Source: an uncultured Hyphomicrobiaceae bacterium | GTDB lineage: Bacteria > Pseudomonadota > Alphaproteobacteria > Rhizobiales > Methyloligellaceae | Direction of reading: 5' to 3' | NCBI GenBank assembly: GCA_964454415.1 | Contig: CAYVYD010000001.1 | Location: 1-40,251, forward strand | Length of the DNA stretch: 40,251 nt | Shown: in pieces, positions 1 through 40,251 of the stretch | Layout of the letters: every line of letters begins with the position of its first letter | How positions within the stretch are numbered: position 1 is the first letter of the stretch | Notes under the pieces: model-generated | The model's database searches: none | Told to the model about the DNA's origin: nothing | What the model saw: the letters and a program-made list of their open reading frames with translations, nothing else | Made by a program: the position numbers and the translations under genes

Positions 1-51
1 TCCGAACCCTCGAAACCAAACAGAATTGCGCGCTATTTATGAGTCCTCAAC

Positions 52-750
52 CTAGCCCGCGCCGATGATGTCGATGCCGTCCTCGCCCGCGACGATGGCG
101 GTCTCCGCCATGCCGATGAAGAGGCCGTGCTCGACGACGCCCGGGATCGCCGCGAGCGCCGCCGCCAGGCCTTCGGGATCCTCGATCCGGCCGAAGGCGC
201 AGTCGATGATGTGGTTGCCGCCGTCGCTGACGAAATGGTTGCCGGGGCCCGCCTGGCGCAGGCCGACCTTGCCCGCGCAGCCCGCTTCCCTCGCTACCCG
301 TTCCACCAGCGCCAGCGTCGCGCGCAGCCCGAAGGGGGTCACTTCGACGGGCAGCGGAAAGCGCCCCAGGGTCTCGACCCGCTTGCTGGCGTCGGCGATC
401 ACCACCATGCGCTTGGAGGCGGCCGCTACGATCTTCTCGCGCAGCAACGCCCCGCCGCCGCCCTTGATCAGCCGCAGCTTTTCGTCGAGCTCGTCGGCGC
501 CGTCGACGGTGAGGTCGAGCTCCGGCGTTTCGTCCAGCGTCGTCAGCTTGACGCCGAGTGCTGTCGCCTGGGCCCGCGTCGCCTCGGAGGTCGGCACGCA
601 AAGGAGGTCGAGGCCGTCCGCCACGCGCTCCCCCACCAGATCGACGAATTTGGCCGCCGTCGAACCCGAGCCTAGTCCCAGCCGCATGCCGCCCTCGAGG
701 AGGTCGAGCGCGCGCCGGGCCGCGGCAAGCTTCTGCGCTTCAACGTCCAT
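52..750 (-). CDS. rpiA: ribose-5-phosphate isomerase A
   Basis: Full-length 232-aa ORF with RpiA-type motifs GLGSGST, DGADE and KGGGGAL. High GC3 in this frame. Confidence 0.9.
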
Positions 751-837
751 TGGTCCCCCTAATGCTTTGAAACCGTGCGTGTTTTACACCGTTTCCGCGG
801 ACGGGCCAATGGCCGCCACGAGCGCCTGAACCGGCGC

Positions 838-2325
838 TCAGAGCCCGCCCATCAGCATGTATTTCATCTCCAGGAATTCCTCGATGCCGTGGTGCGATCC
901 CTCGCGGCCGAGGCCCGATTCCTTGATGCCGCCGAAGGGCGCGAGCGGCGTCGAGATCACGCCTTCGTTGATGCCGACGATGCCGGCCTCGAGCGCCTCG
1001 GCGACCCGCCAGACGCGGGAGATGTCGCGGGCGAAGAAATAGGCCGAGAGGCCGTAGGGCGTGTCGTTGGCGATGGCGATCGCCTCCTCCTCCGTCTTGA
1101 AGCGCTGCAGCGGCGCCATCGGCCCGAAGGTCTCCTCCTTGTTGAAGAGCATATCCCTCGTCACGTCGGCCAGCACCGTCGGCTCGTAGAAGGTGCCGCC
1201 CAATTGGTGCCGCTTGCCGCCGGTCAGTACCTTGGCGCCGCGCTCGACGGCGTCCTCGACATGCGCCTCGACCTTTTCGAGCGCCGCCTCGTTGATCAGC
1301 GGCCCTTGAGAGACGCCCTCTTGCGTCCCCTCGCCCACCTTCATCTCGGAGACCGCCTTGGTGAGCTTTTCGGCATAGGCGTCGTAGACGCTCTCCTGCA
1401 CCAGGATGCGGTTGGCGCAGACGCAGGTCTGGCCGGTGTTGCGGAACTTGGAGGCAATGGTGCCGGCGACCGCCTGGTCGAGGTCGGCGTCGTCGAACAC
1501 GATCAGCGGCGCGTTGCCGCCGAGCTCGAGCCCGACGCGCTTGATGGTCGAGGCCGACTGCTCCATCAGGAGCTTGCCCACCTCGGTCGAGCCGGTGAAG
1601 GTGATCATCTTCACCTTCGGGTTGGACGTGAGCTCGGCGCCGATCTCGCCCGACTTGCCGACGATGACGTTGAAGACCCCCTTGGGAATGCCGGCGCGGT
1701 CGGCGAGCTCCGCCAGCGCCAGCGCCGTCAGCGGCGTCTCGGAGGCGGGCTTGGAGACCACCGTGCAGCCCACCGCCAGCGCCGGCGCCACCTTGCGGGT
1801 GATCATCGCCATCGGGAAGTTCCACGGCGTGATCGCGCCGACCACGCCGATCGGCTGCTTGATGACGACGATGCGGGCGTCCTTGCGGTGGGTGGGGATG
1901 GTCTCGCCGTAGGCGCGCTTGCCCTCCTCGGCGAAGAGCTCGGTGAAGCCCGCCGCATATGCGACCTCGCCCTTGGCCTCGGCGAGCGGCTTGCCCTGCT
2001 CGCTGGTCATGATGAGTGCTAAGTCGTCGAGATGCTCCATCTGCAGCTCGTACCAGCGCCGCACCAGCTTGGACCGCTCGGCGGCGAGCATCTGGCTCCA
2101 GGAGACGAACGCCTTTTGCGCGGCGTCGATGGCCAGTTTCGTCTCCTTGGTGCCCAAGCGGGGCACCTCGACGATCGGCTCGCCGGTAGCGGGATTGGTG
2201 ACCGCGAGCTCCGGCTTACCCGTCCAGGCGCCGGCCACGTAGCACTGCGTCTTCAGCAGGCCCGGGTCCTTGAGATTGGGGATGGCGACGCGGCCGCCTT
2301 CTGCTCTCAGTTCGCTCACACTCAT
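838..2325 (-). CDS. gabD: NAD(P)-dependent succinate-semialdehyde dehydrogenase (aldehyde dehydrogenase family)
   Basis: ORF 838..2553 trimmed to the ATG at 2325 (MSVSELR...). Aldehyde dehydrogenase signatures LELGGNAP (catalytic Glu) and FRNTGQTCVCANR (catalytic Cys). The start overlaps the upstream stop as ATGA (2322-2325). The upstream 76 codons are Arg/Gly-rich and look non-coding. Confidence 0.85.
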   Translation of the reverse strand: MSVSELRAEGGRVAIPNLKDPGLLKTQCYVAGAWTGKPELAVTNPATGEPIVEVPRLGTKETKLAIDAAQKAFVSWSQMLAAERSKLVRRWYELQMEHLDDLALIMTSEQGKPLAEAKGEVAYAAGFTELFAEEGKRAYGETIPTHRKDARIVVIKQPIGVVGAITPWNFPMAMITRKVAPALAVGCTVVSKPASETPLTALALAELADRAGIPKGVFNVIVGKSGEIGAELTSNPKVKMITFTGSTEVGKLLMEQSASTIKRVGLELGGNAPLIVFDDADLDQAVAGTIASKFRNTGQTCVCANRILVQESVYDAYAEKLTKAVSEMKVGEGTQEGVSQGPLINEAALEKVEAHVEDAVERGAKVLTGGKRHQLGGTFYEPTVLADVTRDMLFNKEETFGPMAPLQRFKTEEEAIAIANDTPYGLSAYFFARDISRVWRVAEALEAGIVGINEGVISTPLAPFGGIKESGLGREGSHHGIEEFLEMKYMLMGGL

Positions 2326-2753
2326 CGATTTGGCTCCGTGCAGACGACCTGGCAGCCGTCTTTTTTCTTGATGTCGTAACAAAGGCTCGCCGAGCCGGTC
2401 CGCGGATTGACGCGGAACATCGCGCTCTCGTCCTCGAACTGCCCGGCCTTCAATCCGTAGGGGCCCGGCTCCTCCTGGACGCCGGCGCCCGGACCGCGGT
2501 TGGCGCATTTGAGCGCGCCCACTTCCTCGCCGTTGGCCTGCTCGAAGCGGCACATGCCGACCTCGCCGCTAAGCCGGTCGACCCGCCAGAGGACGCTCGT
2601 TTCCCCGATCTTCGATACCGCGAAATCGAAGGTGGCGTCCTGGGCACGCGCCGGGGCCGCGGTTAGCAGGCCGAACGCCAGAATTGCGAGCGCGCCCCGG
2701 GCCCAGGGCCTCGAGCCCCATAAGACGGCCGCACTGTCTCCCGCGATACGCAA
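2322..2753 (-). CDS. small secreted hypothetical protein (signal peptide ...LLTAAPARA/QD, four Cys)
   Basis: 143-aa ORF with an N-terminal hydrophobic h-region and an AxA cleavage-like site. It is translationally coupled to gabD. Only a TTG start is available at 2753, so the start is uncertain. Confidence 0.55.
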   Translation of the reverse strand: MRIAGDSAAVLWGSRPWARGALAILAFGLLTAAPARAQDATFDFAVSKIGETSVLWRVDRLSGEVGMCRFEQANGEEVGALKCANRGPGAGVQEEPGPYGLKAGQFEDESAMFRVNPRTGSASLCYDIKKKDGCQVVCTEPNR

Positions 2754-2867
2754 CGCAAAGCACCCCTCTTCGCCGCGCTCGCGGCCTCATGCCTCCATCA
2801 TCGGCGATCGGAGCCGCCTTCACAAGGTCGCTTGCGCTGGGCCCTTGGACTCTTAGGATGCGGCCCC

Positions 2868-3539
2868 ATGCAGAACCTCACCATCGTCTTCGACCTGGAC
2901 GGCACCCTCGTCGATACCGCGCCCGATTTGGTGGCAACCCTCAACCACGTGCTGGAGGGCGCCGGTCTGCCGCCGGTCGGAATCGAGGAGATCCGGCCAC
3001 ATATCGGCTTCGGCGCGCGGGCGATGCTCAACACCTGCCTGATCCGGGCGGGCGCGGCGGCGGGCGATAGCCGGCTCGACGCCCTCATGACCACCTATCT
3101 CATCCATTACCACGATAACATCGCCGTCAAGAGCCGCCCCTTTCCCGGCGCCGTCGAGGCGCTCGAGGACTTCCGCGCCCGGGGCGCGCGGCTCGCCGTC
3201 TGCACCAATAAATACGAGGGCCTCTCGAAGCACCTGCTCAAGGAGCTCGCCGTCGATCATCTGTTCGGCGCGGTCACCGGCGCCGACAGCTTCGAGGTGC
3301 GCAAGCCCAATCCCGAGCACCTGACGCGCACCATCGCGCTCGCCGGCGGCAGCCCGGCGCACGCCGTCATGGTCGGCGACAGCGAGACCGACATCAGGAC
3401 CGCCAGGGCCGCCAAGGTCCCCGTCGTCGGCGTCACCTTCGGTTATTCGGACAAGCCGATGGAAGGCCTCGGCGCCGACGCGCTGATCGGCCATTACCGC
3501 GAGCTTGGCTCGGCTATCCGCCGCCTGTTGAAGGGCTGA
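2868..3539 (+). CDS. gph: phosphoglycolate phosphatase (HAD-IA hydrolase)
   Basis: Start taken at the ATG at 2868 (MQNLTIVFDLDGTLVDT). HAD motifs are DLDGTL, CTNK and GDSETD. Length and layout are typical of Gph. Confidence 0.85.
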   Translation: MQNLTIVFDLDGTLVDTAPDLVATLNHVLEGAGLPPVGIEEIRPHIGFGARAMLNTCLIRAGAAAGDSRLDALMTTYLIHYHDNIAVKSRPFPGAVEALEDFRARGARLAVCTNKYEGLSKHLLKELAVDHLFGAVTGADSFEVRKPNPEHLTRTIALAGGSPAHAVMVGDSETDIRTARAAKVPVVGVTFGYSDKPMEGLGADALIGHYRELGSAIRRLLKG

Positions 3540-3543
3540 ACCC

Positions 3544-4665
3544 CTACTTCCCCGCGGCGACCTCCTCGAAGCGCCCGCCGCCCTTCCCGTCCCCGCGCCA
3601 GCGGTAGATGGAATAGGGCGGCAGGTCGACGTCGCCATTGGCGTTGAAGGTGAAGCGGCCGATGACGGTCTCCAGCGGCCCCTCCCGCAGCGCCGTCTCG
3701 ACCGGCTTGGTCTTGGTGGTTCCCGCGCGCGTGGCCGCCTGGGCCCAGGCCTGGATGGCGGCGTAGGTGTAGAGGATGTAGCCCGAGGGCTCGATGCCCT
3801 TGGCCCGGTAGCGCGCCACCAGCCCCGCCGCCTGCTCGTTCCGGCGCATGTCGGGCGCGAAGGAAAACAGCGTGCCGGCGCCCACCTCCCCGGTGATGCC
3901 CCAGAACTCGTCCAGCACCAGCGCGTCGCCGCCGATCAGTCGCGCGGCGAGCCCTTGGTCCCGCATCTGCCGCAGGATCAGTCCGGCCTCGCCGTGATAG
4001 CCGCCGACGAAGAGCGCGTCGATGCGCGCCTGCTTGAGCCTGGAGACCAGCGCGGTGAAGTCCTTCTCGCCCGCCCCATAGGCCTCGAACAGCACCGCCT
4101 CGAGCCCGTTCTTCGCCATCGCCCGGCGCGTCGCCTCGGCGAGCCCGCGGCCATAGGCCGACTTGTCGTGGATGACGGCGACCCGTTTGCCCGCGAAGGC
4201 CCGGGCGATGTGGCGCCCGAGCACGCCCCCTTGCTGGTCGTCGCGGCCGGCGACGCGGAAGATGACCGCACCCCCCTCGTCGGTGAGCTTGGGGTTGGTC
4301 GCCGTCGGCGTGATCATGATCACGCCCTCCTCCTCATAGACCTTGGAGGCGGCGATGGTGGCGTCCGAGCAGACGTGGCCGGCGACGGCGACCACGCCCG
4401 CGCTTGCCATCCGGTTGGCGACCGCCACGGCCTGCTTGGGGTCGCACTGATCGTCGCCGATTTCGAGCACCAGCTTCTCGCCCAGCACGCCGCCCTCGGC
4501 GTTGAGATCCTCCACCGCCTGGCGCGCGCCGGCGAGCATCTGCTCGCCCAGGCTGGCGAGCGGTCCCGTCACCGGGCCCACCGCGGCGATGTGGATGTCG
4601 GCGAGCACCGGGCGGCAGACGAGCGCGAGGCCGAGGGCTAGCGCGGAGAGGAGGCGCGCCCTCAT
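3544..4665 (-). CDS. branched-chain amino acid ABC transporter substrate-binding protein (LivK/LivJ-like, Peripla_BP_6)
   Basis: 373-aa ORF with a signal peptide (MRARLLSALALGLALVCRPVLA). The mature N-terminus IHIAAVGPVTGPLASLGEQ is typical of Leu/Ile/Val-binding proteins. Confidence 0.85.
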   Translation of the reverse strand: MRARLLSALALGLALVCRPVLADIHIAAVGPVTGPLASLGEQMLAGARQAVEDLNAEGGVLGEKLVLEIGDDQCDPKQAVAVANRMASAGVVAVAGHVCSDATIAASKVYEEEGVIMITPTATNPKLTDEGGAVIFRVAGRDDQQGGVLGRHIARAFAGKRVAVIHDKSAYGRGLAEATRRAMAKNGLEAVLFEAYGAGEKDFTALVSRLKQARIDALFVGGYHGEAGLILRQMRDQGLAARLIGGDALVLDEFWGITGEVGAGTLFSFAPDMRRNEQAAGLVARYRAKGIEPSGYILYTYAAIQAWAQAATRAGTTKTKPVETALREGPLETVIGRFTFNANGDVDLPPYSIYRWRGDGKGGGRFEEVAAGK

Positions 4666-4682
4666 GCGCTTGGGCCCCTCGC

Positions 4683-4712
4683 TTGACAGCGCCGAAAGGC
4701 CGACCCTATATC
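4683..4712 (+). promoter_or_regulatory. sigma70-like promoter upstream of tRNA-Val
   Basis: TTGACA at 4683-4688, a 17-nt spacer, then CTATAT/TATATC at 4706-4712. It sits about 40 nt upstream of the tRNA 5' end. Sequence match only. Confidence 0.4.
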
Positions 4713-4752
4713 GGCTGATCCCGCGTATCCCATGGGCCCAAAGGTCCTTATC

Positions 4753-4828
4753 GGGCGGTTAGCTCAGTTGGTAGAGCACTGTGTTCACATCGCAGGGGTC
4801 ACTGGTTCGAGTCCAGTACCGCCCACCA
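4753..4828 (+). tRNA. tRNA-Val (anticodon CAC)
   Basis: 76-nt cloverleaf folded by hand. Acceptor stem GGGCGGT/ACCGCCC, D arm GCTC-AGTTGGTA-GAGC, anticodon stem CTGTG/CGCAG with loop TTCACAT, and T arm ACTGG-TTCGAGT-CCAGT. Discriminator A and an encoded CCA are present. Confidence 0.95.
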
Positions 4829-4846
4829 TCCGCCTCCCCGCCTTGC

Positions 4847-4868
4847 GGCGCGGTCCATCGGCCGCGCC
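4847..4868. terminator. GC-rich hairpin between the tRNA-Val 3' end and the end of the minus-strand operon
   Basis: GGCGCGG (4847-4853) pairs with CCGCGCC (4862-4868) around an 8-nt loop. There is no flanking U-tract on either strand, so terminator function is speculative. Confidence 0.3.
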
Positions 4869-4871
4869 CGC

Positions 4872-5090
4872 TCAGGGCGGCATCTTCGCCAAGTCGAACA
4901 TGAGGGCGACGCGGAAGGAGAGCGCGATAACGATCCACAGCAGGAAAACGCCCCAGAAGATGGCGATGCCGTATTTATGGGCGAGCATCCGGTCGACCCA
5001 GGAGCGCTTCTCCTGACCCTCCAGCGGCGCGGGGGAAGCGGACTCTGACCGTCCCTCGCCCTTGGGCTTGACGTCGGGAACGCGCTTCAT
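4872..5090 (-). CDS. small membrane protein, hypothetical
   Basis: ORF 4872..5111, with the ATG at 5090 preferred (MKRVPDV...). It has a C-terminal hydrophobic segment (IAIFWGVFLLWIVIALSF) and high GC3. It lies 12-33 nt downstream of the ABC exporter stop on the same strand. Confidence 0.5.
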   Translation of the reverse strand: MKRVPDVKPKGEGRSESASPAPLEGQEKRSWVDRMLAHKYGIAIFWGVFLLWIVIALSFRVALMFDLAKMPP

Positions 5091-5123
5091 GGCTGGGAAG
5101 TTTGATCGCAATCCCGGCCGCGA

Positions 5124-6890
5124 TCAAGCCGGGGCTCGTCCCCGCGCCCGCTTCAATCGTCCCTCGCGCAGCTCGAACACCAGATCCGCGGCCTTGCGCG
5201 GCTGGTCGCGATGGGTCATCAGCAGCACCGTCGTCTTGCCTCGCAGCGCCTTCAAGGTGCCGAGGATCCTGGCCTCGGTTTCCTGGTCTAGCGCGCTCGT
5301 CGCCTCGTCCAGCAGCAACAGCCCGGGTCCGCGGGCAAGCGCGCGGGCGAGCGCGATGCGCTGGCGCTGACCGCCCGAAATCCCCTTGCCGCCCTCGCCG
5401 ACGACCCGCTCGTAGCCGCCCTCCATGGCGGCGATGAACTCATCCGCGCAGGCGAGCCGCGCCGCTTCCTCGACGGCGGCGGAATCCAGGGACTCGTCGC
5501 CGGCGCGGATGTTGTTGGCGATGGTGTCGTGGAACAGCAGGCTGTCCTGATCGACGTAGCCGATCGCCTTGCGCCAGGTCTCGGTCGGGATCTCGCGCAG
5601 GCTGCGTCCCCGCGCGATGATATCGCCCCCGTCGAGCTCGGTCAGGCCGAGGACGGCGTCGATCAGCGTCGTCTTGCCGGCGCCCGAGGGACCGGTGACC
5701 ACCGCGAAGGCGCCGGGCGGGATCTCGGCCGAGGCGCCCTCGATCACGGGCTCGCCGCCATAGCCGATCGCGACCTCGATCAGCTCGAGCCCGATCGGCC
5801 CGGTGAGCGCTTCGCCGGGCACCGGGCGGGTGTGCTCGCGCATCGCCGCCGTCTCCCGGGCGAGCTCCAGCGTCGAGGAGAAGGCGGGCAACAGGATGTT
5901 GAGCGAATGCAGCGCCTGTTGCAGCGTCGAGAGGCGCGGATAGAGTCTGGCGAACAGCGCCAGCACGACCAGCACCGCCGCCAGGTCGGGCGCCAGGGCG
6001 CCGGTTCCGAGGACGAGGGCCGAGATCAGGATGACCGGCGCGAACAGCTCGACGACCGCGCGCGAGAAGCCGGGATCGAAGATGTAATGGAAATAGCTCC
6101 GCTCGCGGCTCCGCGCCTCGGCCGCGAAGTCGCGGCGCGCCGCGCCTTCCAGGCCGAACACCTTCATCACCTTGATTCCGGCGACGTATTGGGTGATCAG
6201 CGCCGTCATCGACCCGTCCGCCTCGATCAGGTCCCGGCCCACCCTGTCGGCGTATTTGGCGAGCGGGCGCATGACGACGATCAGCACGAGCGCGGCCACG
6301 GCCAGGAACAGCGTGAGCCGCCACGAAATGACGAAGGCGAGCGCCGTATAGACGGCGATGAAGAACGCGGCACCCGTGAACACCATCAGATGGATGAAGG
6401 CGTTGGCCATCTTGTTGAGGATGTCGCCGGTCAGATTGTTGACCGCCTGGGCCATGGTGCGGTGCCGGAACAGCGCCCATTTGGCGGCGACGAGGCCGTC
6501 GAACTGCGCTTCGAGCCAAGCGCTGATATAGGCCGCCTGGCAACGGCCCGAGACGTATTGGGCCGCCAGGAAAATGGCGACCTGAAGGGCGACCGCCGCG
6601 ACGATCGCCACCGCCAGCACGGGAAGCGTCATGGGAAGACCGGCCCGGGCGGCGAGGCCTGCGACGAGCGCGGTCACCGGATCGCTGCCCGCCCCCTCGC
6701 CCCCCAGCCCGATCTCGCGCAGCAGCGGCAGCAGCAGCGCGACCGCCAGGCCCTCGAGCACGGCGGTGAGACCGGTGAGCGCGAACAGCGCGCCCGCCAG
6801 CCAGCCGAGCTTGGCGTAAATGTCGCGTATGAAGGAGACGATCAGCGGTCCGCCCGCCCTGTGGCCGCGGCGACTCCCGCCCGGCGGCAA
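5124..6890 (-). CDS. fused TMD-NBD ABC exporter (MsbA/PglK-like)
   Basis: The N-terminal ~330 aa form six-helix-type hydrophobic segments. The C-terminal NBD has Walker A GPSGAGKTT, signature ISGGQRQRIALARAL and Walker B LLLLDEATSALD. The start is a TTG at 6890 and is uncertain. Confidence 0.85.
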   Translation of the reverse strand: MPPGGSRRGHRAGGPLIVSFIRDIYAKLGWLAGALFALTGLTAVLEGLAVALLLPLLREIGLGGEGAGSDPVTALVAGLAARAGLPMTLPVLAVAIVAAVALQVAIFLAAQYVSGRCQAAYISAWLEAQFDGLVAAKWALFRHRTMAQAVNNLTGDILNKMANAFIHLMVFTGAAFFIAVYTALAFVISWRLTLFLAVAALVLIVVMRPLAKYADRVGRDLIEADGSMTALITQYVAGIKVMKVFGLEGAARRDFAAEARSRERSYFHYIFDPGFSRAVVELFAPVILISALVLGTGALAPDLAAVLVVLALFARLYPRLSTLQQALHSLNILLPAFSSTLELARETAAMREHTRPVPGEALTGPIGLELIEVAIGYGGEPVIEGASAEIPPGAFAVVTGPSGAGKTTLIDAVLGLTELDGGDIIARGRSLREIPTETWRKAIGYVDQDSLLFHDTIANNIRAGDESLDSAAVEEAARLACADEFIAAMEGGYERVVGEGGKGISGGQRQRIALARALARGPGLLLLDEATSALDQETEARILGTLKALRGKTTVLLMTHRDQPRKAADLVFELREGRLKRARGRAPA

Positions 6891-6947
6891 GGCCGCCGTT
6901 CATGGCGCAGCGAGGCGCTGCCCGCCTGCGGCCGGCCCACCGTCATC

Positions 6948-7676
6948 CTATCTGCCACGGCGCTGGCCGCCGCTCTGCCGCCGGACCAGCGAGGGCTCTT
7001 CCGCGTCGAACATCGGCGCCAGCTCGGAGGCATAGGGACGCAGCTCCTGGGCGATGATCCGCAGGCTCTTGCGGATCTCTTCCCTCCGCGCCGGCGTCAC
7101 GCGTTTGAGGGCCTCGGCGAATTCGACGATCGATTGGGAGGCCAGCCTGCTGACGTTTTCCGGCTTGGCGGCCTCCTTGAGCCGCGCCATTCCGAGATTG
7201 GCCGCGCGGATCCCGCTCAGCACCGGGATCATGGCCAAGGCGATCACCAGGATCACGACGACCGCAGCGATGCCTGCGAACCAGCTCCTCCCCGATGCCC
7301 GCCGGCGGTCCGCTTGGTCCTTCGGCAACGCCTCGGCCAGCGGCGCGCCCGGGGCTGCTTGTGGCACCGCGTCGGTCGGCGGCGCATCCGCCTTGTCCTG
7401 TTGGGCTGACTCGATCCCCTGTGCGGGCACTATCCGGTAGTCCGGCGCCGGGAACCCCGCCTCCGTCATCTTTTCCAGAACCGCCGATCTGAGCCTGATG
7501 AATTCGTTGTAGGCCTTGGTCAAATCGGCCTTGCTGACGGCAATTTCGAGCGCGGGATCGACGACGCTGTACAAGTTTCCGCGCTTCTCCACCTCGATCA
7601 ACACGGGAGGAATGCTGGATTCTTGCCGCTGCCTGCGCTTGGGCGCCGGCCTTTTCGCGTCCTTAGCAGCCCCCAT
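6948..7676 (-). CDS. hypothetical bitopic membrane protein
   Basis: 242-aa ORF with an ATG start, a basic N-terminus, a central TM segment (WFAGIAAVVVILVIALAMIPVL) and a helical C-terminal ~80 aa. It overlaps the upstream gene end by 14 nt. Confidence 0.6.
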   Translation of the reverse strand: MGAAKDAKRPAPKRRQRQESSIPPVLIEVEKRGNLYSVVDPALEIAVSKADLTKAYNEFIRLRSAVLEKMTEAGFPAPDYRIVPAQGIESAQQDKADAPPTDAVPQAAPGAPLAEALPKDQADRRRASGRSWFAGIAAVVVILVIALAMIPVLSGIRAANLGMARLKEAAKPENVSRLASQSIVEFAEALKRVTPARREEIRKSLRIIAQELRPYASELAPMFDAEEPSLVRRQSGGQRRGR

Positions 7677-10365
7677 TCGAGCCTCCCAAATTGATCACGT
7701 CGCTGAAATATTCGCGTCCCGCGCGCCGTGCGCTGACCGGGCGAACCGATACCACGATCCGGCCTGTCAGGGTCCGCGGCAGGGTTAGCCTCCTGACGCC
7801 GCTGACCTCGATCACCGGCTCGACGCGCTCCATGTCATTCCGGTCCGGCGGACGCGAACCGCACAACTCACCCCGCGTGTCGACCCGGTAAACCCGGACG
7901 ACCGACGCTTTTTCGGATTCGCCGTCCTGTTGGGCGTAATCGTAGCGGATCTGAACGGCCCTGTTTCCATTATTGGCGGGCGACACCTGGGTCTCGACAT
8001 GGCGGCCGGGCGCACGCGGCGTCAGGTCGCGCAAAAAGGGAGGCGCGGTCCAATCTAGCTTGATTATGGCCCAGGAATCCGACTCCTCCTTGTCGATGGC
8101 GAGGAGCTTGTGCCGGAACGGCCGCCACTCGTCGGATCTCGCCTCCTTCACCAGCCCCAGATTGCGGCAGCCGGGCAATGGATGACCCTGTAGCTGCCGT
8201 ATCGCCCTGACGGGAGTTGGATTGAGAAAGCAAACGAACAGGTCGGGCCGCCTATAGGACGGATTGGTCTTGGCGTCGGCGAGCCAGACGACGTGGCCGG
8301 AAAATATCGGCTCGAATCCCGATGCCGTTTGTTCGTAGCCGCCGGCCGCGAACCCCCAATCGGTGTAACCCCAACTGCCCGACTTCACGGCGAAGGGGAC
8401 GGCATAGGTGTTCGATACGATCGTGCTTCCCTCGAGCGGTTGTTGGGCCAATGCGTCGATCCAAGCAAATTGATTGGGCGGAAGCAGCAGCGCGCACGCC
8501 CCTTGCGCCCAAATCCAATGCAAACCCATCGCCGCGGCGGCGAACACACCGAATCCCCCCGCCGGACGCAACGCAACCCGCATCCGCCGCGCCAAGCCGG
8601 ATTGTCCCGCGATTTGCCCGATGATGCCTGCACGTTCGGAAAGTTCGCCGGCCGCCGCCAAGGTCACATAGATCGCCAAGGCGACGGCAGCGGCCACGTG
8701 CGCCACCAGGACGGTTTGGTCGCGGTCCAGATAGCCGCTCCAAACATAGCCGGGAAACAGGCCGCCCATGACGGCCACGGCGATCGCTCCCGAAGCGAAG
8801 AACCCATAAAGACGGCCCCAACCCCGGTCTCCGCGTTGCGGGTGCGGCGGCACCAGGATCGCCACGCACCAGAGCGCAATCGCCGCGACGATCGCGGCTC
8901 CCTGCAGCACGAACCTGCCCGGAGGGGCGAGCATTTCGAGCCATAGGATCTGCTGGGTGGGGTCGTAGAGGCCGCTCTCGATGACGCCCCACCAGAGGAG
9001 CGCGAGCAAGAACAGGGTGCAGCCGGTCATGTGTATCGTCGCCGCGCTTGCGTTCGGTCCGGTCGTCAGGCTGCGTTCGAGGACGCGGAAACCGGCAACA
9101 CCGATGAGAACGCCCATGGCGGCGCAAACCGCGGCCACGGCCTGCCAGTCGAGCCCCCCCAGAGTGGCACGCGCCGACCACAGATCGGAAAGCCACAGCA
9201 CCTGGAAGACGAGCAAACCGCTGAGGGCGGCTGCGGCGACCGAGATCACCGGCCTGTAACGTCCGATCGAGTCCCGCTCCTGCCAGCGGCGAACCGCCAT
9301 CGCCGTGGCGTTGCGTATCGCAAATCCCAGCAACGCCACCATCGTCATCAGCGTCACGAAAGGCGTGAGGGTTTGCAAATGCCATCGCACGAAGGACGGC
9401 CAGAAATGCTCCAGCACTCCATCGGTGCGGTTCGAGGCGATGTTGTAGAAGAAGGCGATATTCCTGTCGCCGTAGAACGCCTCGATCAGCGCTTGAGCCG
9501 GCGCGCCGCCTGCCGCGAAGTTGCGAGCGAAGAACGTGAATCTCGCATCCGTCAGCGCGTCTTCCCAGCCGAGATAGCCCACCACCTGAAATAATAGAAC
9601 GACGAGCGAAGCGACGGCGCCGAGCCCCATCGCGCCCCAGCCGAGCAACAGACGCCGCCAATCGCGGCGCAACCGCCAGGCGAGATAGAGCCCGGTCATG
9701 GTGGCGGTAAAGCTGACGAACGCGAATTCGTAATAAAACAGGAAGAGGCAGTTGACGAATATCGGAGGCAACCAGCGCCAATTTTTCGATTGCGCGTAGA
9801 GTTCGGCGGTCAGCAAACTCGAAAAGATGAAGAAATGAGTCCAGATCCGGTAGGTGTTGGCCTGCCACTGGGCGAAGTAAAGGTAATCGGTGATCAGCAC
9901 CAGACACGCCAACAGCGCGAAACGGTGACCTGCGCACGCCGTGAAGAACCGGAACGCCATGAAGACCACGGCAAGCCCGGCGGTAAACGTCGTAACGGTG
10001 ATCTGGCTCTCGATCGATCGCAGACCCAACAGGTGCAAAACCGCGGCGAACAGGCGCGGGACGTTGCCCTGATGGGTATGCACGAAGGGGTGAGCCTCGG
10101 CCGACGGGCTTGCCGCGTCGTCGGCAAGCCCGAAGCTTTTGGCCGGGCCGCGTTCGATCAGGTTCCTGGCGTGATTGAGCGTGGAGTAGGACTCGTTGTT
10201 GTCGAGCACATAGGGCTTGAAGTCGCCGGCATAGAGCAGGCTCGCATAGACGATGACGTAGACGCCGAGCAGGACGGTCAGGCAGGTGCGGGCATCGAGC
10301 TTCGTCCAGGCTGAAAACAATGGCGCTCCCATGGCTTGCCGCGCGAACTGAACAGTGCTGGACAT
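7663..10365 (-). CDS. large polytopic membrane protein (P900), candidate GT-C-type glycosyltransferase; paralog of 26114..28375 and 35951..37871
   Basis: 900-aa ORF with an ATG preceded by GGAG at a 9-nt spacing. About 630 aa contain many hydrophobic helices, followed by a ~270-aa soluble C-terminal region. The first loop carries DNNESY...HPFVHTH, a motif shared with two other genes in the window. The function is an inference. Confidence 0.75.
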   Translation of the reverse strand: MSSTVQFARQAMGAPLFSAWTKLDARTCLTVLLGVYVIVYASLLYAGDFKPYVLDNNESYSTLNHARNLIERGPAKSFGLADDAASPSAEAHPFVHTHQGNVPRLFAAVLHLLGLRSIESQITVTTFTAGLAVVFMAFRFFTACAGHRFALLACLVLITDYLYFAQWQANTYRIWTHFFIFSSLLTAELYAQSKNWRWLPPIFVNCLFLFYYEFAFVSFTATMTGLYLAWRLRRDWRRLLLGWGAMGLGAVASLVVLLFQVVGYLGWEDALTDARFTFFARNFAAGGAPAQALIEAFYGDRNIAFFYNIASNRTDGVLEHFWPSFVRWHLQTLTPFVTLMTMVALLGFAIRNATAMAVRRWQERDSIGRYRPVISVAAAALSGLLVFQVLWLSDLWSARATLGGLDWQAVAAVCAAMGVLIGVAGFRVLERSLTTGPNASAATIHMTGCTLFLLALLWWGVIESGLYDPTQQILWLEMLAPPGRFVLQGAAIVAAIALWCVAILVPPHPQRGDRGWGRLYGFFASGAIAVAVMGGLFPGYVWSGYLDRDQTVLVAHVAAAVALAIYVTLAAAGELSERAGIIGQIAGQSGLARRMRVALRPAGGFGVFAAAAMGLHWIWAQGACALLLPPNQFAWIDALAQQPLEGSTIVSNTYAVPFAVKSGSWGYTDWGFAAGGYEQTASGFEPIFSGHVVWLADAKTNPSYRRPDLFVCFLNPTPVRAIRQLQGHPLPGCRNLGLVKEARSDEWRPFRHKLLAIDKEESDSWAIIKLDWTAPPFLRDLTPRAPGRHVETQVSPANNGNRAVQIRYDYAQQDGESEKASVVRVYRVDTRGELCGSRPPDRNDMERVEPVIEVSGVRRLTLPRTLTGRIVVSVRPVSARRAGREYFSDVINLGGSNGGC

Positions 10366-10422
10366 GTCAATCGTCTCCGGGATGTGGCGCGTTTGGCCCT
10401 TGACCGAACAGGTGCGCCGTCC

Positions 10423-11733
10423 CTACCGGGCCTTGTCGCGAGCGCCCACGCCCAGCGTCCGCAGCGCGCGATAGTAAACGTCCGTGAGTGGCTCCGATTG
10501 CGACCGCGCGCCGGTGTCGTGCATGCGTTCGGGGAGCGACTTGATCTCCCACCACCACGACCCAGCCGCGCCGTAAATGGTGAACAAAGAGACGAATCCG
10601 ACCGCCACGAGCGCCGCTTGCGTGGCGTTGCGCTCGCGCATGAATCGCATCGCCTTCACCGAGGCGGCGAAAATCGCCGTCGCCACCGCGACAACGATCA
10701 ACCGCGCTGCCAGTTGCACGAATACCGATTCAGGAGCCGAGAGCGAGGTTTCGGTGTGCGTCACGGCGACGAAGGCCATCGCGGCCGGCGTGAAGACCAT
10801 CGCCGCCAGAACGATGGCGCCCGTATCCACGGCCGGCATCAACTCGCGTGCGCCCAATGGCTGTCCGAATTGCCACGCCTGAGCCACCAGCGTCACGACC
10901 GCTAGCGCGACCACGCCCACCGCGAGCAACGCTTCGCCTTCGGCAACGATCCGCCATTGCCCCAGCGCCAACGCGGCGAGGGCAAGGGCGAACGCAAATC
11001 CCAGCCACCTCGACGAAACCTGGCCCCGTCTCAACGCCAAATCCATCACCGCGACACCGAAAAGCATCAATCCGCCGAGTGTCAAGTGAAACGCGATCGT
11101 CGCGGCCAGCAGGGCATAGCCCGCCTCCAAACGCCCGCTCCAGCGGTTGGCCAATACGGCCATGAAGATCAGCACCACCGTCGATTTAGGCCAGATGCTC
11201 AGCGGCGATAGCGCCTCTCCCGGGTCGACGGCCAGCACGATCAGGTTCAGCAAATTGTCCAGCCCGCCGAACGACATCAGATGATCGCTTCCCGAAGGAC
11301 CCGGCAGAAACCCGGTGAGGGCCGCGATGCTCACCGCGAGCGCGAAGGGAGCGTCCATTTTCGGCACCCGCCACAGACCACCGGTGGCAACGGCGATACC
11401 GATGACGAGAGGAATGGCCAGGCCGACGCCGATCGCCACGGTTAGATTCGCCGCAAAGAGCCGGGCCGCCGCATAGCCCGCGACCGCGGCGACAGGATAG
11501 TTTTTCGCCGAAAGCTCGCGCCGCCTGAGTTCCTGGGCCTGCTCCGGCACCGCGGTCGCATGTTGCCCGAGCGCGTGTTCGGCGCGCTCCGGCTCGAACC
11601 AGCTATATCCGATAAAGTGAATGTAGAAGACGTCCGACTTGGCGGTAAGCGCCGTGGAGAGATGGAACAGGCCCGCGGCTGCGGCCGTGACGATCGCGCA
11701 AATCAGGAAAGGTCTAAGGCGGAAAATTTGCAT
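10423..11733 (-). CDS. polytopic membrane protein (P436), hypothetical; possible Wzy/ligase-like role
   Basis: 436-aa ORF with an ATG start and roughly 10 hydrophobic segments. I recognise no diagnostic motif. Confidence 0.65.
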   Translation of the reverse strand: MQIFRLRPFLICAIVTAAAAGLFHLSTALTAKSDVFYIHFIGYSWFEPERAEHALGQHATAVPEQAQELRRRELSAKNYPVAAVAGYAAARLFAANLTVAIGVGLAIPLVIGIAVATGGLWRVPKMDAPFALAVSIAALTGFLPGPSGSDHLMSFGGLDNLLNLIVLAVDPGEALSPLSIWPKSTVVLIFMAVLANRWSGRLEAGYALLAATIAFHLTLGGLMLFGVAVMDLALRRGQVSSRWLGFAFALALAALALGQWRIVAEGEALLAVGVVALAVVTLVAQAWQFGQPLGARELMPAVDTGAIVLAAMVFTPAAMAFVAVTHTETSLSAPESVFVQLAARLIVVAVATAIFAASVKAMRFMRERNATQAALVAVGFVSLFTIYGAAGSWWWEIKSLPERMHDTGARSQSEPLTDVYYRALRTLGVGARDKAR

Positions 11734-11751
11734 GGCGACCGGTCGCGCCGC

Positions 11752-12582
11752 CTAGCGCGGCGAGGCTCCCCCACCAAGAATTGGGATCAGCGGTTCTTTT
11801 CCCTTCGGCACGAGGAATACGTTGTTTGAGTCGGCCGACCGAGCATCGTCTTCCAGAGTGAGCCGCCGGAATGCGTCCTTGTCGATATCGTAGGCGAAAA
11901 TCAGGTAGTCGTGCCGTTTGCAAAACTCAGCGAAGGCCGCGACGCCCACTTGACAGGCCTCGACCATCAGGAATGGACGCGTCCGTTCGATGGTTTTCTC
12001 AGCCCCGGCCAGCACGTCTGCTTCGTGCCCCTCGACATCGATCTTGATGATCGCCGGCGCGAGATCGAGCTCGTCGATGGGCACGACCGGCCACTCCGCC
12101 GCAAGCACGTCGGTGTCGTCGCCAACCTTCGGTCCGAAACTCTCGCGCACCGCGGAGAGAACCTGCTGCTTGTCGGTCGAGGTGAAGGTGTGCAGCACGA
12201 CCGATTTGTGGCGCGGCGTGTAGAAAGTGAGGGTTTCCCGCTTGCGGCCGGCACCGGTCAATCGGTACTCGAATCCGCCGATCCGGCGCCCGACGCGCCG
12301 CAACGCCTTCTCGTGCCGGGGATCGGGCTCGAGCGACAATATTTCATAGCTCTTGTTCAAACGCCTGAAGGAAAGCGCCGAAATGCCGTTATTGGCGCCG
12401 ACGTCGAGAAACAGCCCGTCGGGCTCTCGCGCGAAGTGTACCAACGCCAGATAGCTCTTGTCGTGTGGCAGCAGCAGCGGCGCGGCTCCGGCATAGCGCC
12501 ACATCAACCTCCATATGAATGGATTGATGGTGGAGATGTGCTTGGCGATTCGCGACAACGCCATCATGTCGGCTCGTGGCAT
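11752..12582 (-). CDS. FkbM-family SAM-dependent methyltransferase
   Basis: Motifs LDVGANNGISALSF and IIKIDVEGHEADVL are characteristic of the FkbM family. The start may instead be ATGATG at 12567/12564, overlapping the upstream stop. Confidence 0.8.
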   Translation of the reverse strand: MPRADMMALSRIAKHISTINPFIWRLMWRYAGAAPLLLPHDKSYLALVHFAREPDGLFLDVGANNGISALSFRRLNKSYEILSLEPDPRHEKALRRVGRRIGGFEYRLTGAGRKRETLTFYTPRHKSVVLHTFTSTDKQQVLSAVRESFGPKVGDDTDVLAAEWPVVPIDELDLAPAIIKIDVEGHEADVLAGAEKTIERTRPFLMVEACQVGVAAFAEFCKRHDYLIFAYDIDKDAFRRLTLEDDARSADSNNVFLVPKGKEPLIPILGGGASPR

Positions 12583-13607
12583 GCTTGTTCATCGTTGACC
12601 CGGTAAGCTGCGTTCAACGAGTGGTGCCGCAGCAACCGGTGCGGGGTCGACCAGACATCGAACCATCGCATGCGCAAAAACAAGTAGAGGTCGGCGAGCG
12701 GCGGCGCGCTCATTCGGGCCAGTCCCCGCGCCAGCCTCAAATCGGCGGGGTGAAGACCGAAGACCCCGGCGCTTTTGACGTCGAGCCTGGAGCGGGCGAG
12801 CTGACGCCGCAGGGCACCGAAGGCGGTGCGCTGCCGCCAGCGCCGGATATAAGTCCGTGAAAAGCGGCGCTCCGGATCGCCTTCCATCAGCGTGCACGCC
12901 CCGTCGAGCACCTCCTGCAGAATTCCGGCGTTCATGTTGGTGGTGTCCGACACGCTCCCCGCCCGCCGGCGCCAACTCATCAGCGGCCGCGGTATGAAGC
13001 AGGCGCCCTGCTTGAGCGCCAGCAAGCGGTGCATCATGCCGTCGGCGAAGCCGTGTAGCTCGGGCCGGAAGCCGCCTTCGGCCAAAATCGCCTCGCGGCG
13101 ATAGACCACCGACCCGCCGATGATCCAGCTGTCGTGATGGAGCATGACGCGGCGGGCCGCATCGGGGTCGATGAAGCCGTCATGCGTCTCGGGAACGGGC
13201 GAGGCGAACACGCCGCTGTCCGTACCATCCTCGTCGAGGACCCGGCACAGGCTCGAACACAGGCCGGTCCTGGGATACTTTTCCAGCAGGCCGCGCGAAA
13301 GGGCGAAGAGCCCGGGCAAGACCAAGTCGTCGGCGGCGGCGAAGAAGATGTGCGTGCTCGCCGCCTCGCGGGCGAATTGATTCATCGTCGCCACCACCCC
13401 CTGGGTGCGCTCGCGGTAGACCGGACGGATCAGCTTATGGCGCCGCGCGTATTGGGCGATGATCTCCCGGCTGCCGTCGCTTGAGCCGTCGTCGACGACG
13501 ACGAGCTCGTCGGGCGGCGGCGATTGGCCGAGCAGCGAGTCGAGCGCCTGCGGCAGATAGCGGGCGTCGTTCAGATTGGGGAGGATGACCGAAAGCGAAA
13601 AGCTCAT
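12564..13607 (-). CDS. family 2 glycosyltransferase
   Basis: ORF 12564..14033 trimmed to the ATG at 13607 (MSFSLSVILPNLNDARYL...VVVDDGSSDGS). This is the GT2 N-terminal Rossmann/DxD region. The upstream part of the ORF is Arg-rich junk overlapping the next gene. Confidence 0.85.
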   Translation of the reverse strand: MSFSLSVILPNLNDARYLPQALDSLLGQSPPPDELVVVDDGSSDGSREIIAQYARRHKLIRPVYRERTQGVVATMNQFAREAASTHIFFAAADDLVLPGLFALSRGLLEKYPRTGLCSSLCRVLDEDGTDSGVFASPVPETHDGFIDPDAARRVMLHHDSWIIGGSVVYRREAILAEGGFRPELHGFADGMMHRLLALKQGACFIPRPLMSWRRRAGSVSDTTNMNAGILQEVLDGACTLMEGDPERRFSRTYIRRWRQRTAFGALRRQLARSRLDVKSAGVFGLHPADLRLARGLARMSAPPLADLYLFLRMRWFDVWSTPHRLLRHHSLNAAYRVNDEQACHEPT

Positions 13608-13654
13608 ATGCCCGTTTCGTCTGCGCCCGTCGCCCGCCGGGATCCGGTCCGCGG

Positions 13655-14341
13655 TCAGCGGCTCTTGGGTCCTAATCCGATCGCGAGCAGGTAGTTGGCC
13701 ATCTTGTGGAAGCCCGTATGCACGACCTCGTCGTTCATGGCGAACATGCAGACCGACGAGAAGTGCCGCTCCATCACCGCCTTGAGGTCCGGCATCGACT
13801 TGCAGTTGACGTGACCGGCCTTGCTCTGGGGCGAGGCGTGGGGCTGGGATTCGAGCGACGGCATGCCGATGATGCAGGTGGCCTGCGGCGTCAGCGAGCG
13901 CGCGACGTTGCCCAGGAACCGGTCCTCCTCGGCGGGGGCTATGTGTTCCAGCACGTCGAGCGAATAGGCCGCGTCGTGAACGTCTTGCGTCGGGCCGGCG
14001 AGCATGTCGTGGACCCGGAAATCCACCGGCCACTTGTCGCAGGCCCGCGACGTCGCGTCCTCGATGAAGACCGGATCGAAGTCGACCGCCGTGACGGCCC
14101 CCGCCGCCTGGCGCACGATCCGGGTGCCGAAGCCGTCGCCGCAGCCGACCTCGAGGACCCGGCCCGCGCCCTCCAGCATCTTGGCCACGAATTTGTAGCG
14201 CGAAAGGGTGAAGACCAGCCGCTTGGGATCGTCATGCCAGGTCTGGCTCGTCATCAAGCCAAGCGATTCGAGGCCGCGTTCGCGCGCGTAGTCGACGCAG
14301 AACTGATATTGCGGTTCCTTGGTTTGCCTGTTCTTCGCCAT
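13655..14341 (-). CDS. class I SAM-dependent methyltransferase
   Basis: Motif I VLEVGCGDGFGT and post-I AVDFD, followed by SLDVLEHI. 228 aa. Confidence 0.8.
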   Translation of the reverse strand: MAKNRQTKEPQYQFCVDYARERGLESLGLMTSQTWHDDPKRLVFTLSRYKFVAKMLEGAGRVLEVGCGDGFGTRIVRQAAGAVTAVDFDPVFIEDATSRACDKWPVDFRVHDMLAGPTQDVHDAAYSLDVLEHIAPAEEDRFLGNVARSLTPQATCIIGMPSLESQPHASPQSKAGHVNCKSMPDLKAVMERHFSSVCMFAMNDEVVHTGFHKMANYLLAIGLGPKSR

Positions 14342-14408
14342 CGCCTGGCCGCGTCTTCCTTCCTTGCTCCCGCAGCAGCACGTCCCGCTTGGGCGTTCAA
14401 AGTCAAGT

Positions 14409-15095
14409 CTAAGTGATGAGCGTTTCCGGATCGGCCTCGAGAATCGTCCAGTAATAATCGCCCGAATAACCGGCCGAGGAAAACATCTCCTTCCAGTCCT
14501 CCGGCGATCCGTGGGTGAGCGCGGTCAGCATCCAGTCCTCGAACAGCCGGCGCTCTTCGGCCGAGCGGTAGGCGTCGACCTGGACGAAGCCGCGGCCCGG
14601 TGCCAGGCGTTCGATCTCGGCCAGCGCCCGCAGGCAGCGCGCGCGCTCGAGGTTGTGGACGGTGTTGATGGAGACCACCGCGTCGAAGCTGCCGTCGGCG
14701 AAGGGCAGCCGGTCGGCGGTCCCCGCCACCAGACGGCCCGCCGCCTCTTGCGGAGCCCGCGCCAGCGCGTAAAGAGAGATGTCGAGGCCGTAGACCTCGA
14801 GGCCGGGACAAGCGCCGAGCAGGTCCTTCACCAGAAACCCCTTGGCGCAGCCCACGTCGAGCACCCGCTCCCCCGGCTTCAGCCCGAAATGATCGATGAG
14901 GCGGTGCGCCACGGGAACCCAGCGCCCGTCGTAACGGTAGCCGCCATAGCCCTGTTCCCGGCTGCCGTCGAAATAGGCCTTGCCGAAGGCGAGCGCGGCA
15001 TGCCGGTTGCGCGCCTTCTCGCGGCGCCGGGCGGCGACGTTCCGCTTGATCTTTTTCGGCAGCGCCTCGAGCAGATTGATCTCGCGCCCCATCAC
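14409..15095 (-). CDS. class I SAM-dependent methyltransferase
   Basis: Motif I VLDVGCAKGFL, then YGLDIS and FDAVVSINTVHN. Either a GTG at 15095 or an ATG at 15092 overlaps the upstream TGA. Confidence 0.8.
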   Translation of the reverse strand: MMGREINLLEALPKKIKRNVAARRREKARNRHAALAFGKAYFDGSREQGYGGYRYDGRWVPVAHRLIDHFGLKPGERVLDVGCAKGFLVKDLLGACPGLEVYGLDISLYALARAPQEAAGRLVAGTADRLPFADGSFDAVVSINTVHNLERARCLRALAEIERLAPGRGFVQVDAYRSAEERRLFEDWMLTALTHGSPEDWKEMFSSAGYSGDYYWTILEADPETLIT

Positions 15096-15979
15096 CCCAC
15101 CTCGGCGACCTCTGCATGGGCGGCCTCCAGCCCCTCTTCGAGCGGCGTTGCGGCGAGATCTGGAAAGGCTTGCCTCATCGCGCTCACGTCGAACCGGCGG
15201 TGGGTGATCGGAAACTGGCGCGGCGAGCCGGCGATCTCGATCTCGCGCGGGAACGCTCCGGCGACCAGCTCGGCCACGCGCCGGAAGCTCTCCGAGCGGC
15301 CGCTCGCCAGGTTGAGGAGGCCGCGCGAGCGGTGGCGGACGACCTCGGCGATCACGGCGGCCGCGTCGGCGACGAACATGTGGTCCCGCGTCTCCTCGCC
15401 CTCGCCTCCGAGCGAAATCCTGCCCGTCTCAGCCGCCTGGCGGCGAAACCAGTTGGGGCCGTAGGAGCCGTGCGTGTCGCCCTCGCCGTAAAGCAGCGTC
15501 GGGCGCAGCACCGCGAGCGGCATCTCCTTGCAGGCGTCCTGGAAGATGAGTTCGCGGGTCCGGTGCATCGCCGCGTAGAGGTCGCCGGGCTCGGCGGGCG
15601 TCTCCTCGCTGACGGTCTCGCTGCGGAACGAATAGACCGCATCCGAGCTCAGATAGACCACCTGCGCGACCGGCCGTTCGGCGAGCGCCGCGCAGACCTG
15701 CTCCGCCATTCTCAGATTCCGCATCAGCGTCGCCACGTCGCGGCCGCGGTCGGGCGTCAGCGCCGCCAGCATCACCAGGGCATCGCCCTCTCGGAGCATG
15801 CCCGCGAGCTTCTCCGCGGCGCCGTCGGCGGCAAGATCGACCTCGTTGCTCGAAAGCGCGATATGAGCCGCCCCCTCGCCCGCAAGCCGCCGGCACAGCG
15901 CCGATCCGAGGAACCCGCTCGCCCCCGCCACGACGACCCGCTCGGGCATGGCGGGTTTCTCGTTCAGATGCTCCAACAC
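15092..15979 (-). CDS. NAD-dependent epimerase/dehydratase family (extended SDR) with an atypical active-site motif
   Basis: VVVAGASGFLGS Rossmann motif and an SSDAVY segment. The expected YxxxK reads YAAMH. Start options are a GTG at 15979 or an ATG at 15949. Confidence 0.75.
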   Translation of the reverse strand: MLEHLNEKPAMPERVVVAGASGFLGSALCRRLAGEGAAHIALSSNEVDLAADGAAEKLAGMLREGDALVMLAALTPDRGRDVATLMRNLRMAEQVCAALAERPVAQVVYLSSDAVYSFRSETVSEETPAEPGDLYAAMHRTRELIFQDACKEMPLAVLRPTLLYGEGDTHGSYGPNWFRRQAAETGRISLGGEGEETRDHMFVADAAAVIAEVVRHRSRGLLNLASGRSESFRRVAELVAGAFPREIEIAGSPRQFPITHRRFDVSAMRQAFPDLAATPLEEGLEAAHAEVAEVG

Positions 15980-15994
15980 AAAACTCCCTCCGGC

Positions 15995-17281
15995 TCAGGC
16001 CCGGCGAAGCGCCGGCCGGCCCAGCGTGTAATGGTCCATCCCCGCCTCGCGCACGCGCCCGCCGTCGAGCACGCCATAGGGGTCGATGACGATGCGCCCG
16101 CGCATCGCCGCCGCCAGCGCCGCCACATCGACCGCGCCGTAATCGGGCCAAGGGGTCATGATCAGCAGCGCGTCCGCCCCTTCCGCCGCGCCGAGCGGGC
16201 TTGTTGCCTCTTCGAGCCGGGGATGATCGAGCCCCTCGGCCGGGACCACCGGATCGTGGACCCGCACCCGCATATCGCCCAGCTGGGCGATGGTGGCAAG
16301 GGCGGGAGAGTTCTTGGTCGAATTGGTGTTCTCCTTGTAGGCGAGGCCCCAGACCGCCACCAGCCGCCCGCCGTTCTCCGTGCCGAGATTTTCCCGCAAT
16401 GTTCGCGCCGCCCAGGCGCGCCGGTGACGGCTGTTGGCGAGCCACGCCGCCACCACGCCTGCGTCGGTTCCGTGCTGGGCGGCAAGACGGCTGACGGTGG
16501 CGAGATCACGCTCCAGATTGCCGCCGGCCAGGCCCAGGCCCGGCATCAGATAGGCGTGGTCGCCGATGCGGCGGTCGAGCCTCAGCGCCGGCACGATCTC
16601 CCGCCAATCCGCCCCCGTCTTCTCGCACAGCTCCGCCATCGTGTTGGCGACGCCGATCGAGCCGGCGAGACACATGTTGATGGCGATCTTGGCGAGCTCG
16701 GCGCTCTCATAGGCCATCGGCAGGATCGGACAGCCGAAGGCTTCGAGAAAGTGGCGATAGGGCGCGGGCAACGGCTCGGTCGGATCGGCGCAGCCGACGA
16801 TGAAGCGCTCGGGCTCCATCGCCCGCTCCATCGCCCGCCCGAAGATCAGCGTCTCCACCTGATAGTGGAGCGCGAGCCCCGCCTTCGCGCGCCGCCGCGT
16901 GTAGCCGGGCGGCACCTGCGCCAGGATCACGAGGGTAGCGTCCGGCCGCAGCGCCGGCATGACCGTTTCGATCAGCCCGTCGAGGGCGGCGAGATCGCTC
17001 ATGCCTTCATCGTCGGTGGCGACGTCGAGCGCGGCGAAGACCACATCGCGGGCGCCGAGATCCGCGGCCTCTGCGCTGAAACGCAGCCGGCCGCGGTTGG
17101 CGGCGGCGAGCTTCTCAAGACCCGGCTCGCTGATCGCGAAGGCGCCCTCGGTGCAGCGGGCGGCCCGCGCGCCGTCCAGGTCGAAGCCCACCGTCTCGAA
17201 CCCCTTGGCCGCGCTGGCGACGGCCGAGACCGTGCCGAGATGCGACAGGCCGGCGAAGCCTATCTTCGGGTTGTCGCTCAC
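15995..17281 (-). CDS. UDP-glucose/GDP-mannose dehydrogenase family protein (divergent)
   Basis: KIGFAGLSHLG N-terminal Rossmann motif, a central DRRIGDHAYLMPGLGLAGGNLERD segment, and a C-terminal nucleotide-sugar-binding-type region. A GTG at 17281 gives a GTGA overlap with the upstream stop; an alternative GTG lies at 17305. Confidence 0.8.
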   Translation of the reverse strand: MSDNPKIGFAGLSHLGTVSAVASAAKGFETVGFDLDGARAARCTEGAFAISEPGLEKLAAANRGRLRFSAEAADLGARDVVFAALDVATDDEGMSDLAALDGLIETVMPALRPDATLVILAQVPPGYTRRRAKAGLALHYQVETLIFGRAMERAMEPERFIVGCADPTEPLPAPYRHFLEAFGCPILPMAYESAELAKIAINMCLAGSIGVANTMAELCEKTGADWREIVPALRLDRRIGDHAYLMPGLGLAGGNLERDLATVSRLAAQHGTDAGVVAAWLANSRHRRAWAARTLRENLGTENGGRLVAVWGLAYKENTNSTKNSPALATIAQLGDMRVRVHDPVVPAEGLDHPRLEEATSPLGAAEGADALLIMTPWPDYGAVDVAALAAAMRGRIVIDPYGVLDGGRVREAGMDHYTLGRPALRRA

Positions 17282-18216
17282 CCGCCCGCGCCCTGCGCGC
17301 AGCACGCCGCGCCGAGGCGCTCGAGCAGGCCGTCGATGAGGATATCGCGGGAGAGGTCCGTCTGCGCCTTGGCCGCGATCAGTTCCTTGAAATAGTCGTA
17401 CTCAGCCTGCCAGGTGGGGTCGTCCTGAACCAGCGTCACGCGCTCCTCGGGTGGGCGGCCCGAGGGGAGCACGCGCCGGCGCCGGATGAAGGTCGCCGGA
17501 CCCCATTTGCAGAGCGAGGAGATGTGCGCGCTCCCCTCCTCCGCGAGCACGTCGCAGGTGAAATGGTTGCGCCACATCAATAGCGTCATCTCGAGCTCGC
17601 AGCGGGGGCTCGCCGTGGTGCTGCCGAGCACCACGTGATCGGGCGCGGCGTTCTCGAACCGGTCGGCCGAGACCAGCTCCAGTCCCTCCAGCGCCGCCTC
17701 GCCGAACCAGAAGAGCAGCGTGTCGAGAAGGTGGGAGCCGAGGTCGCCGAGCACGCCGCTCCCTTCATCGCGCCAGTTGGATTCGCGCACCAGCCGCGCC
17801 GTGCCGTTGCCGTAGAACATCCGGCACCGGTAGATGCGGCCGAGCTCGCCCGAGGCGACCAGGTCCCGCATGCGCAAGAAATGGGGCTCGAAGCGGTGAT
17901 TGTAGGCGGTGTAGCAGACCGCCCCCTTTTGCCGCGCCAGCGCCTGGAGCGCCGCGATCTCCTTGCCGCCGCCGTCCGCGAGCGGCTTCTCGACGAGCAC
18001 GTGCTTGCCGTCGCCGATGAGATAGGTGAGAAGGCCGAGCTTGGCGGCATCCGGCACGCAGGCCAGCACCGCGTCGTAGGCATCGAGCGGAACCTCGGCG
18101 ATATCGCGGTATTGGGCGGCCTTGTTTTCCGGGTCTACCGTGGCGACGACGTCGCCCGCCGCGATCCGCGCGCGCTTGGTCCCCTGCACGCCAAGGCCGA
18201 CGACCGCGACACGCAT
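17278..18216 (-). CDS. Gfo/Idh/MocA family oxidoreductase
   Basis: MRVAVVGLGVQGTKR N-terminal Rossmann motif and the EKP motif (LVEKPLA) typical of this family. The ATG at 18216 lies 1 nt after the upstream TGA. Confidence 0.85.
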   Translation of the reverse strand: MRVAVVGLGVQGTKRARIAAGDVVATVDPENKAAQYRDIAEVPLDAYDAVLACVPDAAKLGLLTYLIGDGKHVLVEKPLADGGGKEIAALQALARQKGAVCYTAYNHRFEPHFLRMRDLVASGELGRIYRCRMFYGNGTARLVRESNWRDEGSGVLGDLGSHLLDTLLFWFGEAALEGLELVSADRFENAAPDHVVLGSTTASPRCELEMTLLMWRNHFTCDVLAEEGSAHISSLCKWGPATFIRRRRVLPSGRPPEERVTLVQDDPTWQAEYDYFKELIAAKAQTDLSRDILIDGLLERLGAACCAQGAGG

Positions 18217-18217
18217 C

Positions 18218-19809
18218 TCACGCCCCACGCGAGGCCGATTGTCCGTCCTTGTCCCGCTCGTCCGCGATCAGCTGGAAGTTGGCCTGGGCCTGCAACCGCT
18301 GGATGCGCTGCCGCACGTCCTCGGGCGAGATCGGCACGTTGCCGTTGACCTCGCATTCTGCCGCCGCCGCCATGGCGCCCAGCACCGCGGCGATCACCGG
18401 GTTGCCGCCCGCCAGATGGCTCAGCGTCGCATAGGCGAGCAGCGCGTCGCCCGCCCCCACCGCGTCGACCACGCGCTCGGCGAAGCTGTCGAGCGCGAAG
18501 AAGGAACGCAGATCGTCGAGGTCGTTGCGGCTGCGGTAGCAGAGCAGGCCGCGGCGGCCGAGCTTCAAGATCAGGTTGCGGCAATTGGACGCCTCGAACA
18601 GGCGCCGCGCCAGCGGCCGGATCACCGAATCCTGGTCCCCCAGCGCGAACCGGGCCTCGCGCTCGTTGGGCGTGATCAGATCGAAATTCTGGAACTCTGT
18701 GATGTTGCCCCAGCGGCTCGCCACCTGGCTGTCGGCCACCTTGAAGAGACCGCTCGGAATGGCGGCGGCGAGCGTCGGTATGGTGTCGTGGTTGAAGATG
18801 CCGTGCCTGAAATCTGCGAACACGATGGCGTCGCCCTTGGTCGCCTCGACCGCCTGGGAAAACCGCTCGAAGATGCTCCCGGTGATCACCCTGTTGTCCA
18901 CCGTGTCGATCTTGAGCAGGCGCGTGTTCTCGCACACGATCGCGTTCTTGTGGGTCGTCGGCCGCGAATGATCGACGATGGCGTTCACCTCGACGCCCGC
19001 GGCCTCCAGGTCGTCGAGCACGAACTCCTTCCATTGGTCGTCGCCCAACAGCGTCGTGAAGCTGACCTTGGCGCCGGCCGCGCGCAGATGCTTGGCGACG
19101 ATGCCGGCCCCGCCGACGAAATGATGCTGGGATTCGTTACGCACCGAGATGGTGGGCGTCTTGCTCTGCCCGCCGATCATCGTCGTCTCGGTCAGCGTGT
19201 CGACGATGGTGTCGCCCACCACGTGGACCTCGAAGCGGCCCATGTCCTCCAGGGTGCGGCGCAAGTCGTCGAAGGTGAGGCCCTCGGCATCGAACAGCGA
19301 GAGCACCTTGTCGACCGCGAGATTGGGCGGCGATTCCTCGATCAGCTTGGAGGAGGAGTAGACGACGTCGCCGGGGGTGAAGATGATCTCGCCGCCATAG
19401 GCGTCGAGCACCGCCTTTTCCTCCGCCGTCTTGGGATGCAGGCCGCCCTCGGTATATTCGTAGCCCTTGGCGAAATAGTCCGGCTTCAGGATTTGCAAAT
19501 TCTCCAGCGGCGTGCGGTTGCGGTCGATCAGCACGTAGTCCACCGCGTGCAGCGCTGCCAGGTTCATCGCCCGCAGCGCCTCCGGCACGAAGGGGCGGAA
19601 ATGCGCCTTCTCGATATAGTCGTCGGTGGTGAGACTGGCGACCAGAATGTCGGCCTGCTGCTTGGCGTAGATCAGATGCCGCACGTGACCGGGATGCACC
19701 ACGTCGAAGGTGCCGTGGCACATGATGACCTTGCGCTTGCGCGGCGGCTGGCCGATGATTTCGGCCAATTCTTCGACCGTTCTTATTTTTTCTTTGTATT
19801 CGCCCGAAA

Positions 19810-19813
<4 letters not shown>
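18218..19813 (-). CDS. bifunctional nucleotidyltransferase (RfaE domain II-like, N-terminal) / PfkB sugar kinase (RfaE domain I-like, C-terminal)
   Basis: aa 32-43 read CHGTFDVVHPGH, the HxGH motif of the cytidylyltransferase superfamily. FRPFVP...VDYVLI...KPDYFAKGYEY resembles HldE domain II. aa 195-500 resemble the PfkB family, with DAVGAGD at 450-456. ATGA overlaps occur at both gene ends. Confidence 0.85.
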
Positions 19814-20816
<1,003 letters not shown>

Positions 20817-20820
<4 letters not shown>

Positions 20821-21818
20821 GCCGCCTGGAGCGATTTCAGCGTCCTTACGTTGAAATAGACGTCGTCGCTCATGCTGTTGGGCAGGTCGCCCCGCTTGAA
20901 GGCGCGGCACAGATCCACGACCGCGTCCTCGATGGAATGACGGGGGCTGAAGCCGAGCTCGTCGTGGATCTTGTCCGAATTGATGTGATAGGAGCGGATG
21001 TCGTCGCTCGGCGTGGTGGCGATCTCGATCTCGCCCTTCTCGGGGAATTCCCGCCCGACCACGCGCTTGACGATCTGAGCGATCTCCATGATCGACATGT
21101 TCTCATAGCCGCAATTGAAGGTCTTGCCGGCGATATTCTCGCCGTCGATCTCGATCAGCAGCTTGTAGAGATCGCACATGTCCTGGACGTGCAGATTGGG
21201 CCGAAGCTGGCTGCCGCCGAAGACCGTGATCTTGCCGTTGTTGACCGCGTGATTGGTGAGGATGTTGACCGAGACGTCGAGCCGCTGGCGGGGCGCGTAG
21301 CCGCACAGCGTCGCCGGACGGATGACGGTGCAGACGAAATCATTCGACTGATGCTTGAACAGCAGCGGCTCGCACTGGCCCTTGTATTTGTTGTAGAGCG
21401 TCAACGGCACGAGGGGGTGATCCTCCCGCACGTTGGGCTCGTCGGAGACGCCGTAGACCGAGCTCGAGGAGGCGTAGATGAAACGCCTCACCCCCGCCTC
21501 CTTCGCGGCGATCACTCGCGGCTCGAAGGCCTCGAGATTGACCGTCGTCGAGAGGCTCTCGTCGAGATCGAAGCTCGCGTCGTTGGAGATGCAGGCGAGA
21601 TCGATCAGCACGTCGACGCCGGCGCACGCCGCCGCGAACGCCTTCACGTCGCGTATGTCGCTCTTGATCAGGGTGAAGTGGGGATGATCGTGCGGCAGAA
21701 AGCCGTCGCCGAAATAGCAGATGTCGTAGGCGGTGACCTTGTATCCCAGCTCCAACAGCTGGGGACAGAGCAGGCTGCCCACATACCCCCCGCCGCCCGT
21801 CACAAGCACATGTTTCAC
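20817..21818 (-). CDS. NAD-dependent epimerase/dehydratase (extended SDR)
   Basis: MKHVLVTGGGGYVGS Rossmann motif, an SSSSVYG segment and the catalytic motif YNKYK. 333 aa. Confidence 0.85.
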
Positions 21819-21864
21819 GCTTCGGTCCTGAATGTTGTTGTTGGTCTTGCGCGCGATCGCCCCG

Positions 21865-22605
21865 TCAGGCGACGCTCCGTTTGAGCTTCAGCGTATCGAT
21901 GGCGTAGCCGGCCGCCGTGGCGTCCCGATAGAACATATCCACCGTCTCGCGGGAATACTCGTCCAGATCCTTCCCCACGAGATGGAGCTTGGCCAGAATG
22001 TCGTTGGTCACCGTGATGATGTGGCAGCCGACGGCGTCGGCGTGGAACAGGTTGAGCAGCTCCCGCGGGCTCGCCCACAGCAGCTCCGCCTTCGGCCGTT
22101 CGCGCAGAATTTCCAGTGCTTGCGCCATGTGCGGCGCCGGATCGACGCCGGTGTCGGCGACGCGGCCGGCGAACACCGACACGATCGCCGGCGTCTCTGG
22201 ATCGAGAGCGTCGCTTACGGCGCGCACCTGGTCGAGCGACAGGATCGCGGTCGCGTTCACCACCACGCCCTGCCGCGACAGGCGTCCGATCAGCCCGCAG
22301 GCGGACTCGCCGCGCGTGTTGGTGATCGGGATCTTGACGTTGACGTTGGCGCCCCAGGAGGCGATCTCGAGCGCTTGGCGCTCCATTTCGTCAAAGTCGT
22401 CCGCCAGCACCTCGAGCGAGACCGGCATGTCCGTGACTTCGCCGAGCAGCGTCCGGGCAAAGGCCTCGTAGTCCTCGACCCCCGCCTTGCGCATCAGCGT
22501 TGGATTGGTCGTGACCCCCTTGATCAAGGGATCGCGGCTCAGCTTCAGAATGCTTGGAAGATCCGCCCCGTCGGCAAAAATCTTGATTGAAAGACTTTCG
22601 GCCAT
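21865..22605 (-). CDS. transaldolase family protein (short TalC/FSA-type)
   Basis: ATG at 22605 (MAESLSIKIFADGADL). GVTTNPTL and NVKIP (Schiff-base Lys context) are typical of the ~220-250-aa transaldolase/fructose-6-P aldolase subfamily. Confidence 0.8.
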   Translation of the reverse strand: MAESLSIKIFADGADLPSILKLSRDPLIKGVTTNPTLMRKAGVEDYEAFARTLLGEVTDMPVSLEVLADDFDEMERQALEIASWGANVNVKIPITNTRGESACGLIGRLSRQGVVVNATAILSLDQVRAVSDALDPETPAIVSVFAGRVADTGVDPAPHMAQALEILRERPKAELLWASPRELLNLFHADAVGCHIITVTNDILAKLHLVGKDLDEYSRETVDMFYRDATAAGYAIDTLKLKRSVA

Positions 22606-22660
22606 GCCCCCGCCCCGCAAGATTCACGCAATACTTGTATTGAGTGTTAGCAACTCTCGT

Positions 22661-23197
22661 TCAACGAGACAATATCCAGCCCGCCGCCGCGCCGAGTCCT
22701 CCACATACGAAATCGGGGTCGCTGGGAGCGGATTCCTGCTCATAGGACTGGTCTATGAATATGGTGCGGCAACCGGCCCGCTTGCCGGCCTCCACGTCGC
22801 TGGCCCGGTCGCCTACCATGAAGCTCGCCCGTAAATCCAGGCCCATCGCCGCCGCCGCGCTTTGCAGCATGGCGGGCGCCGGCTTGCGGCATTGGCACCC
22901 CTCGTCCCGGCCATGGGTACATACCTCGATTCGGTCGATCGGCAAGGCCGAGTTGAGCTCAGCGTGCATGGCCTCCAGCGCGTCCGCCGAGATCAGACCG
23001 CAGCCGACGTCCGGCTGGTTGGTCACCACCACCAGCGCGAAACCCGCCGCGCGCAGGTCTTCGAGCGCGGCGGCCGCCTCGGGATAAATCCGGAAGTCCT
23101 CGATACTGCGCGGTGCGAAGGACCGCCCATCGCGGAACTCGGGGATGACGATAACCCCGTCGCGGTCGAGAAAGACCGCTCTTCTAGTCCCTACCAC
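22661..23197 (-). CDS. gmhB: D-glycero-D-manno-heptose 1,7-bisphosphate phosphatase-like HAD hydrolase
   Basis: AVFLDRDGVI, VVVTNQPDVG, the Zn-finger-like CTHGRDEGCQCRKP and MVGDRASD all match the GmhB pattern. There is no ATG; a GTG at 23197 overlaps the gmhA-like stop by 7 nt. The start is uncertain. Confidence 0.75.
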   Translation of the reverse strand: MVGTRRAVFLDRDGVIVIPEFRDGRSFAPRSIEDFRIYPEAAAALEDLRAAGFALVVVTNQPDVGCGLISADALEAMHAELNSALPIDRIEVCTHGRDEGCQCRKPAPAMLQSAAAAMGLDLRASFMVGDRASDVEAGKRAGCRTIFIDQSYEQESAPSDPDFVCGGLGAAAGWILSR

Positions 23198-23775
23198 GTC
23201 GTCGCCTTGGTTTGCAGGTCGGGATGCGAGACCAGGCAATGCCAGACCACCGCCTGAAACGCTTCCGTATGCGGCGTCACCCGATCGTCGTGCGCTTTGG
23301 GCACCACGACCACGGCGTCCCCGACCTTCCTTGCGTAGCCGCCGTCGCGCCCGACGATCCCGAAGATACCGGCGCCCCTCCGCCTTGCCAGCTCCAGCGC
23401 CCGCACCAGGTTGGCGCTGATGTTCCGCTCCAGATCGCCGCCGCCCACCGACATCACGAAGACGCCGTCGTTCTCGTTGAGCCGGCTCGTCTCGAGCCAG
23501 GCCGCGAACACGCTCTCCCATCCCTCGTCATTGGTGCGCGCGGTCAGCTCCGAGACGTTGTCGGTGGCGCAATAGGCCTCGATGCCGCAGAGCTTGCGGA
23601 AATCGTTGACGGCGTGCGAGCAATTGCCGGCGCCGCCGCCCACTCCCAGCATGAAAAGCCGTCCGCCGCGCTCCCGCAGCGCGGCGAGCGCCTGGGCCAG
23701 CGCCTCGACGTCCTTCGGCGGAATTGCCGCGGCGATGCGCGAGACCTCGCTCATATAGGTCTTGGCGTGGGACAT
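23191..23775 (-). CDS. gmhA: SIS-domain sugar-phosphate isomerase (phosphoheptose isomerase-like)
   Basis: ATG at 23775 (MSHAKTYMSEV...). SIS motifs are RLFMLGVGGGAGNCSHAVNDF and VFVMSVGGG. It sits adjacent to the gmhB-like gene. This is a divergent GmhA type, so the exact substrate is an inference. Confidence 0.7.
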   Translation of the reverse strand: MSHAKTYMSEVSRIAAAIPPKDVEALAQALAALRERGGRLFMLGVGGGAGNCSHAVNDFRKLCGIEAYCATDNVSELTARTNDEGWESVFAAWLETSRLNENDGVFVMSVGGGDLERNISANLVRALELARRRGAGIFGIVGRDGGYARKVGDAVVVVPKAHDDRVTPHTEAFQAVVWHCLVSHPDLQTKATTW

Positions 23776-23976
23776 TGGTACTTTGTCTTGCTCGCTCTCC
23801 GGCGCGCTCCCGCCGCGGCGGACTTGTGACGCCTTCCAATTGCGAATATGCATACCAGCCTTGGACGGTTCGCGCATTGATTGTCTTGGCCGTGCGGGAC
23901 AAGTTCATCGTGCGCCTCCTCGCCGGTCGGGCACGCCGGTCGTCCCCCGGCCGGGCGCCCAACAGCAGGCTTGCGC
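23776..23976. promoter_or_regulatory. divergent intergenic control region between the two largest operons
   Basis: 201-bp non-coding gap between divergent starts at 23775 (-) and 23977 (+). It contains a locally AT-rich patch with the perfect palindrome TATGCATA (23847-23854) and a duplicated TTGTCTTG octamer. Confidence 0.45.
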
Positions 23977-24993
23977 ATGCACAAGGAAATTCGTGATCGC
24001 GGAAGCGTTGCCGATGCCGGCGGCCCGCTCGCGGGCGAGCAACTGCTCGCCATGCACAGGGATTTGCTTCGCTTGAGGGCCACCGAGGAGACCATCGCCC
24101 GCCGCTACCGCGACCAGGAAATGCGGACGCCGACTCATCTGGGCACCGGCCAGGAGGCGGTCGCCGTCGGCGTGGCCGCCGCCTTGATGCCCGACGACGT
24201 GGTCTACAGCCACCACCGCAGCCACAACCACTATCTCTCCCGGGGGGGAAGCGTCTATCGGTTGGCGGCGGAGCTCTATGGGCGCGCCGACGGCTGCGCG
24301 GCCGGGCGCGGCGGTTCGGTCCACCTCACCGCCCGGGACGTTGGCTTCGTGGTCTCGAGCGCGATCCTCGGCGAGACCGTCGCCGTCGCCACCGGAAGCG
24401 CGCTCGCCTTCAAGATGGACGGCGCTCCGCGCGTCGCGGTCACCTTCTTCGGCGAGGCAACGCTGGAAGAAGGCATCATCTACGAGGCCATGAACTACGC
24501 CGCGATCAAGGCGCTTCCGGTCGTCTTCGTCTGCGAGAACAACCTCTACTCCACCGAAAGCCCGCTCGAGACCCGCCAGCCAGCCGGCACGCGGCTTTGC
24601 GCGCGGGCCGAGAGCTTCACCATCCCCGCCCGCCAGGTGGACGGCAACGACGTCGCCGCGGTCGCCGCTGCGGCGCGCGAAGCGGTCGACCGCGCGCGCT
24701 CGGGTGCCGGCCCTTCCTTCATCGAATGCACGACCTATCGCTGGCGCGAGCATGTGGGGCCGCTGTTCGACTGGGAGGCGGACCGCAGCTACCGCTCGCG
24801 GGCGGAGCTCGAGGAGTGGATAAAGCGCTGCCCGGTGGAGCGGAGCGCAAGGCGCCTGGCCGAGCTCGGCCTGGCGGGCGAGGACGAGCTCGCCGCCTGG
24901 CGCGATGAGGCATTCGCCTCCGTCGAGGCCGATTTCGAGCGGGCGAGCCGGGCGCCCTGGCCCGACGCCGCCGACCTCTTCGACAACGCTTGA
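23977..24993 (+). CDS. thiamine-diphosphate-dependent dehydrogenase E1 component, alpha subunit (AcoA/PdhA-like)
   Basis: ATG at 23977 (MHKEIRD...). HLGTGQEAVAVG and the ThDP-binding stretch FFGEATLEEGIIYEAMNYAAIKALPVVFVCENNLYS are present. The canonical motif is GDG...NN. Confidence 0.85.
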   Translation: MHKEIRDRGSVADAGGPLAGEQLLAMHRDLLRLRATEETIARRYRDQEMRTPTHLGTGQEAVAVGVAAALMPDDVVYSHHRSHNHYLSRGGSVYRLAAELYGRADGCAAGRGGSVHLTARDVGFVVSSAILGETVAVATGSALAFKMDGAPRVAVTFFGEATLEEGIIYEAMNYAAIKALPVVFVCENNLYSTESPLETRQPAGTRLCARAESFTIPARQVDGNDVAAVAAAAREAVDRARSGAGPSFIECTTYRWREHVGPLFDWEADRSYRSRAELEEWIKRCPVERSARRLAELGLAGEDELAAWRDEAFASVEADFERASRAPWPDAADLFDNA

Positions 24994-25023
24994 GCGGGCT
25001 GACGCAGTGACGCCGGGATCGCG

Positions 25024-26058
25024 ATGAGACTTCTCAAATACCACCAGGCCATTTCCGAGGGCACGGTTCAGGCGATGGAGCGGGACGAGAACGTCTTTTG
25101 CGCCGGCATCGCCGTCGACTACCCCTCCGGCATTTTCGGCACCACCAGCAAGGCGCTCGCACGCTTTGGGCCCGAGCGCGTCTTCGACACGCCCGCCATG
25201 GAGAACGCCTTCACCGGCATCTGCATCGGCGCCGCCGCCATGGGCAAGCGGCCGATCATGGTGCACCCGCGCAACGACTTCATGTTCCTGGCCTTCGACC
25301 AGCTCATCAATCTGGGCGCCAAGTGGCGCTACATGTATGGTGGAGGGGCGGGTTCCGTTCCCGTCGTCGTCCGCGCCGTGATCGGCCGCGGCTGGGGCCA
25401 GGGCGCAACCCACTCGCAAAGCCTGCAGGCCCCGCTCGCTCATTTCCCGGGGCTCGCCGTGGTGATGCCGGCGACGCCGGCCGACGCCAAGGGGCTGCTG
25501 CTGGCGGCCTGCCGCCACGACCGCCCCGTCGTCATCCTCGAGCATCGCGCTCTTTACGGCCTCGAGGGTGACGTTCCCGAGGCGCCGGTGGAGACGCCGA
25601 TCGGCAAGGCGAACGTGCTGCGCCAAGGCAACGACCTCTCGATCGTCGCCACCTCGCTGATGACCCAGGAGGCGCTGACCGCGGCCGACGAGCTCGCCAG
25701 GCACGGCATCGGCGCCGAGGTCGTGGATCTGCGCTCGATCCGGCCGCTGGACGAGGAAACGGTGCTCGCCTCGGTCGCCAAGACGGGGCGCGCCATCGTC
25801 GCCGATACGAGCTGGGAGCTGTGCGGCGTGGCGAGCGAGATCGCCGGGCTCTTGGCCGAGAAGGCGTTTTCCCACCTCAAGGCGCCGGTCCGCCGCCTGG
25901 CGCTTGCCGACTGCCCCGCCCCGGTATCGCTCGTCCTCGAGCAAGCCTTCTACCCCCGCGCCTCGACCATCGCCAGGCTGGCGCTGCACGTGATGGGGGC
26001 CGACCCCGACGCCGTCGGCGAGATCGACGCCGAGGACGACTTCAAGGGGCCATATTAG
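25024..26058 (+). CDS. E1 component beta subunit (transketolase-like pyrimidine-binding and C-terminal domains)
   Basis: VFDTPAMENAFTGICIGAAAMGKRPIM and a C-terminal VVDLRSIRPLD motif, both typical of E1 beta. 344 aa. Confidence 0.85.
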   Translation: MRLLKYHQAISEGTVQAMERDENVFCAGIAVDYPSGIFGTTSKALARFGPERVFDTPAMENAFTGICIGAAAMGKRPIMVHPRNDFMFLAFDQLINLGAKWRYMYGGGAGSVPVVVRAVIGRGWGQGATHSQSLQAPLAHFPGLAVVMPATPADAKGLLLAACRHDRPVVILEHRALYGLEGDVPEAPVETPIGKANVLRQGNDLSIVATSLMTQEALTAADELARHGIGAEVVDLRSIRPLDEETVLASVAKTGRAIVADTSWELCGVASEIAGLLAEKAFSHLKAPVRRLALADCPAPVSLVLEQAFYPRASTIARLALHVMGADPDAVGEIDAEDDFKGPY

Positions 26059-26113
26059 GAGAATGCGCGTCTTCCTACCTCGGCAAAGCTTTTCCACATA
26101 ACCTCTGCGCGTC

Positions 26114-28375
26114 ATGAATCAAGTTCGACAGCGCCAAACAAATCGGGTTTTCGACGCACTCGCCCTCGGCGTCATCGTCGTCACGATTCTGTTCTGCGCC
26201 ATCCAGTCCAAGGATCGTTTCTTCATCAATTGCAATGCCGAATGCGGCGAGGCCTTTCTCTCTCACCTCGCCGTGCAAAAATTCAGGTCCGACGGCTTCC
26301 GCTTCGCCCTGTTGGAAAATCTCGGCACCAGCGACAATCCCAGCCTTTATACGCACAACGTGAATCTCGGTGCGCTCTTCTTCGTCACCCTCGAGTCCCT
26401 GGGACTTACATCGGTCGACTCCAAGCAGCTTGTGGCCCTGTCGGTCTTCGCGCTCGGCCTGCTTTACCTGTATTTGAGCGTGCGCCTGGCCAGCGGCGAT
26501 CGTCTGCTTGGCTGCGTGGTTCTCGTGCTCCTATGCACCGGCTATTTCGCGGTCCTCGGCTTCGCCACCAATCCCCTGCGGGCTTGGCACTACGTCGCGC
26601 TGTTCGGCACCACCTTTCATTTGCAATCGTTCCTGCTGGCCTCGTCCCGGTCTGGCCGGGCCGGGAATCTGGCGGGCTTCGTATTCGCCGCGCTGATCGC
26701 CTTTGGCTGCGGCTATGACTTCTGGCTGATTTGCATGGCGGCCGCGGCAAGCATCGTCCTGCTGATCGACCGTCGCGGAATGGACTGGTCGGCCCGCTTC
26801 AAACTGCTCGCGCTTACCGGCTTGGTTTTTGCCGCGCCGTTCGCGGTCCGGCAGCTGCAGGTGATCGCCGGCATGGGGTTCGATTATTGGTTGCAGGATT
26901 TGCTCTATAGCCTGGCGATCAAGATCCCCAATGCGAGCCGACTCATCGATCTTCCCTCGACCGAAGAGATCGACGCCTTCTACGCCAGCCACCACGCCTT
27001 CCGCCCCCCGGCTCTCCCGTCCAACTCGATTCTGGTGATCCTGGGCACCTGGGGCGCCATGATCGAATGGATCACCATTCCCCGGTGGGGTATCACGACG
27101 GTCGCGATTTTCGTCTTCATGTCGTTCTACGCGCTGGTGCTCCGCTTCGGTACTGTCGAGCTCAACTCTCGCCCGCCGGCCCCGGTGGCGGCCTTGCTCA
27201 CGGACCTGTTGCTGCCCGTCACCGTCGGCGCCCTGATCGGGCTGGCGGTGTTCGCTCCGTTCTCCCTTCACGTCTATTTCAAGCACGAATTTCCGTTGGT
27301 CGCGGCGCTGTTGATGATCGCCGCGGGGGCGGCGCTGTACTGGCTGATCGATATCCTCTTTTTCACCGGCACAACGGCGCCGAGGCGGGCGCTCGCGCTT
27401 GCTCTCCTCGGCCTGGTCGTCGTCGACGGCGTGCTCGTGAAGCGGCGCGGCTACGAGGCGACCGAGCGGCCGAACCTTGGTTGGTGGCGGTTCGTGACGG
27501 AGCGTCCCCAGGCGCGGTTCCTGGTCTCCGCCTACTACCCCATGGGGCTGGCGGCGGTCATTGGGAGACCTGAGGATACCTTGGTCAAGCTGGATGCCGC
27601 CCAGGTTCTCAAGAACATCCCGCCTTCAGGGCCAGACGCCTCGCGGTTCGATTACTGGATCTACCAACCTTGGGATTACCTGACCAATTTCGACTCGCCG
27701 GAGCCGTCGTGCGAGTGGCGTGACTGGCTGGTCGAGATGATCCCCTTCAAGCGTCCCCCGATCTCGTTTTCGACCGACCCCCACGCCATGCAAAACCCGA
27801 TCGGACCCGGATCGATATTGACCAGCACCGCCGTCCTGCGGAATTTGCCGCAAGGCGCAAGGGTCGTGTTCGTTCCCCGCGGCGACTTCGCCGATCCGTC
27901 CAAGGCCCCGCGACCCGGCGCGCCGCCCGATCCGGCGCTGATCGAGCGGTTTGCGGTCGATGCCGTTTACAACTGCATCTACGGCCGACCTTTCGGCTGG
28001 ACGCGGACCGGAGCCCCGGTCCGCGACGCCGTCACCGTCGTCGACCTCGATGTCAGGCATCCATCGGGCGAGCGGCAGGCGCTCGGGCGGCTCTTCGCCA
28101 GGGTCGACGTTTCGATGCCCGAAGCGAGCCAACCGCTGGTTCCCCTGCCCGTTCGCGTTCCGGAGATCTCGCAGATCAGGTCGGCGTTTCCCCGCCTGCG
28201 CGTCGTTGAGACGTCGGCGGGACCCGGCTCCGGCTATGTGATCTTCGACCTTCGCCCGGCCGCTACCCGGTCCTCGGGCCGCGCCGGATCCCCCGATCGC
28301 GCCGCGCCGCGCCGCGTCTCGGCCGCGCCTTCCGGTGCCCCGCGCAAGCCTGGGAGCGCGAATGGCCGGCGGTAG
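26114..28375 (+). CDS. large polytopic membrane protein (P753), paralog of P900; candidate GT-C-type glycosyltransferase
   Basis: 753-aa ORF with an ATG start. A ~470-aa multi-helix N-terminal region is followed by a soluble C-terminal region and a low-complexity Arg/Pro/Ala tail. It shares the first-loop motif (AECGEAF...NPSLYTHNVNLG) and the C-terminal ...YVIFDL element with P900 and P520. Confidence 0.75.
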   Translation: MNQVRQRQTNRVFDALALGVIVVTILFCAIQSKDRFFINCNAECGEAFLSHLAVQKFRSDGFRFALLENLGTSDNPSLYTHNVNLGALFFVTLESLGLTSVDSKQLVALSVFALGLLYLYLSVRLASGDRLLGCVVLVLLCTGYFAVLGFATNPLRAWHYVALFGTTFHLQSFLLASSRSGRAGNLAGFVFAALIAFGCGYDFWLICMAAAASIVLLIDRRGMDWSARFKLLALTGLVFAAPFAVRQLQVIAGMGFDYWLQDLLYSLAIKIPNASRLIDLPSTEEIDAFYASHHAFRPPALPSNSILVILGTWGAMIEWITIPRWGITTVAIFVFMSFYALVLRFGTVELNSRPPAPVAALLTDLLLPVTVGALIGLAVFAPFSLHVYFKHEFPLVAALLMIAAGAALYWLIDILFFTGTTAPRRALALALLGLVVVDGVLVKRRGYEATERPNLGWWRFVTERPQARFLVSAYYPMGLAAVIGRPEDTLVKLDAAQVLKNIPPSGPDASRFDYWIYQPWDYLTNFDSPEPSCEWRDWLVEMIPFKRPPISFSTDPHAMQNPIGPGSILTSTAVLRNLPQGARVVFVPRGDFADPSKAPRPGAPPDPALIERFAVDAVYNCIYGRPFGWTRTGAPVRDAVTVVDLDVRHPSGERQALGRLFARVDVSMPEASQPLVPLPVRVPEISQIRSAFPRLRVVETSAGPGSGYVIFDLRPAATRSSGRAGSPDRAAPRRVSAAPSGAPRKPGSANGRR

Positions 28376-29957
28376 CGCGCGAGACCGCTGGGATTGTCTC
28401 CGTTCAGGCGCGCCATGGGCGATCCTGGCGGCAGTCGTCATTCTGCTGCTCTGGGCTTCAGCCAGTCCCAACGTCGCCTGGGTTCATCCCGAACTCCTCG
28501 GCACGTCGGTTTACGTCTGGAACGACCCCGGGGCCGGGCTGGCGTCGATGCTTCGCAAGGTCTTCGACTGGAAGGCCTTCGACCCCAACGTCAACCGGGT
28601 GAGGCCGCTCAATGACGCGGTGGAAGTCGTCGATGCCGTCGCCAGACCCTACCTCGTGCAAATCTTTCACGCCGTGCTCGCCCCCCTGCCGTCGACGCTT
28701 CTGCTGATCACCGCCGTTCCGATCGGCTTTTACGCCTGGAGCCGCCGCGTCCTGCGGGCCTGCTGGCCCGCGTTGCTGATCACCTTGCTGCTGATGTCCA
28801 CCGTGGCGTTCCTGTCGCTCGCGCTCGCCTATATCCGCCCCGCCAAGCGGCTCGACATGGTGCTAATGGTCGGCGTGATCTACTTCCTGGAGCGAAGCCG
28901 CGAGGCGAGCGGGAACCGCGATTTCTGGATCGGCTATGCCCTTTGCCTCGCCTCGTTCTTCGCCGACGAGCTGGGGCTCGCGAACTGGGCCTTGCTGTCG
29001 GTTCTCTATCGGCGCGAAAGCTGGAGGCGGGATACCGCCCGCGCCCTGGCGGTGTCGCTCCTGCCGCTACTGTTCCTCGGCATGTCGCAGTGGGCATTGC
29101 CCTTCATCTATCAGAATTTCAGCGTGCACGGCCCGTGGAACGCGCTCGGCGACGAACGCAAATGGGCGGTGTTCGGCTATTTGCTGGACCCGCGATTCTA
29201 CCAGGCCGCCGCGGTCGGGCTCGGGCGTTCGGTTTTGTCCTGCCTGGGCGTCGCCCGGCAGGACGTCCCGCTCGTCTGGGTCGCCGCCGCGGCCGTCCTT
29301 TTGATGCCGTTCGCCGCTTGGCTTTACCAGCGAAGCGCGCAAGCGCTCGATTGGTGCCTGAGCGGCGTTCTGGTCGCCGCCTTCAGCGCCTATGCGACGC
29401 TGCTCGACTGGTACCCCTTTCCCTTCGAGGTCAACTATTTGGGATCCTACAACTACTACTATCACAGCCCGGTCGCCGTGCTCGTCGCCTGCTGGCTGGT
29501 TTTCGGATGGCGCCTGTTCCGCGACCGGGTTCACCCTTCCCCCCCGGCGGTCGGCGCGCTGGTTGCCGGCCTTGTGCTGGCCGCTTCGCTGTCGAACGCC
29601 CTCATGTTCCCGCCGCTGAACCGCATGGTGCGGGCGATCCACTACTATCCCTACCAGGCCCCAAGGGTGGCGGCGGCACTGCAACGGGCCGGCTTTTCGG
29701 AGGACGATGCCGTGTGCTTCTCCAAAAATCCGAAAGGGGTGACGAAGGATTTTCACACTGCCCAGGACGCGGTGATCCTGGGATCCGCCCGCCCCGACGG
29801 CTTCGCGCCCATCCTGGAGATGGTCGAACGAACGCCAATCCTCACCACTTATCACCTTGCCCACATGGCCCGCTCGTTCTTTCCCTGGCGCCAATTGTCG
29901 ATCGAGTTCGGCGAGACCGGTACGCCGCCGCCCCGGTCCGGCGTCTGCCGCCAATAG
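28362..29957 (+). CDS. polytopic membrane protein (P540), hypothetical; candidate lipid-carrier-dependent glycosyltransferase
   Basis: The ATG at 28362 (MAGGSARDRW...) overlaps the P753 end by 14 nt; an alternative GTG lies at 28335. There are 10 or more hydrophobic segments and an acidic first loop (WNDPGAG...FDWKAFDPNVNRVRPLND). Confidence 0.7.
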   Translation: MAGGSARDRWDCLRSGAPWAILAAVVILLLWASASPNVAWVHPELLGTSVYVWNDPGAGLASMLRKVFDWKAFDPNVNRVRPLNDAVEVVDAVARPYLVQIFHAVLAPLPSTLLLITAVPIGFYAWSRRVLRACWPALLITLLLMSTVAFLSLALAYIRPAKRLDMVLMVGVIYFLERSREASGNRDFWIGYALCLASFFADELGLANWALLSVLYRRESWRRDTARALAVSLLPLLFLGMSQWALPFIYQNFSVHGPWNALGDERKWAVFGYLLDPRFYQAAAVGLGRSVLSCLGVARQDVPLVWVAAAAVLLMPFAAWLYQRSAQALDWCLSGVLVAAFSAYATLLDWYPFPFEVNYLGSYNYYYHSPVAVLVACWLVFGWRLFRDRVHPSPPAVGALVAGLVLAASLSNALMFPPLNRMVRAIHYYPYQAPRVAAALQRAGFSEDDAVCFSKNPKGVTKDFHTAQDAVILGSARPDGFAPILEMVERTPILTTYHLAHMARSFFPWRQLSIEFGETGTPPPRSGVCRQ

Positions 29958-29969
29958 GCCATAGCGCCC

Positions 29970-31730
29970 TCAATCCTGCATGTCGAAGTTCGACCAGGAC
30001 CGCTCCATGATGTCGCGCAGCCGGCCCGCGGGCATGTTCCAGATGTTGATGCGCCGCTGGGAGAACAGATCGGAGCGGCTGATCTCTGGAATGAGTTCAC
30101 GGAACTCCGGCGTGCGCCAGGGATCGAAATTGACGCTGATCGTCTTGCCCGTCAGTCCGCGATAGGCGGGCGAGAGCAGGGCGCGCACGCAGTCGATCGT
30201 GTTCTCCAGCAGCGCGCCTCCCTCCTTCAGCACGGCTTTGGTCTTGCGGTAGTGGCGGCGCCCCGCGCGGTCCTCCCCCGCGGCCATCGTCGGTTCGTGG
30301 ATGGGGCTCGCCACCATGCCGGGCGCGATCGCGTTCACCATGATGCCGTCCCCCGCGAGCTCGAGCGCCAGGGTCTCGGTCAAGCGGACCACACCCGCTT
30401 TCGCGGCGGCGTAGGCCGAATAGTTGGGAAAGGGCGTGAACGCGCCGCCGCCGGCGAAATTGATGATATGCGGCCGCTTGGCCTCCTTCATCAACGCGAT
30501 GCAGTGCTTGCAGGTCAGGAACGGGCCCCAGAGATCGGTCTTAAGGGTCTCGAGCCATTCCATCTCGTCCACCTGCCGGATATCGCCGACGGGCCCCATT
30601 TCGGCGGCGCAATTGATCAGCGCGTCGACGTGACCGAACGCGCCCGCGACCTGTTCGAAAAACGCCCCGACCGCATGATTGTCCGCCACGTCGCATGCCG
30701 CGTGGCGCACGCCGCCGCCCGCTGCCGCGGTCGCCTCGAGCTCGGCCTCGCGGCGCGCGCAAATAAACAGAGCGTGTCCGTCCGCGGCAAGCGCCTGCGC
30801 CAAACTGGCGCCGATGCCCGAGCTGGCGCCGGTGATCACGATGTTGAGTAGTCCCTCGGTCTGGAACGCCTCGCTGTCGGTTTGGCCGTCCCAGGCCCTG
30901 CTCAGGTTCAAGCCGATCTCGTCGATGCTATGCCGCCGTGGCGACGCCACGCTGAAAGGCTGCAGGCTGCGGCCGAGCGCGCCGCCGGAGCTCCATCCGC
31001 GCTTCACCCGCACATCCCAAAACAGCCGCGCCATGGTCGCCGCGACGCTCGCCAGGTTGCGGACCGTGACCGCCTTCGACTTGCCGGCCCTGCGCTCGTC
31101 GATCGGCAGCGCGACCTCGATATAGCTCAGGCCCAACGCAATTCCCTTCAGCAACGCTTCGGCCTGAAAGCCGAAACCGCCGGTTGTGATGGGCTCTAGG
31201 TCGAGGAACGTCTTCGGATAGATCGTCAGGCCGTTGTAGTAGTTCAGCCTATGGCCGAAGAGCAGGTTGAGCAGCAGCGTATAGGCCCGCGATAGCCCGC
31301 GCCGGAACGCCGGCCGCACCTCCGGGTTCGAGCTGTAGGAGGTGACGATGTCGGATTTTCCGAGATTGCTGAACAGCTGGACGAAGGAGCGGTAGGGCCA
31401 GGTGTTGTCGCCCGGAACGTAGGTGAAGTAGTGCTTGGTGCCGCGCTTGAGGCCCTCCACGTAGGATCGTCCCAGTCCGAGGCTCCTGTCGTGATGGATC
31501 GCCTCGACCGCCTCGAATTTGGCGGCGAGGTCGTCCGCCTCCTCGCGCGTGCCGTCCGTGCTCCCGTCGTCGACGATGATGATCTCGTAGTCGTCCACGG
31601 TGATGTCGAGCGCGCGAACGAGCCGCTCGATCGTCGGCCTGAGATTGCCCGCCTCGTTGAGCGCCGGCACCAGTACGGTGAGCGAGGGATTGAGCAGGAT
31701 CGGCGTCCTGTCGGTCGACGGTTCTGGCAT
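29970..31730 (-). CDS. fusion protein: GT2 polyprenyl-phosphate glycosyltransferase-like domain (N-terminal) plus classical short-chain dehydrogenase/reductase (C-terminal)
   Basis: aa 15-245 read LTVLVPALNEAGNL...IIIVDDGSTDGT...PIDERRAGKSK, a DPM1/ArnC/GtrB-like pattern. aa 295-535 read VITGASSGIG...NCAA...YAAAK...NAIAPG, a classical SDR pattern. No TM helices are evident. Confidence 0.85.
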   Translation of the reverse strand: MPEPSTDRTPILLNPSLTVLVPALNEAGNLRPTIERLVRALDITVDDYEIIIVDDGSTDGTREEADDLAAKFEAVEAIHHDRSLGLGRSYVEGLKRGTKHYFTYVPGDNTWPYRSFVQLFSNLGKSDIVTSYSSNPEVRPAFRRGLSRAYTLLLNLLFGHRLNYYNGLTIYPKTFLDLEPITTGGFGFQAEALLKGIALGLSYIEVALPIDERRAGKSKAVTVRNLASVAATMARLFWDVRVKRGWSSGGALGRSLQPFSVASPRRHSIDEIGLNLSRAWDGQTDSEAFQTEGLLNIVITGASSGIGASLAQALAADGHALFICARREAELEATAAAGGGVRHAACDVADNHAVGAFFEQVAGAFGHVDALINCAAEMGPVGDIRQVDEMEWLETLKTDLWGPFLTCKHCIALMKEAKRPHIINFAGGGAFTPFPNYSAYAAAKAGVVRLTETLALELAGDGIMVNAIAPGMVASPIHEPTMAAGEDRAGRRHYRKTKAVLKEGGALLENTIDCVRALLSPAYRGLTGKTISVNFDPWRTPEFRELIPEISRSDLFSQRRINIWNMPAGRLRDIMERSWSNFDMQD

Positions 31731-31748
31731 GGCAGCACGCCCCCCTGG

Positions 31749-32654
31749 TCAGTGGGCCGGTTTTCTGGCGACGATACCGATGTTGCCGATCGGCAGGGTC
31801 AATCCAACCTTGCCGATGCCGGCCGACCGCGAGGCCCGCGAGGCCCAATGGCGCAGGCCTGTTGGCGCCAGCGGAAATCGCTCGATAAGGAACGCCAACG
31901 AGTAGCAGTTTCTCGTCGGCGCCGTCATCACCGTTTCGAAGCCGCAGCGCTCGACCAGACGGGCAAGCGTGGCCCGCGAAAAAAAGAAGGTATGAAAAAA
32001 ATTGTAGACCGGATAGCGCGCGCCCATCAGCCGGACGAGCGGCGTTTCGACGTCGTGCACGACGGCAAGGACCAGACCGCCGGGGCGGAGTTGCCGCCAT
32101 GCCCGCTCCAGGGTCTCGACGGGGCGGATCAAATGGTCGAGCACGTGGATGAAGGCGATCAGATCGAAGTGGTTATCGGGAAGGTCGCAATCCCCGTGGA
32201 AGGCCGAATGAATGCGGGCGTCGGGCAGTCGTTTGCGGGCCTCCTCGCGCGCCGCGGCCACCGGCTCGATGCCGGTGAGCTCGCGAAAACCCTCTTCCCG
32301 CGCCACCTCCAACAGCAGCCCGACGTCGCAGCCGACGTCGAGAACGCGGTCCTTGCGCTCCAGAAAGCGCCGCGCCATCCGGTAATAACCCGCCATGGTC
32401 GTCCTGACATTGCTTATTTCATCCGGATCCGCATTGGCTTCCGAGTAGCCGGTATAGAGGGCGCCGACCGCCGCTTCGTCGAAGATCGGCGCGGAGAAGA
32501 CCACGCCGCAACCGCGGCACCGGTTGATCTGGTAATGGCCGCTATAGGGGTCGAATCCGGCCGGAAGCGTCTCGCCGCGTTTCAGGGTCCCTGCATAGAG
32601 CAGGACCGCATCCGTCGAGCCGCAGAGGGTGCAGGCCGGCGCCGTCACCACCAT
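31749..32654 (-). CDS. class I SAM-dependent methyltransferase with an N-terminal Cys4 zinc-ribbon
   Basis: CTLCGS...CRGCG lies upstream of motif I VLDVGCDVGLLL. The ATG at 32654 shares one nt with the upstream TGA (TGATG). Confidence 0.8.
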   Translation of the reverse strand: MVVTAPACTLCGSTDAVLLYAGTLKRGETLPAGFDPYSGHYQINRCRGCGVVFSAPIFDEAAVGALYTGYSEANADPDEISNVRTTMAGYYRMARRFLERKDRVLDVGCDVGLLLEVAREEGFRELTGIEPVAAAREEARKRLPDARIHSAFHGDCDLPDNHFDLIAFIHVLDHLIRPVETLERAWRQLRPGGLVLAVVHDVETPLVRLMGARYPVYNFFHTFFFSRATLARLVERCGFETVMTAPTRNCYSLAFLIERFPLAPTGLRHWASRASRSAGIGKVGLTLPIGNIGIVARKPAH

Positions 32655-35600
32655 CAAGCTTCTCCCTCGCGCGCCCGGCGCCGCAGGATCCAGCCCCCCA
32701 AGACGAACAGAAGGACCGCCAAAAGCTCGATCAGACGGGCCCGAGGCGCGGCCGAGAACGGCTCGAACCGCATCTGGAGGTGGCGCGTGCCCGCCGGCAG
32801 ACGCACGCCGCGCATCACCGCGTTTGTAGCAAAGACCGGGATTTCGCTTCCATCCGCGTAGGCCCGCCAGGAGGGATGGTAGAGCCCGTTGACGACGAGG
32901 AACCGCTGCCGGGAAGAGGGATCGACGTCGATGTCGATGACGTCGCCGCGATAGCGCGCCTTGAGCTTGCCGCCCGCATCGAAGCCATCGCTTTGTCCGC
33001 TAATCCCCTCGACCAGCGGATTGGTCAGCACGCTGTCGCGATGGCCGGCGAAGACCACTCCCCGCGCTTTCCCATCAAAAGCGTTCCATTCATCGCCCGA
33101 CAGCGAGAAACGTTTGATTTGCGAATGGGCCGAGCACCCGTGTTCGTTGCAGGCGCGCGCGCGCAAAAGCACCGATCCCGTCTGCGCCTGGAATGTCAGC
33201 ATCGCACTGCCCTGCCCGCGGCCGAATCGCGCCACTTCGGCGAAACGCTCCATCGAAGAAACGCGTCCCTCGATGATGAGTTCGACATCGTCATACGGCC
33301 GTATGGTCAATTGGTAGCCGCTCGCTCCATTTCGGGCCACCGATGAGCCGGCCAAGTGCGGCGGTGTAATACCCGGAATGGCCACCTCCACATGGATAGG
33401 CGCTCCCATCGGGGCGCACGTCGTCTTGTTGCACGCCAGCAGCCTGTACAGCCACTGGCTCGTCGGCGGCAATTCGGGATCGAGCCAGGCCATTGCCACT
33501 GGCCCGAGGATCGCGACGCGGTCGCCCTTGCCCTCCATCCATGCGTTCTGCTCGGAGCCGGCCGCCGCGGCCGCCTTTTGCCGGTAGATCTCGATCCGCT
33601 CGGTGCCCTTGGGTGCCGGTTTGCTCCAGCCGAGCAGGACGCCACCGCCATAGACCGCGGTCGCCTCCAGACCTATCGACGATCCTATTCTTGCCGTCGT
33701 GGCGGTCACCGGCGTCGCGGCGACCGGCGTGATCCGTTCGGCGAGATACAGGCGCGGAAGCGGCGCGACGGGGTTCTCGACGATGCGTGGAAACGCCTGA
33801 TCCGATCGCCCGCCCTTCCCGTTGAAGTAGAGCGCCTCGTCTAGCATGACCGCATATTTGACGTTGAGCATCGAGAGCAACGCGGCGGAGAGCTGTTCTA
33901 GCGACCCGAACGCGATCGAACGCAGTCTCACCACGCCGTCTGGCCAGCCCAGCGCTTGCAACCTCGCCGGCACGCCGGCACCATATCCCCCGAGCTGGCG
34001 CAGTCTCCAGAACTGCGAAATATGCGGCGAGTTGTTGCTCGGGAAGGCTTCGTCGTCGGCGATCAACACGCTTCGATATCGCTCGGCCTCGAGCCGCCCG
34101 CGCAGCCGCTCCACTTGAGCGTCCGCTGGTGGGCGCAGCCGATCGCGCTCGACGGTCAGATAGTTGTTCGTTTTGAAAGGAATCGGGGCCGTCCTGGTGT
34201 GACTGCCGGCCAGCTTGAAGTGGCCGTATGTAACGGCCTCTCCGATGGCGAAACCGCCCATCAGCACGACGGCGCACGCCCCGGCGCTCAGCCCCATGAC
34301 CTTGCCCCTCGCGGCGGCCAGAACGCAGGCGAGAAAAACCGCCAGCGTCAGCCCGACCTCAACCGATACGATCGGGCTGAGCCGGTAGTTTGAGATCTTG
34401 ATCGACCAGGCATCGACGCCCACCGCCTGTTCGATGAGGTTTCCGTTGATGAGCCAGGCCAGGCAAAGACCAGCCGCAAAGAGAGCCGCGCCCAGTAGCG
34501 GCCCCATCCCCCGCCCGCTCTCCCGTGGCGACATCGGGCGTTGGTAATTTTCGCAATAAACAGCGAACAGGCTTGCCAGCGACAGCGTCGCCAGCAGCGA
34601 CAGCCGCGAATGGGTGAAGTCCACCTTGGCGAAGGCCAGGTAGAGCCCATAACGGGCCTCCTCCACGAGCACGAGGATCAGGACTGTCAACAACGCCCCC
34701 AGGTGAAACGCCGTATCGCGCGGCCTGGCCGGACGGTGCGCGGAGCGGGTGCTGCCTTCTGCCGCGGTGCCCGGCAACCACCCCAACCGCTTCGCAATTG
34801 CGGCGAGCGCGGCGATGCCGACAAGGGCGGCGAAGATCGTGAGGAAGATGGCCCCGGACCGTGATATTCCGGGAAACAGGTGCCAGCCCGGCACGTAAAG
34901 GAGGTCGACCCGCGAAAACGCCATGCCGCAAATGGCCAGGAACATTAGGGCGGCGGCGAGCTCGCCCCTCGATCGTGGCGTCATGATACCCGCTATCACC
35001 ACGAAAATGGCCATACTCGAACCCAGGAGCTGCAGGCCTTCATGCAGGTTGAGCGAATTGCCCAGTTCCCTTCCCTCGCCCATCGAGCGCCCGAGAAATC
35101 CCTCATGCACCAATCGGGCGATTTCCGAATAATCAGTGTAGTGAAATGTTTGCGTTCGAAAGAGCTGCTGGAAATCGCCGGCCACCGATATCAGGCGGGG
35201 AGCGGCGAACACCAGCGCCACGAGAACGGCGGCCGCGAAAACGGTGACGGGACGCTGGAAGTCGCGCTCGCCGGCCCGCAGCGCGGCCGCCCCGCGATAG
35301 AGGCTGTAGGCTCCCAGATAGATCATCACATAGGCGGCTTCCTGAAGAAAACCGTAGAAACACAGCACCGTCAGGATCGCAGCCAAACCGGCATAGGCGA
35401 GCAGCGCCTGGCTCTGTGCCTTTCGGATCGCCAAAAGCCCCAGCGGCAGCAAGATGAGCGTCATTTGCGCGGAATCGACTTGAGCGGCCCGGTGCAAGGA
35501 GTAGACCGAGAGGCCGTAGACGACGGCGCCCGCAACCGCCGGAAGGCCGGGCCGCGCGAGGTCGCTGATGTAAAGATAGGCGGAGACGCCCGCCAGGGCG

Positions 35601-35944
35601 GTGAGCGCGGCTGAGACGTAACCCAACACGCGAAAAATCTCGCCGCGCTCGAACAGCGCCAGAAAATAGGGAATGGGATCGGGGCCCGGGTTCATCCAAT
35701 GCAGGCCCGCCATCGAGAAGCCGCCGAACATGCCCTCGTTCCAGAGCGGAACCCGCCCCAGGGTGCGAATTGAATCGTATTCGAACAAACGGAGGTTGAG
35801 ATACGAGTTGAGCCGGTCGGAATCGCCGATGAAGGTGCTGACGCCGAACAGATGGTCGCCGAACACGATCAGCACCGCTGCGGCGATCACCCCGCCCGCG
35901 AGCCAACCGTATCTCCGTTCGCGTCGCCGTGCGCTGACTGTCAT
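32654..35944 (-). CDS. YfhO-family-like giant membrane protein (P1096) with an inserted pair of FN3-like modules
   Basis: The N-terminal GDSDRLNSY...RVPLWNEGMFGGFSMAG and the C-terminal NGLYHPSWRAYADGSEIPVFATNAVMRGVRLPAGTRHLQMRFEP, followed by a terminal TM, match the YfhO layout. There are roughly 14 hydrophobic segments. Confidence 0.75.
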   Translation of the reverse strand: MTVSARRRERRYGWLAGGVIAAAVLIVFGDHLFGVSTFIGDSDRLNSYLNLRLFEYDSIRTLGRVPLWNEGMFGGFSMAGLHWMNPGPDPIPYFLALFERGEIFRVLGYVSAALTALAGVSAYLYISDLARPGLPAVAGAVVYGLSVYSLHRAAQVDSAQMTLILLPLGLLAIRKAQSQALLAYAGLAAILTVLCFYGFLQEAAYVMIYLGAYSLYRGAAALRAGERDFQRPVTVFAAAVLVALVFAAPRLISVAGDFQQLFRTQTFHYTDYSEIARLVHEGFLGRSMGEGRELGNSLNLHEGLQLLGSSMAIFVVIAGIMTPRSRGELAAALMFLAICGMAFSRVDLLYVPGWHLFPGISRSGAIFLTIFAALVGIAALAAIAKRLGWLPGTAAEGSTRSAHRPARPRDTAFHLGALLTVLILVLVEEARYGLYLAFAKVDFTHSRLSLLATLSLASLFAVYCENYQRPMSPRESGRGMGPLLGAALFAAGLCLAWLINGNLIEQAVGVDAWSIKISNYRLSPIVSVEVGLTLAVFLACVLAAARGKVMGLSAGACAVVLMGGFAIGEAVTYGHFKLAGSHTRTAPIPFKTNNYLTVERDRLRPPADAQVERLRGRLEAERYRSVLIADDEAFPSNNSPHISQFWRLRQLGGYGAGVPARLQALGWPDGVVRLRSIAFGSLEQLSAALLSMLNVKYAVMLDEALYFNGKGGRSDQAFPRIVENPVAPLPRLYLAERITPVAATPVTATTARIGSSIGLEATAVYGGGVLLGWSKPAPKGTERIEIYRQKAAAAAGSEQNAWMEGKGDRVAILGPVAMAWLDPELPPTSQWLYRLLACNKTTCAPMGAPIHVEVAIPGITPPHLAGSSVARNGASGYQLTIRPYDDVELIIEGRVSSMERFAEVARFGRGQGSAMLTFQAQTGSVLLRARACNEHGCSAHSQIKRFSLSGDEWNAFDGKARGVVFAGHRDSVLTNPLVEGISGQSDGFDAGGKLKARYRGDVIDIDVDPSSRQRFLVVNGLYHPSWRAYADGSEIPVFATNAVMRGVRLPAGTRHLQMRFEPFSAAPRARLIELLAVLLFVLGGWILRRRAREGEA

Positions 35945-35950
35945 GCCCGT

Positions 35951-37871
35951 CTAACGTTGAGGCTTGGTTGTCGCAAGATCGAATATCTTGACAAGCCCGT
36001 TGTCGAGCACGAGCGGATAGTTTCGCGACAGATTGCTCTCGAGTTGCGCCATGCAGCTCTCGTCCAAACGGTTCTACTCGGTGAGGGTATTGGCCGGCAG
36101 GCAATCGGCGAAACCCGGAAACAGGCGCTTGTCCGAGAAATAAAAGAAATAGCGCGTGCGTTGCGCGCGCCAGTAATCGACACGCCGCATGAAGCCGACC
36201 TTGCATGCGTCCAGCGACACCGCGCCGCCCGCGTCCACGGAGCTGGGACCGCAAACGCCGATCCCGGCGCCTGGGTCAGAAAGCCGACCAATGCGACATT
36301 GATATTGGTCATGAAAAGCTCACCGCGAAAGGTCTTGATCTGTTCCAAGGGTCGCCACGTGGGCTGCTTGGCCATCCAGAGCGTAAAGCGCAGCGTGGCC
36401 ATTGCCGGCCGCAGTGCGGTTCGAGCGAATTGAACGAGCGAGACCGCCAGCAGGACGGCAAGAAACAATCCCGCCACAGTGCGTGCGGCCTGGTGCGGAT
36501 ACCCCGCCCATGCCGTCGAGCCTCGCCCCCTGCACCTGCCCAAAGCCGGGCGCGCAGGTCGATGGCGGCCACGGCGGCGATCCTCACGAAATGGTAAAGG
36601 CCGAGGCTCAAAACGGCAGCGACCCCCAAACCCAAGACCATGATGTTGGCTCCAAATCCGGTGGGCGTGACCTCCTGGGCGAAAGCGGGAAACAGCAGGA
36701 TCGGCGCCCACGCCGTGCCGATGCCCCAAATCGCAAAGCGAAAAAACAGTGATGCCGTTCGGGCTGGGCCCGCTGTGCCCAACTGCTGCCGGTCGCCCGG
36801 GGGCGCACGAGCGAACGAATCCCCCAAAACCCCGATGAGGAGACTGATTGCACCGATCGCGGCGACGGCGGCCCCTCCAGGAACCGTCAGGCTGTTGCGA
36901 AGTTGGGCGCGGACGACGTGCCAGGAAATTTCGTGCGCGCCGTGATGCACCACGTGAATTGACCGGTAGAAGGCGCTCATCTCCTCCTGGCTGGGGGTTC
37001 CCGTAATGCGGTTGGAGAGCGTGAGCCACATTTCCTGCAGGAAGACCTCCGGGCCCAAATAAAGAAAATTTTGCAGGAGATGGAGCCCGATTCCGGCGGC
37101 GAAGGCGCACCCCATCGCGATCACCTCCCGGGGCCGGATCGGCAGAAGCTGCGTCAGGAACAGGAAGACCCAGCAGAACATGACGCCGGAGAGCGCCGAA
37201 TATTCGATGTAGAAGGTGGAGACGAGTGCAACGCCAAAGGCAGTGGCGAAATAGGCCATCCGTCCGGTCCTGAGATACCAATCGAACATCAGCAGCGGCA
37301 GGAACGCCAACAGCGGATAGAGCGCATAGATCTGCCGCTCCATGAAATTGGCGACGTTCCAGGCGCCGAGCAGGAGGACGGCAAGCCCCGCCAGCTTGAA
37401 ACCGTGACGCTCCAACAGCGCTCTGGCGAACAGGAAATAGACCCCCAGGCCGGCGAGCGCGACGAGGCCCAGCACGGTCCGCACGACGGCGTAGTCGCCA
37501 TCGGAGATTTTTAAAATCAGCGCCGTGATCAGTTCCGGCGCCGGTGGCATGTGATTGTAGACGTAAGGGTGGTCGAGCGGATCGGCGCTGCTCGCGAAAT
37601 CCTGCAAAAGCCCGGTGACGAAAAATCCGTACTCCAGGTAATTCCGCGCGGTGTTGAAAATGTAGGCGGCCTCCTCGACCAGCGAGAACGGCGTGAACAG
37701 CTCCGACTCGAAAGTTATCTTCAAATGCAGAATGAAGATCGCCACCACCAGGCACAGCGCCACGGCGGCGATCGTCCAATCCGCGATCCCAACCGCGGTT
37801 CGCGCCACGATGACGCTGCGCGCCTCGGCGGACTTGGGCCCGTCACCCCCGTTGCCTGACGCTGCCGCCAT
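35951..37871 (-). pseudogene. third paralog of the P900/P753 family (P520); membrane domain intact, C-terminal domain disrupted
   Basis: The annotatable ORF 36309..37871 (520 aa) ends in ~80 Arg/Cys/Trp-rich residues. The family-like sequence continues in a second frame (TVAGLFLAVLL...WMAKQPTWRPLEQ...GFLTQAPGSAFAV, about 36500-36240). It then continues in a third frame (VDAGGAVSLDACKVGFMRRVDYWRAQ...), which is interrupted by an in-frame TAG at 36074-36076. That frame ends ...NGLVKIFDLATTKPQR with a stop at 35951-35953. Sequencing errors cannot be excluded. Confidence 0.5.
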
Positions 37872-37881
37872 CGGCGCCCCG

Positions 37882-38385
37882 TTACCCTCCCGGCCCCAGC
37901 AGCCACAGCGATTTGAGCCAATCGAACCCCCGCGCCACCGCCTTGCCGCGCCGCGTCAAGCGGTAACCGGAGCCTGCGGGCGCGATGTAGCCGCCCGCGG
38001 CCATGCCGGCGAGCCGCGCTTCGATAAAGGCCGGCGAGGTGAACGTCGCGGCCAGTCTTTCCTCCTCGACATGACCGTCCGGACGGCTGGCGAGTAGCCG
38101 CAACGTTTCGACTGAGAGCGAATGGGTCAGCGTGTAGATCAAGGGCATGTAGAGGACGACGAGACCCAGGAATGCGAGTTCGCCCCACAGGACCGCCGTG
38201 ATTGTTCCACCAACGCCCGGCGGCGCGCCGGCCGCCGCGACGACGGCGATGAGGAGGGCGAATGCCGGGACCAGCTTGAGGGCGAGGGGTCCGCGCTCGA
38301 TGCCGCGGGTAACGCGCGGCGACAGGAGATGCAGCCCAGCGAACAGGGCGAAGCAGAGGACCCCGATGGCGGCGGCGGCCGTCAC
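37882..38385 (-). CDS. small membrane protein with a C-terminal winged-helix-like domain (P167)
   Basis: 167 aa with three N-terminal hydrophobic segments, then ...ARLAGMAAGGYIAPAGSGYRLTRRGKAVA, a wHTH wing-like pattern. It is a paralog of the upstream gene and overlaps it as ATGA. Confidence 0.65.
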   Translation of the reverse strand: MTAAAAIGVLCFALFAGLHLLSPRVTRGIERGPLALKLVPAFALLIAVVAAAGAPPGVGGTITAVLWGELAFLGLVVLYMPLIYTLTHSLSVETLRLLASRPDGHVEEERLAATFTSPAFIEARLAGMAAGGYIAPAGSGYRLTRRGKAVARGFDWLKSLWLLGPGG

Positions 38386-38939
38386 TCTTCAGCCGCCTCT
38401 CGTTCCGGCCGGCCCGGCCCCAACATCGCTTGCGCCCGCCCGAGCGCCCTGGCCAGCCGCGAACCCTTCGGCGTGATCGCGACGTCGCCTCCCCGCCGTT
38501 CGATCAGGCCGAGGCCGCGCATACCAGCCAAACGCTTCTCATACATCCAGGCAAGCCCGTGCCCCGCGCCGTAGGATTTTGCGATATCCGCTGCCGACAT
38601 AGCACGCGGTTCGGCATCCAGCATATCGATCAGAATGCGCAGGGAAAGTCCCCGCTCGGCCAGGTTGTAGAGTTGCAGCAGACCGCCCCAATAGCCGGAA
38701 ATGTAGAGAAAAACCGCGAACGCCAGATCGCAGGCGGCCGGGGCCGCGAGCACGTCTTGCGGCAGCATCCACAGATCGTCCGGGGTCGCGAGGTGGAGCG
38801 CGACGAGGCTCGCCAGCCCGGCTCCAAACAGGCCGGCGAGCGATCGGAAACGATGCTTCCCGGAGATGCCGCGCAACAGGCCCGTCATCGCTGCCGCGGT
38901 CCCCAATCCCATTGCGGCGGCCAACAGCAGCGCTTTCAT
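38382..38939 (-). CDS. small membrane protein with a C-terminal winged-helix-like domain (P185)
   Basis: 185 aa with N-terminal hydrophobic segments, then LRILIDMLDAEPRAMSAADIAKSY...RLAGMRGLGLIERRGGDVAITPKGSRLARAL. Confidence 0.65.
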   Translation of the reverse strand: MKALLLAAAMGLGTAAAMTGLLRGISGKHRFRSLAGLFGAGLASLVALHLATPDDLWMLPQDVLAAPAACDLAFAVFLYISGYWGGLLQLYNLAERGLSLRILIDMLDAEPRAMSAADIAKSYGAGHGLAWMYEKRLAGMRGLGLIERRGGDVAITPKGSRLARALGRAQAMLGPGRPEREAAEE

Positions 38940-38952
38940 CCGGTCGCGCCCA

Positions 38953-39930
38953 TCACTCCGACGGGGTCTCCGCTTCCACCCGCCCGGCCGGCCTGCGCGC
39001 CAGCCACACGCCGCAGCCCACCAGGCTGAAGAGCACCGAAAGCGCGCCGAACAGGACCGAGACGAGAAAAGCGGGACCGGCCTGGACGCCCATCAGCCCG
39101 AAGGCGACCACCATCAGGCCCTCGCGCACGCCCCAGCCGGCGACCGTGATCGGGATCATGGCGAGCTCCATCACCAACGGCACCACCAGAATGCAGGCGA
39201 ACAGACTCACCTGGATTCCCAAATCGGCGAACAGGACGTAGATCATCGCCGCGTTGAGGACGTTGACGGCGAGACCGAGCGCGACCGCCCCCAGCGTCTT
39301 CAAGGGCGCGGTGAAGGAGACCCGCAGGACGGACACCAGATCCAACAGCAGCGGAATGACGGCGACAGCCTTCAGGCGCGCTGTGAGTTTCTTTTCGAGA
39401 CCCACGCGGCCCCGCAGAAAGGCGAACACAAACAGCATCGCGATCGCCGCAGCTCCGCCCAAGGCCACCGCCAAAAGCACAGTCCGCTTGAGGGGACTGT
39501 CCATCAAGGCGAATGACCAGGGCAGGAAGGCCAGGATCAACAGATGGTTGGCGATGATGCCGGTCAGCCGGTCGAGCAGGACGCCGCTCGCCGCGTTCCG
39601 GATGCCGATGCCCTCGCGCTTCAGCTCCCACAGACGGGCGGCGTCGCCGCCGAGGAAAGAGAGGAAGGTTTGCGAGAAGAACAGGCCCACCAGCGAGACC
39701 GGCACCGCCTCCTTCAAGCTCAATCTTTCCTTCAGCGTCGCCATCACCAGCGACAATCGCCCCGAGGCGATTGCCTGCTGGATCAGAAGCAGCAGACCGA
39801 AGCCCGCCAGACCGGCGGCGCTGAAGGCGGCGGCGTTCTCGAAGGTTTCGCCGAAATCGATCCGTTGCGAGATCAGCCAAAGCAACAGCGCGGAAAACGC
39901 GATTTTTGCGATCAGCGCGAGACGGTTCAC
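38953..39930 (-). CDS. UPF0104 / LPG-synthase-TM family 'flippase-like' membrane protein
   Basis: 325 aa with about 8 TM segments. The family-typical pattern is ...RLSLVMATLKERLSLKEAVPVSLVGLFFSQTFLSFLGGDAARLWELKREG...VLLDRLTG. Confidence 0.75.
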   Translation of the reverse strand: MNRLALIAKIAFSALLLWLISQRIDFGETFENAAAFSAAGLAGFGLLLLIQQAIASGRLSLVMATLKERLSLKEAVPVSLVGLFFSQTFLSFLGGDAARLWELKREGIGIRNAASGVLLDRLTGIIANHLLILAFLPWSFALMDSPLKRTVLLAVALGGAAAIAMLFVFAFLRGRVGLEKKLTARLKAVAVIPLLLDLVSVLRVSFTAPLKTLGAVALGLAVNVLNAAMIYVLFADLGIQVSLFACILVVPLVMELAMIPITVAGWGVREGLMVVAFGLMGVQAGPAFLVSVLFGALSVLFSLVGCGVWLARRPAGRVEAETPSE

Positions 39931-40018
39931 GGGTTCAACATCGCCGGCTTGTTACCCCCGCGCCCGCCCTGCGGTCATGCCGTTCGCCGATGGCGTTCGA
40001 GTTGGGACGCGCATGTCT

Positions 40019-40048
40019 TGACACCGTTTCAAGCTACCACCTAACTGG
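40019..40048 (+). promoter_or_regulatory. possible sigma70-like promoter for the plus-strand GT2 gene
   Basis: TTGACA at 40019-40024 with a weak -10 candidate CTAACT/TAACTG at 40042-40048 (17-18 nt spacer). Low information content. Confidence 0.25.
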
Positions 40049-40108
40049 CATCACCATGTTCCCGCCGTCCTGCCGCTGGGGCGCAGGGACACGCATGCGA
40101 TCAACTGT

Positions 40109-40251
40109 ATGGCAAATATCCGAGGCGAAATCATCCCTCCTTCGAAGCCAACGATCGAAGTCACCTTCGCCATCGCCGCCTTGAACGAGGAACGGTTGAT
40201 CGCCGACTTCGTGACGCAGGCCCATGCGACCGTGGCACCCCTGCTCGACCG
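40109..40251 (+). CDS. family 2 glycosyltransferase, 5' fragment (runs off the window)
   Basis: The ATG at 40109 opens MANIRGEIIPPSKPTIEVTFAIAALNEERLIADFV..., a typical GT2 N-terminus (beta1-NEE). The frame has high GC3 and stays open to the window end. It is absent from the ORF track because no stop is reached. Confidence 0.5.
   Translation, partial: MANIRGEIIPPSKPTIEVTFAIAALNEERLIADFVTQAHATVAPLLD

Follow-up and report, generated by a model that had tools for sequence, protein, structure and literature searches.

The window, by which we mean the whole stretch of 40,251 nucleotides that was analysed, begins with housekeeping genes at 52–4665, which Pfam assigns to RpiA, an aldehyde dehydrogenase, a HAD protein and a Leu/Ile/Val-type binding protein. 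A tRNA-Val(CAC) follows at 4753–4828, and from there to the window end lie about 30 glycan-related genes. A sequence-only reading had described a switch to about 35 kb of sugar genes right after this tRNA, with heptose chemistry, six integral membrane proteins of 436–1096 aa, an MsbA/PglK-type exporter and a UPF0104 flippase-like protein. The gene map, with frames chosen by GC3, agrees with the switch, and each of these components was recovered, the membrane proteins at the sizes given. Everything after tRNA-Val in the window is one glycan locus. The window end (40251) is the contig end and falls inside this locus; genes past 40251 are outside view. The features described below lie on the minus strand unless the plus strand is indicated. 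A 72-aa single-pass membrane ORF (4872–5090; GC3 0.86, one hydrophobic helix) separates tRNA-Val from the ABC exporter; the related loci yielded no homologue of it, and whether it belongs to the locus is uncertain.

The heptose genes, recognised with Pfam and NCBIfam, encode a transaldolase (21865–22620; TIGR02134 above cut-off), a GmhB-like HAD phosphatase (22661–~23194), a GmhA-like SIS isomerase (23191–23775) and an HldE-like bifunctional enzyme (18218–19813; 54–64% identity in 11 loci). The domain order of the last is swapped, with the nucleotidyltransferase N-terminal (Pfam CTP_transf_like, 32–123) and the PfkB kinase C-terminal (198–487). Its NCBIfam matches (rfaE domains II and I), like the GmhA and GmhB model matches, are under the cut-offs, which leaves a related phosphosugar as a possible substrate. 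Judged from sequence families, the transaldolase, GmhB-like and GmhA-like proteins together would supply and process sedoheptulose-7-P. Further modification genes specify an NDP-sugar 4,6-dehydratase-like SDR (19810–20820) and a second SDR epimerase/reductase (20817–21818), both identified by Pfam and NCBIfam and found in 15 loci each with median identities of 61–66% (range 24–72%). An RmlD-like reductase/epimerase (15092–15979; Pfam), an NDP-sugar dehydrogenase (15995–17305; Pfam, and NCBIfam NDP-sugDHase above cut-off) and a GFO/IDH/MocA oxidoreductase (17278–18228; Pfam) are kept as a block (15092–18228) across loci. The methyltransferases are an FkbM-family enzyme (11752–12582; Pfam Methyltransf_21, NCBIfam fkbM_fam above cut-off) and three class-I SAM enzymes assigned by Pfam: MT1 (13655–14341) and MT2 (14409–15095), with 54–72% identity in 13 related loci each, and MT3 (31749–32657; Methyltransf_23), with a 52% identical copy in L013. 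A PDH-E1-like pair is encoded on the plus strand (alpha, 23977–24993; beta, 25024–26058; Pfam E1_dh, Transket_pyr, Transketolase_C). Its matches to the NCBIfam PDH E1 alpha and beta models are under the cut-offs, and its median identity is 61–70% (range 38–74%) in 14–15 loci. This pair is predicted to carry out thiamine-dependent transfer of a C2 branch onto a 4-keto sugar, for which Plm8/Plm9 and the avilamycin system provide a precedent (PMC4802897).

Two complete family-2 glycosyltransferases were identified. GT2a (12564–13607; 347 aa, Pfam Glycos_transf_2) is soluble, and its best PDB matches are chondroitin synthase, GalT1, TarS and SpsA; DPMS, ArnC and GtrB were not among the matches of this search. 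By sequence it looks like an ordinary Leloir GT2, resembling glycan-extending enzymes and not polyprenyl-P transferases, and the closest loci L002, L003 and L009 have no other GT2 within reach. The second, a GT2-SDR fusion (29970–31730; 586 aa), combines Glycos_transf_2 (18–142) with adh_short (297–480). In the PDB its GT2 domain is nearest to Dol-P-Man synthase 5mlz (3e-9), with ArnC and GtrB next, and its NCBIfam matches to PgfS, Dol-P hexose transferase, AglJ and ArnC are weak. Short homologues of it adjoin M900-like genes in 17 loci. The fusion is a candidate lipid-phosphate-sugar donor synthase with a fused reductase/epimerase. The polyprenyl-P GT2 proposed by the sequence-only reading is thereby borne out weakly for the GT2-SDR fusion and not for GT2a. 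GtrB, ArnC and CsbB typically have TM helices, whereas both complete GT2s here lack them. The start of a further GT2-like gene (40109–40251, plus strand; translation containing IEVTFAIAALNEE) is divergent from the UPF0104 gene and is cut by the contig end; the short GT2 of L012 matches it at 41% identity over 34 aa, which is weak evidence for this assignment.

Candidates for translocation lie at both ends of the locus. The ABC half-transporter of MsbA/PglK/ABCB type (5124–6890; 588 aa, Pfam ABC_membrane and ABC_tran) matches MsbA (1e-47) and PglK/WlaB (2e-46) in the PDB, while its NCBIfam matches to HepA, CydD, MsbA and PglK are each far under cut-off. A 52% identical copy occupies the same position in L003. 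It is a candidate flippase or exporter of a lipid-linked sugar or glycan; PglK is the flippase precedent for this type of protein, and Wzk of H. pylori flips a lipid-linked glycan in the same manner. The UPF0104/LPG_synthase_TM protein (38953–39930), of the MprF flippase-domain family, exceeds its Pfam threshold (4.5e-32), and 8 loci hold homologues of 30–40% identity beside GT2 and M900-like genes. This protein is likewise a candidate flippase: its family is predicted to flip glycolipids made by glycosyltransferases, the flippase role itself being unproven (PMC12713373). No GtrA/SMR-type flippase was found in the locus. The paralogous small proteins s167 (37882–38385) and s185 (38382–38939), each with 3 TM helices and a C-terminal domain of ~80 aa, are conserved beside a full GT2-SDR fusion in L013 and L034 and are possibly flippase subunits or regulators. 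The single-pass protein p242 (6948–7676), with one TM helix and no Pfam or NCBIfam family, starts 14 nt inside the end of the 900-aa gene. Its homologues directly follow M900-like genes (L003, L011) or adjoin UPF0104 (L017, L026), and p242 is a conserved accessory.

The largest part of the membrane machinery consists of the six polytopic proteins. M900 (7663–10365; 900 aa) has ~13 TM helices and a beta-rich periplasmic C-terminal domain. It belongs to no Pfam family and its own family is rare (58 clusters among 5.8 billion). M753 (26114–28375, plus strand; 753 aa), also without a Pfam family, is an M900 paralogue over its N-terminal ~300 aa (phmmer 1e-9), followed by a C-terminal domain of ~300 aa; it retains D82, P93 and H98 in alignment A4. 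A third paralogue, M520 (35945–37871, intact ORF 36309–37871; 520 aa), matches M900 with phmmer values of 1e-9 to 1e-10. Its three-frame translation reveals frame breaks and an in-frame stop. Because the reading frame looks wrong over the final ~100 residues of the 520-aa ORF and the 364 nt downstream hold protein-like stretches in other frames, the gene is probably frameshifted in its 3′ third or mis-assembled. M540 (28362–29957, plus strand; 540 aa as ORF, 531 aa as called) represents a second unannotated and likewise rare family, with 101 representatives among 1.84 billion, no Pfam model and a relevant Pfam match in none of 37 members. M1096 (32654–35944; 1096 aa) is YfhO-like, with ~12 TM helices, an extracytoplasmic region of ~500 aa and a C-terminal TM helix. 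It matches Pfam YfhO over residues 90–268 only (7.7e-11, 41.5 bits, cut-off 28.5) and NCBIfam PgfM2 weakly, and homologues occur in L006, L010, L013, L014, L016, L029 and L049. The orphan M436 (10423–11733; 436 aa, ~10–11 TM) is confined to nine clusters among 5.8 billion, with no match in Pfam, in the PDB or to profiles A1 and A3. It always lies between GT2a and M900 (the window, L002, L003 and L009) and may serve as a flippase or as a sixth glycosyltransferase.

Structure searches place M900 and M540 in the GT-C fold. The AlphaFold (AF2) model of M900 (pLDDT 86.5, pTM 0.87) matches STT3, AglB, ArnT, Emb, DPY19, ALG9 and AftA in Foldseek comparisons with PDB structures, and that of M540 (pLDDT 91.4, pTM 0.92) matches STT3, Pmt4 (TM 0.48), AglB, PglB, ALG9 and AftD. 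The Foldseek E-values are modest (3.5e-4, 5e-3) and the TM-scores are 0.3–0.48, which gives a placement at the level of superfamily, not family. The only non-GT-C matches of high probability for M900 are short local ones of Ig/FN3 type in its C-terminal domain. Matches of the two models to transporter folds score low (Foldseek probability ≤0.3, TM ≤0.2; for MurJ, probability ~0.2, TM ~0.1). Given these confident models, the paralogy of M753 and M520 to M900 and the match of M1096 above the YfhO threshold, GT-C-type glycosyltransferases account for five of the six polytopic proteins, in fold (M900, M540) and, by prediction, in activity; for M753 the assignment to GT-C follows from sequence. The first loop after TM1 of M900 contains the invariant residues D55, E58, D82 and H98. 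This loop carries a net negative charge and the N-terminus a net positive one, and conserved C712 and C733 in the C-terminal domain are compatible with a periplasmic location. The D55-x-x-E58/D82 loop is likely the catalytic site, and the D-x-x-E spacing parallels D31/E34 of a characterised GT136 enzyme (PMC11127046).

Scanning every mapped ORF with Pfam and NCBIfam gave no Polysacc_synt/MOP, Wzy_C, Wzz, ABC2_membrane, Bac_transf or Glycos_transf_4, and Wzy_C and Polysacc_synt had no matches even at E≤1–10. Likewise, HMMs detected no canonical Wzx/Wzy, Wzm/Wzt, PCP or initiating transferase in the 10-kb flanks of five related loci. The sequence-only reading, which had recognised no Wzx/MOP, Wzz/PCP, Wzm/Wzt or WbaP/WecA and had likened the components to the ArnC/ArnEF/ArnT, GtrA/B/C, CsbB/GtcA/YfhO and mycobacterial DPA/DPM systems, is supported by both kinds of search it called for: the HMMs assign the large membrane proteins to no ordinary Wzy, Wzx or O-antigen ligase family, and the M900 and M540 models match GT-C enzymes.

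The association of GT-C and sugar genes recurs in other genomes. Homologues of the window sugar genes, including heptose-nucleotide genes, the 4,6-dehydratase, methyltransferases and the PDH-E1-like pair, lie within 10 kb of an M900-family gene in 33 of 47 species-level loci, in genomes from at least ten phyla. Their median identities are 48–70%, and that of the GT-C itself is 36%. A GT2 of either window type is nearby in 22 of the 47 loci, UPF0104 in 8 and an ABC half-transporter gene in only 3. Operons of the type GmhA-GmhB-TAL-SDR-dehydratase-HldE-GFO-...-MT-M900like occur in genomes of 35–66% GC, and the neighbours of the module in related genomes are housekeeping genes (Lon, ManC, AraC, formamidase, DAO). 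The M900 family extends to monoderm lineages without LPS (Bacillota, Chloroflexota, Alicyclobacillaceae), and the version in B. liaoningense adds a DedA/VTT-domain gene and YfhO-like and DUF6044 proteins.

Taken together, the locus probably encodes a glycosylation system that works outside the cytoplasm, depends on a lipid carrier and handles a modified heptose. The transaldolase would supply sedoheptulose-7-P, which the GmhA-like, HldE-like and GmhB-like enzymes would convert to a nucleotide-heptose. The 4,6-dehydratase-like and other SDRs, the GFO-type oxidoreductase, the NDP-sugar dehydrogenase, the methyltransferases and the PDH-E1-like enzyme would then tailor it into a sugar that is likely deoxygenated and methylated, possibly with a C2 branch. 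A soluble GT2, for which the GT2-SDR fusion is the best candidate, would load the sugar onto polyprenyl phosphate at the cytoplasmic face, and either the keto-sugar or the lipid-linked sugar may be the substrate of its SDR domain. The lipid-linked donor would be flipped by UPF0104, the ABC protein or both, which M436 or the s167/s185 pair may replace or help. M900, M753, M520, M540 and M1096, each with its own extracytoplasmic domain, would finally attach the sugar to acceptors at the periplasmic face, either decorating a glycan or protein of other origin or building an oligo- or polysaccharide themselves.

Alternatively, transfer could proceed en bloc, as by Pgl or a ligase: GT2a and unseen partners would build an Und-PP-linked glycan in the cytoplasm, the ABC protein would flip it and M900 would transfer it whole. 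The top Foldseek matches STT3 and AglB are oligosaccharyltransferases, the ABC protein resembles PglK/WlaB and shares one operon with GT2a-M436-M900-p242 (an arrangement kept in L003), and GT2a is akin to glycan-extending enzymes. Nevertheless, this route is unlikely, as a WWDxG-type motif is absent from all six polytopic proteins, the Ig/FN3-like module of M900 is not an OST periplasmic domain, and neither the window nor the related flanks hold an initiating phosphoglycosyltransferase. One GT2 is moreover insufficient for a repeat unit, and M900-family genes have far fewer ABC genes than short GT2s as neighbours (3 against 22 of 47 loci).

An ordinary O-antigen or capsule cluster, with a divergent Wzy, WaaL or Wzx and with its initiating transferase and exporter just past the contig end, is quite improbable. 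HMMs often miss Wzy and WaaL, whose divergence is notorious, the contig does stop within the locus, and the unassigned M436 resembles Wzy/Wzx in size and number of helices. However, no WaaL-, Wzy- or SEDS-type protein is among the 50 best Foldseek matches of the M900 or M540 model, related modules bordered by housekeeping genes lack such components, and lineages without LPS possess the M900 family. It is highly improbable that a heptose glycolipid, made by the soluble GTs and flipped by UPF0104 as in GpgSDF and HexSDF, is the end product while the GT-Cs serve otherwise. Operons of a GT plus UPF0104 that make glycosylated phospholipids are documented (PMC12713373), and the two complete GT2s resemble cytoplasmic GpgS in lacking a TM helix. 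This scheme would leave five GT-C genes in one locus unaccounted for. It is with GT-C genes that the sugar genes couple most tightly and widely (33 of 47 loci), not with UPF0104 (8 of 47), and all characterised GT-C enzymes use lipid-phosphate-linked donors (PMC11127046).

The proposed lipid-carrier-dependent system is comparable to ArnC-ArnT, GtrABC, CsbB-YfhO and the GT136 three-component systems, in which a lipid-phosphate sugar, a flippase and a GT-C cooperate, and the general concept of three-component extracytoplasmic glycosylation is already established (PMC11127046). In contrast to those systems, the one described here, known from genes and models, would serve a modified heptose and has several GT-Cs. 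Five GT-C-type genes in 35 kb, and the same gene partnership recurring across phyla, are beyond chance. Since most of its large membrane enzymes belong to unannotated families, the locus presents a known strategy in a new version, unlike a standard O-antigen cluster.

The glycan locus is built around polytopic membrane proteins and has no recognisable Wzx/Wzy or Wzm/Wzt scaffold. This had been claimed by the sequence-only reading, and the gene map together with Pfam and NCBIfam searches of every ORF confirms the whole observation: no window ORF matches Wzx/MOP, Wzy/WaaL (Wzy_C), Wzz/PCP, ABC-2, WbaP or WecA. The combination of an ABC-2 permease and a separate ATPase that marks a Wzm/Wzt pathway is absent from the window, where the sole ABC protein is a fused MsbA/PglK/ABCB-type (type-IV) half-transporter, the exporter noticed in that reading. 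Likewise, the regions flanking five related loci in other genomes (L011, L012, L013, L015 and L026) yielded no Wzx, Wzy, Wzz, PGT or ABC-2 gene; they carry housekeeping genes or more large proteins without a Pfam family. No published description of an orthologous locus was found in the literature.

Because the sequence is 66% G+C, reading frames were chosen by third-position G+C. Housekeeping genes assigned by Pfam (RpiA, aldehyde dehydrogenase, HAD phosphatase and periplasmic binding protein) occupy nt 52–4665 and are followed by tRNA-Val(CAC) at nt 4753–4828. From this tRNA gene a single locus of about 30 genes runs through the window end; since the window is the entire contig, the locus is cut at its far end, and its second border lies beyond the contig end. 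Nineteen genes, from a GmhA-like gene down to the ABC exporter, form a minus-strand block (23775 to 5124). The E1 alpha, E1 beta, M753 and M540 genes follow on the plus strand (23977–29957), then UPF0104, s185, s167, M520, M1096, a methyltransferase and GT2-SDR on the minus strand (39930–29970), and finally a divergent GT2-like gene (from nt 40109), of which the window includes the first 47 codons. With the starts of the GmhA-like and E1 alpha genes corrected against homologues, a divergent intergenic region of about 200 nt (23776–23976) separates them; mechanical ORF starts would leave 3 nt, with the genes back to back. A promoter and terminator scan of nt 23600–24100 found neither, and no sigma-70-like promoter at 23776–23976. 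Between tRNA-Val and the ABC gene lies a 72-aa ORF (4872–5090, minus strand) with a coding-like GC3 of 0.86 and one hydrophobic helix; homologues were sought in the related loci and none was found. The membrane-protein genes of the locus have a G+C of 0.60–0.65, compared with 0.67–0.71 for the housekeeping and sugar genes. This lower G+C, the start of the locus right after a tRNA gene and the cross-phylum identities of the sugar genes, typically 50–70%, suggest horizontal acquisition of the locus.

Five of the six large membrane proteins are GT-C-type enzymes of at least three distinct families, as follows from the kinship of M900, M753 and M520, the structural matches of the M900 and M540 models, and the YfhO score of M1096. 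All six polytopic proteins of 436–1096 aa that had been noticed from the sequence are present, with 900 (M900, 7663–10365, minus strand), 436 (M436, 10423–11733, minus), 753 (M753, 26114–28375, plus), 540 (M540, 28362–29957, plus; 531 as called), 1096 (M1096, 32654–35944, minus) and 520 aa (M520, 36309–37871, minus). For five of them no Pfam or NCBIfam family is found, even at E≤1. GT-C enzymes are characterized by a membrane domain of 7–13 helices, an extracytoplasmic helical insert after TM1, and one or more acidic residues in the first extracytoplasmic loop. M900 and M540 display the helix count and insert, the fold similarity and the acidic first loop.

Of 5.8 billion protein clusters, only 58 are related to M900, all "hypothetical" and none with a glycosyltransferase Pfam domain. 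In a 38-sequence alignment the loop that follows TM1 is marked by an invariant motif, P51-Y-V-x-D55-N-N-E58 ... G79-L-x-D82-E ... H92-P ... H98, in which D55, E58 and D82 are invariant in the family and E83 is nearly so. M753 and M520 share the N-terminal ~300 residues with M900 (phmmer 1e-9 to 1e-10; alignment A4) and retain D82. The AlphaFold model of M900 is confident (pLDDT 86.5, pTM 0.87) and contains about 12–13 helices, with helices 57–72 and 101–112 sitting between TM1 and TM2. Against the PDB, Foldseek matches this model to STT3 (E 3.5e-4, TM 0.44–0.47 on target), and further to AglB, ArnT, EmbA/B/C, DPY19, ALG9 and AftA, whereas transporter folds (HpnN, MurJ, pyrophosphatases) reach a probability of at most 0.25 and a TM-score of about 0.1. 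The C-terminal 260 residues are modelled as beta-rich Ig/FN3-like modules and carry two conserved cysteines, so that a periplasmic placement of this domain would fit.

About 100 of 1.84 billion representatives are related to M540, with no relevant Pfam domain in the 37 tested. Its AlphaFold model is very confident (pLDDT 91.4, pTM 0.92), shows a helix layout analogous to that of M900 with a helical insert after TM1, and is matched by STT3, Pmt4 (TM 0.48), AglB, PglB, ALG9, AftD and DPY19. Its family shows near-invariance of E44 and D91 and complete invariance of D202/E203. The comparison with GT-C folds proposed in the sequence-only reading thus turned out positive: the M900 and M540 models match STT3, AglB, ArnT and Pmt4 at a Foldseek probability of 1.0, and Emb proteins as well, while MurJ among their matches has a probability of about 0.2. 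The E-values of 3.5e-4 (M900) and 5e-3 (M540) and the TM-scores of 0.3–0.48 are modest and stand for similarity at the superfamily level only. Given the GT-C fold and the neighbouring GT2 and flippase-like genes, both proteins are predicted to use a polyprenyl-(di)phosphate-linked sugar donor.

M1096 exceeds the gathering threshold of Pfam YfhO (PF09586; 41.5 vs 28.5 bits, E 7.7e-11) in a partial match, residues 90–268 covering profile positions 75–251 of 835, and has a weak match to PgfM2. When the PDB was searched by sequence or profile, M900, M753, M1096 and profiles A1, A2 and A3 yielded nothing meaningful, and in a profile-profile comparison the signal between A3 and A1 was colinear and weak (probability 18%, E 1.3e-3). 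Oligosaccharyltransferases are marked by a WWDxG motif in their extracytoplasmic C-terminal domain; none of the six proteins contains WWD or W[WYF]DxG. In the 3′ part of the M520 gene (35945–36600, minus strand), the last ~100 residues of the ORF are rich in Arg, Trp and Cys and apparently out of frame, and protein-like stretches, with an in-frame stop among them, go on in two other frames. The likely cause, in the 3′ third of M520, is a frameshift that has made the gene a pseudogene, or misassembly of the MAG contig.

For the polyprenyl-phosphate GT2 proposed earlier, the fusion protein GT2-SDR (29970–31730, minus strand) is a weakly supported candidate. Its GT2 domain, which is joined to a classical short-chain dehydrogenase, is closest in the PDB to Dol-P-Man synthase (DPMS, 3e-9), followed by ArnC and GtrB; this affinity is weak, and its NCBIfam matches, a weak one to PgfS among them, are all far below cut-offs. 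GT2a (12564–13607, minus strand), on the other hand, has no DPMS/ArnC/GtrB affinity and resembles glycan-extending GT2s. Neither protein has a TM helix. In most related loci the GT2 partner is a soluble protein of ~240–290 aa, homologous to the GT2 half of GT2-SDR and often encoded directly upstream of the GT-C gene. The full fusion occurs with the small membrane proteins s167 and s185 in the closest relatives, L013 (1572–3323) and L034 (20820–22175).

Several proteins are candidates for flipping the donor. M436 belongs to only nine clusters in the whole database, even by profile search, all from close relatives of the locus, and has no Pfam match at E≤10, no PDB match and no profile-profile signal. 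It adjoins GT2a-like and M900-like genes in the window, L002, L003 and L009, and UPF0104 does so in L011, L046 and L051. Because the two thus look mutually exclusive at this position, M436 may be a flippase, a hint from a small sample. No window ORF has a GtrA, EamA or SMR match in Pfam or NCBIfam; the alternative candidates are UPF0104, the ABC exporter and the s167/s185 pair. UPF0104, an LPG_synthase_TM protein at nt 38953–39930 (minus strand), scores above the Pfam threshold, in agreement with the sequence-only reading, and has no PDB sequence match. Its family is predicted, not proven, to flip GT-made glycolipids (PMC12713373). The s167 and s185 genes (37882–38939, minus strand) are adjacent paralogues whose products have three TM helices and a C-terminal domain of ~80 aa with a very weak winged-helix-like Pfam match; the pair is kept beside the full fusion in L013 (3337–4399) and L034 (~19767–20823). 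The p242 gene (6948–7676, minus strand) overlaps the end of M900 with its first 14 nt and encodes a single-pass membrane protein without a known family. Homologues of 24–39% identity in distant taxa accompany M900-like or UPF0104 genes (L003 12642–13295, L011 12181–12849, L017 3857–4489, L026 3872–4432), and p242 may be a GT-C subunit.

The sugar genes resemble those of a heptose pathway. The transaldolase is bona fide (TIGR02134, above cut-off), and the GmhA-, HldE- and GmhB-like proteins match all four ADP-heptose domains at E 1e-12 to 1e-40, all below the NCBIfam cut-offs. In the HldE-like enzyme (18218–19813, minus strand) the nucleotidyltransferase precedes the PfkB kinase, the reverse of enterobacterial HldE, and this order is kept in 11 related loci at 54–64% identity (L002–L006, L012, L015, L034, L040, L044 and L048). 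Inside the sugar locus lies a PDH-E1-like alpha/beta pair (23977–26058, plus strand), 61–74% identical across most related loci. In its precedents, Plm8/Plm9 and the avilamycin system, 4-keto sugars receive a C2 branch derived from pyruvate (PMC4802897). By analogy, the pair may form a sugar with such a branch, as found in paulomycose or eurekanate; the presence of heptose genes beside a C2-branching enzyme hints that the product is a branched higher-carbon sugar similar in kind to yersiniose, erwiniose or caryophyllose. Identity of the sugar block with the bradyrhizose operon of photosynthetic Bradyrhizobium was also considered; it was neither supported nor excluded and was dropped. Photosynthetic Bradyrhizobium is absent from the M900-family matches, among which B. 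liaoningense is present (one genome per species).

Scanning one genome per species yielded 47 M900-family loci, with relatives in at least 10 phyla. Among the hosts are the alphaproteobacteria Tardiphaga robiniae, Bradyrhizobium liaoningense, Skermanella aerolata and a Stellaceae MAG, the beta- and gammaproteobacteria Polynucleobacter and Legionella, and members of Opitutaceae, Gemmatales, Acidobacteriota, Thermodesulfobacteriota, Rokubacteria, Chloroflexota and Bacillota. The synteny survey proposed in the sequence-only reading shows recurrent neighbours: within 10 kb of the M900-family GT-C gene, 33 of the 47 loci have at least one homologue of the window sugar genes, 22 a GT2 of either window type, and 8 UPF0104. 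The sugar genes are far better conserved than the GT-C gene, with median identities of 62% (HldE-like), 66% (dehydratase-like), 64% (GmhA-like), 70% (E1 beta), and 58% and 60% (the SAM methyltransferases MT1 and MT2), compared with 36% for the M900 family. Entire operons recur in genomes of 35% to 66% G+C, which points to a horizontally mobile cassette. For instance, a betaproteobacterial MAG carries GmhA-GmhB-transaldolase-SDR-dehydratase-HldE-GFO-...-methyltransferase-M900like, and Tardiphaga and Stellaceae carry sugar block-MT-short GT2-M900like-UPF0104-E1 alpha/beta. More than one ORF is matched by the M900-family profile in 16 loci, some of these ORFs being split-gene fragments, and the M540 family recurs in 4 of the 16. 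The cultured, tractable B. liaoningense (GCA_977007305.1, 2688525–2711839; L005/L006) carries the same sugar block with a 1104-aa M900-family protein, 572-aa and 316-aa proteins without a Pfam family, and in addition a DUF6044 protein, a DedA/VTT-domain protein and a YfhO-like protein. In L003, a 127-kb relative, prophage-like Rad52/DUF968, Sipho_Gp157 and HTH genes (15112–17902) directly follow the ABC exporter; the locus border therefore varies between genomes.

In the three-component logic of the GtrA/GtrB/GtrC, ArnC/ArnEF/ArnT and CsbB/GtcA/YfhO systems, a cytoplasmic enzyme loads undecaprenyl phosphate with one sugar, a flippase moves it, and a GT-C transfers it outside. The window locus would share this logic of loading, flipping and GT-C transfer. 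The parallel drawn in the sequence-only reading holds for the GT-C encoded alongside, with five genes instead of one, and fails for a GtrA/GtcA/SMR-type flippase: GtrA, SMR and MATE are all absent, and UPF0104 and the MsbA-type ABC protein are present instead. Moreover, the predicted sugar derives from heptose, in place of a hexose, Ara4N or a pentofuranose, the GT-C families have no Pfam model, the GT2s lack membrane anchors and one is fused to an SDR, and no backbone-synthesis genes lie near the locus. M900 has the layout of GT136, in that TM1 is followed by a helical mini-domain and a conserved D-x-x-E and the C-terminal domain is beta-rich, and the SDR of GT2-SDR recalls the auxiliary epimerases of pentofuranose systems. 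GT136 was founded on the PPPRS/MATE/GT136 pentofuranose system of Citrobacter youngae, which includes an auxiliary epimerase; in the enzyme, TM1 is followed by a helical mini-domain and by the catalytic residues D31/E34, and the C-terminus forms a beta-rich binding module (PMC11127046). STT3, AglB and PglB are the best Foldseek matches of M900 and M540, and a PglK-like ABC protein lies in the same operon; however, the window proteins differ from oligosaccharyltransferases in lacking WWDxG, in their C-terminal domain and in TM-scores of only 0.3–0.47, and no PglC/WecA-type initiating enzyme is present. To YfhO/PgfM (PF09586) of Gram-positives the likeness consists of the M1096 Pfam score and weak PgfM2 match and the weak PgfS match of GT2-SDR, but the host is a probable alphaproteobacterium and M1096 carries an extra domain of ~500 aa and a C-terminal anchor.

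Mycobacteria make arabinan and mannan with several GT-Cs, decaprenyl-P-arabinose being formed by DPPRS/DprE1/DprE2, of which DprE2 is an SDR, and then used by AftA–D and EmbA–C. The window resembles the Aft/Emb set in having several GT-Cs with carbohydrate-binding-type extracytoplasmic domains; Emb, AftA and AftD are among the structural matches of M900 and M540, and the sugar could be modified on the lipid carrier as with DprE2. Unlike the mycobacterial system, the window has no UbiA-type phosphoribosyltransferase, the donor sugar differs, and the hosts are mostly diderm Proteobacteria, to which Verrucomicrobiota (Opitutaceae), Chloroflexota and Bacillota are added. Polymerization, as carried out by the mycobacterial GT-Cs, is putative for those of the window.

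While the folds of M900 and M540, the conserved acidic loop, the gene partnerships and the lack of canonical scaffolds are observed, the pathway is proposed from what is established on the enzyme families. Transaldolase would supply sedoheptulose-7-P, from which the GmhA-, HldE- and GmhB-like enzymes would form a nucleotide-heptose. This would be tailored by a 4,6-dehydratase-like SDR, other SDRs, a GFO oxidoreductase, an NDP-sugar dehydrogenase, four methyltransferases and the PDH-E1-like pair with its C2-branching precedents; the predicted product is a methylated 6-deoxy heptose carrying a C2 branch. A GT2 would then load the sugar onto polyprenyl phosphate, UPF0104, the ABC protein or both would flip the lipid-linked donor, and the GT-C enzymes would transfer the sugar. 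That the locus carries out lipid-carrier-dependent extracytoplasmic glycosylation by GT-Cs in this general manner is moderately probable. An LPS-specific acceptor is unlikely, because the M900 family occurs in monoderms. A farther-reaching proposal is considerably less probable. In it, this locus and its relatives would build an entire oligo- or polysaccharide from a heptose derivative that is branched and methylated, at the outer face of the cytoplasmic membrane and in a self-contained way, from polyprenyl-phosphate-linked monosaccharides only and by successive GT-Cs of previously unrecognised families. The interpretation of the sequence-only reading is supported, with the caveats that the GT2 support is weak, M436 is an orphan, M520 looks damaged, the contig ends in the locus, and Foldseek scores are modest.

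Recognising GT-C enzymes from their sequence is difficult, and the list of families is still growing (GT136 was founded in 2024). Our analysis indicates at least two more, represented by the M900 and M540 types. No Pfam model covers either of them, and the M900 type is genetically linked to a conserved pathway, spread horizontally, whose heptose-derived sugar is uncharacterised. The carriers include cultured bacteria, namely Tardiphaga robiniae Vaf-07, Bradyrhizobium liaoningense, Skermanella aerolata KACC 11604 and Polynucleobacter sp. IMCC 30228, and therefore the identity of the sugar and its attachment are directly testable. So is the building of Gram-negative glycans from lipid-monophosphate donors outside the cytoplasm, beyond single side-chain decoration. 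Roughly 150 database clusters of membrane proteins now called "hypothetical" would also become easier to annotate, and glycoengineering would gain new enzymes. If complete assembly by GT-Cs proves true, Gram-negative bacteria would have their own equivalent of mycobacterial arabinan synthesis, and a fourth route of assembly would join the Wzy-, ABC- and synthase-dependent pathways.

Follow-up and report, generated by a model that had tools for sequence, protein, structure and literature searches.

Glycosylation on the periplasmic side of the membrane is known from several three-component systems, among them GtrA/GtrB/Gtr*, CsbB/GtcA/YfhO, ArnC/ArnEF/ArnT and the GT136 system of Citrobacter youngae with ORF12, the C-terminal domain of which is a carbohydrate-binding module (PMC11127046). 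YfhO (PF09586) is itself a GT-C-type protein of such systems. Two further groups of GT-C enzymes bear on the locus described here. The solved members of GT-C class A, namely ArnT (GT83), PMT1/2/4 (GT39), DPY19 and STT3/PglB/AglB (GT66), have in common that their first transmembrane (TM) helix is followed by a long extracytoplasmic loop, in which two interfacial helices and a conserved acidic residue are found. The mycobacterial Emb/Aft proteins (GT53, GT85, GT89) form paralogous GT-C arrays in one locus, span the membrane with about 15 TM helices, have carbohydrate-binding-like domains at the C-terminus, and use decaprenyl-phospho-arabinose.

In the present study a stretch of 40,251 nucleotides (the window) from an uncultured Hyphomicrobiaceae bacterium (GenBank assembly GCA_964454415.1, contig CAYVYD010000001.1) was analyzed, in which three genes, A, B and C, lie in a sugar-polymer gene cluster, two of them intact and one broken. 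We consider it probable (roughly 0.7) that the three genes, C in decayed form, are paralogues within a new sequence family, the members of which are periplasmic glycosyltransferases with a GT-C fold and use polyprenyl-phosphate sugars. With GT-C class A the family shares the predicted fold and N-in topology, the succession of TM1 and long outside loop with its two helices and a candidate counterpart of the acidic residue, 11-15 TM helices, a C-terminal extracytoplasmic domain and conserved residues facing the periplasm; however, sequence similarity to the solved enzymes is not detectable, and the family motif is E ... GLxD/E ... PxxYTH instead of DxD/WWDYG (oligosaccharyltransferases) or DE (PMT). 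As in the three-component systems, the gene context implies a lipid-phosphate sugar synthase and a flippase beside the GT-C protein, and as in ORF12 a C-terminal beta-rich domain is joined to the GT-C part and a D-x-x-E acidic pair follows TM1 (D31/E34 in ORF12, D55/E58 in A; PMC11127046). By the description of ORF12, the GT136 system is set apart by its UbiA-type phosphoribose synthase, where a GT2 (often GT2-SDR) is found here; furthermore, the flippase candidate is PF03706-like and not MATE or GtrA (one fusion excepted), and the family has several paralogues per locus. Array, helix number and C-terminal domains recall Emb/Aft, and AftA, AftB and EmbA/B/C are among the structural matches reported below, but they score below oligosaccharyltransferases and ArnT, their sequence similarity to the family is absent, and the family resides in Gram-negative bacteria and Chloroflexota with a heptose-like sugar pathway.

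Homology of the three genes

The open reading frames P900, P753 and P520 lie where a preliminary description of the window had placed them. Gene A (P900; 7663-10365, reverse strand), the founding copy of subfamily A, codes by translation of its reading frame for 900 amino acids and is identical in sequence to the annotated protein P0001; gene B (P753; 26114-28375, forward strand) codes, again by translation, for 753 amino acids and represents subfamily B; gene C (P520; 35951-37871, reverse strand) represents subfamily C and is a pseudogene.

The three had been aligned by eye, and their homology is borne out by composition-adjusted BLASTP (A-B E=4e-9; A-C E=6e-9; B-C E=3e-5) and by hhalign, the comparison proposed at that time as a check. 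Independently built subfamily alignments gave probabilities of 98.0% for A-B (E 2.5e-13), 98.2% for A-C (E 4.1e-14) and 93.9% for B-C (E 1.6e-7), far above the background of reversed-sequence controls (<=1.7%, E >=0.03). Significant homology of A and B is limited to roughly the first 300 residues at the N-terminus (A 32-337 / B 19-325), and a second segment (A 540-671 / B 383-496) is weak, with 42% probability and E 2.6e-4. The previously suggested pairing of NTYRIWTHFF with NPLRAWHYVALF falls within the significant part; subfamilies A and B show no variation at R173 and W175. The C-terminal motifs '[VM][ST]N', 'DYW..Y..F..C' and '[IV][IK][FL]D' do pair as had been claimed, but without significance, as the C-terminal domains compared alone by hhalign reached probabilities of 0.2-2.8% and E 0.016-0.32. 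This lack of significance and a pairwise identity of just 24-34% might lead one to regard the resemblance as an artefact of composition among hydrophobic proteins with no real family behind it. Such an artefact, to which we attach practically no credence, is ruled out by the BLASTP E values and the hhalign probabilities of 94-98% against reversed controls; moreover, polar rather than hydrophobic character marks the conserved motif, and HMM matches across subfamilies were seen in other genomes.

Extent of the family

The statement that these proteins belong to no named family still holds. With a threshold of E<=1, no Pfam or NCBIfam profile matched any of the three proteins, curated GT-C families such as PMT, PMT_2, STT3, YfhO and Arabinose_trans included, 0 of 39 family members had a Pfam match, and sequence and profile searches of the PDB with the family returned no match; all homologues found bear the label 'hypothetical'. 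A profile search of 1.84e9 representatives yielded 1135 matches at E<=1e-3, 576 of them at E<=1e-30, the resulting family size of ~1,100 being a number of clusters at 50% identity among these 1.84 billion representatives. Members occur in Alpha-, Beta- and Gammaproteobacteria, Legionellaceae, Chloroflexota, Rokubacteria, Planctomycetes and Verrucomicrobia (Opitutaceae). Among the bacteria in culture that have such genes are Bradyrhizobium liaoningense, Tardiphaga sp. 42S5 and Polynucleobacter sp. IMCC 30228. Two to four paralogues per locus are a recurrent pattern, and all three subfamilies are found intact in other genomes. Judged by these searches, the family is real but rare and without earlier annotation.

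Predicted structures

AlphaFold2 models of A (pLDDT 81.9, pTM 0.82) and, built independently, of B (pLDDT 82.3, pTM 0.84) predict for A ~15 TM helices with a periplasmic domain at the C-terminus, and for B ~11 TM helices and a beta-rich C-terminal domain; both helix numbers lie within the 8-16 of the GT-C superfamily. The membrane domain of A comprises residues 25-627 (8485-10293, reverse strand). In both models TM1 and TM2 are separated by a long loop on the outside that carries two interfacial helices, which is the GT-C hallmark: in A, TM1 spans residues 25-46, the loop helices 58-72 and 101-112 and TM2 118-145, in B TM1 spans 11-33 and the loop helices 45-60 and 85-95.

In Foldseek searches of the PDB, GT-C enzymes occupied ranks 1-9 and 12-15 for the model of A, with STT3, AglB, AftA, Emb and PglB on top, and all of ranks 1-11 for that of B (AglB, STT3B, ArnT, DPY19, PglB, Pmt4). 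STT3B (6s7t) was retrieved with E 1.2e-4 by A and 1.7e-4 by B, AglB (3wak) with E 4.9e-5, ArnT (5ezm) with E 2e-4 and a TM-score of 0.42, and Pmt4 with a TM-score of 0.50; DPY19, PglB, AftA/AftB, EmbA, PimE and ALG12 were further GT-C proteins among the top matches. All GT-C matches had a probability of 1.0, and with TM-scores of 0.32-0.50, identities of 9-14% and E values of 1e-4 to 1e-5 they denote likeness at the level of fold alone. Since each model retrieved essentially GT-C alone at the top, the impression that the proteins are reminiscent of GT-C enzymes has proved sound. The more particular analogy to the first loop of ArnT/PMT is not singled out, because oligosaccharyltransferases, ArnT and PMT are jointly nearest. 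Wzy/WaaL/SEDS-type proteins (O-antigen ligase/polymerase, RodA/FtsW) were absent from the 50 matches listed per model, and the family matched neither Wzy_C nor FTSW_RODA_SPOVE in Pfam.

The C-terminal periplasmic domain of A (residues 628-900; 7666-8484, reverse strand), delimited by the secondary structure of the model, begins with an alpha/beta part and ends in a beta-sandwich of FN3/Ig-like form, as seen in the model and in Foldseek matches to FN3 and beta-sandwich folds; C712 and C733 make up a conserved pair of Cys residues in it. As far as the model tells, the domain probably binds the acceptor or a carbohydrate.

First loop and conserved residues

The first-loop motif noted earlier, a Glu followed by Gly-Leu-x-Asp/Glu and then Pro-x-x-[HY]-[TN]-His, is kept in all three subfamilies. 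The loop of A (residues 47-117; 10015-10227, reverse strand), delimited by DSSP of the model and by conserved columns, reads D55-N-N-E58 ... G79-L-x-D82 ... P93-F-V-H-T-H98-Q-G-N, that of B (residues 34-100; 26213-26413, forward strand) E43-C-G-E46 ... L67-E68-N-L-G ... P76-S-L-Y-T-H81-N-V-N, and the motif of C (37497-37694, reverse strand) V-E65-E66-A-A-Y ... L-L-Q-D90-F ... H-P-Y-V-Y-N-H107-M-P-P. In 39 sequences of the three subfamilies, E58, L80, D/E82, P93, [HY]96, [TN]97 and H98 (A numbering) are near-universal; 37 of the 39 have Glu or Asp at position 58, where an acidic residue opens the first loop helix across the family. E58 is proposed here as a candidate for the catalytic acid/base of A.

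In A, K+R amount to 17% inside and 7% outside, in agreement with the positive-inside rule and an N-in topology, and because of this count the first loop was assigned to the periplasm. Positions conserved to at least 90% in A (n=84) are periplasmic in 64 cases and within TM helices in 20; the conserved positions of B (n=88) divide into 60 and 28, and in both proteins the cytoplasmic side has 0. Other conserved residues of the A membrane domain facing the periplasm are R173, E213, D273, R281, W475, Y540 and R548. Conservation and modelled topology together place the predicted active site at the periplasmic membrane interface. It would be formed by E58, D/E82 and H98 of the first loop together with R173, E213, D/E273 and R/K281, where E58 might act as catalytic base and the His and Arg/Lys residues might hold the phosphate.

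Such a distribution, in which acidic, His and Arg residues are invariant in periplasmic loops and none lies on the cytoplasmic side, suits a catalytic site that faces outward; it does not suit a carrier with alternating access. It thereby speaks against the notion that A, B and C are no glycosyltransferases at all and instead transporters or flippases, scaffolds or transferases of non-sugar groups with a similar many-helix architecture. TM-scores to GT-C of no more than 0.5 and low-ranking Foldseek matches to the transporters GLUT3, CLC and MelB could be cited in its favour, but these matches have probabilities of just 0.1-0.2 compared with 1.0 for GT-C, and fusions and synteny tie the family to glycan enzymes, which leaves this notion very improbable.

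Gene neighbourhood and fusions

Neighbours were counted over 41 loci with family members, and the types named below recur in different phyla. In the window, a GT2-SDR fusion protein (29970-31730, reverse strand; Pfam Glycos_transf_2 and adh_short) has the Dol-P-Man synthase 5mlz as the best PDB match of its GT2 domain (E 3.4e-9); ArnC matches too, and matches to polyprenyl-phosphate transferases are weak, under curated cut-offs. A DPM1-like GT2 homologue occurs near family members in 14 of the 41 loci, and the GT2-SDR protein is a candidate polyprenyl-phosphate sugar synthase that may make the lipid-linked donor. The membrane protein encoded at 38953-39930 (reverse strand) belongs to LPG_synthase_TM (Pfam PF03706, E 4.5e-32) and reaches NCBIfam TIGR00374 ('flippase-like domain') with a score under the cut-off; such proteins are present in 9 loci, and the gene context suggests a flippase for lipid-linked sugar. 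Adjoining C, a YfhO-like GT-C protein of 1096 amino acids (32654-35944, reverse strand; Pfam YfhO, E 7.7e-11) represents a type found in 10 loci. YfhO accompanies the family without belonging to it and is not homologous to it at the profile level: hhalign of the family against the window's own YfhO-like protein gave 0.5-1.9%. Natural fusions that contain a family part include P0257 (YfhO-like part, GtrA domain (GtrA_DPMS_TM) and A-family part), P0266 (YfhO-like and A-family parts without GtrA) and P0243 (Acyl_transf_3 and family domain).

An ABC exporter of MsbA/PglK/HepA type with fused TMD and NBD (5124-6890, reverse strand) lies two genes from A, recurs as a type in 7 of the 41 loci and may export or flip the acceptor glycan. 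Together with STT3, AglB and PglB as best Foldseek neighbours of both models and the large C-terminal periplasmic domains of A and B, which are like those of oligosaccharyltransferases, this MsbA/PglK-type exporter would also fit a GT-C protein acting as oligosaccharyltransferase or ligase, which takes a glycan assembled beforehand on undecaprenyl-pyrophosphate and attaches it en bloc to an acceptor (protein, lipid or glycan), instead of adding single sugars from polyprenyl-monophosphate. Oligosaccharyltransferases take pyrophosphate-linked donors, not monophosphate-linked ones, whereas DPM1-like GT2 and flippase-like/GtrA domains, the partners found here, are typical of monophosphate-sugar systems. 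Neither WWD[YW]G nor DxD/DK occurs in A, B or the subfamily consensus, the first loop having D-N-N-E (A) or E-C-G-E (B) in place of the DxD/ExD of GT66, and PDB profile searches found no GT66 chains. Furthermore, ArnT, PMT and DPY19 score almost as high as the oligosaccharyltransferases, and several paralogues per locus suit stepwise addition of sugars better, so that en-bloc transfer appears unlikely.

Glycosyltransferases using polyprenyl-phosphate sugars could operate here as follows. The cytoplasmic Dol-P-Man-synthase-like GT2, in the window fused to SDR, would place a modified and probably heptose-derived sugar on polyprenyl phosphate, and a flippase-like protein (PF03706 here, GtrA in one fusion) would move the lipid-linked sugar to the periplasmic face, where the family proteins would pass it to a glycan, either growing or exported. 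Binding of the acceptor might fall to the beta-rich periplasmic domain at the C-terminus, and the paralogues might differ in the linkage made. A more far-reaching possibility, which we regard as rather doubtful though worth stating, is that the family lies at the centre of a hitherto undescribed assembly line for periplasmic glycans, shared by Proteobacteria, Chloroflexota, Planctomycetes and Verrucomicrobia. In this assembly line, which would be comparable to mycobacterial arabinan/lipomannan synthesis, 2-4 paralogues together with a YfhO-type GT-C would assemble a polymer, or decorate one extensively, from lipid-linked unusual sugars (e.g., C-branched and/or methylated heptose derivatives) made by a co-conserved PDH-E1-like alpha/beta pair, SIS/HAD/transaldolase/HldE-like genes and the GT2-SDR, with the PF03706 protein as flippase. 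If this were true, a new GT family in CAZy would begin with these proteins.

Decay of gene C

C (P520) is no intact gene of 520 or 640 amino acids; compared with intact homologues of 635-642 amino acids it has two frameshifts and an in-frame TAG. Its first ~446 codons are intact (36534-37871); three-frame translation and tblastn with the intact homologues P0112-P0114 located the frameshifts near 36510-36534 and 36241-36265, the TAG occupies 36074-36076, and the stop codon of the original frame is at 35951-35953. The lesion is real and no assembly error, because three independent assemblies, which differ by point substitutions, carry the identical out-of-frame product of 520 amino acids; on this sequence evidence C is inactivated in the source genome. 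Three copies were thought to suggest three specificities, which may apply to the paralogues as such; with C a pseudogene, no more than two copies can be active in the source genome.

Relatedness of the three membrane proteins

The genes A (7663-10365, minus strand, 900 aa), B (26114-28375, plus strand, 753 aa) and C (35951-37871, minus strand) were compared by composition-adjusted BLASTP, with C represented by its N-terminal open reading frame (36309-37871, minus strand), and matched each other pairwise (A-B, E 4e-9; A-C, E 6e-9; B-C, E 3e-5). Homologues gathered separately for A, B and C among 5.8e9 proteins (58, 52 and 43 matches, respectively) were all labelled 'hypothetical' and carried no Pfam domain covering the family region. 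Three subfamily alignments were built independently and without shared members, and comparison of their profiles with hhalign gave probabilities of 98.0% for A-B (E 2.5e-13), 98.2% for A-C (4.1e-14) and 93.9% for B-C (1.6e-7), against at most 1.7% (E at least 0.03) for controls with reversed sequences, in which hydrophobic composition is retained. The kinship proposed in a preliminary description from the sequence is thus borne out, and the notion that the likeness arose by chance and that no real family exists is refuted.

Significant homology is limited to the N-terminal ~300 residues (A 32-337, B 19-325), with a second, weaker segment at A 540-671 and B 383-496 (42% probability, E 2.6e-4). 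The motifs 'VSN', 'DYW...C' and 'I-K-F-D', formerly listed as shared, do pair in the alignments, but fall short of significance in a comparison confined to the C-terminal domains (probability 0.2-2.8%). The core of that first observation holds, so that it was largely correct; the extent of homology, the C-terminal motifs and the intactness of C had to be corrected.

C, taken at first for an intact third gene, is a pseudogene as judged by its reading frame. Set against intact homologues 635-642 aa long, its reading frame shifts near 36510-36534 and a second time near 36241-36265, and an in-frame TAG (36074-36076) precedes the ancestral stop (35951-35953). Assembly error as the source of the frameshifts was excluded, since the truncated product of 520 aa, out-of-frame tail included, recurs in three independent assemblies differing by 1-2 substitutions; the lesion is therefore a true one in the population.

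No match to A, B, C or 39 relatives emerged from Pfam and NCBIfam scans, querying the PDB by sequence and by profile with A1, A2 and A3 brought up nothing but noise (a zinc transporter, designed proteins), and hhalign found no profile similarity of the family to the YfhO-like protein encoded nearby. Thus, as far as Pfam, NCBIfam and PDB sequence searches reach, and with GT136 set beside it by description only, the family belongs to no curated family, in agreement with the earlier statement that it matches none with a name. The annotation of every member as 'hypothetical' follows from this lack of Pfam, NCBIfam and PDB coverage. A literature search for a description of the family returned only general papers on GT-C enzymes and three-component systems.

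Predicted structures and placement of conserved residues

Antigenicity, susceptibility to phages and antibiotics, and symbiosis depend on envelope glycans, many of them made or decorated by GT-C enzymes. New GT-C sequence families still turn up singly; GT136 was reportedly founded in 2024. AlphaFold2, run with the family alignments, produced confident models of A (mean pLDDT 81.9, pTM 0.82) and B (mean pLDDT 82.3, pTM 0.84) with a common layout: a cytoplasmic N-terminus, TM1, a loop of ~70 residues containing a pair of short helices (A 58-72 and 101-112; B 45-60 and 85-95), a TM bundle and a C-terminal alpha/beta plus beta-sandwich domain. TM helices number ~15 in A and ~11 in B, the four extra ones of A being located between the two homologous segments.

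For both models the highest-ranking Foldseek matches in the PDB were GT-C glycosyltransferases, namely STT3B 6s7t (1.2e-4), STT3A, yeast Stt3, AglB, AftA, EmbA and PglB for A, with AftB and ALG12 lower, and AglB (4.9e-5), STT3B, ArnT 5ezm (2e-4, TM-score 0.42), DPY19, PglB and Pmt4 (TM-score 0.50) for B, with AftB and PimE lower down. As TM-scores of 0.32-0.50 and identities of 9-14% were obtained with GT-C structures, the relationship is one at fold level only, and at this level the suspected likeness to GT-C enzymes is supported. Transporters among the matches reached a probability of only 0.1-0.2, and a role other than that of a glycosyltransferase is regarded as very improbable. A search against viral structures was uninformative, returning only FN3-like matches to the C-terminal domain.

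When 39 sequences from the three subfamilies were aligned, the most conserved feature proved to be the first-loop motif already noted in the preliminary description: position 58 (numbering of A) is Glu or Asp in 37 of the 39 sequences, H98 occurs in 38, L80 and D/E82 are near-universal, and P93, [HY]96 and [TN]97 are conserved. Q260, G266, D/E273, R/K281 and F297 are likewise conserved across subfamilies. With membrane sides assigned from model helices and hydropathy, 64 of the 84 positions of A conserved to at least 90% are predicted to be periplasmic, 20 fall in TM helices and none in cytoplasmic loops; the corresponding numbers for conserved positions of B are 60, 28 and 0. Lys and Arg make up 17% of the 'inside' loops of A versus 7% of the 'outside' loops. 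The universally conserved polar residues E58, D/E82, H98, D/E273 and R/K281 are all predicted on the periplasmic side near the membrane interface, as are R173 (A and B) and E213 (A and C). The C-terminal domains each have a conserved Cys pair (C712/C733 in A, C533/C621 in B), in keeping with placement in the periplasm.

In the GT-C enzymes ArnT, PglB and PMT, the residue acting on the acceptor is an acidic one near the beginning of the first loop, and the lipid phosphate is bound by His or basic residues. The same active-site scheme was described for GT136 (PMC11127046). By analogy, the periplasmic conservation is the pattern expected of a GT-C active site, in which E58, H98, R173, R281 and the other conserved residues would cluster in space, with E58 as the putative catalytic residue and H98, R173 and R281 as probable phosphate ligands. 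E58, H98, D273 and R281 hence form a testable candidate catalytic motif.

The glycan locus and its distribution

The 40-kb contig (63-70% GC) has been found in a JGI metagenome and in an NCBI MAG, and by codon-position GC together with Pfam and NCBIfam scans ~5.1-39.9 kb constitute a single envelope-glycan locus with A, B and C inside. It further comprises an ABC exporter of MsbA/PglK/HepA type (5124-6890, minus strand), methyltransferases, a GT2 (12564-14033), three SDR epimerase/dehydratases, a nucleotide-sugar dehydrogenase, a GFO/IDH/MocA oxidoreductase, the YfhO-like protein (32654-35944, minus strand), a PF03706 'LPG_synthase_TM / flippase-like' protein (38953-39930, minus strand) and several membrane proteins without family assignment. 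Heptose-type precursor genes lie within 18218-23877 (minus strand) and encode an HldE-like nucleotidyltransferase-kinase, a GmhA-like SIS protein, a HAD phosphatase and a transaldolase. This set also holds two 4,6-dehydratase/epimerase-like SDRs, and its HldE-like protein has an inverted domain order (nucleotidyltransferase, then PfkB kinase) and scores far under the HldE cut-off.

One genome per species was scanned with a degenerate pattern, which brought up 40 loci spread over very different lineages, including Alpha-, Beta- and Gammaproteobacteria (Legionellaceae, Polynucleobacter), Chloroflexota, Rokubacteria, Gemmatales, Opitutaceae and Alicyclobacillaceae, and an exhaustive HMM search of 1.84e9 representatives retrieved 1135 members at E<=1e-3. 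With ~1,100 clusters at 50% identity in at least seven phyla, and Bradyrhizobium, Tardiphaga, Polynucleobacter and Legionellaceae among the cultured carriers, the family is, by these searches, real and widespread, yet rare.

When the window proteins were searched against 41 loci (the 40 of the scan and that of Bradyrhizobium liaoningense), the most frequent neighbours were the GT2 domain of a GT2-SDR fusion (14/41) and a pyruvate-dehydrogenase-E1-like pair (alpha 13/41, beta 14/41, adjoining the family in different phyla), followed by a second GT2 and the YfhO-like protein (10/41 each), the PF03706 protein and the methyltransferase (9/41 each) and the ABC exporter (7/41); heptose-type genes were recurrent too. 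Gene orders such as [PF03706 - E1a - E1b - MT - GT2 - SIS - A - ABC] were seen repeatedly in unrelated MAGs (L012, L018). In B. liaoningense a syntenic block with 52-70% identity adjoins the family member; in connection with the heptose-type set, six downstream genes share this synteny. Natural fusions join family A proteins to other domains: in P0257 (2166 aa) a homologue of the YfhO-like protein of the window and a GtrA/DPMS transmembrane domain (E 3.8e-14) are linked to a family A protein, in P0266 (2113 aa) a YfhO-like part is linked to one of family A, and in P0243 (1656 aa) the family A part is accompanied by an Acyl_transf_3 domain. Several paralogues per locus are common (A+B, A+B+B, A+A+B, C+A, three or four copies of A).

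These arrays bear on another reading, in which the proteins would transfer a glycan en bloc from a pyrophosphate-linked carrier in the manner of an oligosaccharyltransferase or ligase. Although the top Foldseek matches are oligosaccharyltransferase structures and the exporter of the locus is PglK-like, the WWDYG and DxD motifs are absent, the partners are typical of monophosphate-sugar systems and paralogues occur in arrays, and such transfer is considered unlikely.

Proposed role of the family

The preferred reading, to which a probability of about 0.7 is assigned, is that A and B represent a new sequence family of glycosyltransferases with the GT-C fold, acting in a three-component system for glycosylation in the periplasm. 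Of this reading, the homology, the predicted fold, the conservation on the periplasmic side, the synteny and the fusions are observed. The GT2, here the GT2-SDR (29970-31730, minus strand), would make a polyprenyl-phosphate sugar, a flippase-like protein, putatively PF03706 or, in the fusion, GtrA, would expose it to the periplasm, and A and B would transfer the sugar onto a glycan acceptor, which might reach the periplasm through the ABC transporter or be assembled there jointly with the YfhO-type enzyme. This way of working would be like that of ArnT, PMT, Gtr*, YfhO and GT136, and the paralogues would presumably differ in specificity.

As to the presumed donor, the best PDB relative of the GT2 domain is Dol-P-Man synthase 5mlz (E 3.4e-9), ArnC matches too, and several NCBIfam polyprenyl-phosphate transferase matches fall under cut-off. 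Its joining to a classical, FabG-like SDR domain suggests a redox modification of the lipid-linked sugar, for which DprE2 is loosely comparable; in many related loci the GT2 is present without the SDR. The E1-like pair within this glycan locus (23881-24993 and 25024-26058, both plus strand) is comparable to Plm8/Plm9 and AviB1/B2, which add a two-carbon branch from pyruvate onto keto-sugars (PMC4802897), and by this likeness the donor sugar may therefore be C-branched.

The finding is that of a credible new sequence family in a well-known enzyme class, with the third copy decayed, and extends this class without a new principle. Useful for annotation and open to experiment, recognition of the family as GT-C would allow its loci to be annotated; it also points to an uncharacterised sugar pathway (heptose-type genes with the thiamine-dependent E1 pair) and to PF03706 proteins as candidate lipid-linked-sugar flippases.

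Further proteins of the locus

The syntenic Bradyrhizobium locus (L003, 17011-20002) also encodes a DedA/VTT-domain protein and a DUF6044 protein of 767 aa, on which a literature search found nothing. The DUF6044 protein is unrelated to A, B and C; its C-terminus is similar to that of the YfhO-like protein in the window, at 37% identity across 73 aa (E 8e-10). Two polytopic membrane proteins, one of 436 aa with ~9-10 TM helices (10423-11733, minus strand) and one of 540 aa with at least six (28335-29957, plus strand), had no match in Pfam or NCBIfam scans and could be additional glycan-assembly enzymes, e.g., a polymerase, ligase or GT-C. Neighbouring small proteins of 167 and 185 aa (37882-38385 and 38382-38939, both minus strand), without family assignment, have ~3 N-terminal TM helices each and a weakly winged-helix-like C-terminal part, and are kept beside GT2-SDR in two other loci (L009, L030). 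Compared by hhalign, these four proteins, the YfhO-like and PF03706 proteins and a bitopic protein of 242 aa are unrelated to the family (at most 5%). The latter (6948-7676, minus strand), also without family assignment, overlaps the stop of A by 14 nt with its start, directly follows an A homologue on a JGI contig (L001) as well, has tblastn matches elsewhere in L006 and L012, and may serve A as a partner or a regulator.

Follow-up and report, generated by a model that had tools for sequence, protein, structure and literature searches.

A stand-alone E1-type alpha/beta pair beside nucleotide-heptose/octose genes is a probable two-carbon-branching carboligase of surface-glycan synthesis

The window (the whole stretch of DNA that was analysed, 40,251 nt) carries two adjacent plus-strand genes for an E1-like pair. 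The first (23977 to 24993; ATG start at 23977, stop codon ending at 24993) encodes an E1alpha-like ThDP-binding subunit of 338 aa (Pfam E1_dh, 5.8e-65), and the second (25024 to 26058) an E1beta-like subunit of 344 aa that matches Pfam Transket_pyr and Transketolase_C (2.3e-27 and 2.5e-38). GC3 values of 0.86 and 0.90, together with homologs that number in the hundreds at 60-74% identity, mark both as real genes rather than chance ORFs. E1alpha bears the family signatures HHRSHNH (24211-24231), CENNLY (24532-24549) and YRWREHVGP (24736-24762). Its ThDP-Mg motif, G159-E160-A161 (24451-24459) with N188-N189 ending at 24543, lies exactly where a previous, sequence-only reading of this DNA had placed it and fits the superfamily pattern G-[DE]-[GA]-X26-N-N; a phmmer alignment sets FFGEATLEEG...CENNLY column for column against YGDGAANQG...CENNRY of human PDHA1. 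The catalytic residues of E1p enzymes are the Glu of the beta-subunit motif DTPxxE, the His of the alpha-subunit motif YR..xH and the His of the beta-subunit motif HSxS. E1beta has the ThDP-activating Glu in DTPAMEN (25186-25206) and the active-site His in THSQS (25408-25422), and both segments, as well as YRWREH of E1alpha, could be aligned with solved E1s. PDB E1beta entries were matched at about 1e-65, and E1alpha also matched E1alpha structures. We conclude that the two genes, judged by sequence, encode intact heterotetrameric 2-oxoacid dehydrogenase E1 superfamily subunits in which all catalytic hallmarks are kept.

The G-E-A variant had been pointed out as a departure from the canonical G-D-G. 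It is real but ordinary, because E1alpha of BCKDH natively has GEG (PDB 1dtw and related entries) and close family members alternate between D and E at the motif (GDA, GEA, GEG or GDG).

The two E1 genes are 30 nt apart, 55 nt separate E1beta from the gene for P753, P753 and P540 overlap, and no terminator-like site was found from E1alpha through to P753. The pair thus forms the first genes of a plus-strand operon that runs on into these two membrane proteins, as had been proposed. P753 (26114 to 28375, plus strand) is a multi-pass protein with a C-terminal beta-rich domain (AF2 pLDDT 83, pTM 0.85); it is without a Pfam or NCBIfam match and is a distant paralog of u900 and u520. P540 (28362 to 29957, plus strand; 531 aa in its database call; GTG 28335 is the start of the mechanical ORF) was modelled with pLDDT 88.6 and pTM 0.91, and its homologs are located in islands of the same kind. 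The top Foldseek matches (AglB, ArnT, AftD, DPY19, PglB and Pmt4 for P753; ArnT, STT3, AglB, EmbB and Pmt4 for P540) consist entirely of GT-C enzymes, each at probability 1.0, although the TM-scores reach only 0.3-0.5 and there is no sequence-family match. Conserved acidic residues follow TM1 in both proteins, namely a nearly invariant E46 in P753 (consensus CDMECGE) and invariant E44, D69 and D74 in P540. On the structural models, both are predicted to be GT-C-fold, glycosyltransferase-like proteins.

A divergent intergenic region of 99 nt separates E1alpha from a minus-strand operon. Its first gene (23191 to 23877) encodes a GmhA/LmbN-like SIS-domain sugar-phosphate isomerase (Pfam SIS_2; TIGR00441 gmhA at 1.6e-12, under the cut-off), followed by a GmhB/LmbK-like HAD-IIIA phosphatase (22661 to 23197; NCBIfam histidinol-phosphatase domain, 3e-38, and GmhB models). 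Start-codon analysis gives the latter a probable GTG start at 23197 with a 7-nt overlap with the SIS stop, an arrangement repeated in a related locus (L001). The small transaldolase/FSA-type enzyme at 21865 to 22620 (minus strand; TIGR02134, 331 bits, cut-off 282) may serve either sedoheptulose-7-P supply or the building of octulose-8-P in the style of LmbR (PMC4351081). Next to it lies a 333-aa SDR (SDR333; 20817 to 21818, minus strand), for which we propose the role of an NDP-heptose C4-dehydrogenase that makes a 4-keto acceptor. Among solved structures its closest relative is 6vo6 (7e-31, with YxxxK aligned and an identity of about 33%), which we take to be Cj1427, a GDP-heptose C4-dehydrogenase, the PDB title being only "putative sugar-nucleotide epimerase/dehydratase". 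Cj1427 forms GDP-4-keto-heptose without dehydration (PMC10680097).

The remaining genes of this operon, all on the minus strand, begin with SDR366 (19810 to 20820; probable ATG start at 20820 by start-codon analysis), an extended SDR epimerase/dehydratase by Pfam and NCBIfam with PDB matches to GalE and UXS. Its homologs nearly always adjoin the kinase/nucleotidyltransferase in gene maps, and it is possibly an HldD-like heptose epimerase. A bifunctional protein (18218 to 19813) joins an N-terminal nucleotidyltransferase to a C-terminal PfkB sugar kinase (Pfam CTP_transf_like and PfkB; NCBIfam rfaE domains I and II) and is thereby HldE-like with swapped domain order. Further downstream are a GFO/IDH/MocA oxidoreductase (17278 to 18228; Pfam, NCBIfam) of the family class of LmbZ and sugar 3-dehydrogenases, a UGDH-family nucleotide-sugar dehydrogenase of the LmbL class (15995 to 17305; TIGR03026, 197.6 bits, cut-off 189.8), an RmlD-like SDR reductase/epimerase (15092 to 15979; Pfam Epimerase and RmlD_sub_bind, NCBIfam) and the SAM methyltransferase MT_a (14409 to 15095; Pfam). 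LmbL and LmbZ are here presumed to belong to the UGDH and GFO families, respectively.

The E1 pair belongs to a distinct family with the signatures TYRWREHV and CENNLY[AS]T; members occur in at least 590 species genomes of many phyla, including MAGs labelled archaeal and CPR. Sugar genes surround the pair nearly always in 84 related loci. The cassette SIS/HAD/(TAL)/SDR333/SDR366/NT-kinase/GFO/UGDH/RmlD/MT together with the E1 pair recurs in Alphaproteobacteria, Bacteroidota, Bacillota, Rokubacteria and a Nitrosocosmicus MAG. The commonest partner is a homolog of SDR333 (at least 43% identity); in 25 of 80 loci it is on the strand of E1alpha, 12 bp to 7.5 kb away, and it often abuts E1alpha directly. 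A small GT2 is present in 23 loci, often right after E1beta, homologs of MT_a (43-71% identity) often adjoin E1, and UGDH-like and GFO genes occur in about 12-14 of the 80 loci. Homologs of P753 were found beside E1 in only one of 80 genome loci, and those of P540 likewise. We conclude that the conserved functional partners of E1 are, by their synteny, most plausibly the divergent nucleotide-heptose/octose genes and the small GT2 rather than P753 and P540. The membrane glycosylation proteins, noted as co-transcribed in the sequence-only reading, keep their predicted GT-C character but not the status of conserved partners.

Actinomycete members nest inside the E1 family (NJ tree, single outgroup) and lie in deoxysugar clusters among genes for NDP-hexose 2,3-dehydratase, 3,5-epimerase and EryCIII-type GTs. 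One of these loci (L045) is the PDH alpha/beta pair AFJ52686.1/AFJ52687.1 of the kosinostatin producer, to which the window subunits are 50% (E1alpha, 2e-102) and 55% (E1beta, 4e-111) identical over full length. QLQ36611.1, from the 90%-identity cluster of that pair, maps within the kosinostatin cluster annotated in M. robiginosa, and in the kosinostatin cluster kstD genes lead to a branched deoxy-octose (PMC7918784).

No lipoyl/2-oxoacid_dh E2 or Pyr_redox E3 was detected with Pfam or NCBIfam among all large ORFs of the window, and the window gave no match when scanned for three motifs, DHRxxDG, the disulfide of E3 and the site of lipoyl attachment, in agreement with what had been read from the gene list. 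In the 84 related loci (1.48 Mb), the same type of scan gave four matches. Three of them were checked and rejected as an antisense ORF, a P-type ATPase and an O-methyltransferase; the fourth is a DHRxxDG match in L059. Neither acoC, acoL nor acetoin-catabolic genes were found in the neighbourhood, which consists of sugar-nucleotide and membrane glycosylation genes. Against the PDH models, E1alpha scored 279 bits with TIGR03182 (cut-off 394), and E1beta 299 bits with NF006667 (cut-off 321) and 282 bits with NF008854 (cut-off 454), a fused-type E1beta model of 464 positions of which it covers only 146-456; the N-terminal extra part of this model is presumably a lipoyl-like domain. Because both subunits fall under the NCBIfam PDH cut-offs, the pair appears not to be a housekeeping PDH or a PDH equivalog. 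An ordinary catabolic pyruvate/acetoin dehydrogenase E1, with E2/E3 encoded elsewhere and placed at a glycan locus by chance, would account for the database names of homologs ("TPP-dependent pyruvate/acetoin dehydrogenase", "acetoin dehydrogenase") and for the intact catalytic residues, including those for lipoyl reduction. We consider this explanation close to refuted by the unreached PDH cut-offs, operonic sugar-gene synteny kept across many phyla, the motif scan of the 84 loci (the L059 match aside), the presence of the family in MAGs labelled CPR and archaeal, and an identity of 50-55% to the kosinostatin sugar pair versus only about 36% between E1alpha and human PDHA1.

A GT2 and classical-SDR fusion (29970 to 31730, minus strand; Pfam Glycos_transf_2 and adh_short) follows P540. 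The best PDB match of its GT2 domain is the Dol-P-Man synthase 5mlz (3e-9), with a weak match to ArnC, and we propose that the protein is a polyprenyl-phosphate sugar synthase fused to a ketoreductase. The small proteins u167 and u185 (37882 to 38939, minus strand; three predicted TM segments each), for which a profile search returned no family match, have homologs in five related loci (L009, L011, L020, L086, L087), conserved beside GT2-SDR and the E1 pair, and are a flippase candidate. Three loci with E1 pairs of 62-66% identity (L085, L086, L011) are without the heptose cassette within 10 kb and have GT2-SDR, GT-C-like and ordinary GT genes as neighbours; therefore, the acceptor may differ there or be lipid-linked. 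This counts against the reading preferred below. In another scheme, E1 would attach the C2 unit to a keto-sugar carried on polyprenyl phosphate, the GT2 loading a common sugar and the fused SDR oxidizing it. Such a scheme would fit the compact unit of L011 and L086 (E1 pair, GT2-SDR, a u185/u167-like pair and GT-C-like genes), the LPG_synthase_TM gene also carried by L011, the small GT2 after E1beta in many of the 23 GT2-carrying loci and an MT-GT2-SDR triple fusion in L087. However, the actinomycete relatives work in NDP-deoxysugar pathways without a lipid carrier, many loci have an SDR333-like C4-dehydrogenase gene abutting E1alpha, the FabG-like character of the fused SDR suits a ketoreductase better than an oxidase, and in L011 and L086 the heptose genes may sit outside the 10-kb flanks. 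We thus regard branching at the lipid level as unlikely.

Our preferred reading, to which we assign a probability of roughly 0.6, is that the pair acts as a stand-alone alpha2beta2 ThDP carboligase that would transfer a C2 unit from pyruvate onto an NDP-4-keto-heptose or -octose, and that the branched product would then pass via the GT2-SDR enzyme and a lipid carrier to GT-C enzymes decorating a surface glycan. Transfer of C2 onto a keto-sugar made by neighbouring oxidoreductases had been suggested before; synteny with nucleotide-sugar genes across phyla, the lack of E2/E3 near the pair and the identity to the kosinostatin pair now lend it weight, the enzymatic function itself being a prediction. 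The gene content, family relationships and conserved synteny are observations, whereas we infer which donor is used, at which position the acceptor reacts, how the steps are ordered and which glycan is the target. The SIS isomerase, PfkB kinase, HAD phosphatase and nucleotidyltransferase would supply an NDP-heptose, or an octose in its place if the transaldolase acts like LmbR. The Cj1427-like SDR333 would oxidize this sugar at C4 to the keto acceptor. The E1 pair would decarboxylate pyruvate to hydroxyethylidene-ThDP and join the C2 unit to the carbonyl of the nucleotide-activated keto-sugar, giving a C-acetyl tertiary alcohol. The acetyl branch could then be reduced to 1-hydroxyethyl, for which the SDR domain of the GT2-SDR fusion and the RmlD-like SDR are candidates, and the UGDH-like, GFO and methyltransferase enzymes would tailor the product. 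Finally, the GT2 domain would load the sugar onto polyprenyl phosphate and, after flipping across the membrane, the GT-C-fold proteins P753, P540, u900 and u520 together with a YfhO-like protein may transfer it to the surface glycan.

The UGDH-like and GFO enzymes have no defined job in this branching scheme. In a rival route, the UGDH-like enzyme would make a carboxylate from the terminal CH2OH, the GFO enzyme would oxidize the adjacent carbinol and E1 would remove CO2 from the resulting sugar-borne 2-oxoacid, so that the exocyclic chain is shortened or re-functionalized. Although E1 enzymes naturally act on 2-oxoacids and both genes share an operon in this window as well as in about 12-14 of 80 loci, many loci with E1 and an SDR333-like gene are without UGDH and GFO (L016, L024, L039, L063, L076 and others), as the actinomycete relatives are without UGDH, and the net conversion of a heptose into a hexose-dialdose has no obvious purpose. 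We consider this route improbable. Much the same holds for a DXS- or transketolase-like linear extension, in which hydroxyethyl-ThDP would attack a sugar aldehyde, such as a C6 or C7 one, to give a longer deoxy-ketose with no branch. E1, DXS and transketolase have a common fold, weak DXS and transketolase profile matches were obtained, and the transaldolase and heptose machinery point to higher-carbon sugars. Against it, an enzyme making a sugar aldehyde is not evident, the nearest characterized relatives add to a ring C4 ketone, and SDR333 is related to a C4-dehydrogenase; we therefore give linear extension a small chance as well.

Returning to C4 branching, we tentatively, and at somewhat below even odds, extend it to the whole locus: an undescribed heptose or octose bearing a 4-C-acetyl or 4-C-(1-hydroxyethyl) group, in effect a branched nonose or decose, would be made by the E1 carboligase acting on a Cj1427-type 4-keto intermediate and delivered via polyprenyl phosphate to unclassified GT-C-fold families. 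The module of E1, C4-dehydrogenase and GT2 would have spread by horizontal transfer into hundreds of species, MAGs labelled archaeal or CPR among them.

In short, the E1 pair most likely puts a two-carbon branch on an unusual sugar of seven or eight carbons, and this chemistry has until now been linked to antibiotics of actinomycetes only. To our knowledge, E1-type sugar-branching pairs have been described in just a few antibiotic clusters of actinomycetes, where the roles of AviB1/AviB2 and Plm8/Plm9 rest on genetics and feeding experiments and none has been characterized as a purified enzyme. We know of no biochemically characterized family member outside actinomycetes, of no C-branched heptose or octose from these taxa, and of no branching enzyme of Gram-negative glycans other than YerE, which is unrelated to the E1 pair. 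If our reading is true, a class of branched nonose and decose sugars so far unreported from these organisms is predicted, with a TYRWREHV/CENNLY[AS]T E1alpha beside a Cj1427-like SDR and a small GT2 as genomic marker. It would further imply ThDP carboligases that accept bulky nucleotide-sugar ketones, and make branch chemistry a general feature of prokaryotic surface glycans instead of an actinomycete-antibiotic curiosity. Hundreds of genes that carry the annotation "pyruvate/acetoin dehydrogenase E1" have probably been placed in central metabolism by mistake.

PdhA/PdhB and AcoA/AcoB are like the window pair in fold, cofactor motif and catalytic residues, whereas the window pair falls under the equivalog cut-offs, has no E2/E3 nearby and lies in a glycan-synthesis context. 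AcoAB expressed without E2/E3 converts pyruvate and a ketone to a tertiary acyloin (PMC3744081). On the acceptor side, each of LmbR, LmbN, LmbP, LmbK, LmbO, LmbM, LmbL and LmbZ of the lincosamide pathway has a family-level counterpart in the window operon (role of LmbR and table of Lmb enzymes in PMC4351081), the common classes being transaldolase, SIS isomerase, kinase, HAD phosphatase, nucleotidyltransferase, SDR epimerase, dehydrogenase and oxidoreductase. In contrast to lincosamide synthesis, the kinase/nucleotidyltransferase of the window is of HldE type (PfkB and cytidylyltransferase-like) and not of Lmb type, and aminotransferase and thiol chemistry are missing from the window, as the E1 pair is from lincosamide clusters. 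In the capsular heptose modification of Campylobacter jejuni, an NDP-heptose is likewise oxidized at C4 ahead of tailoring (PMC10680097), but GDP-alpha-heptose is there only epimerized, dehydrated or reduced, with no C-C bond formed, and SDR333 is only about 33% identical to the enzyme concerned.

Of the sugar-branching precedents invoked for the locus, the stand-alone E1 pairs hold, while YerE does not count as a relative. YerE of Yersinia pseudotuberculosis (yersiniose A) also places a pyruvate-derived acetyl branch at C-4 of a nucleotide 4-keto sugar, for a Gram-negative O-antigen, but it is a single-chain ThDP flavoprotein with a fold other than that of the alpha/beta E1s (PMC4753412), without homology to the window genes (Pfam E1_dh and Transket_pyr/Transketolase_C). 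The closer parallels are AviB1/AviB2 (avilamycin eurekanate), Plm8/Plm9 = Pau11/Pau12 (paulomycose) and the kosinostatin pair, all two-gene alpha/beta E1s without E2/E3 among nucleotide-sugar genes; Plm8/Plm9 and AviB1/AviB2 are assigned the attachment of a C2 chain from pyruvate to C4 of keto-sugars (PMC4802897; PMC4753412). Our sequence comparison with such pairs ran via kosinostatin AFJ52686/7, and AviB1/AviB2 and Plm8/Plm9 are likened by description. The window pair likewise stands alone and adjoins a cassette with a proposed C4-dehydrogenase. The actinomycete and window pairs differ in that the window host is Gram-negative-type and alphaproteobacterium-like and its product would be a surface glycan, not an antibiotic. 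The acceptor would be a heptose or octose oxidized by the Cj1427-like dehydrogenase, as opposed to a dTDP-4-keto-2,6-dideoxyhexose or UDP-4-keto-pentose, and the downstream route would run through GT2, polyprenyl phosphate and GT-C proteins in place of a GT1 acting on an aglycone. Both carry the signatures TYRWREHV and CENN.Y, fall in the same clade and are proposed to perform the same chemistry, the addition of a pyruvate-derived C2 unit to a 4-keto sugar.

In the window (GC 63-70%), which we mapped by GC3-filtered ORF calling combined with Pfam and NCBIfam scans, the ThDP-dependent E1 pair consists of E1alpha (23977-24993, plus strand; ATG at 23977, stop ending at 24993, 338 aa) and E1beta (25024-26058, plus strand; 344 aa). 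The mechanical ORF of E1alpha begins at TTG 23881, and we prefer the ATG at 23977 because homologs span 330-340 aa. In a phmmer alignment, G159-E160-A161 (24451-24459) and N188-N189 (ending at 24543) occupy the same columns as GDG...NN of human PDHA1. E1alpha also retains the YR..xH histidine, while E1beta retains the cofactor-activating Glu in DTPAMEN and the histidine in HSQS. The C-terminus of E1beta reads F-K-G-P-Y (26047-26055) and that of the kosinostatin-cluster E1beta (P0174) F-H-G-P-Y; from these two sequences, the GPY-type ending looks like a conserved C-terminal tail.

E1beta is followed after 55 nt by the gene for the membrane protein P753 (26114-28375), which overlaps the gene for a second membrane protein, P540 (28362-29957), and a terminator scan revealed no terminator-like site between the E1 genes and P753/P540. 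The promoter and terminator scan of this DNA, which is uninformative at a genome GC of 65-70%, found no promoter-like site, and terminator-like sites were rarer than in shuffles. An Rfam search of the window for a riboswitch or other RNA near the operon matched only a tRNA at 4753-4825. Neither a lipoyl-E2 nor an E3 gene was detected in the window by Pfam and NCBIfam scans and a motif scan. The gene coordinates, the motif positions, the run into P753/P540 and the lack of E2/E3 in the window, as described by the sequence-only reading, were borne out in every detail.

The E1 pair is not a housekeeping PDH or acetoin E1. Against the curated NCBIfam cut-offs for PDH E1, E1alpha scored 279 bits (cut-off 394) and E1beta 299 bits (cut-off 321). 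Homologs found by protein search number in the thousands; the best 120 (59-74% identity) came chiefly from Alphaproteobacteria (Azospirillaceae, Stellaceae, Skermanella) and carry generic names such as "pyruvate/acetoin dehydrogenase". From an alignment of 25 of these best 120 homologs we derived the family signatures CENNLY[AS]T and TYRWREHV, where human PDHA1 has CENNRYGMGT and TYRYHGHS. Scanning one genome per species with these signatures yielded at least 600 matching stretches, 590 of which were confirmed as relatives, and the matches listed include Proteobacteria, Bacteroidota, Bacillota, Rokubacteria/Methylomirabilota, Planctomycetota, Chloroflexota and Actinomycetota, as well as MAGs labelled archaeal and CPR. 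A neighbor-joining tree with one outgroup separates the family from human PDHA1 by a long branch; within the tree set, the window sequence shares about 36% identity with PDHA1 and 47-50% with the actinomycete members.

The G-E-A triplet had been singled out as a variant of the Mg-ThDP motif; it is real but ordinary. Human BCKDH E1alpha in the PDB reads YFGEGAASEGD...CRNNGY, and a Glu at the Mg2+-ligand position is therefore native to a well-studied E1. Among the relatives, one locus (L001, 71% identical) has GDA, two loci (L005, L012) GEA and three (L006, L008, L009) GEG, with GDG or GDA in most remaining members. With D/E and G/A alternating in close relatives, we ruled out a special ThDP motif; judged from these alignments, the triplet is not informative about function.

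All 31 proteins of the window were set against 84 related loci (80 of them genome loci), whose ORFs were clustered de novo, annotated with Pfam through cluster representatives and drawn as gene maps. E1beta adjoins E1alpha in 77 of the 80 genome loci. A regex motif scan for a hidden E2/E3 partner across 85 sequences (1.48 Mb) gave four matches; none of the three inspected was real (an antisense ORF, a P-type ATPase and an O-methyltransferase), and the fourth lies in L059. No E2/E3 was confirmed in the 84 loci, and it is sugar genes that recur beside the E1 pair. The partners are different from those first named: P753 and P540 each adjoin E1 in only 1 of 80 genome loci and were ruled out as conserved partners, although their homologs do recur in islands of the same type. 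What is conserved instead are nucleotide-heptose/octose genes and a GT2.

The full minus-strand cassette of the window comprises a SIS isomerase, a HAD-IIIA phosphatase, a transaldolase, the proposed NDP-heptose C4-dehydrogenase SDR333 (20817-21818), the extended SDR epimerase/dehydratase SDR366 (19810-20820), a nucleotidyltransferase-kinase, a GFO oxidoreductase, a UGDH-like dehydrogenase, a RmlD-like SDR and a methyltransferase. Elsewhere, cassette and E1 pair usually form one co-directional operon. The combination was found in other Alphaproteobacteria (L001, L003, L007 from Azospirillum sp. BE72, L010, L012), Candidatus Finniella (L018), Rokubacteria/Methylomirabilota MAGs (L015, L021, L023, L025, L026, L028), Bacillota MAGs (L017, L027) and a Bacteroidota MAG (L014), and in partial form in a Nitrosocosmicus MAG (L024). 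The HldE-like kinase/nucleotidyltransferase and SIS genes are among the most widespread partners, and a small GT2 (about 250 aa) is present in 23 loci, often immediately 3' of E1beta. A SDR333 homolog (at least 43% identity) occurs in 25 of 80 loci, on the E1 strand every time, with the nearest 12-77 bp away. By this synteny, SDR333 would be the conserved partner above all others. A literature search returned nothing relevant on E1 pairs in heptose or O-antigen clusters.

The most widespread partners also include DegT aminotransferases, in 15 loci, and radical-SAM/SPASM genes, in 12 (L032, L047, L051, L052, L062, L064, L065, L066, L070, L072, L078, L082), a hint that other phyla may modify the branched sugar further and in different ways. 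In six loci (L021, L024, L026, L028, L029, L033), from Rokubacteria/Methylomirabilota and Nitrosocosmicus MAGs, HbpS-like and Haem_oxygenase_2/TENA_THI-4-family genes lie upstream of E1alpha on the opposite strand. TenA-type proteins act in thiamine salvage, and such a neighbor would suit a ThDP enzyme.

The best solved relative of SDR333 is, by a wide margin, PDB 6vo6 (7e-31 versus 5e-22 for the next match; about 33% identity, YxxxK aligned). By the N-terminal sequence of its chain, 6vo6 is probably Cj1427 of Campylobacter jejuni; the PDB title does not mention Cj1427, and no relevant text turned up under the PDB code. Cj1427 oxidizes GDP-heptose to the 4-keto sugar with no dehydration (PMC10680097). 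Around SDR333, Pfam and NCBIfam identify a SIS isomerase, a PfkB kinase fused to a cytidylyltransferase-like domain and a GmhB-like phosphatase, genes that by their families would make a nucleotide-heptose in the manner of HldE. An octose would be the alternative product. The small transaldolase scores above the TIGR02134 cut-off. In lincomycin synthesis, octulose-8-phosphate is formed by the transaldolase LmbR (PMC4351081); the window enzyme could thus convert this into an octose pathway, or else be the source of sedoheptulose-7-P. Similar to the lincosamide pathway, the operon (13655-23877, minus strand) holds family-level counterparts of LmbR, N, K, P, O, M, L and Z (transaldolase, SIS isomerase, HAD phosphatase, kinase plus nucleotidyltransferase, SDR epimerase, UGDH-like dehydrogenase and GFO oxidoreductase). 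Because these eight counterparts are present, the operon may make an octose rather than a heptose. Of the 80 genome loci, only 4 have a transaldolase of at least 55% identity together with the cassette; L001/L002 also have one. SDR366 was also considered as a UXS-like hepturonate decarboxylase, which we dropped on chemistry, the beta-position being ring C5.

Several features of the minus strand were observed in passing. In the HldE-like enzyme (18218-19813), the nucleotidyltransferase is N-terminal and PfkB C-terminal, reversed relative to the NCBIfam HldE model PRK11316; L001 and L003 have the same order. The mechanical ORFs of the HAD phosphatase (22661-23521) and SDR366 (19810-20910) overrun upstream genes. 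The phosphatase probably starts at GTG 23197, 7 nt into the end of the SIS gene (L001 has the same arrangement), and SDR366 at ATG 20820, in an ATGA overlap with the SDR333 stop, which indicates tight translational coupling along the operon. A GT2 glycosyltransferase (12564-13598), called from an internal Met (MSFSLSVILPNL...) within a longer low-GC3 ORF, is placed between a FkbM methyltransferase and a second methyltransferase.

Downstream of P540, the fusion gene GT2-SDR (29970-31730, minus strand) encodes a GT2 domain and a FabG-like classical SDR. Among solved structures, the GT2 domain is closest to dolichol-phosphate mannose synthase, and its ArnC match is weak. Since free-standing classical SDRs adjoin the E1 pair elsewhere (e.g., L031, L035, L063, L068, L076), we propose that the SDR domain could act as the branch ketoreductase. 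A related island carries a methyltransferase-GT2-SDR triple fusion (L087, 6427-8910; 827 aa). Both fusions suggest a coupling between tailoring and the step that places the sugar on a lipid carrier.

P753 and P540 match no Pfam or NCBIfam family. Their AlphaFold models are confident (pLDDT 83 and 89), and the best structural matches are all GT-C (AglB, ArnT, STT3, AftD, EmbB, PglB, DPY19, Pmt4), with probability 1.0 and modest TM-scores of 0.3-0.5. P753 has two distant paralogs in the window, u900 (7663-10365) and u520 (36309-37871); across the N-terminal membrane region the three share 24-26% identity, and none matches a Pfam or NCBIfam model. Going by these models, the three may form an unclassified GT-C family and P540 a second one. 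Related islands carry homologs of P540, u900, u242, u167/u185, GT2-SDR and the LPG_synthase_TM protein as a group. Two of these (L011, L086) combine the island set and the E1 pair with no heptose cassette in the 10-kb flanks, which keeps alive the alternative of C2 addition to a lipid-linked sugar and not to the nucleotide sugar.

The small adjacent proteins u167 and u185 (37882-38939, minus strand; 167 and 185 aa, each with three predicted TM segments) match no family. Their conservation next to GT2-SDR and the E1 pair extends to L009/L086, L011, L020 and L087, and the two proteins are candidate subunits of a heterodimeric flippase for lipid-linked sugars. The tRNA gene (4753-4825, plus strand) has a periplasmic-binding-protein gene on one side and, on the other, the ABC exporter that opens the glycan island. 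Parts of the island (8-13, 19-23, 26-28 and 34-38 kb) have a GC content of 0.62-0.65, down from about 0.70, which is compatible with its horizontal acquisition.

Actinomycete family members (48-57% identical) sit among genes for NDP-hexose 2,3-dehydratase, dTDP-sugar 3,5-epimerase, a GFO-type reductase and an EryCIII-type glycosyltransferase, the gene set of 2,6-dideoxysugar pathways. One of these loci (L045) derives from the kosinostatin producer Micromonospora okii TP-A0468 (PMC8698034). Its pair, AFJ52686.1 and AFJ52687.1 (titled "Pyruvate dehydrogenase alpha/beta-subunit"), is 50% (2e-102) and 55% (4e-111) identical to the window E1alpha and E1beta over the full length, and the proteins of this strain's kosinostatin cluster (JN038178.1) are numbered in the AFJ527xx range. 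QLQ36611.1, a member of the 90%-identity cluster of the beta subunit, lies inside the annotated M. robiginosa kosinostatin cluster (QLQ36600 to QLQ36639), where kstD genes "synthesise the branched deoxy-octose" (PMC7918784). In the literature, Plm8/Plm9 are credited with adding a two-carbon chain from pyruvate to C4 of a 4-keto sugar (PMC4802897), as are AviB1/AviB2 and Pau11/Pau12, with a separate ketoreductase later reducing the acetyl branch (PMC4753412).

By homology and synteny, C2 transfer onto a keto-sugar, as first proposed, is the best-supported reading, with its partners, motif and yersiniose precedent amended; we put the probability that the E1 pair performs C2-branching of a nucleotide keto-sugar at roughly 0.6. 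The specific acceptor, a 4-keto-heptose or 4-keto-octose, is a more tentative assignment, which we rate somewhat below even odds. By analogy, carboligation by AcoAB lends mechanistic plausibility: expressed without E2 and E3, it converts pyruvate and acetone into methylacetoin, a tertiary acyloin (PMC3744081). The yersiniose enzyme YerE stands as an analogue and not as a relative. Gram-negative bacteria are described as using this flavoprotein, which is unrelated to E1 pairs (PMC4753412), and the E1 pair of the window would therefore be new with respect to the described systems.

Follow-up and report, generated by a model that had tools for sequence, protein, structure and literature searches.

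Three-component glycosylation, in which a GT2 enzyme, a flippase and a GT-C enzyme act in succession, is a general bacterial route for decorating O-antigens, teichoic acids and surface proteins. The described systems (GtrA/GtrB/GtrV, CsbB/GtcA/YfhO and PgfS/PgfM) share this GT2-to-flippase-to-GT-C logic, and a YfhO-family GT-C, with the locus analysed here. Likewise, polyprenyl-phosphate (Pren-P) GT2s such as ArnC, GtrB, CsbB, DPM1/DPMS and PpgS have in common with the enzyme described below a GT-A fold, the nucleotide-binding Asp residues, the RxxGxSK motif (diagnostic of polyprenyl-phosphate GT2s) followed by an amphipathic helix, and a co-encoded GT-C enzyme and flippase candidate. C-terminal TM helices are not universal in this group, human DPM1 also being without them. 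SDR-type tailoring domains fused to an activated-sugar enzyme of the same pathway are known from ArnA, a bifunctional enzyme of Ara4N synthesis, and from the Bcs1/Acs1 CDP-ribitol synthases; the ArnA SDR is an extended decarboxylase whose partner is a formyltransferase rather than the Pren-P GT2 ArnC, and in Bcs1 an SDR reductase is joined to a cytidylyltransferase. Precedents for SDRs acting on Pren-P-sugars are DprE2, which uses decaprenyl-P-2-keto-ribose, and the ORF13 epimerase, which uses Und-P-ribofuranose. DprE2 and the ORF13-type epimerase are, like our fusion, SDR-superfamily enzymes tied to a Pren-P donor used by a GT-C enzyme (PMC11127046), but they are separate proteins with PRPP-derived donors, and ORF13 is a GalE-like extended SDR. 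Our literature searches for a GT2–SDR fusion, or for a GT-C-linked lipid-stage oxidoreductase, returned only a paper on pentofuranose three-component systems and mycobacterial reviews.

The gene of interest lies in a 40,251-nucleotide stretch of DNA from an uncultured Hyphomicrobiaceae bacterium (contig CAYVYD010000001.1; referred to hereafter as the window), where a single unbroken ORF on the minus strand (29970–31730, ATG start, 586 aa plus stop) encodes both a GT2 and an SDR. Pfam places PF00535 (GT2) at residues 18–142 (E 1.3e-20), adh_short at 297–480 (5.5e-44) and adh_short_C2 at 301–534. At E ≤ 1e-5 the fusion has 357 homologues among database proteins, and the best 120 of these all measure 536–605 aa, carry both domains and are ~48–69% identical to it (conservation counts given below are taken over 120 members). 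They stem from independent assemblies; fused copies occur in named MAGs of several phyla, spanning Nitrospira, Proteobacteria, Legionellaceae, Chloroflexota and archaea at ~50% identity, and identical copies are found on three independent contigs. A hidden frameshift or assembly artefact, which would have made two genes of the one that the initial annotation described, is ruled out by the more than 350 fused homologues and the three identical contigs, confirming the fusion as a real gene architecture. Database names for the family are generic, and its carriers among 185,579 species representatives are all uncultured MAGs or SAGs (Nitrospira, SAR11 relatives, Methanoperedens and Chloroflexota included). 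The motifs first quoted for the protein are all present (NEAGNL at 25–30, IIIVDDGSTDGT at ~50–61, PIDERRAGKSK at 209–219, TGASSGIG at 300–307 and YAAAK at 440–444), as is the ~50-aa linker, at residues ~248–293 (30852–30989, minus strand); this segment varies within the family (18–64 aa, median 43) and is modelled with low confidence (pLDDT below 50 at residues 260–286).

The GT2 catalytic domain (aa ~14–246; 30993–31691, minus strand) had been likened to DPM1/ArnC/GtrB-type enzymes, and structure, profile and residue comparisons all support this assignment, with sugar transfer to polyprenyl phosphate as its predicted activity. As a fold search with the full-length model gave SDR matches only, a second, GT2-only model was made (pLDDT 87), for which Foldseek ranks 1–16 are all ArnC, GtrB or DPMS (3e-15 to 6e-11, TMq 0.63–0.71); ArnC is the best match (3e-15, TM ~0.70) and the first other GT2 is RmlT (9e-11). 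The longest alignments in a PDB profile search are likewise to DPMS (5e-18), GtrB (3e-14) and ArnC (5e-12). A processive or soluble-acceptor GT2, the grouping that would have spoken against a Pren-P enzyme, was rejected on the same rankings: chondroitin/heparosan synthase and GpgS matched by profile over the N-terminal nucleotide-binding part only, or ranked lower by structure. Residues D55, D59, P106-G-D108-N109, R143, S147, E205 and S218 are invariant, and the RxxGxSK motif is kept almost throughout (R213 in 118/120, G216 in 117/120, S218 in 120/120 and K219 in 119/120). Alignment with PfDPMS sets P106-G107-D108 opposite D89-A-D91: all members keep the second Asp, and all have Pro in place of the first. 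This substitution in the DXD motif, the C-terminal SDR and two small membrane-protein companions (below) distinguish the fusion from other Pren-P GT2s. The usual C-terminal TM hairpin is absent, as first noted: Kyte–Doolittle analysis found no TM segment in the fusion protein (maximum 19-residue mean 1.59), which in this respect resembles human DPM1, unlike ArnC, GtrB and archaeal DPMS. The RxxGxSK motif is instead followed by an AF2-modelled amphipathic helix (aa 223–247; 30990–31064, minus strand; hydrophobic moment 0.59) predicted to lie at the membrane interface. An unfused 261-aa GT2 at a related locus (L025; 50% identity), sitting in the same slot between a YfhO-like gene and two small proteins, ends just after this helix.

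The SDR half (aa 294–534; 30129–30851, minus strand) is of the classical type by Pfam, fold search (Foldseek TMt 0.76–0.85 against classical SDRs) and conserved residues; most NDP-sugar ketoreductases belong to the extended SDRs. Among solved structures, the SDR half is closest to FabG-type and polyketide ketoreductases, gluconate 5-dehydrogenase and hydroxybutyrate dehydrogenases; an NCBIfam assignment was discarded, the only models found being generic FabG-type/SDR ones, all far below their cut-offs. The cofactor motif G301xxxG305xG307 keeps each Gly in 120/120 members, as does R326, an Arg that at this site is a sign of NADP(H) use among classical SDRs. Alongside the glycine-rich motif, the NCAG sequence (373–376), the PG motif, T475, Tyr440 and Lys444 show little or no variation, the last two none at all. 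The catalytic Asn-Ser-Tyr-Lys tetrad is incomplete: the Ser position (aligned with actKR Ser144) is Gly427 in all 120 members, and the Asn, present in 119/120, is Asp399 in the protein studied here. To judge from these two substitutions, the chemistry of the SDR may be unusual, or impaired in this copy. Its initial description as a complete SDR therefore holds for the cofactor motif and YAAAK, but the tetrad is not canonical; similarly, the tail beyond the SDR fold amounts to only ~52 aa (535–586, NFDPW...RSDL..RRIN; 29973–30128, minus strand), not ~90.

The fusion gene is flanked by genes for membrane proteins and a methyltransferase. Upstream on the minus strand, and only 18 nt away, is a SAM-dependent methyltransferase gene (Methyltransf_23, N-terminal 4-Cys motif; 31749–32657) that recurs in 11 of 15 fused loci; strict coupling of methyltransferase and SDR was considered and rejected (L005, L012 and L018 have the SDR with no adjacent methyltransferase, L026 the methyltransferase with no SDR). 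Beyond it, on the same strand, lie a 1096-aa YfhO-like GT-C membrane glycosyltransferase with many TM segments (32654–35944), identified by Pfam (YfhO, 41.5 bits against a gathering score of 28.5), hydropathy and neighbour conservation, and a 520-aa polytopic membrane protein (36309–37871), a candidate second GT-C-like enzyme that has no Pfam match and is kept in related loci. The YfhO-like gene adjoins the GT2 in 9/15 fused loci, and also in unfused ones. Next come two small membrane proteins, s167 (~3 TM; 37882–38385) and its distant paralogue s185 (3 TM; 38382–38939), each with a cytoplasmic wHTH-like C-terminal domain (weak Pfam matches only); searches of Pfam, NCBIfam and PDB found no relatives of either, yet both occur in all 15 fused loci having downstream sequence. 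The series ends with a flippase-like membrane protein (PF03706 LPG_synthase_TM/TIGR00374, 4.5e-32; 38953–39930) that recurs in 7/15 fused loci. From the other side, two plus-strand genes for polytopic membrane proteins of 753 aa (26114–28375) and 540 aa (28335–29957), both candidate GT-C-like enzymes with no Pfam match, converge on the fusion gene.

Across phyla, a YfhO-like GT-C stays with the GT2 and its partners as one module, in whose company other large membrane proteins recur, which bears out the suggestion that the fusion makes the donor for the GT-C-like proteins of its locus; from this gene content, we read the GT2 as the enzyme that probably makes the donor for a three-component system of periplasmic glycosylation. 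NCBIfam gives weak matches to PgfS and PgfM2 in the window. Compared with the described systems, the locus has no GtrA/GtcA-type flippase but a PF03706 candidate, several large GT-C-like proteins, a dedicated higher-sugar cassette and a tailoring domain fused to its GT2. The small proteins invite comparison with eukaryotic DPM synthase (DPM1 + DPM2 + DPM3), in which small subunits hold a TM-less GT2 at the membrane, as may be the case here; the analogy is one of architecture only, since no sequence similarity to the DPM subunits is detectable, and the bacterial proteins differ in carrying the wHTH-like domains.

The sugar cassette occupies 14409–23877 on the minus strand and encodes soluble enzymes of an NDP-(heptose/octose-like) pathway: a SIS isomerase (23191–23877), HAD phosphatase (22661–23521), transaldolase (21865–22620), epimerase (20817–21818), epimerase/dehydratase (19810–20910), HldE-like kinase/nucleotidyltransferase (18218–19813), GFO oxidoreductase (17278–18228), NDP-sugar dehydrogenase (15995–17305), RmlD-like protein (15092–15979) and methyltransferase (14409–15095). 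Genes for a TPP-dependent E1 alpha (23881–24993) and E1 beta (25024–26058) on the plus strand are part of the same conserved set; a 736-aa minus-strand ORF overlying them (23905–26115), once a candidate conserved partner, was rejected as an antisense artefact because its apparent homologues are interrupted by stops in frame and strong Pfam matches fall on the plus strand. Heptose-pathway models (GmhA, GmhB, HldE) match the cassette only below their cut-offs, so that a heptose and an octose product are both possible. The enzyme roles listed for the lincosamide GDP-octose pathway (LmbR, N, P, K, O, M, L, Z, S; PMC12945683) parallel those of the cassette: by role, both comprise a transaldolase, SIS isomerase, kinase, HAD phosphatase, nucleotidyltransferase, epimerase, UGDH-like dehydrogenase and GFO-family partner. 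An aminotransferase is absent from the window but present in sister loci, whereas the E1 alpha/beta pair and a distinctive SDR are additions; and where the lincosamide product is an antibiotic, that of the window cassette would proceed to a surface glycan.

That SDR is the one fused to the GT2. It belongs to a subfamily, defined here and termed GGG-type, characterized by Gly-Gly-Gly at the catalytic-Ser position, an Arg following β2 and a C-terminal FDPW...SDLYxxRRI tail, features common to fused, stand-alone, dehydrogenase-fused and methyltransferase-fused members. At E ≤ 1e-30, clustering at 50% identity leaves 281 representatives of the subfamily. All three hallmarks recur in stand-alone relatives (53%, 44% and 41% identity), and the catalytic residues of the fused SDR are kept in these cassette enzymes as well. 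Stand-alone genes directly precede or follow an NDP-sugar dehydrogenase gene (L033/L034, L035, L037), and elsewhere the SDR is fused to an NDP-sugar dehydrogenase (P0250, P0310, P0396) or to a Methyltransf_23 domain (P0303). A Pelagibacteraceae locus (L031), which carries a stand-alone SDR, a cassette, and an unfused GT2 between E1 beta and transaldolase, is a natural split version of the fusion. The distribution of the SDR is complementary: the window cassette is orthologous gene by gene to SDR-bearing cassettes (32–61% identity), and within the window the GGG-type SDR exists only as the GT2-fused copy. At two unfused-GT2 loci (L025, L027) no SDR lies within ±8 kb even though cassette genes are present, so not every system includes the SDR step. 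Together, the dehydrogenase–SDR and SDR–GT2 fusions suggest an order of dehydrogenase, then SDR, then GT2.

We think it somewhat probable that the SDR tailors a soluble NDP-sugar late in its synthesis and that its product goes on to the GT2, feeding periplasmic glycosylation. The cassette would build an uncommon higher-carbon sugar, resembling a heptose or octose, in NDP-activated form. The one cassette step for which the window lacks a gene of its own would fall to the SDR domain; we infer that in this step a keto intermediate from the dehydrogenase/GFO pair is reduced with NADPH. The GT2 domain would then move the finished sugar from the nucleotide onto polyprenyl (probably undecaprenyl) phosphate. 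As a bifunctional, peripherally membrane-associated enzyme, the fusion would be held at the membrane by its amphipathic helix together with the pair of small 3-TM proteins, which may anchor the TM-less GT2 as DPM2/DPM3 do DPM1. Flipping of the lipid-linked sugar (for which the PF03706 protein is the candidate) would bring it within reach of the YfhO-like protein and the other GT-C-like enzymes, for attachment to an extracytoplasmic glycan or protein. The second of two ideas first offered for the fusion, channelling of a keto-sugar nucleotide into lipid loading, is thus the better fit, given SDR relatives in NDP-sugar cassettes and a window cassette that has no SDR of its own.

The other idea, initially the leading one, was that the GT2 loads first and the SDR then reduces, oxidises or epimerises the polyprenyl-phosphate-linked sugar, as DprE2 or ORF13 does. 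SDRs acting on Pren-P-sugars have precedent (PMC11127046), the fusion brings the SDR to the membrane, close to where the lipid-linked product emerges, and the SDR looks like an optional addition to an otherwise complete GT2 module; the Gly at the Ser site and the conserved tail could adapt it to a phospholipid-linked substrate. A fusion moreover joins neighbouring steps and leaves their order free, such that an SDR recognising only the sugar could act after transfer. We nonetheless regard lipid-stage chemistry as unlikely, since members of the same subfamily (44–53% identity) are soluble, stand-alone enzymes of NDP-sugar cassettes, a setting unlike that of DprE2 and ORF13, or are fused to nucleotide-sugar dehydrogenases that act on soluble NDP-sugars; at one locus (L035) the stand-alone SDR accompanies a Wzx-like flippase and enzymes of GT4 type only, and the ±10 kb around it show no Pren-P GT2. 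DprE2 also requires the FAD oxidase DprE1, and a Pfam scan of ~50 window ORFs found no such enzyme (FAD_binding_4/ALO-type) to supply a lipid-linked ketone, while exactly this SDR is what the window cassette is missing. An elaboration that we hold only tentatively is a multi-subunit bacterial/archaeal Pren-P-sugar synthase, its GT2 anchored by the two 3-TM/wHTH subunits and its Ser-less SDR editing the lipid-loaded sugar; if true, it would be a one-polypeptide counterpart of DprE2/ORF13 lipid-stage editing, for a rare heptose- or octose-type sugar.

Action of the SDR earlier, on a sugar phosphate or small cassette intermediate, with the fusion serving co-expression or co-localisation and no hand-over, seems to us improbable. 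Classical SDRs commonly use small sugars and sugar phosphates, as the nearest solved relatives would fit, Bcs1-type CDP-ribitol synthases offer a precedent in their ribulose-5-P reductase half, and the varied fusion partners (GT2, dehydrogenase, methyltransferase) are consistent with loose pathway membership; the constant neighbour or fusion partner, however, is an NDP-sugar dehydrogenase, acting after nucleotide activation, and the ~50% identity that spans the whole fused protein, tail included, across phyla points to a constrained two-domain unit. Finally, a catalytically dead SDR whose part would be to sense NAD(P) or drive oligomerisation, and thereby to control or scaffold the GT2, as the family-wide loss of the catalytic Ser, Asp399 in this copy and the frequency of dimers and tetramers among SDR folds might suggest, is very improbable, both because the near-invariant Tyr440, Lys444, cofactor motif, NCAG, PG and T475 form the pattern expected of an active enzyme and because the window cassette would then miss this step altogether.

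With late tailoring of a soluble NDP-sugar as the preferred reading, the fusion is a widespread, uncharacterised variant within a known surface-glycosylation system. Three of its features were not found in the literature searched: a Pren-P GT2 with a built-in sugar-tailoring domain; a TM-less bacterial Pren-P GT2 accompanied by two small unannotated membrane proteins that may be anchoring subunits; and a donor sugar that would come from a higher-carbon-sugar cassette devoted to it and similar to the octose pathway of lincosamides. The GGG-type SDR subfamily, which has no assigned reaction, offers a well-defined target for enzymology, and its fusions to dehydrogenase, GT2 and methyltransferase yield a testable order of pathway steps. 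As all carriers are uncultured MAGs or SAGs, the glycan product would be an uncharacterised surface structure of environmentally important microbes.

The GT2–SDR fusion gene (29970–31730, minus strand) is a single, uninterrupted reading frame of 586 codons, in which Pfam places a family-2 glycosyltransferase (GT2) domain at residues 18–142 (E 1.3e-20) and an SDR domain at residues 297–480 (adh_short, 5.5e-44; adh_short_C2 takes the SDR to residue 534). In the AF2 model of the whole protein, which has a pTM of 0.75, the linker between the two halves (residues 248–293) is of low confidence; in the family alignment, it is poorly conserved and variable in length (18–64 aa, median 43). Every motif quoted in the initial annotation is present, and a hydropathy scan agrees with it that the protein is without a transmembrane segment; the extra tail, put there at ~90 aa, instead measures ~52 aa (residues 535–586, NFDPW...RSDL..RRIN) and is strongly conserved. 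A search of 5.8 billion proteins returned 357 matches, the best 120 of which are all 536–605 aa long and carry both domains, with 48–69% identity over 94–100% of the query. These homologues, together with the identical copy of the protein held by three independent contigs, demonstrate that the two-domain fusion is real and not an artefact. Fused copies occur in MAGs of Nitrospira, Alpha- and other Proteobacteria, Legionellaceae, Alcaligenaceae, Sphingomonadaceae, Xanthobacteraceae and Chloroflexota (one source of a fusion homologue names a Methanofastidiosa archaeon), and a search of 185,579 species representatives gave 23 matches, all from MAGs or SAGs.

Used as a query, the GT2 half finds Pyrococcus dolichol-phosphate mannose synthase (DPMS) as its best solved relative by sequence, with ArnC and GtrB weaker. 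A PDB search with a profile of 30 GT2-only family members matched DPMS at 5e-18, GtrB at 3e-14 and ArnC at 5e-12, these three reaching furthest into the domain; the profile's alignment with chondroitin/heparosan synthases is confined to the N-terminal nucleotide-binding part. Searching the PDB with a GT2-only AlphaFold model (pLDDT 87, pTM 0.84) placed ArnC, GtrB or DPMS at ranks 1–16 (E from 3e-15, TM 0.63–0.71), the first other enzyme being RmlT (9e-11), followed by GpgS. Residues D55, D59, D108, R143, S147 and E205 are each conserved in 120/120 fused members, and R213, G216, S218 and K219 of the PIDERxxGxSK motif are retained in 118, 117, 120 and 119 of the 120, respectively. An amphipathic helix (residues 223–247, hydrophobic moment 0.59) closes the domain and is the counterpart of the interface helix in the solved enzymes. 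Fold ranking, profile matches, motif and helix all uphold the proposed polyprenyl-phosphate (Pren-P) transferase type, and no grouping with processive or soluble-acceptor GT2s is seen, the best fold matches being ArnC, GtrB and DPMS. The GT2 half thus displays the structure and motifs by which the Pren-P GT2 family is recognized, but departs from it in having no TM helices and an altered DXD motif (P106-G-D108 aligns with D89-A-D91 of DPMS, the first Asp being replaced by an invariant Pro). It belongs to a larger family that includes stand-alone TM-less GT2s of 240–260 aa (50–60% identity). Many fused loci hold a second, unfused TM-less GT2 paralogue (~260 aa, 34–57% identity; related loci L009, L015, L017, L018, L019 and L021), which suggests that the several GT-C-like proteins are supplied with two different lipid-linked sugars.

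The fusion is the last gene of a tightly packed minus-strand operon (gaps of 13, −4, 10, 364, −4 and 18 nt) comprising a PF03706 flippase-like protein (38953–39930), the small membrane proteins s185 (38382–38939) and s167 (37882–38385), a 520-aa polytopic protein (36309–37871), a 1096-aa YfhO-like GT-C (32654–35944), a Methyltransf_23 methyltransferase with an N-terminal 4-Cys motif (31749–32657) and GT2–SDR itself; two large polytopic proteins on the plus strand (26114–28375 and 28335–29957) converge on it. To assess neighbour conservation, we compared these proteins by BLAST with a non-redundant set of 29 related loci. Both s185 and s167 have homologues in every one of the 15 fused loci with downstream sequence, directly after the fusion wherever gene order was examined. 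The pair also follows unfused GT2s, and its homologues were recorded in L004–L022 and L025–L027. A methyltransferase of the same Pfam type is found in 11/15 fused loci, mostly immediately upstream of the fusion, and the YfhO-like protein in 9/15 within the fetched range, in keeping with the earlier proposal that GT2–SDR makes the donor for the GT-C-like proteins of the locus. In L025 (a Bordetella-like MAG), an unfused 261-aa GT2, whose C-terminus falls right after the amphipathic helix, lies between the YfhO-like gene and the s185/s167 homologues, with neither SDR nor methyltransferase there; we therefore consider the core to be GT-C, TM-less GT2 and two small membrane proteins, with the SDR as an add-on. 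The s185 and s167 proteins (~170–185 aa) are distant paralogues without a match in Pfam, NCBIfam or PDB, each with ~3 N-terminal TM segments and a C-terminal domain of faint winged-helix similarity, predicted by the positive-inside rule to be cytoplasmic. By analogy with DPM2 and DPM3 for DPM1, we infer that they would serve the GT2 as anchors or partners; as subunits they may hold it at the membrane, or they may belong to the flippase.

The SDR half (query residues 291–586) was searched against 1.84 billion cluster representatives, giving 281 at E≤1e-30. Besides fusions, these include stand-alone SDRs of 280–300 aa (the closest at 53%, 49% and 44% identity, many more at 35–41%). The homologous proteins further comprise SDR–nucleotide-sugar dehydrogenase fusions in either order (P0250, SDR first; P0310, dehydrogenase first), an SDR–Methyltransf_23 fusion from another lineage (P0303) and a longer GT2–SDR (P0243). 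All aligned SDRs have in common a Gly-Gly-Gly (GGG) element, an Arg after β2, a SAYAxSK motif and the FDPW...RRI tail; hence we treat fused and stand-alone forms as one subfamily. The P0303 fusion and the methyltransferase upstream of GT2–SDR suggest that a methylation step is adjacent to the SDR step in the pathway. Genes for the relatives at 53% (L033/L034) and 44% identity (L035, from Methanoperedens) occur in the same cassette of soluble NDP-sugar genes, ordered epimerase, DegT aminotransferase, epimerase, HldE-like kinase/nucleotidyltransferase, GFO oxidoreductase, NDP-sugar dehydrogenase, SDR, SIS isomerase, transaldolase and HAD phosphatase. In L033/L034 the dehydrogenase stop and the SDR start overlap; in L035 (which beyond the cassette holds GT4 enzymes and a Wzx-like flippase) the SDR begins within 3 nt of the dehydrogenase; in L037 a stand-alone SDR abuts the dehydrogenase gene, and in L036 an SDR–dehydrogenase fusion occupies exactly the dehydrogenase/SDR slot.

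Gene-by-gene BLAST reveals an orthologous cassette in the window, all on the minus strand (identities to L033/L035 in brackets): SIS, 23191–23877 (51–61%); HAD, 22661–23521 (40–45%); transaldolase, 21865–22620 (32–34%, passing the TIGR02134 cut-off); epimerase, 20817–21818 (44–54%); epimerase/dehydratase, 19810–20910 (55–57%); an HldE-like protein of reversed domain order, 18218–19813 (52–53%); GFO, 17278–18228 (38–45%); NDP-sugar dehydrogenase, 15995–17305 (37–42%); an RmlD-like reductase, 15092–15979 (no match in L033/L035); and a second methyltransferase, 14409–15095 (40%, L033 only). A DegT gene is absent from the window, and the SDR half, compared with every window ORF, matches only itself. 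Such cassettes occur in Methanoperedens, Pelagibacteraceae and other uncultured groups, and cassette genes lie within 8–10 kb of the GT2 modules of L007, L009 and L025–L028. In L031, from the single-cell genome of a member of the Pelagibacteraceae, the GT2–SDR arrangement is naturally split: a stand-alone GGG-type SDR is followed, in this order, by SIS, epimerase, HldE-like protein, GFO, epimerase, E1 alpha, E1 beta, an unfused GT2 and transaldolase. This layout and the proximity of cassette genes to GT2 modules indicate that module and cassette are functionally linked, and the L031 layout likewise places with them the E1 pair, which recurs alongside both and is encoded here on the plus strand (TPP-dependent E1 alpha, 23881–24993, E1_dh 5.8e-65; E1 beta, 25024–26058, Transket_pyr and Transketolase_C). 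A 736-aa ORF opposite this pair (23905–26115, minus strand) was rejected as spurious antisense, its homologues elsewhere being broken by in-frame stops; window GC is 65%.

Read most simply, the SDR domain would be the cassette's SDR step relocated onto the GT2, an argument from complementary distribution that draws on the window and about ten informative loci, with contexts read within ±8–10 kb. The initial annotation had favoured redox or epimerisation at the lipid-linked stage, the SDR editing the sugar after loading in the manner of DprE2; ORF13 would be a further parallel. Fused domains can act in either order, and SDRs acting on Und-P-pentofuranoses provide a precedent (PMC11127046), but the proposal is weakened, and now rather unlikely, because the subfamily lies in NDP-sugar cassettes where it abuts or fuses to the NDP-sugar dehydrogenase, because the only SDR copy accompanying the window cassette is the GT2-fused one, and because a DprE1-like oxidase, looked for in the window, is absent. 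That the SDR acts earlier, on a sugar phosphate, the fusion merely co-localising the two enzymes, we hold to be distinctly improbable.

The SDR half is of the classical type, with its nearest solved relatives at ~30% identity (FabG-type and polyketide ketoreductases, gluconate 5-dehydrogenase and hydroxybutyrate dehydrogenases); NCBIfam yields generic matches alone, all far below cut-offs, and no curated family covers it. Residues G301, G305, G307, R326 (directly after β2), N373, Gly427, Gly428, Gly429, Y440, K444, P470 and G471 are present in 120/120 members. The earlier description of a complete SDR therefore holds for cofactor motifs, Tyr and Lys, but not for the full classical tetrad: Gly427, first of the invariant glycines (~30450–30452, minus strand), aligns with catalytic Ser144 of actinorhodin ketoreductase, and the tetrad Asn, kept in 119/120 members, is Asp399 in the window's protein (~30534–30536, minus strand). 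One candidate to stand in for the missing Ser is the Ser or Thr found at position 438. A catalytically dead domain with a regulatory or scaffold role would suit the absent Ser and Asp399, but is very unlikely given that Tyr, Lys and cofactor motifs are near-invariant, likewise in the stand-alone cassette enzymes.

Returning to an SDR step relocated onto the GT2, the order dehydrogenase, SDR, GT2 is the most economical, since genomes differ in whether the dehydrogenase or the GT2 is the fusion partner of the subfamily; the SDR would consequently perform late NDP-sugar tailoring, its product passing straight to the lipid-loading domain. In classical SDRs an Arg directly after β2 marks NADP(H) use, and this residue suggests a reductive role here, such that a keto intermediate from the dehydrogenase/GFO pair might be reduced by the SDR. 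The GT2 domain would load the tailored sugar onto its lipid carrier, and the resulting Pren-P-sugar would be flipped (the PF03706 protein being a candidate flippase) and then serve as donor for the YfhO-like protein and the remaining GT-C-like proteins. Further glycan-locus genes lie at 5124–14033 on the minus strand: a fused ABC exporter (5124–6890), two large proteins without Pfam match (7663–10365, 900 aa; 10423–11733, 436 aa), an FkbM methyltransferase (11752–12582) and a 489-aa GT2 (12564–14033). Such an exporter is a hint that the locus makes a polymer dependent on an ABC transporter, and the GT-C enzymes might subsequently decorate it.

Compared by enzyme roles, the cassette appears similar to the lincosamide GDP-octose pathway, with its transaldolase LmbR, isomerase LmbN, phosphatase LmbK, nucleotidyltransferase LmbO, epimerase LmbM, dehydrogenase LmbL, LmbZ and transaminase LmbS (PMC12945683). 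The GmhA, GmhB and HldE heptose-pathway models match below their cut-offs only, and we therefore describe the sugar as "heptose- or octose-like". Wang et al., in PNAS 2020, reportedly ascribed the creation of a keto-deoxy intermediate to the LmbL/LmbZ pair. In octose synthesis, the LmbR-type transaldolase uses ribose 5-phosphate as its acceptor; a ribose-5-phosphate isomerase A is encoded at the window edge (52–750, minus strand), a placement that may be coincidental. Our literature search found no paper on the GT2–SDR fusion, the GGG-type SDR subfamily or the s185/s167 proteins, and database names of fusion and SDR homologues are generic. The GT2–SDR system would work like the three-component glycosylation systems (GtrA/B/V; CsbB/GtcA/YfhO) and is not categorically new; for enzymology and for research on the cell envelope it provides several concrete targets.
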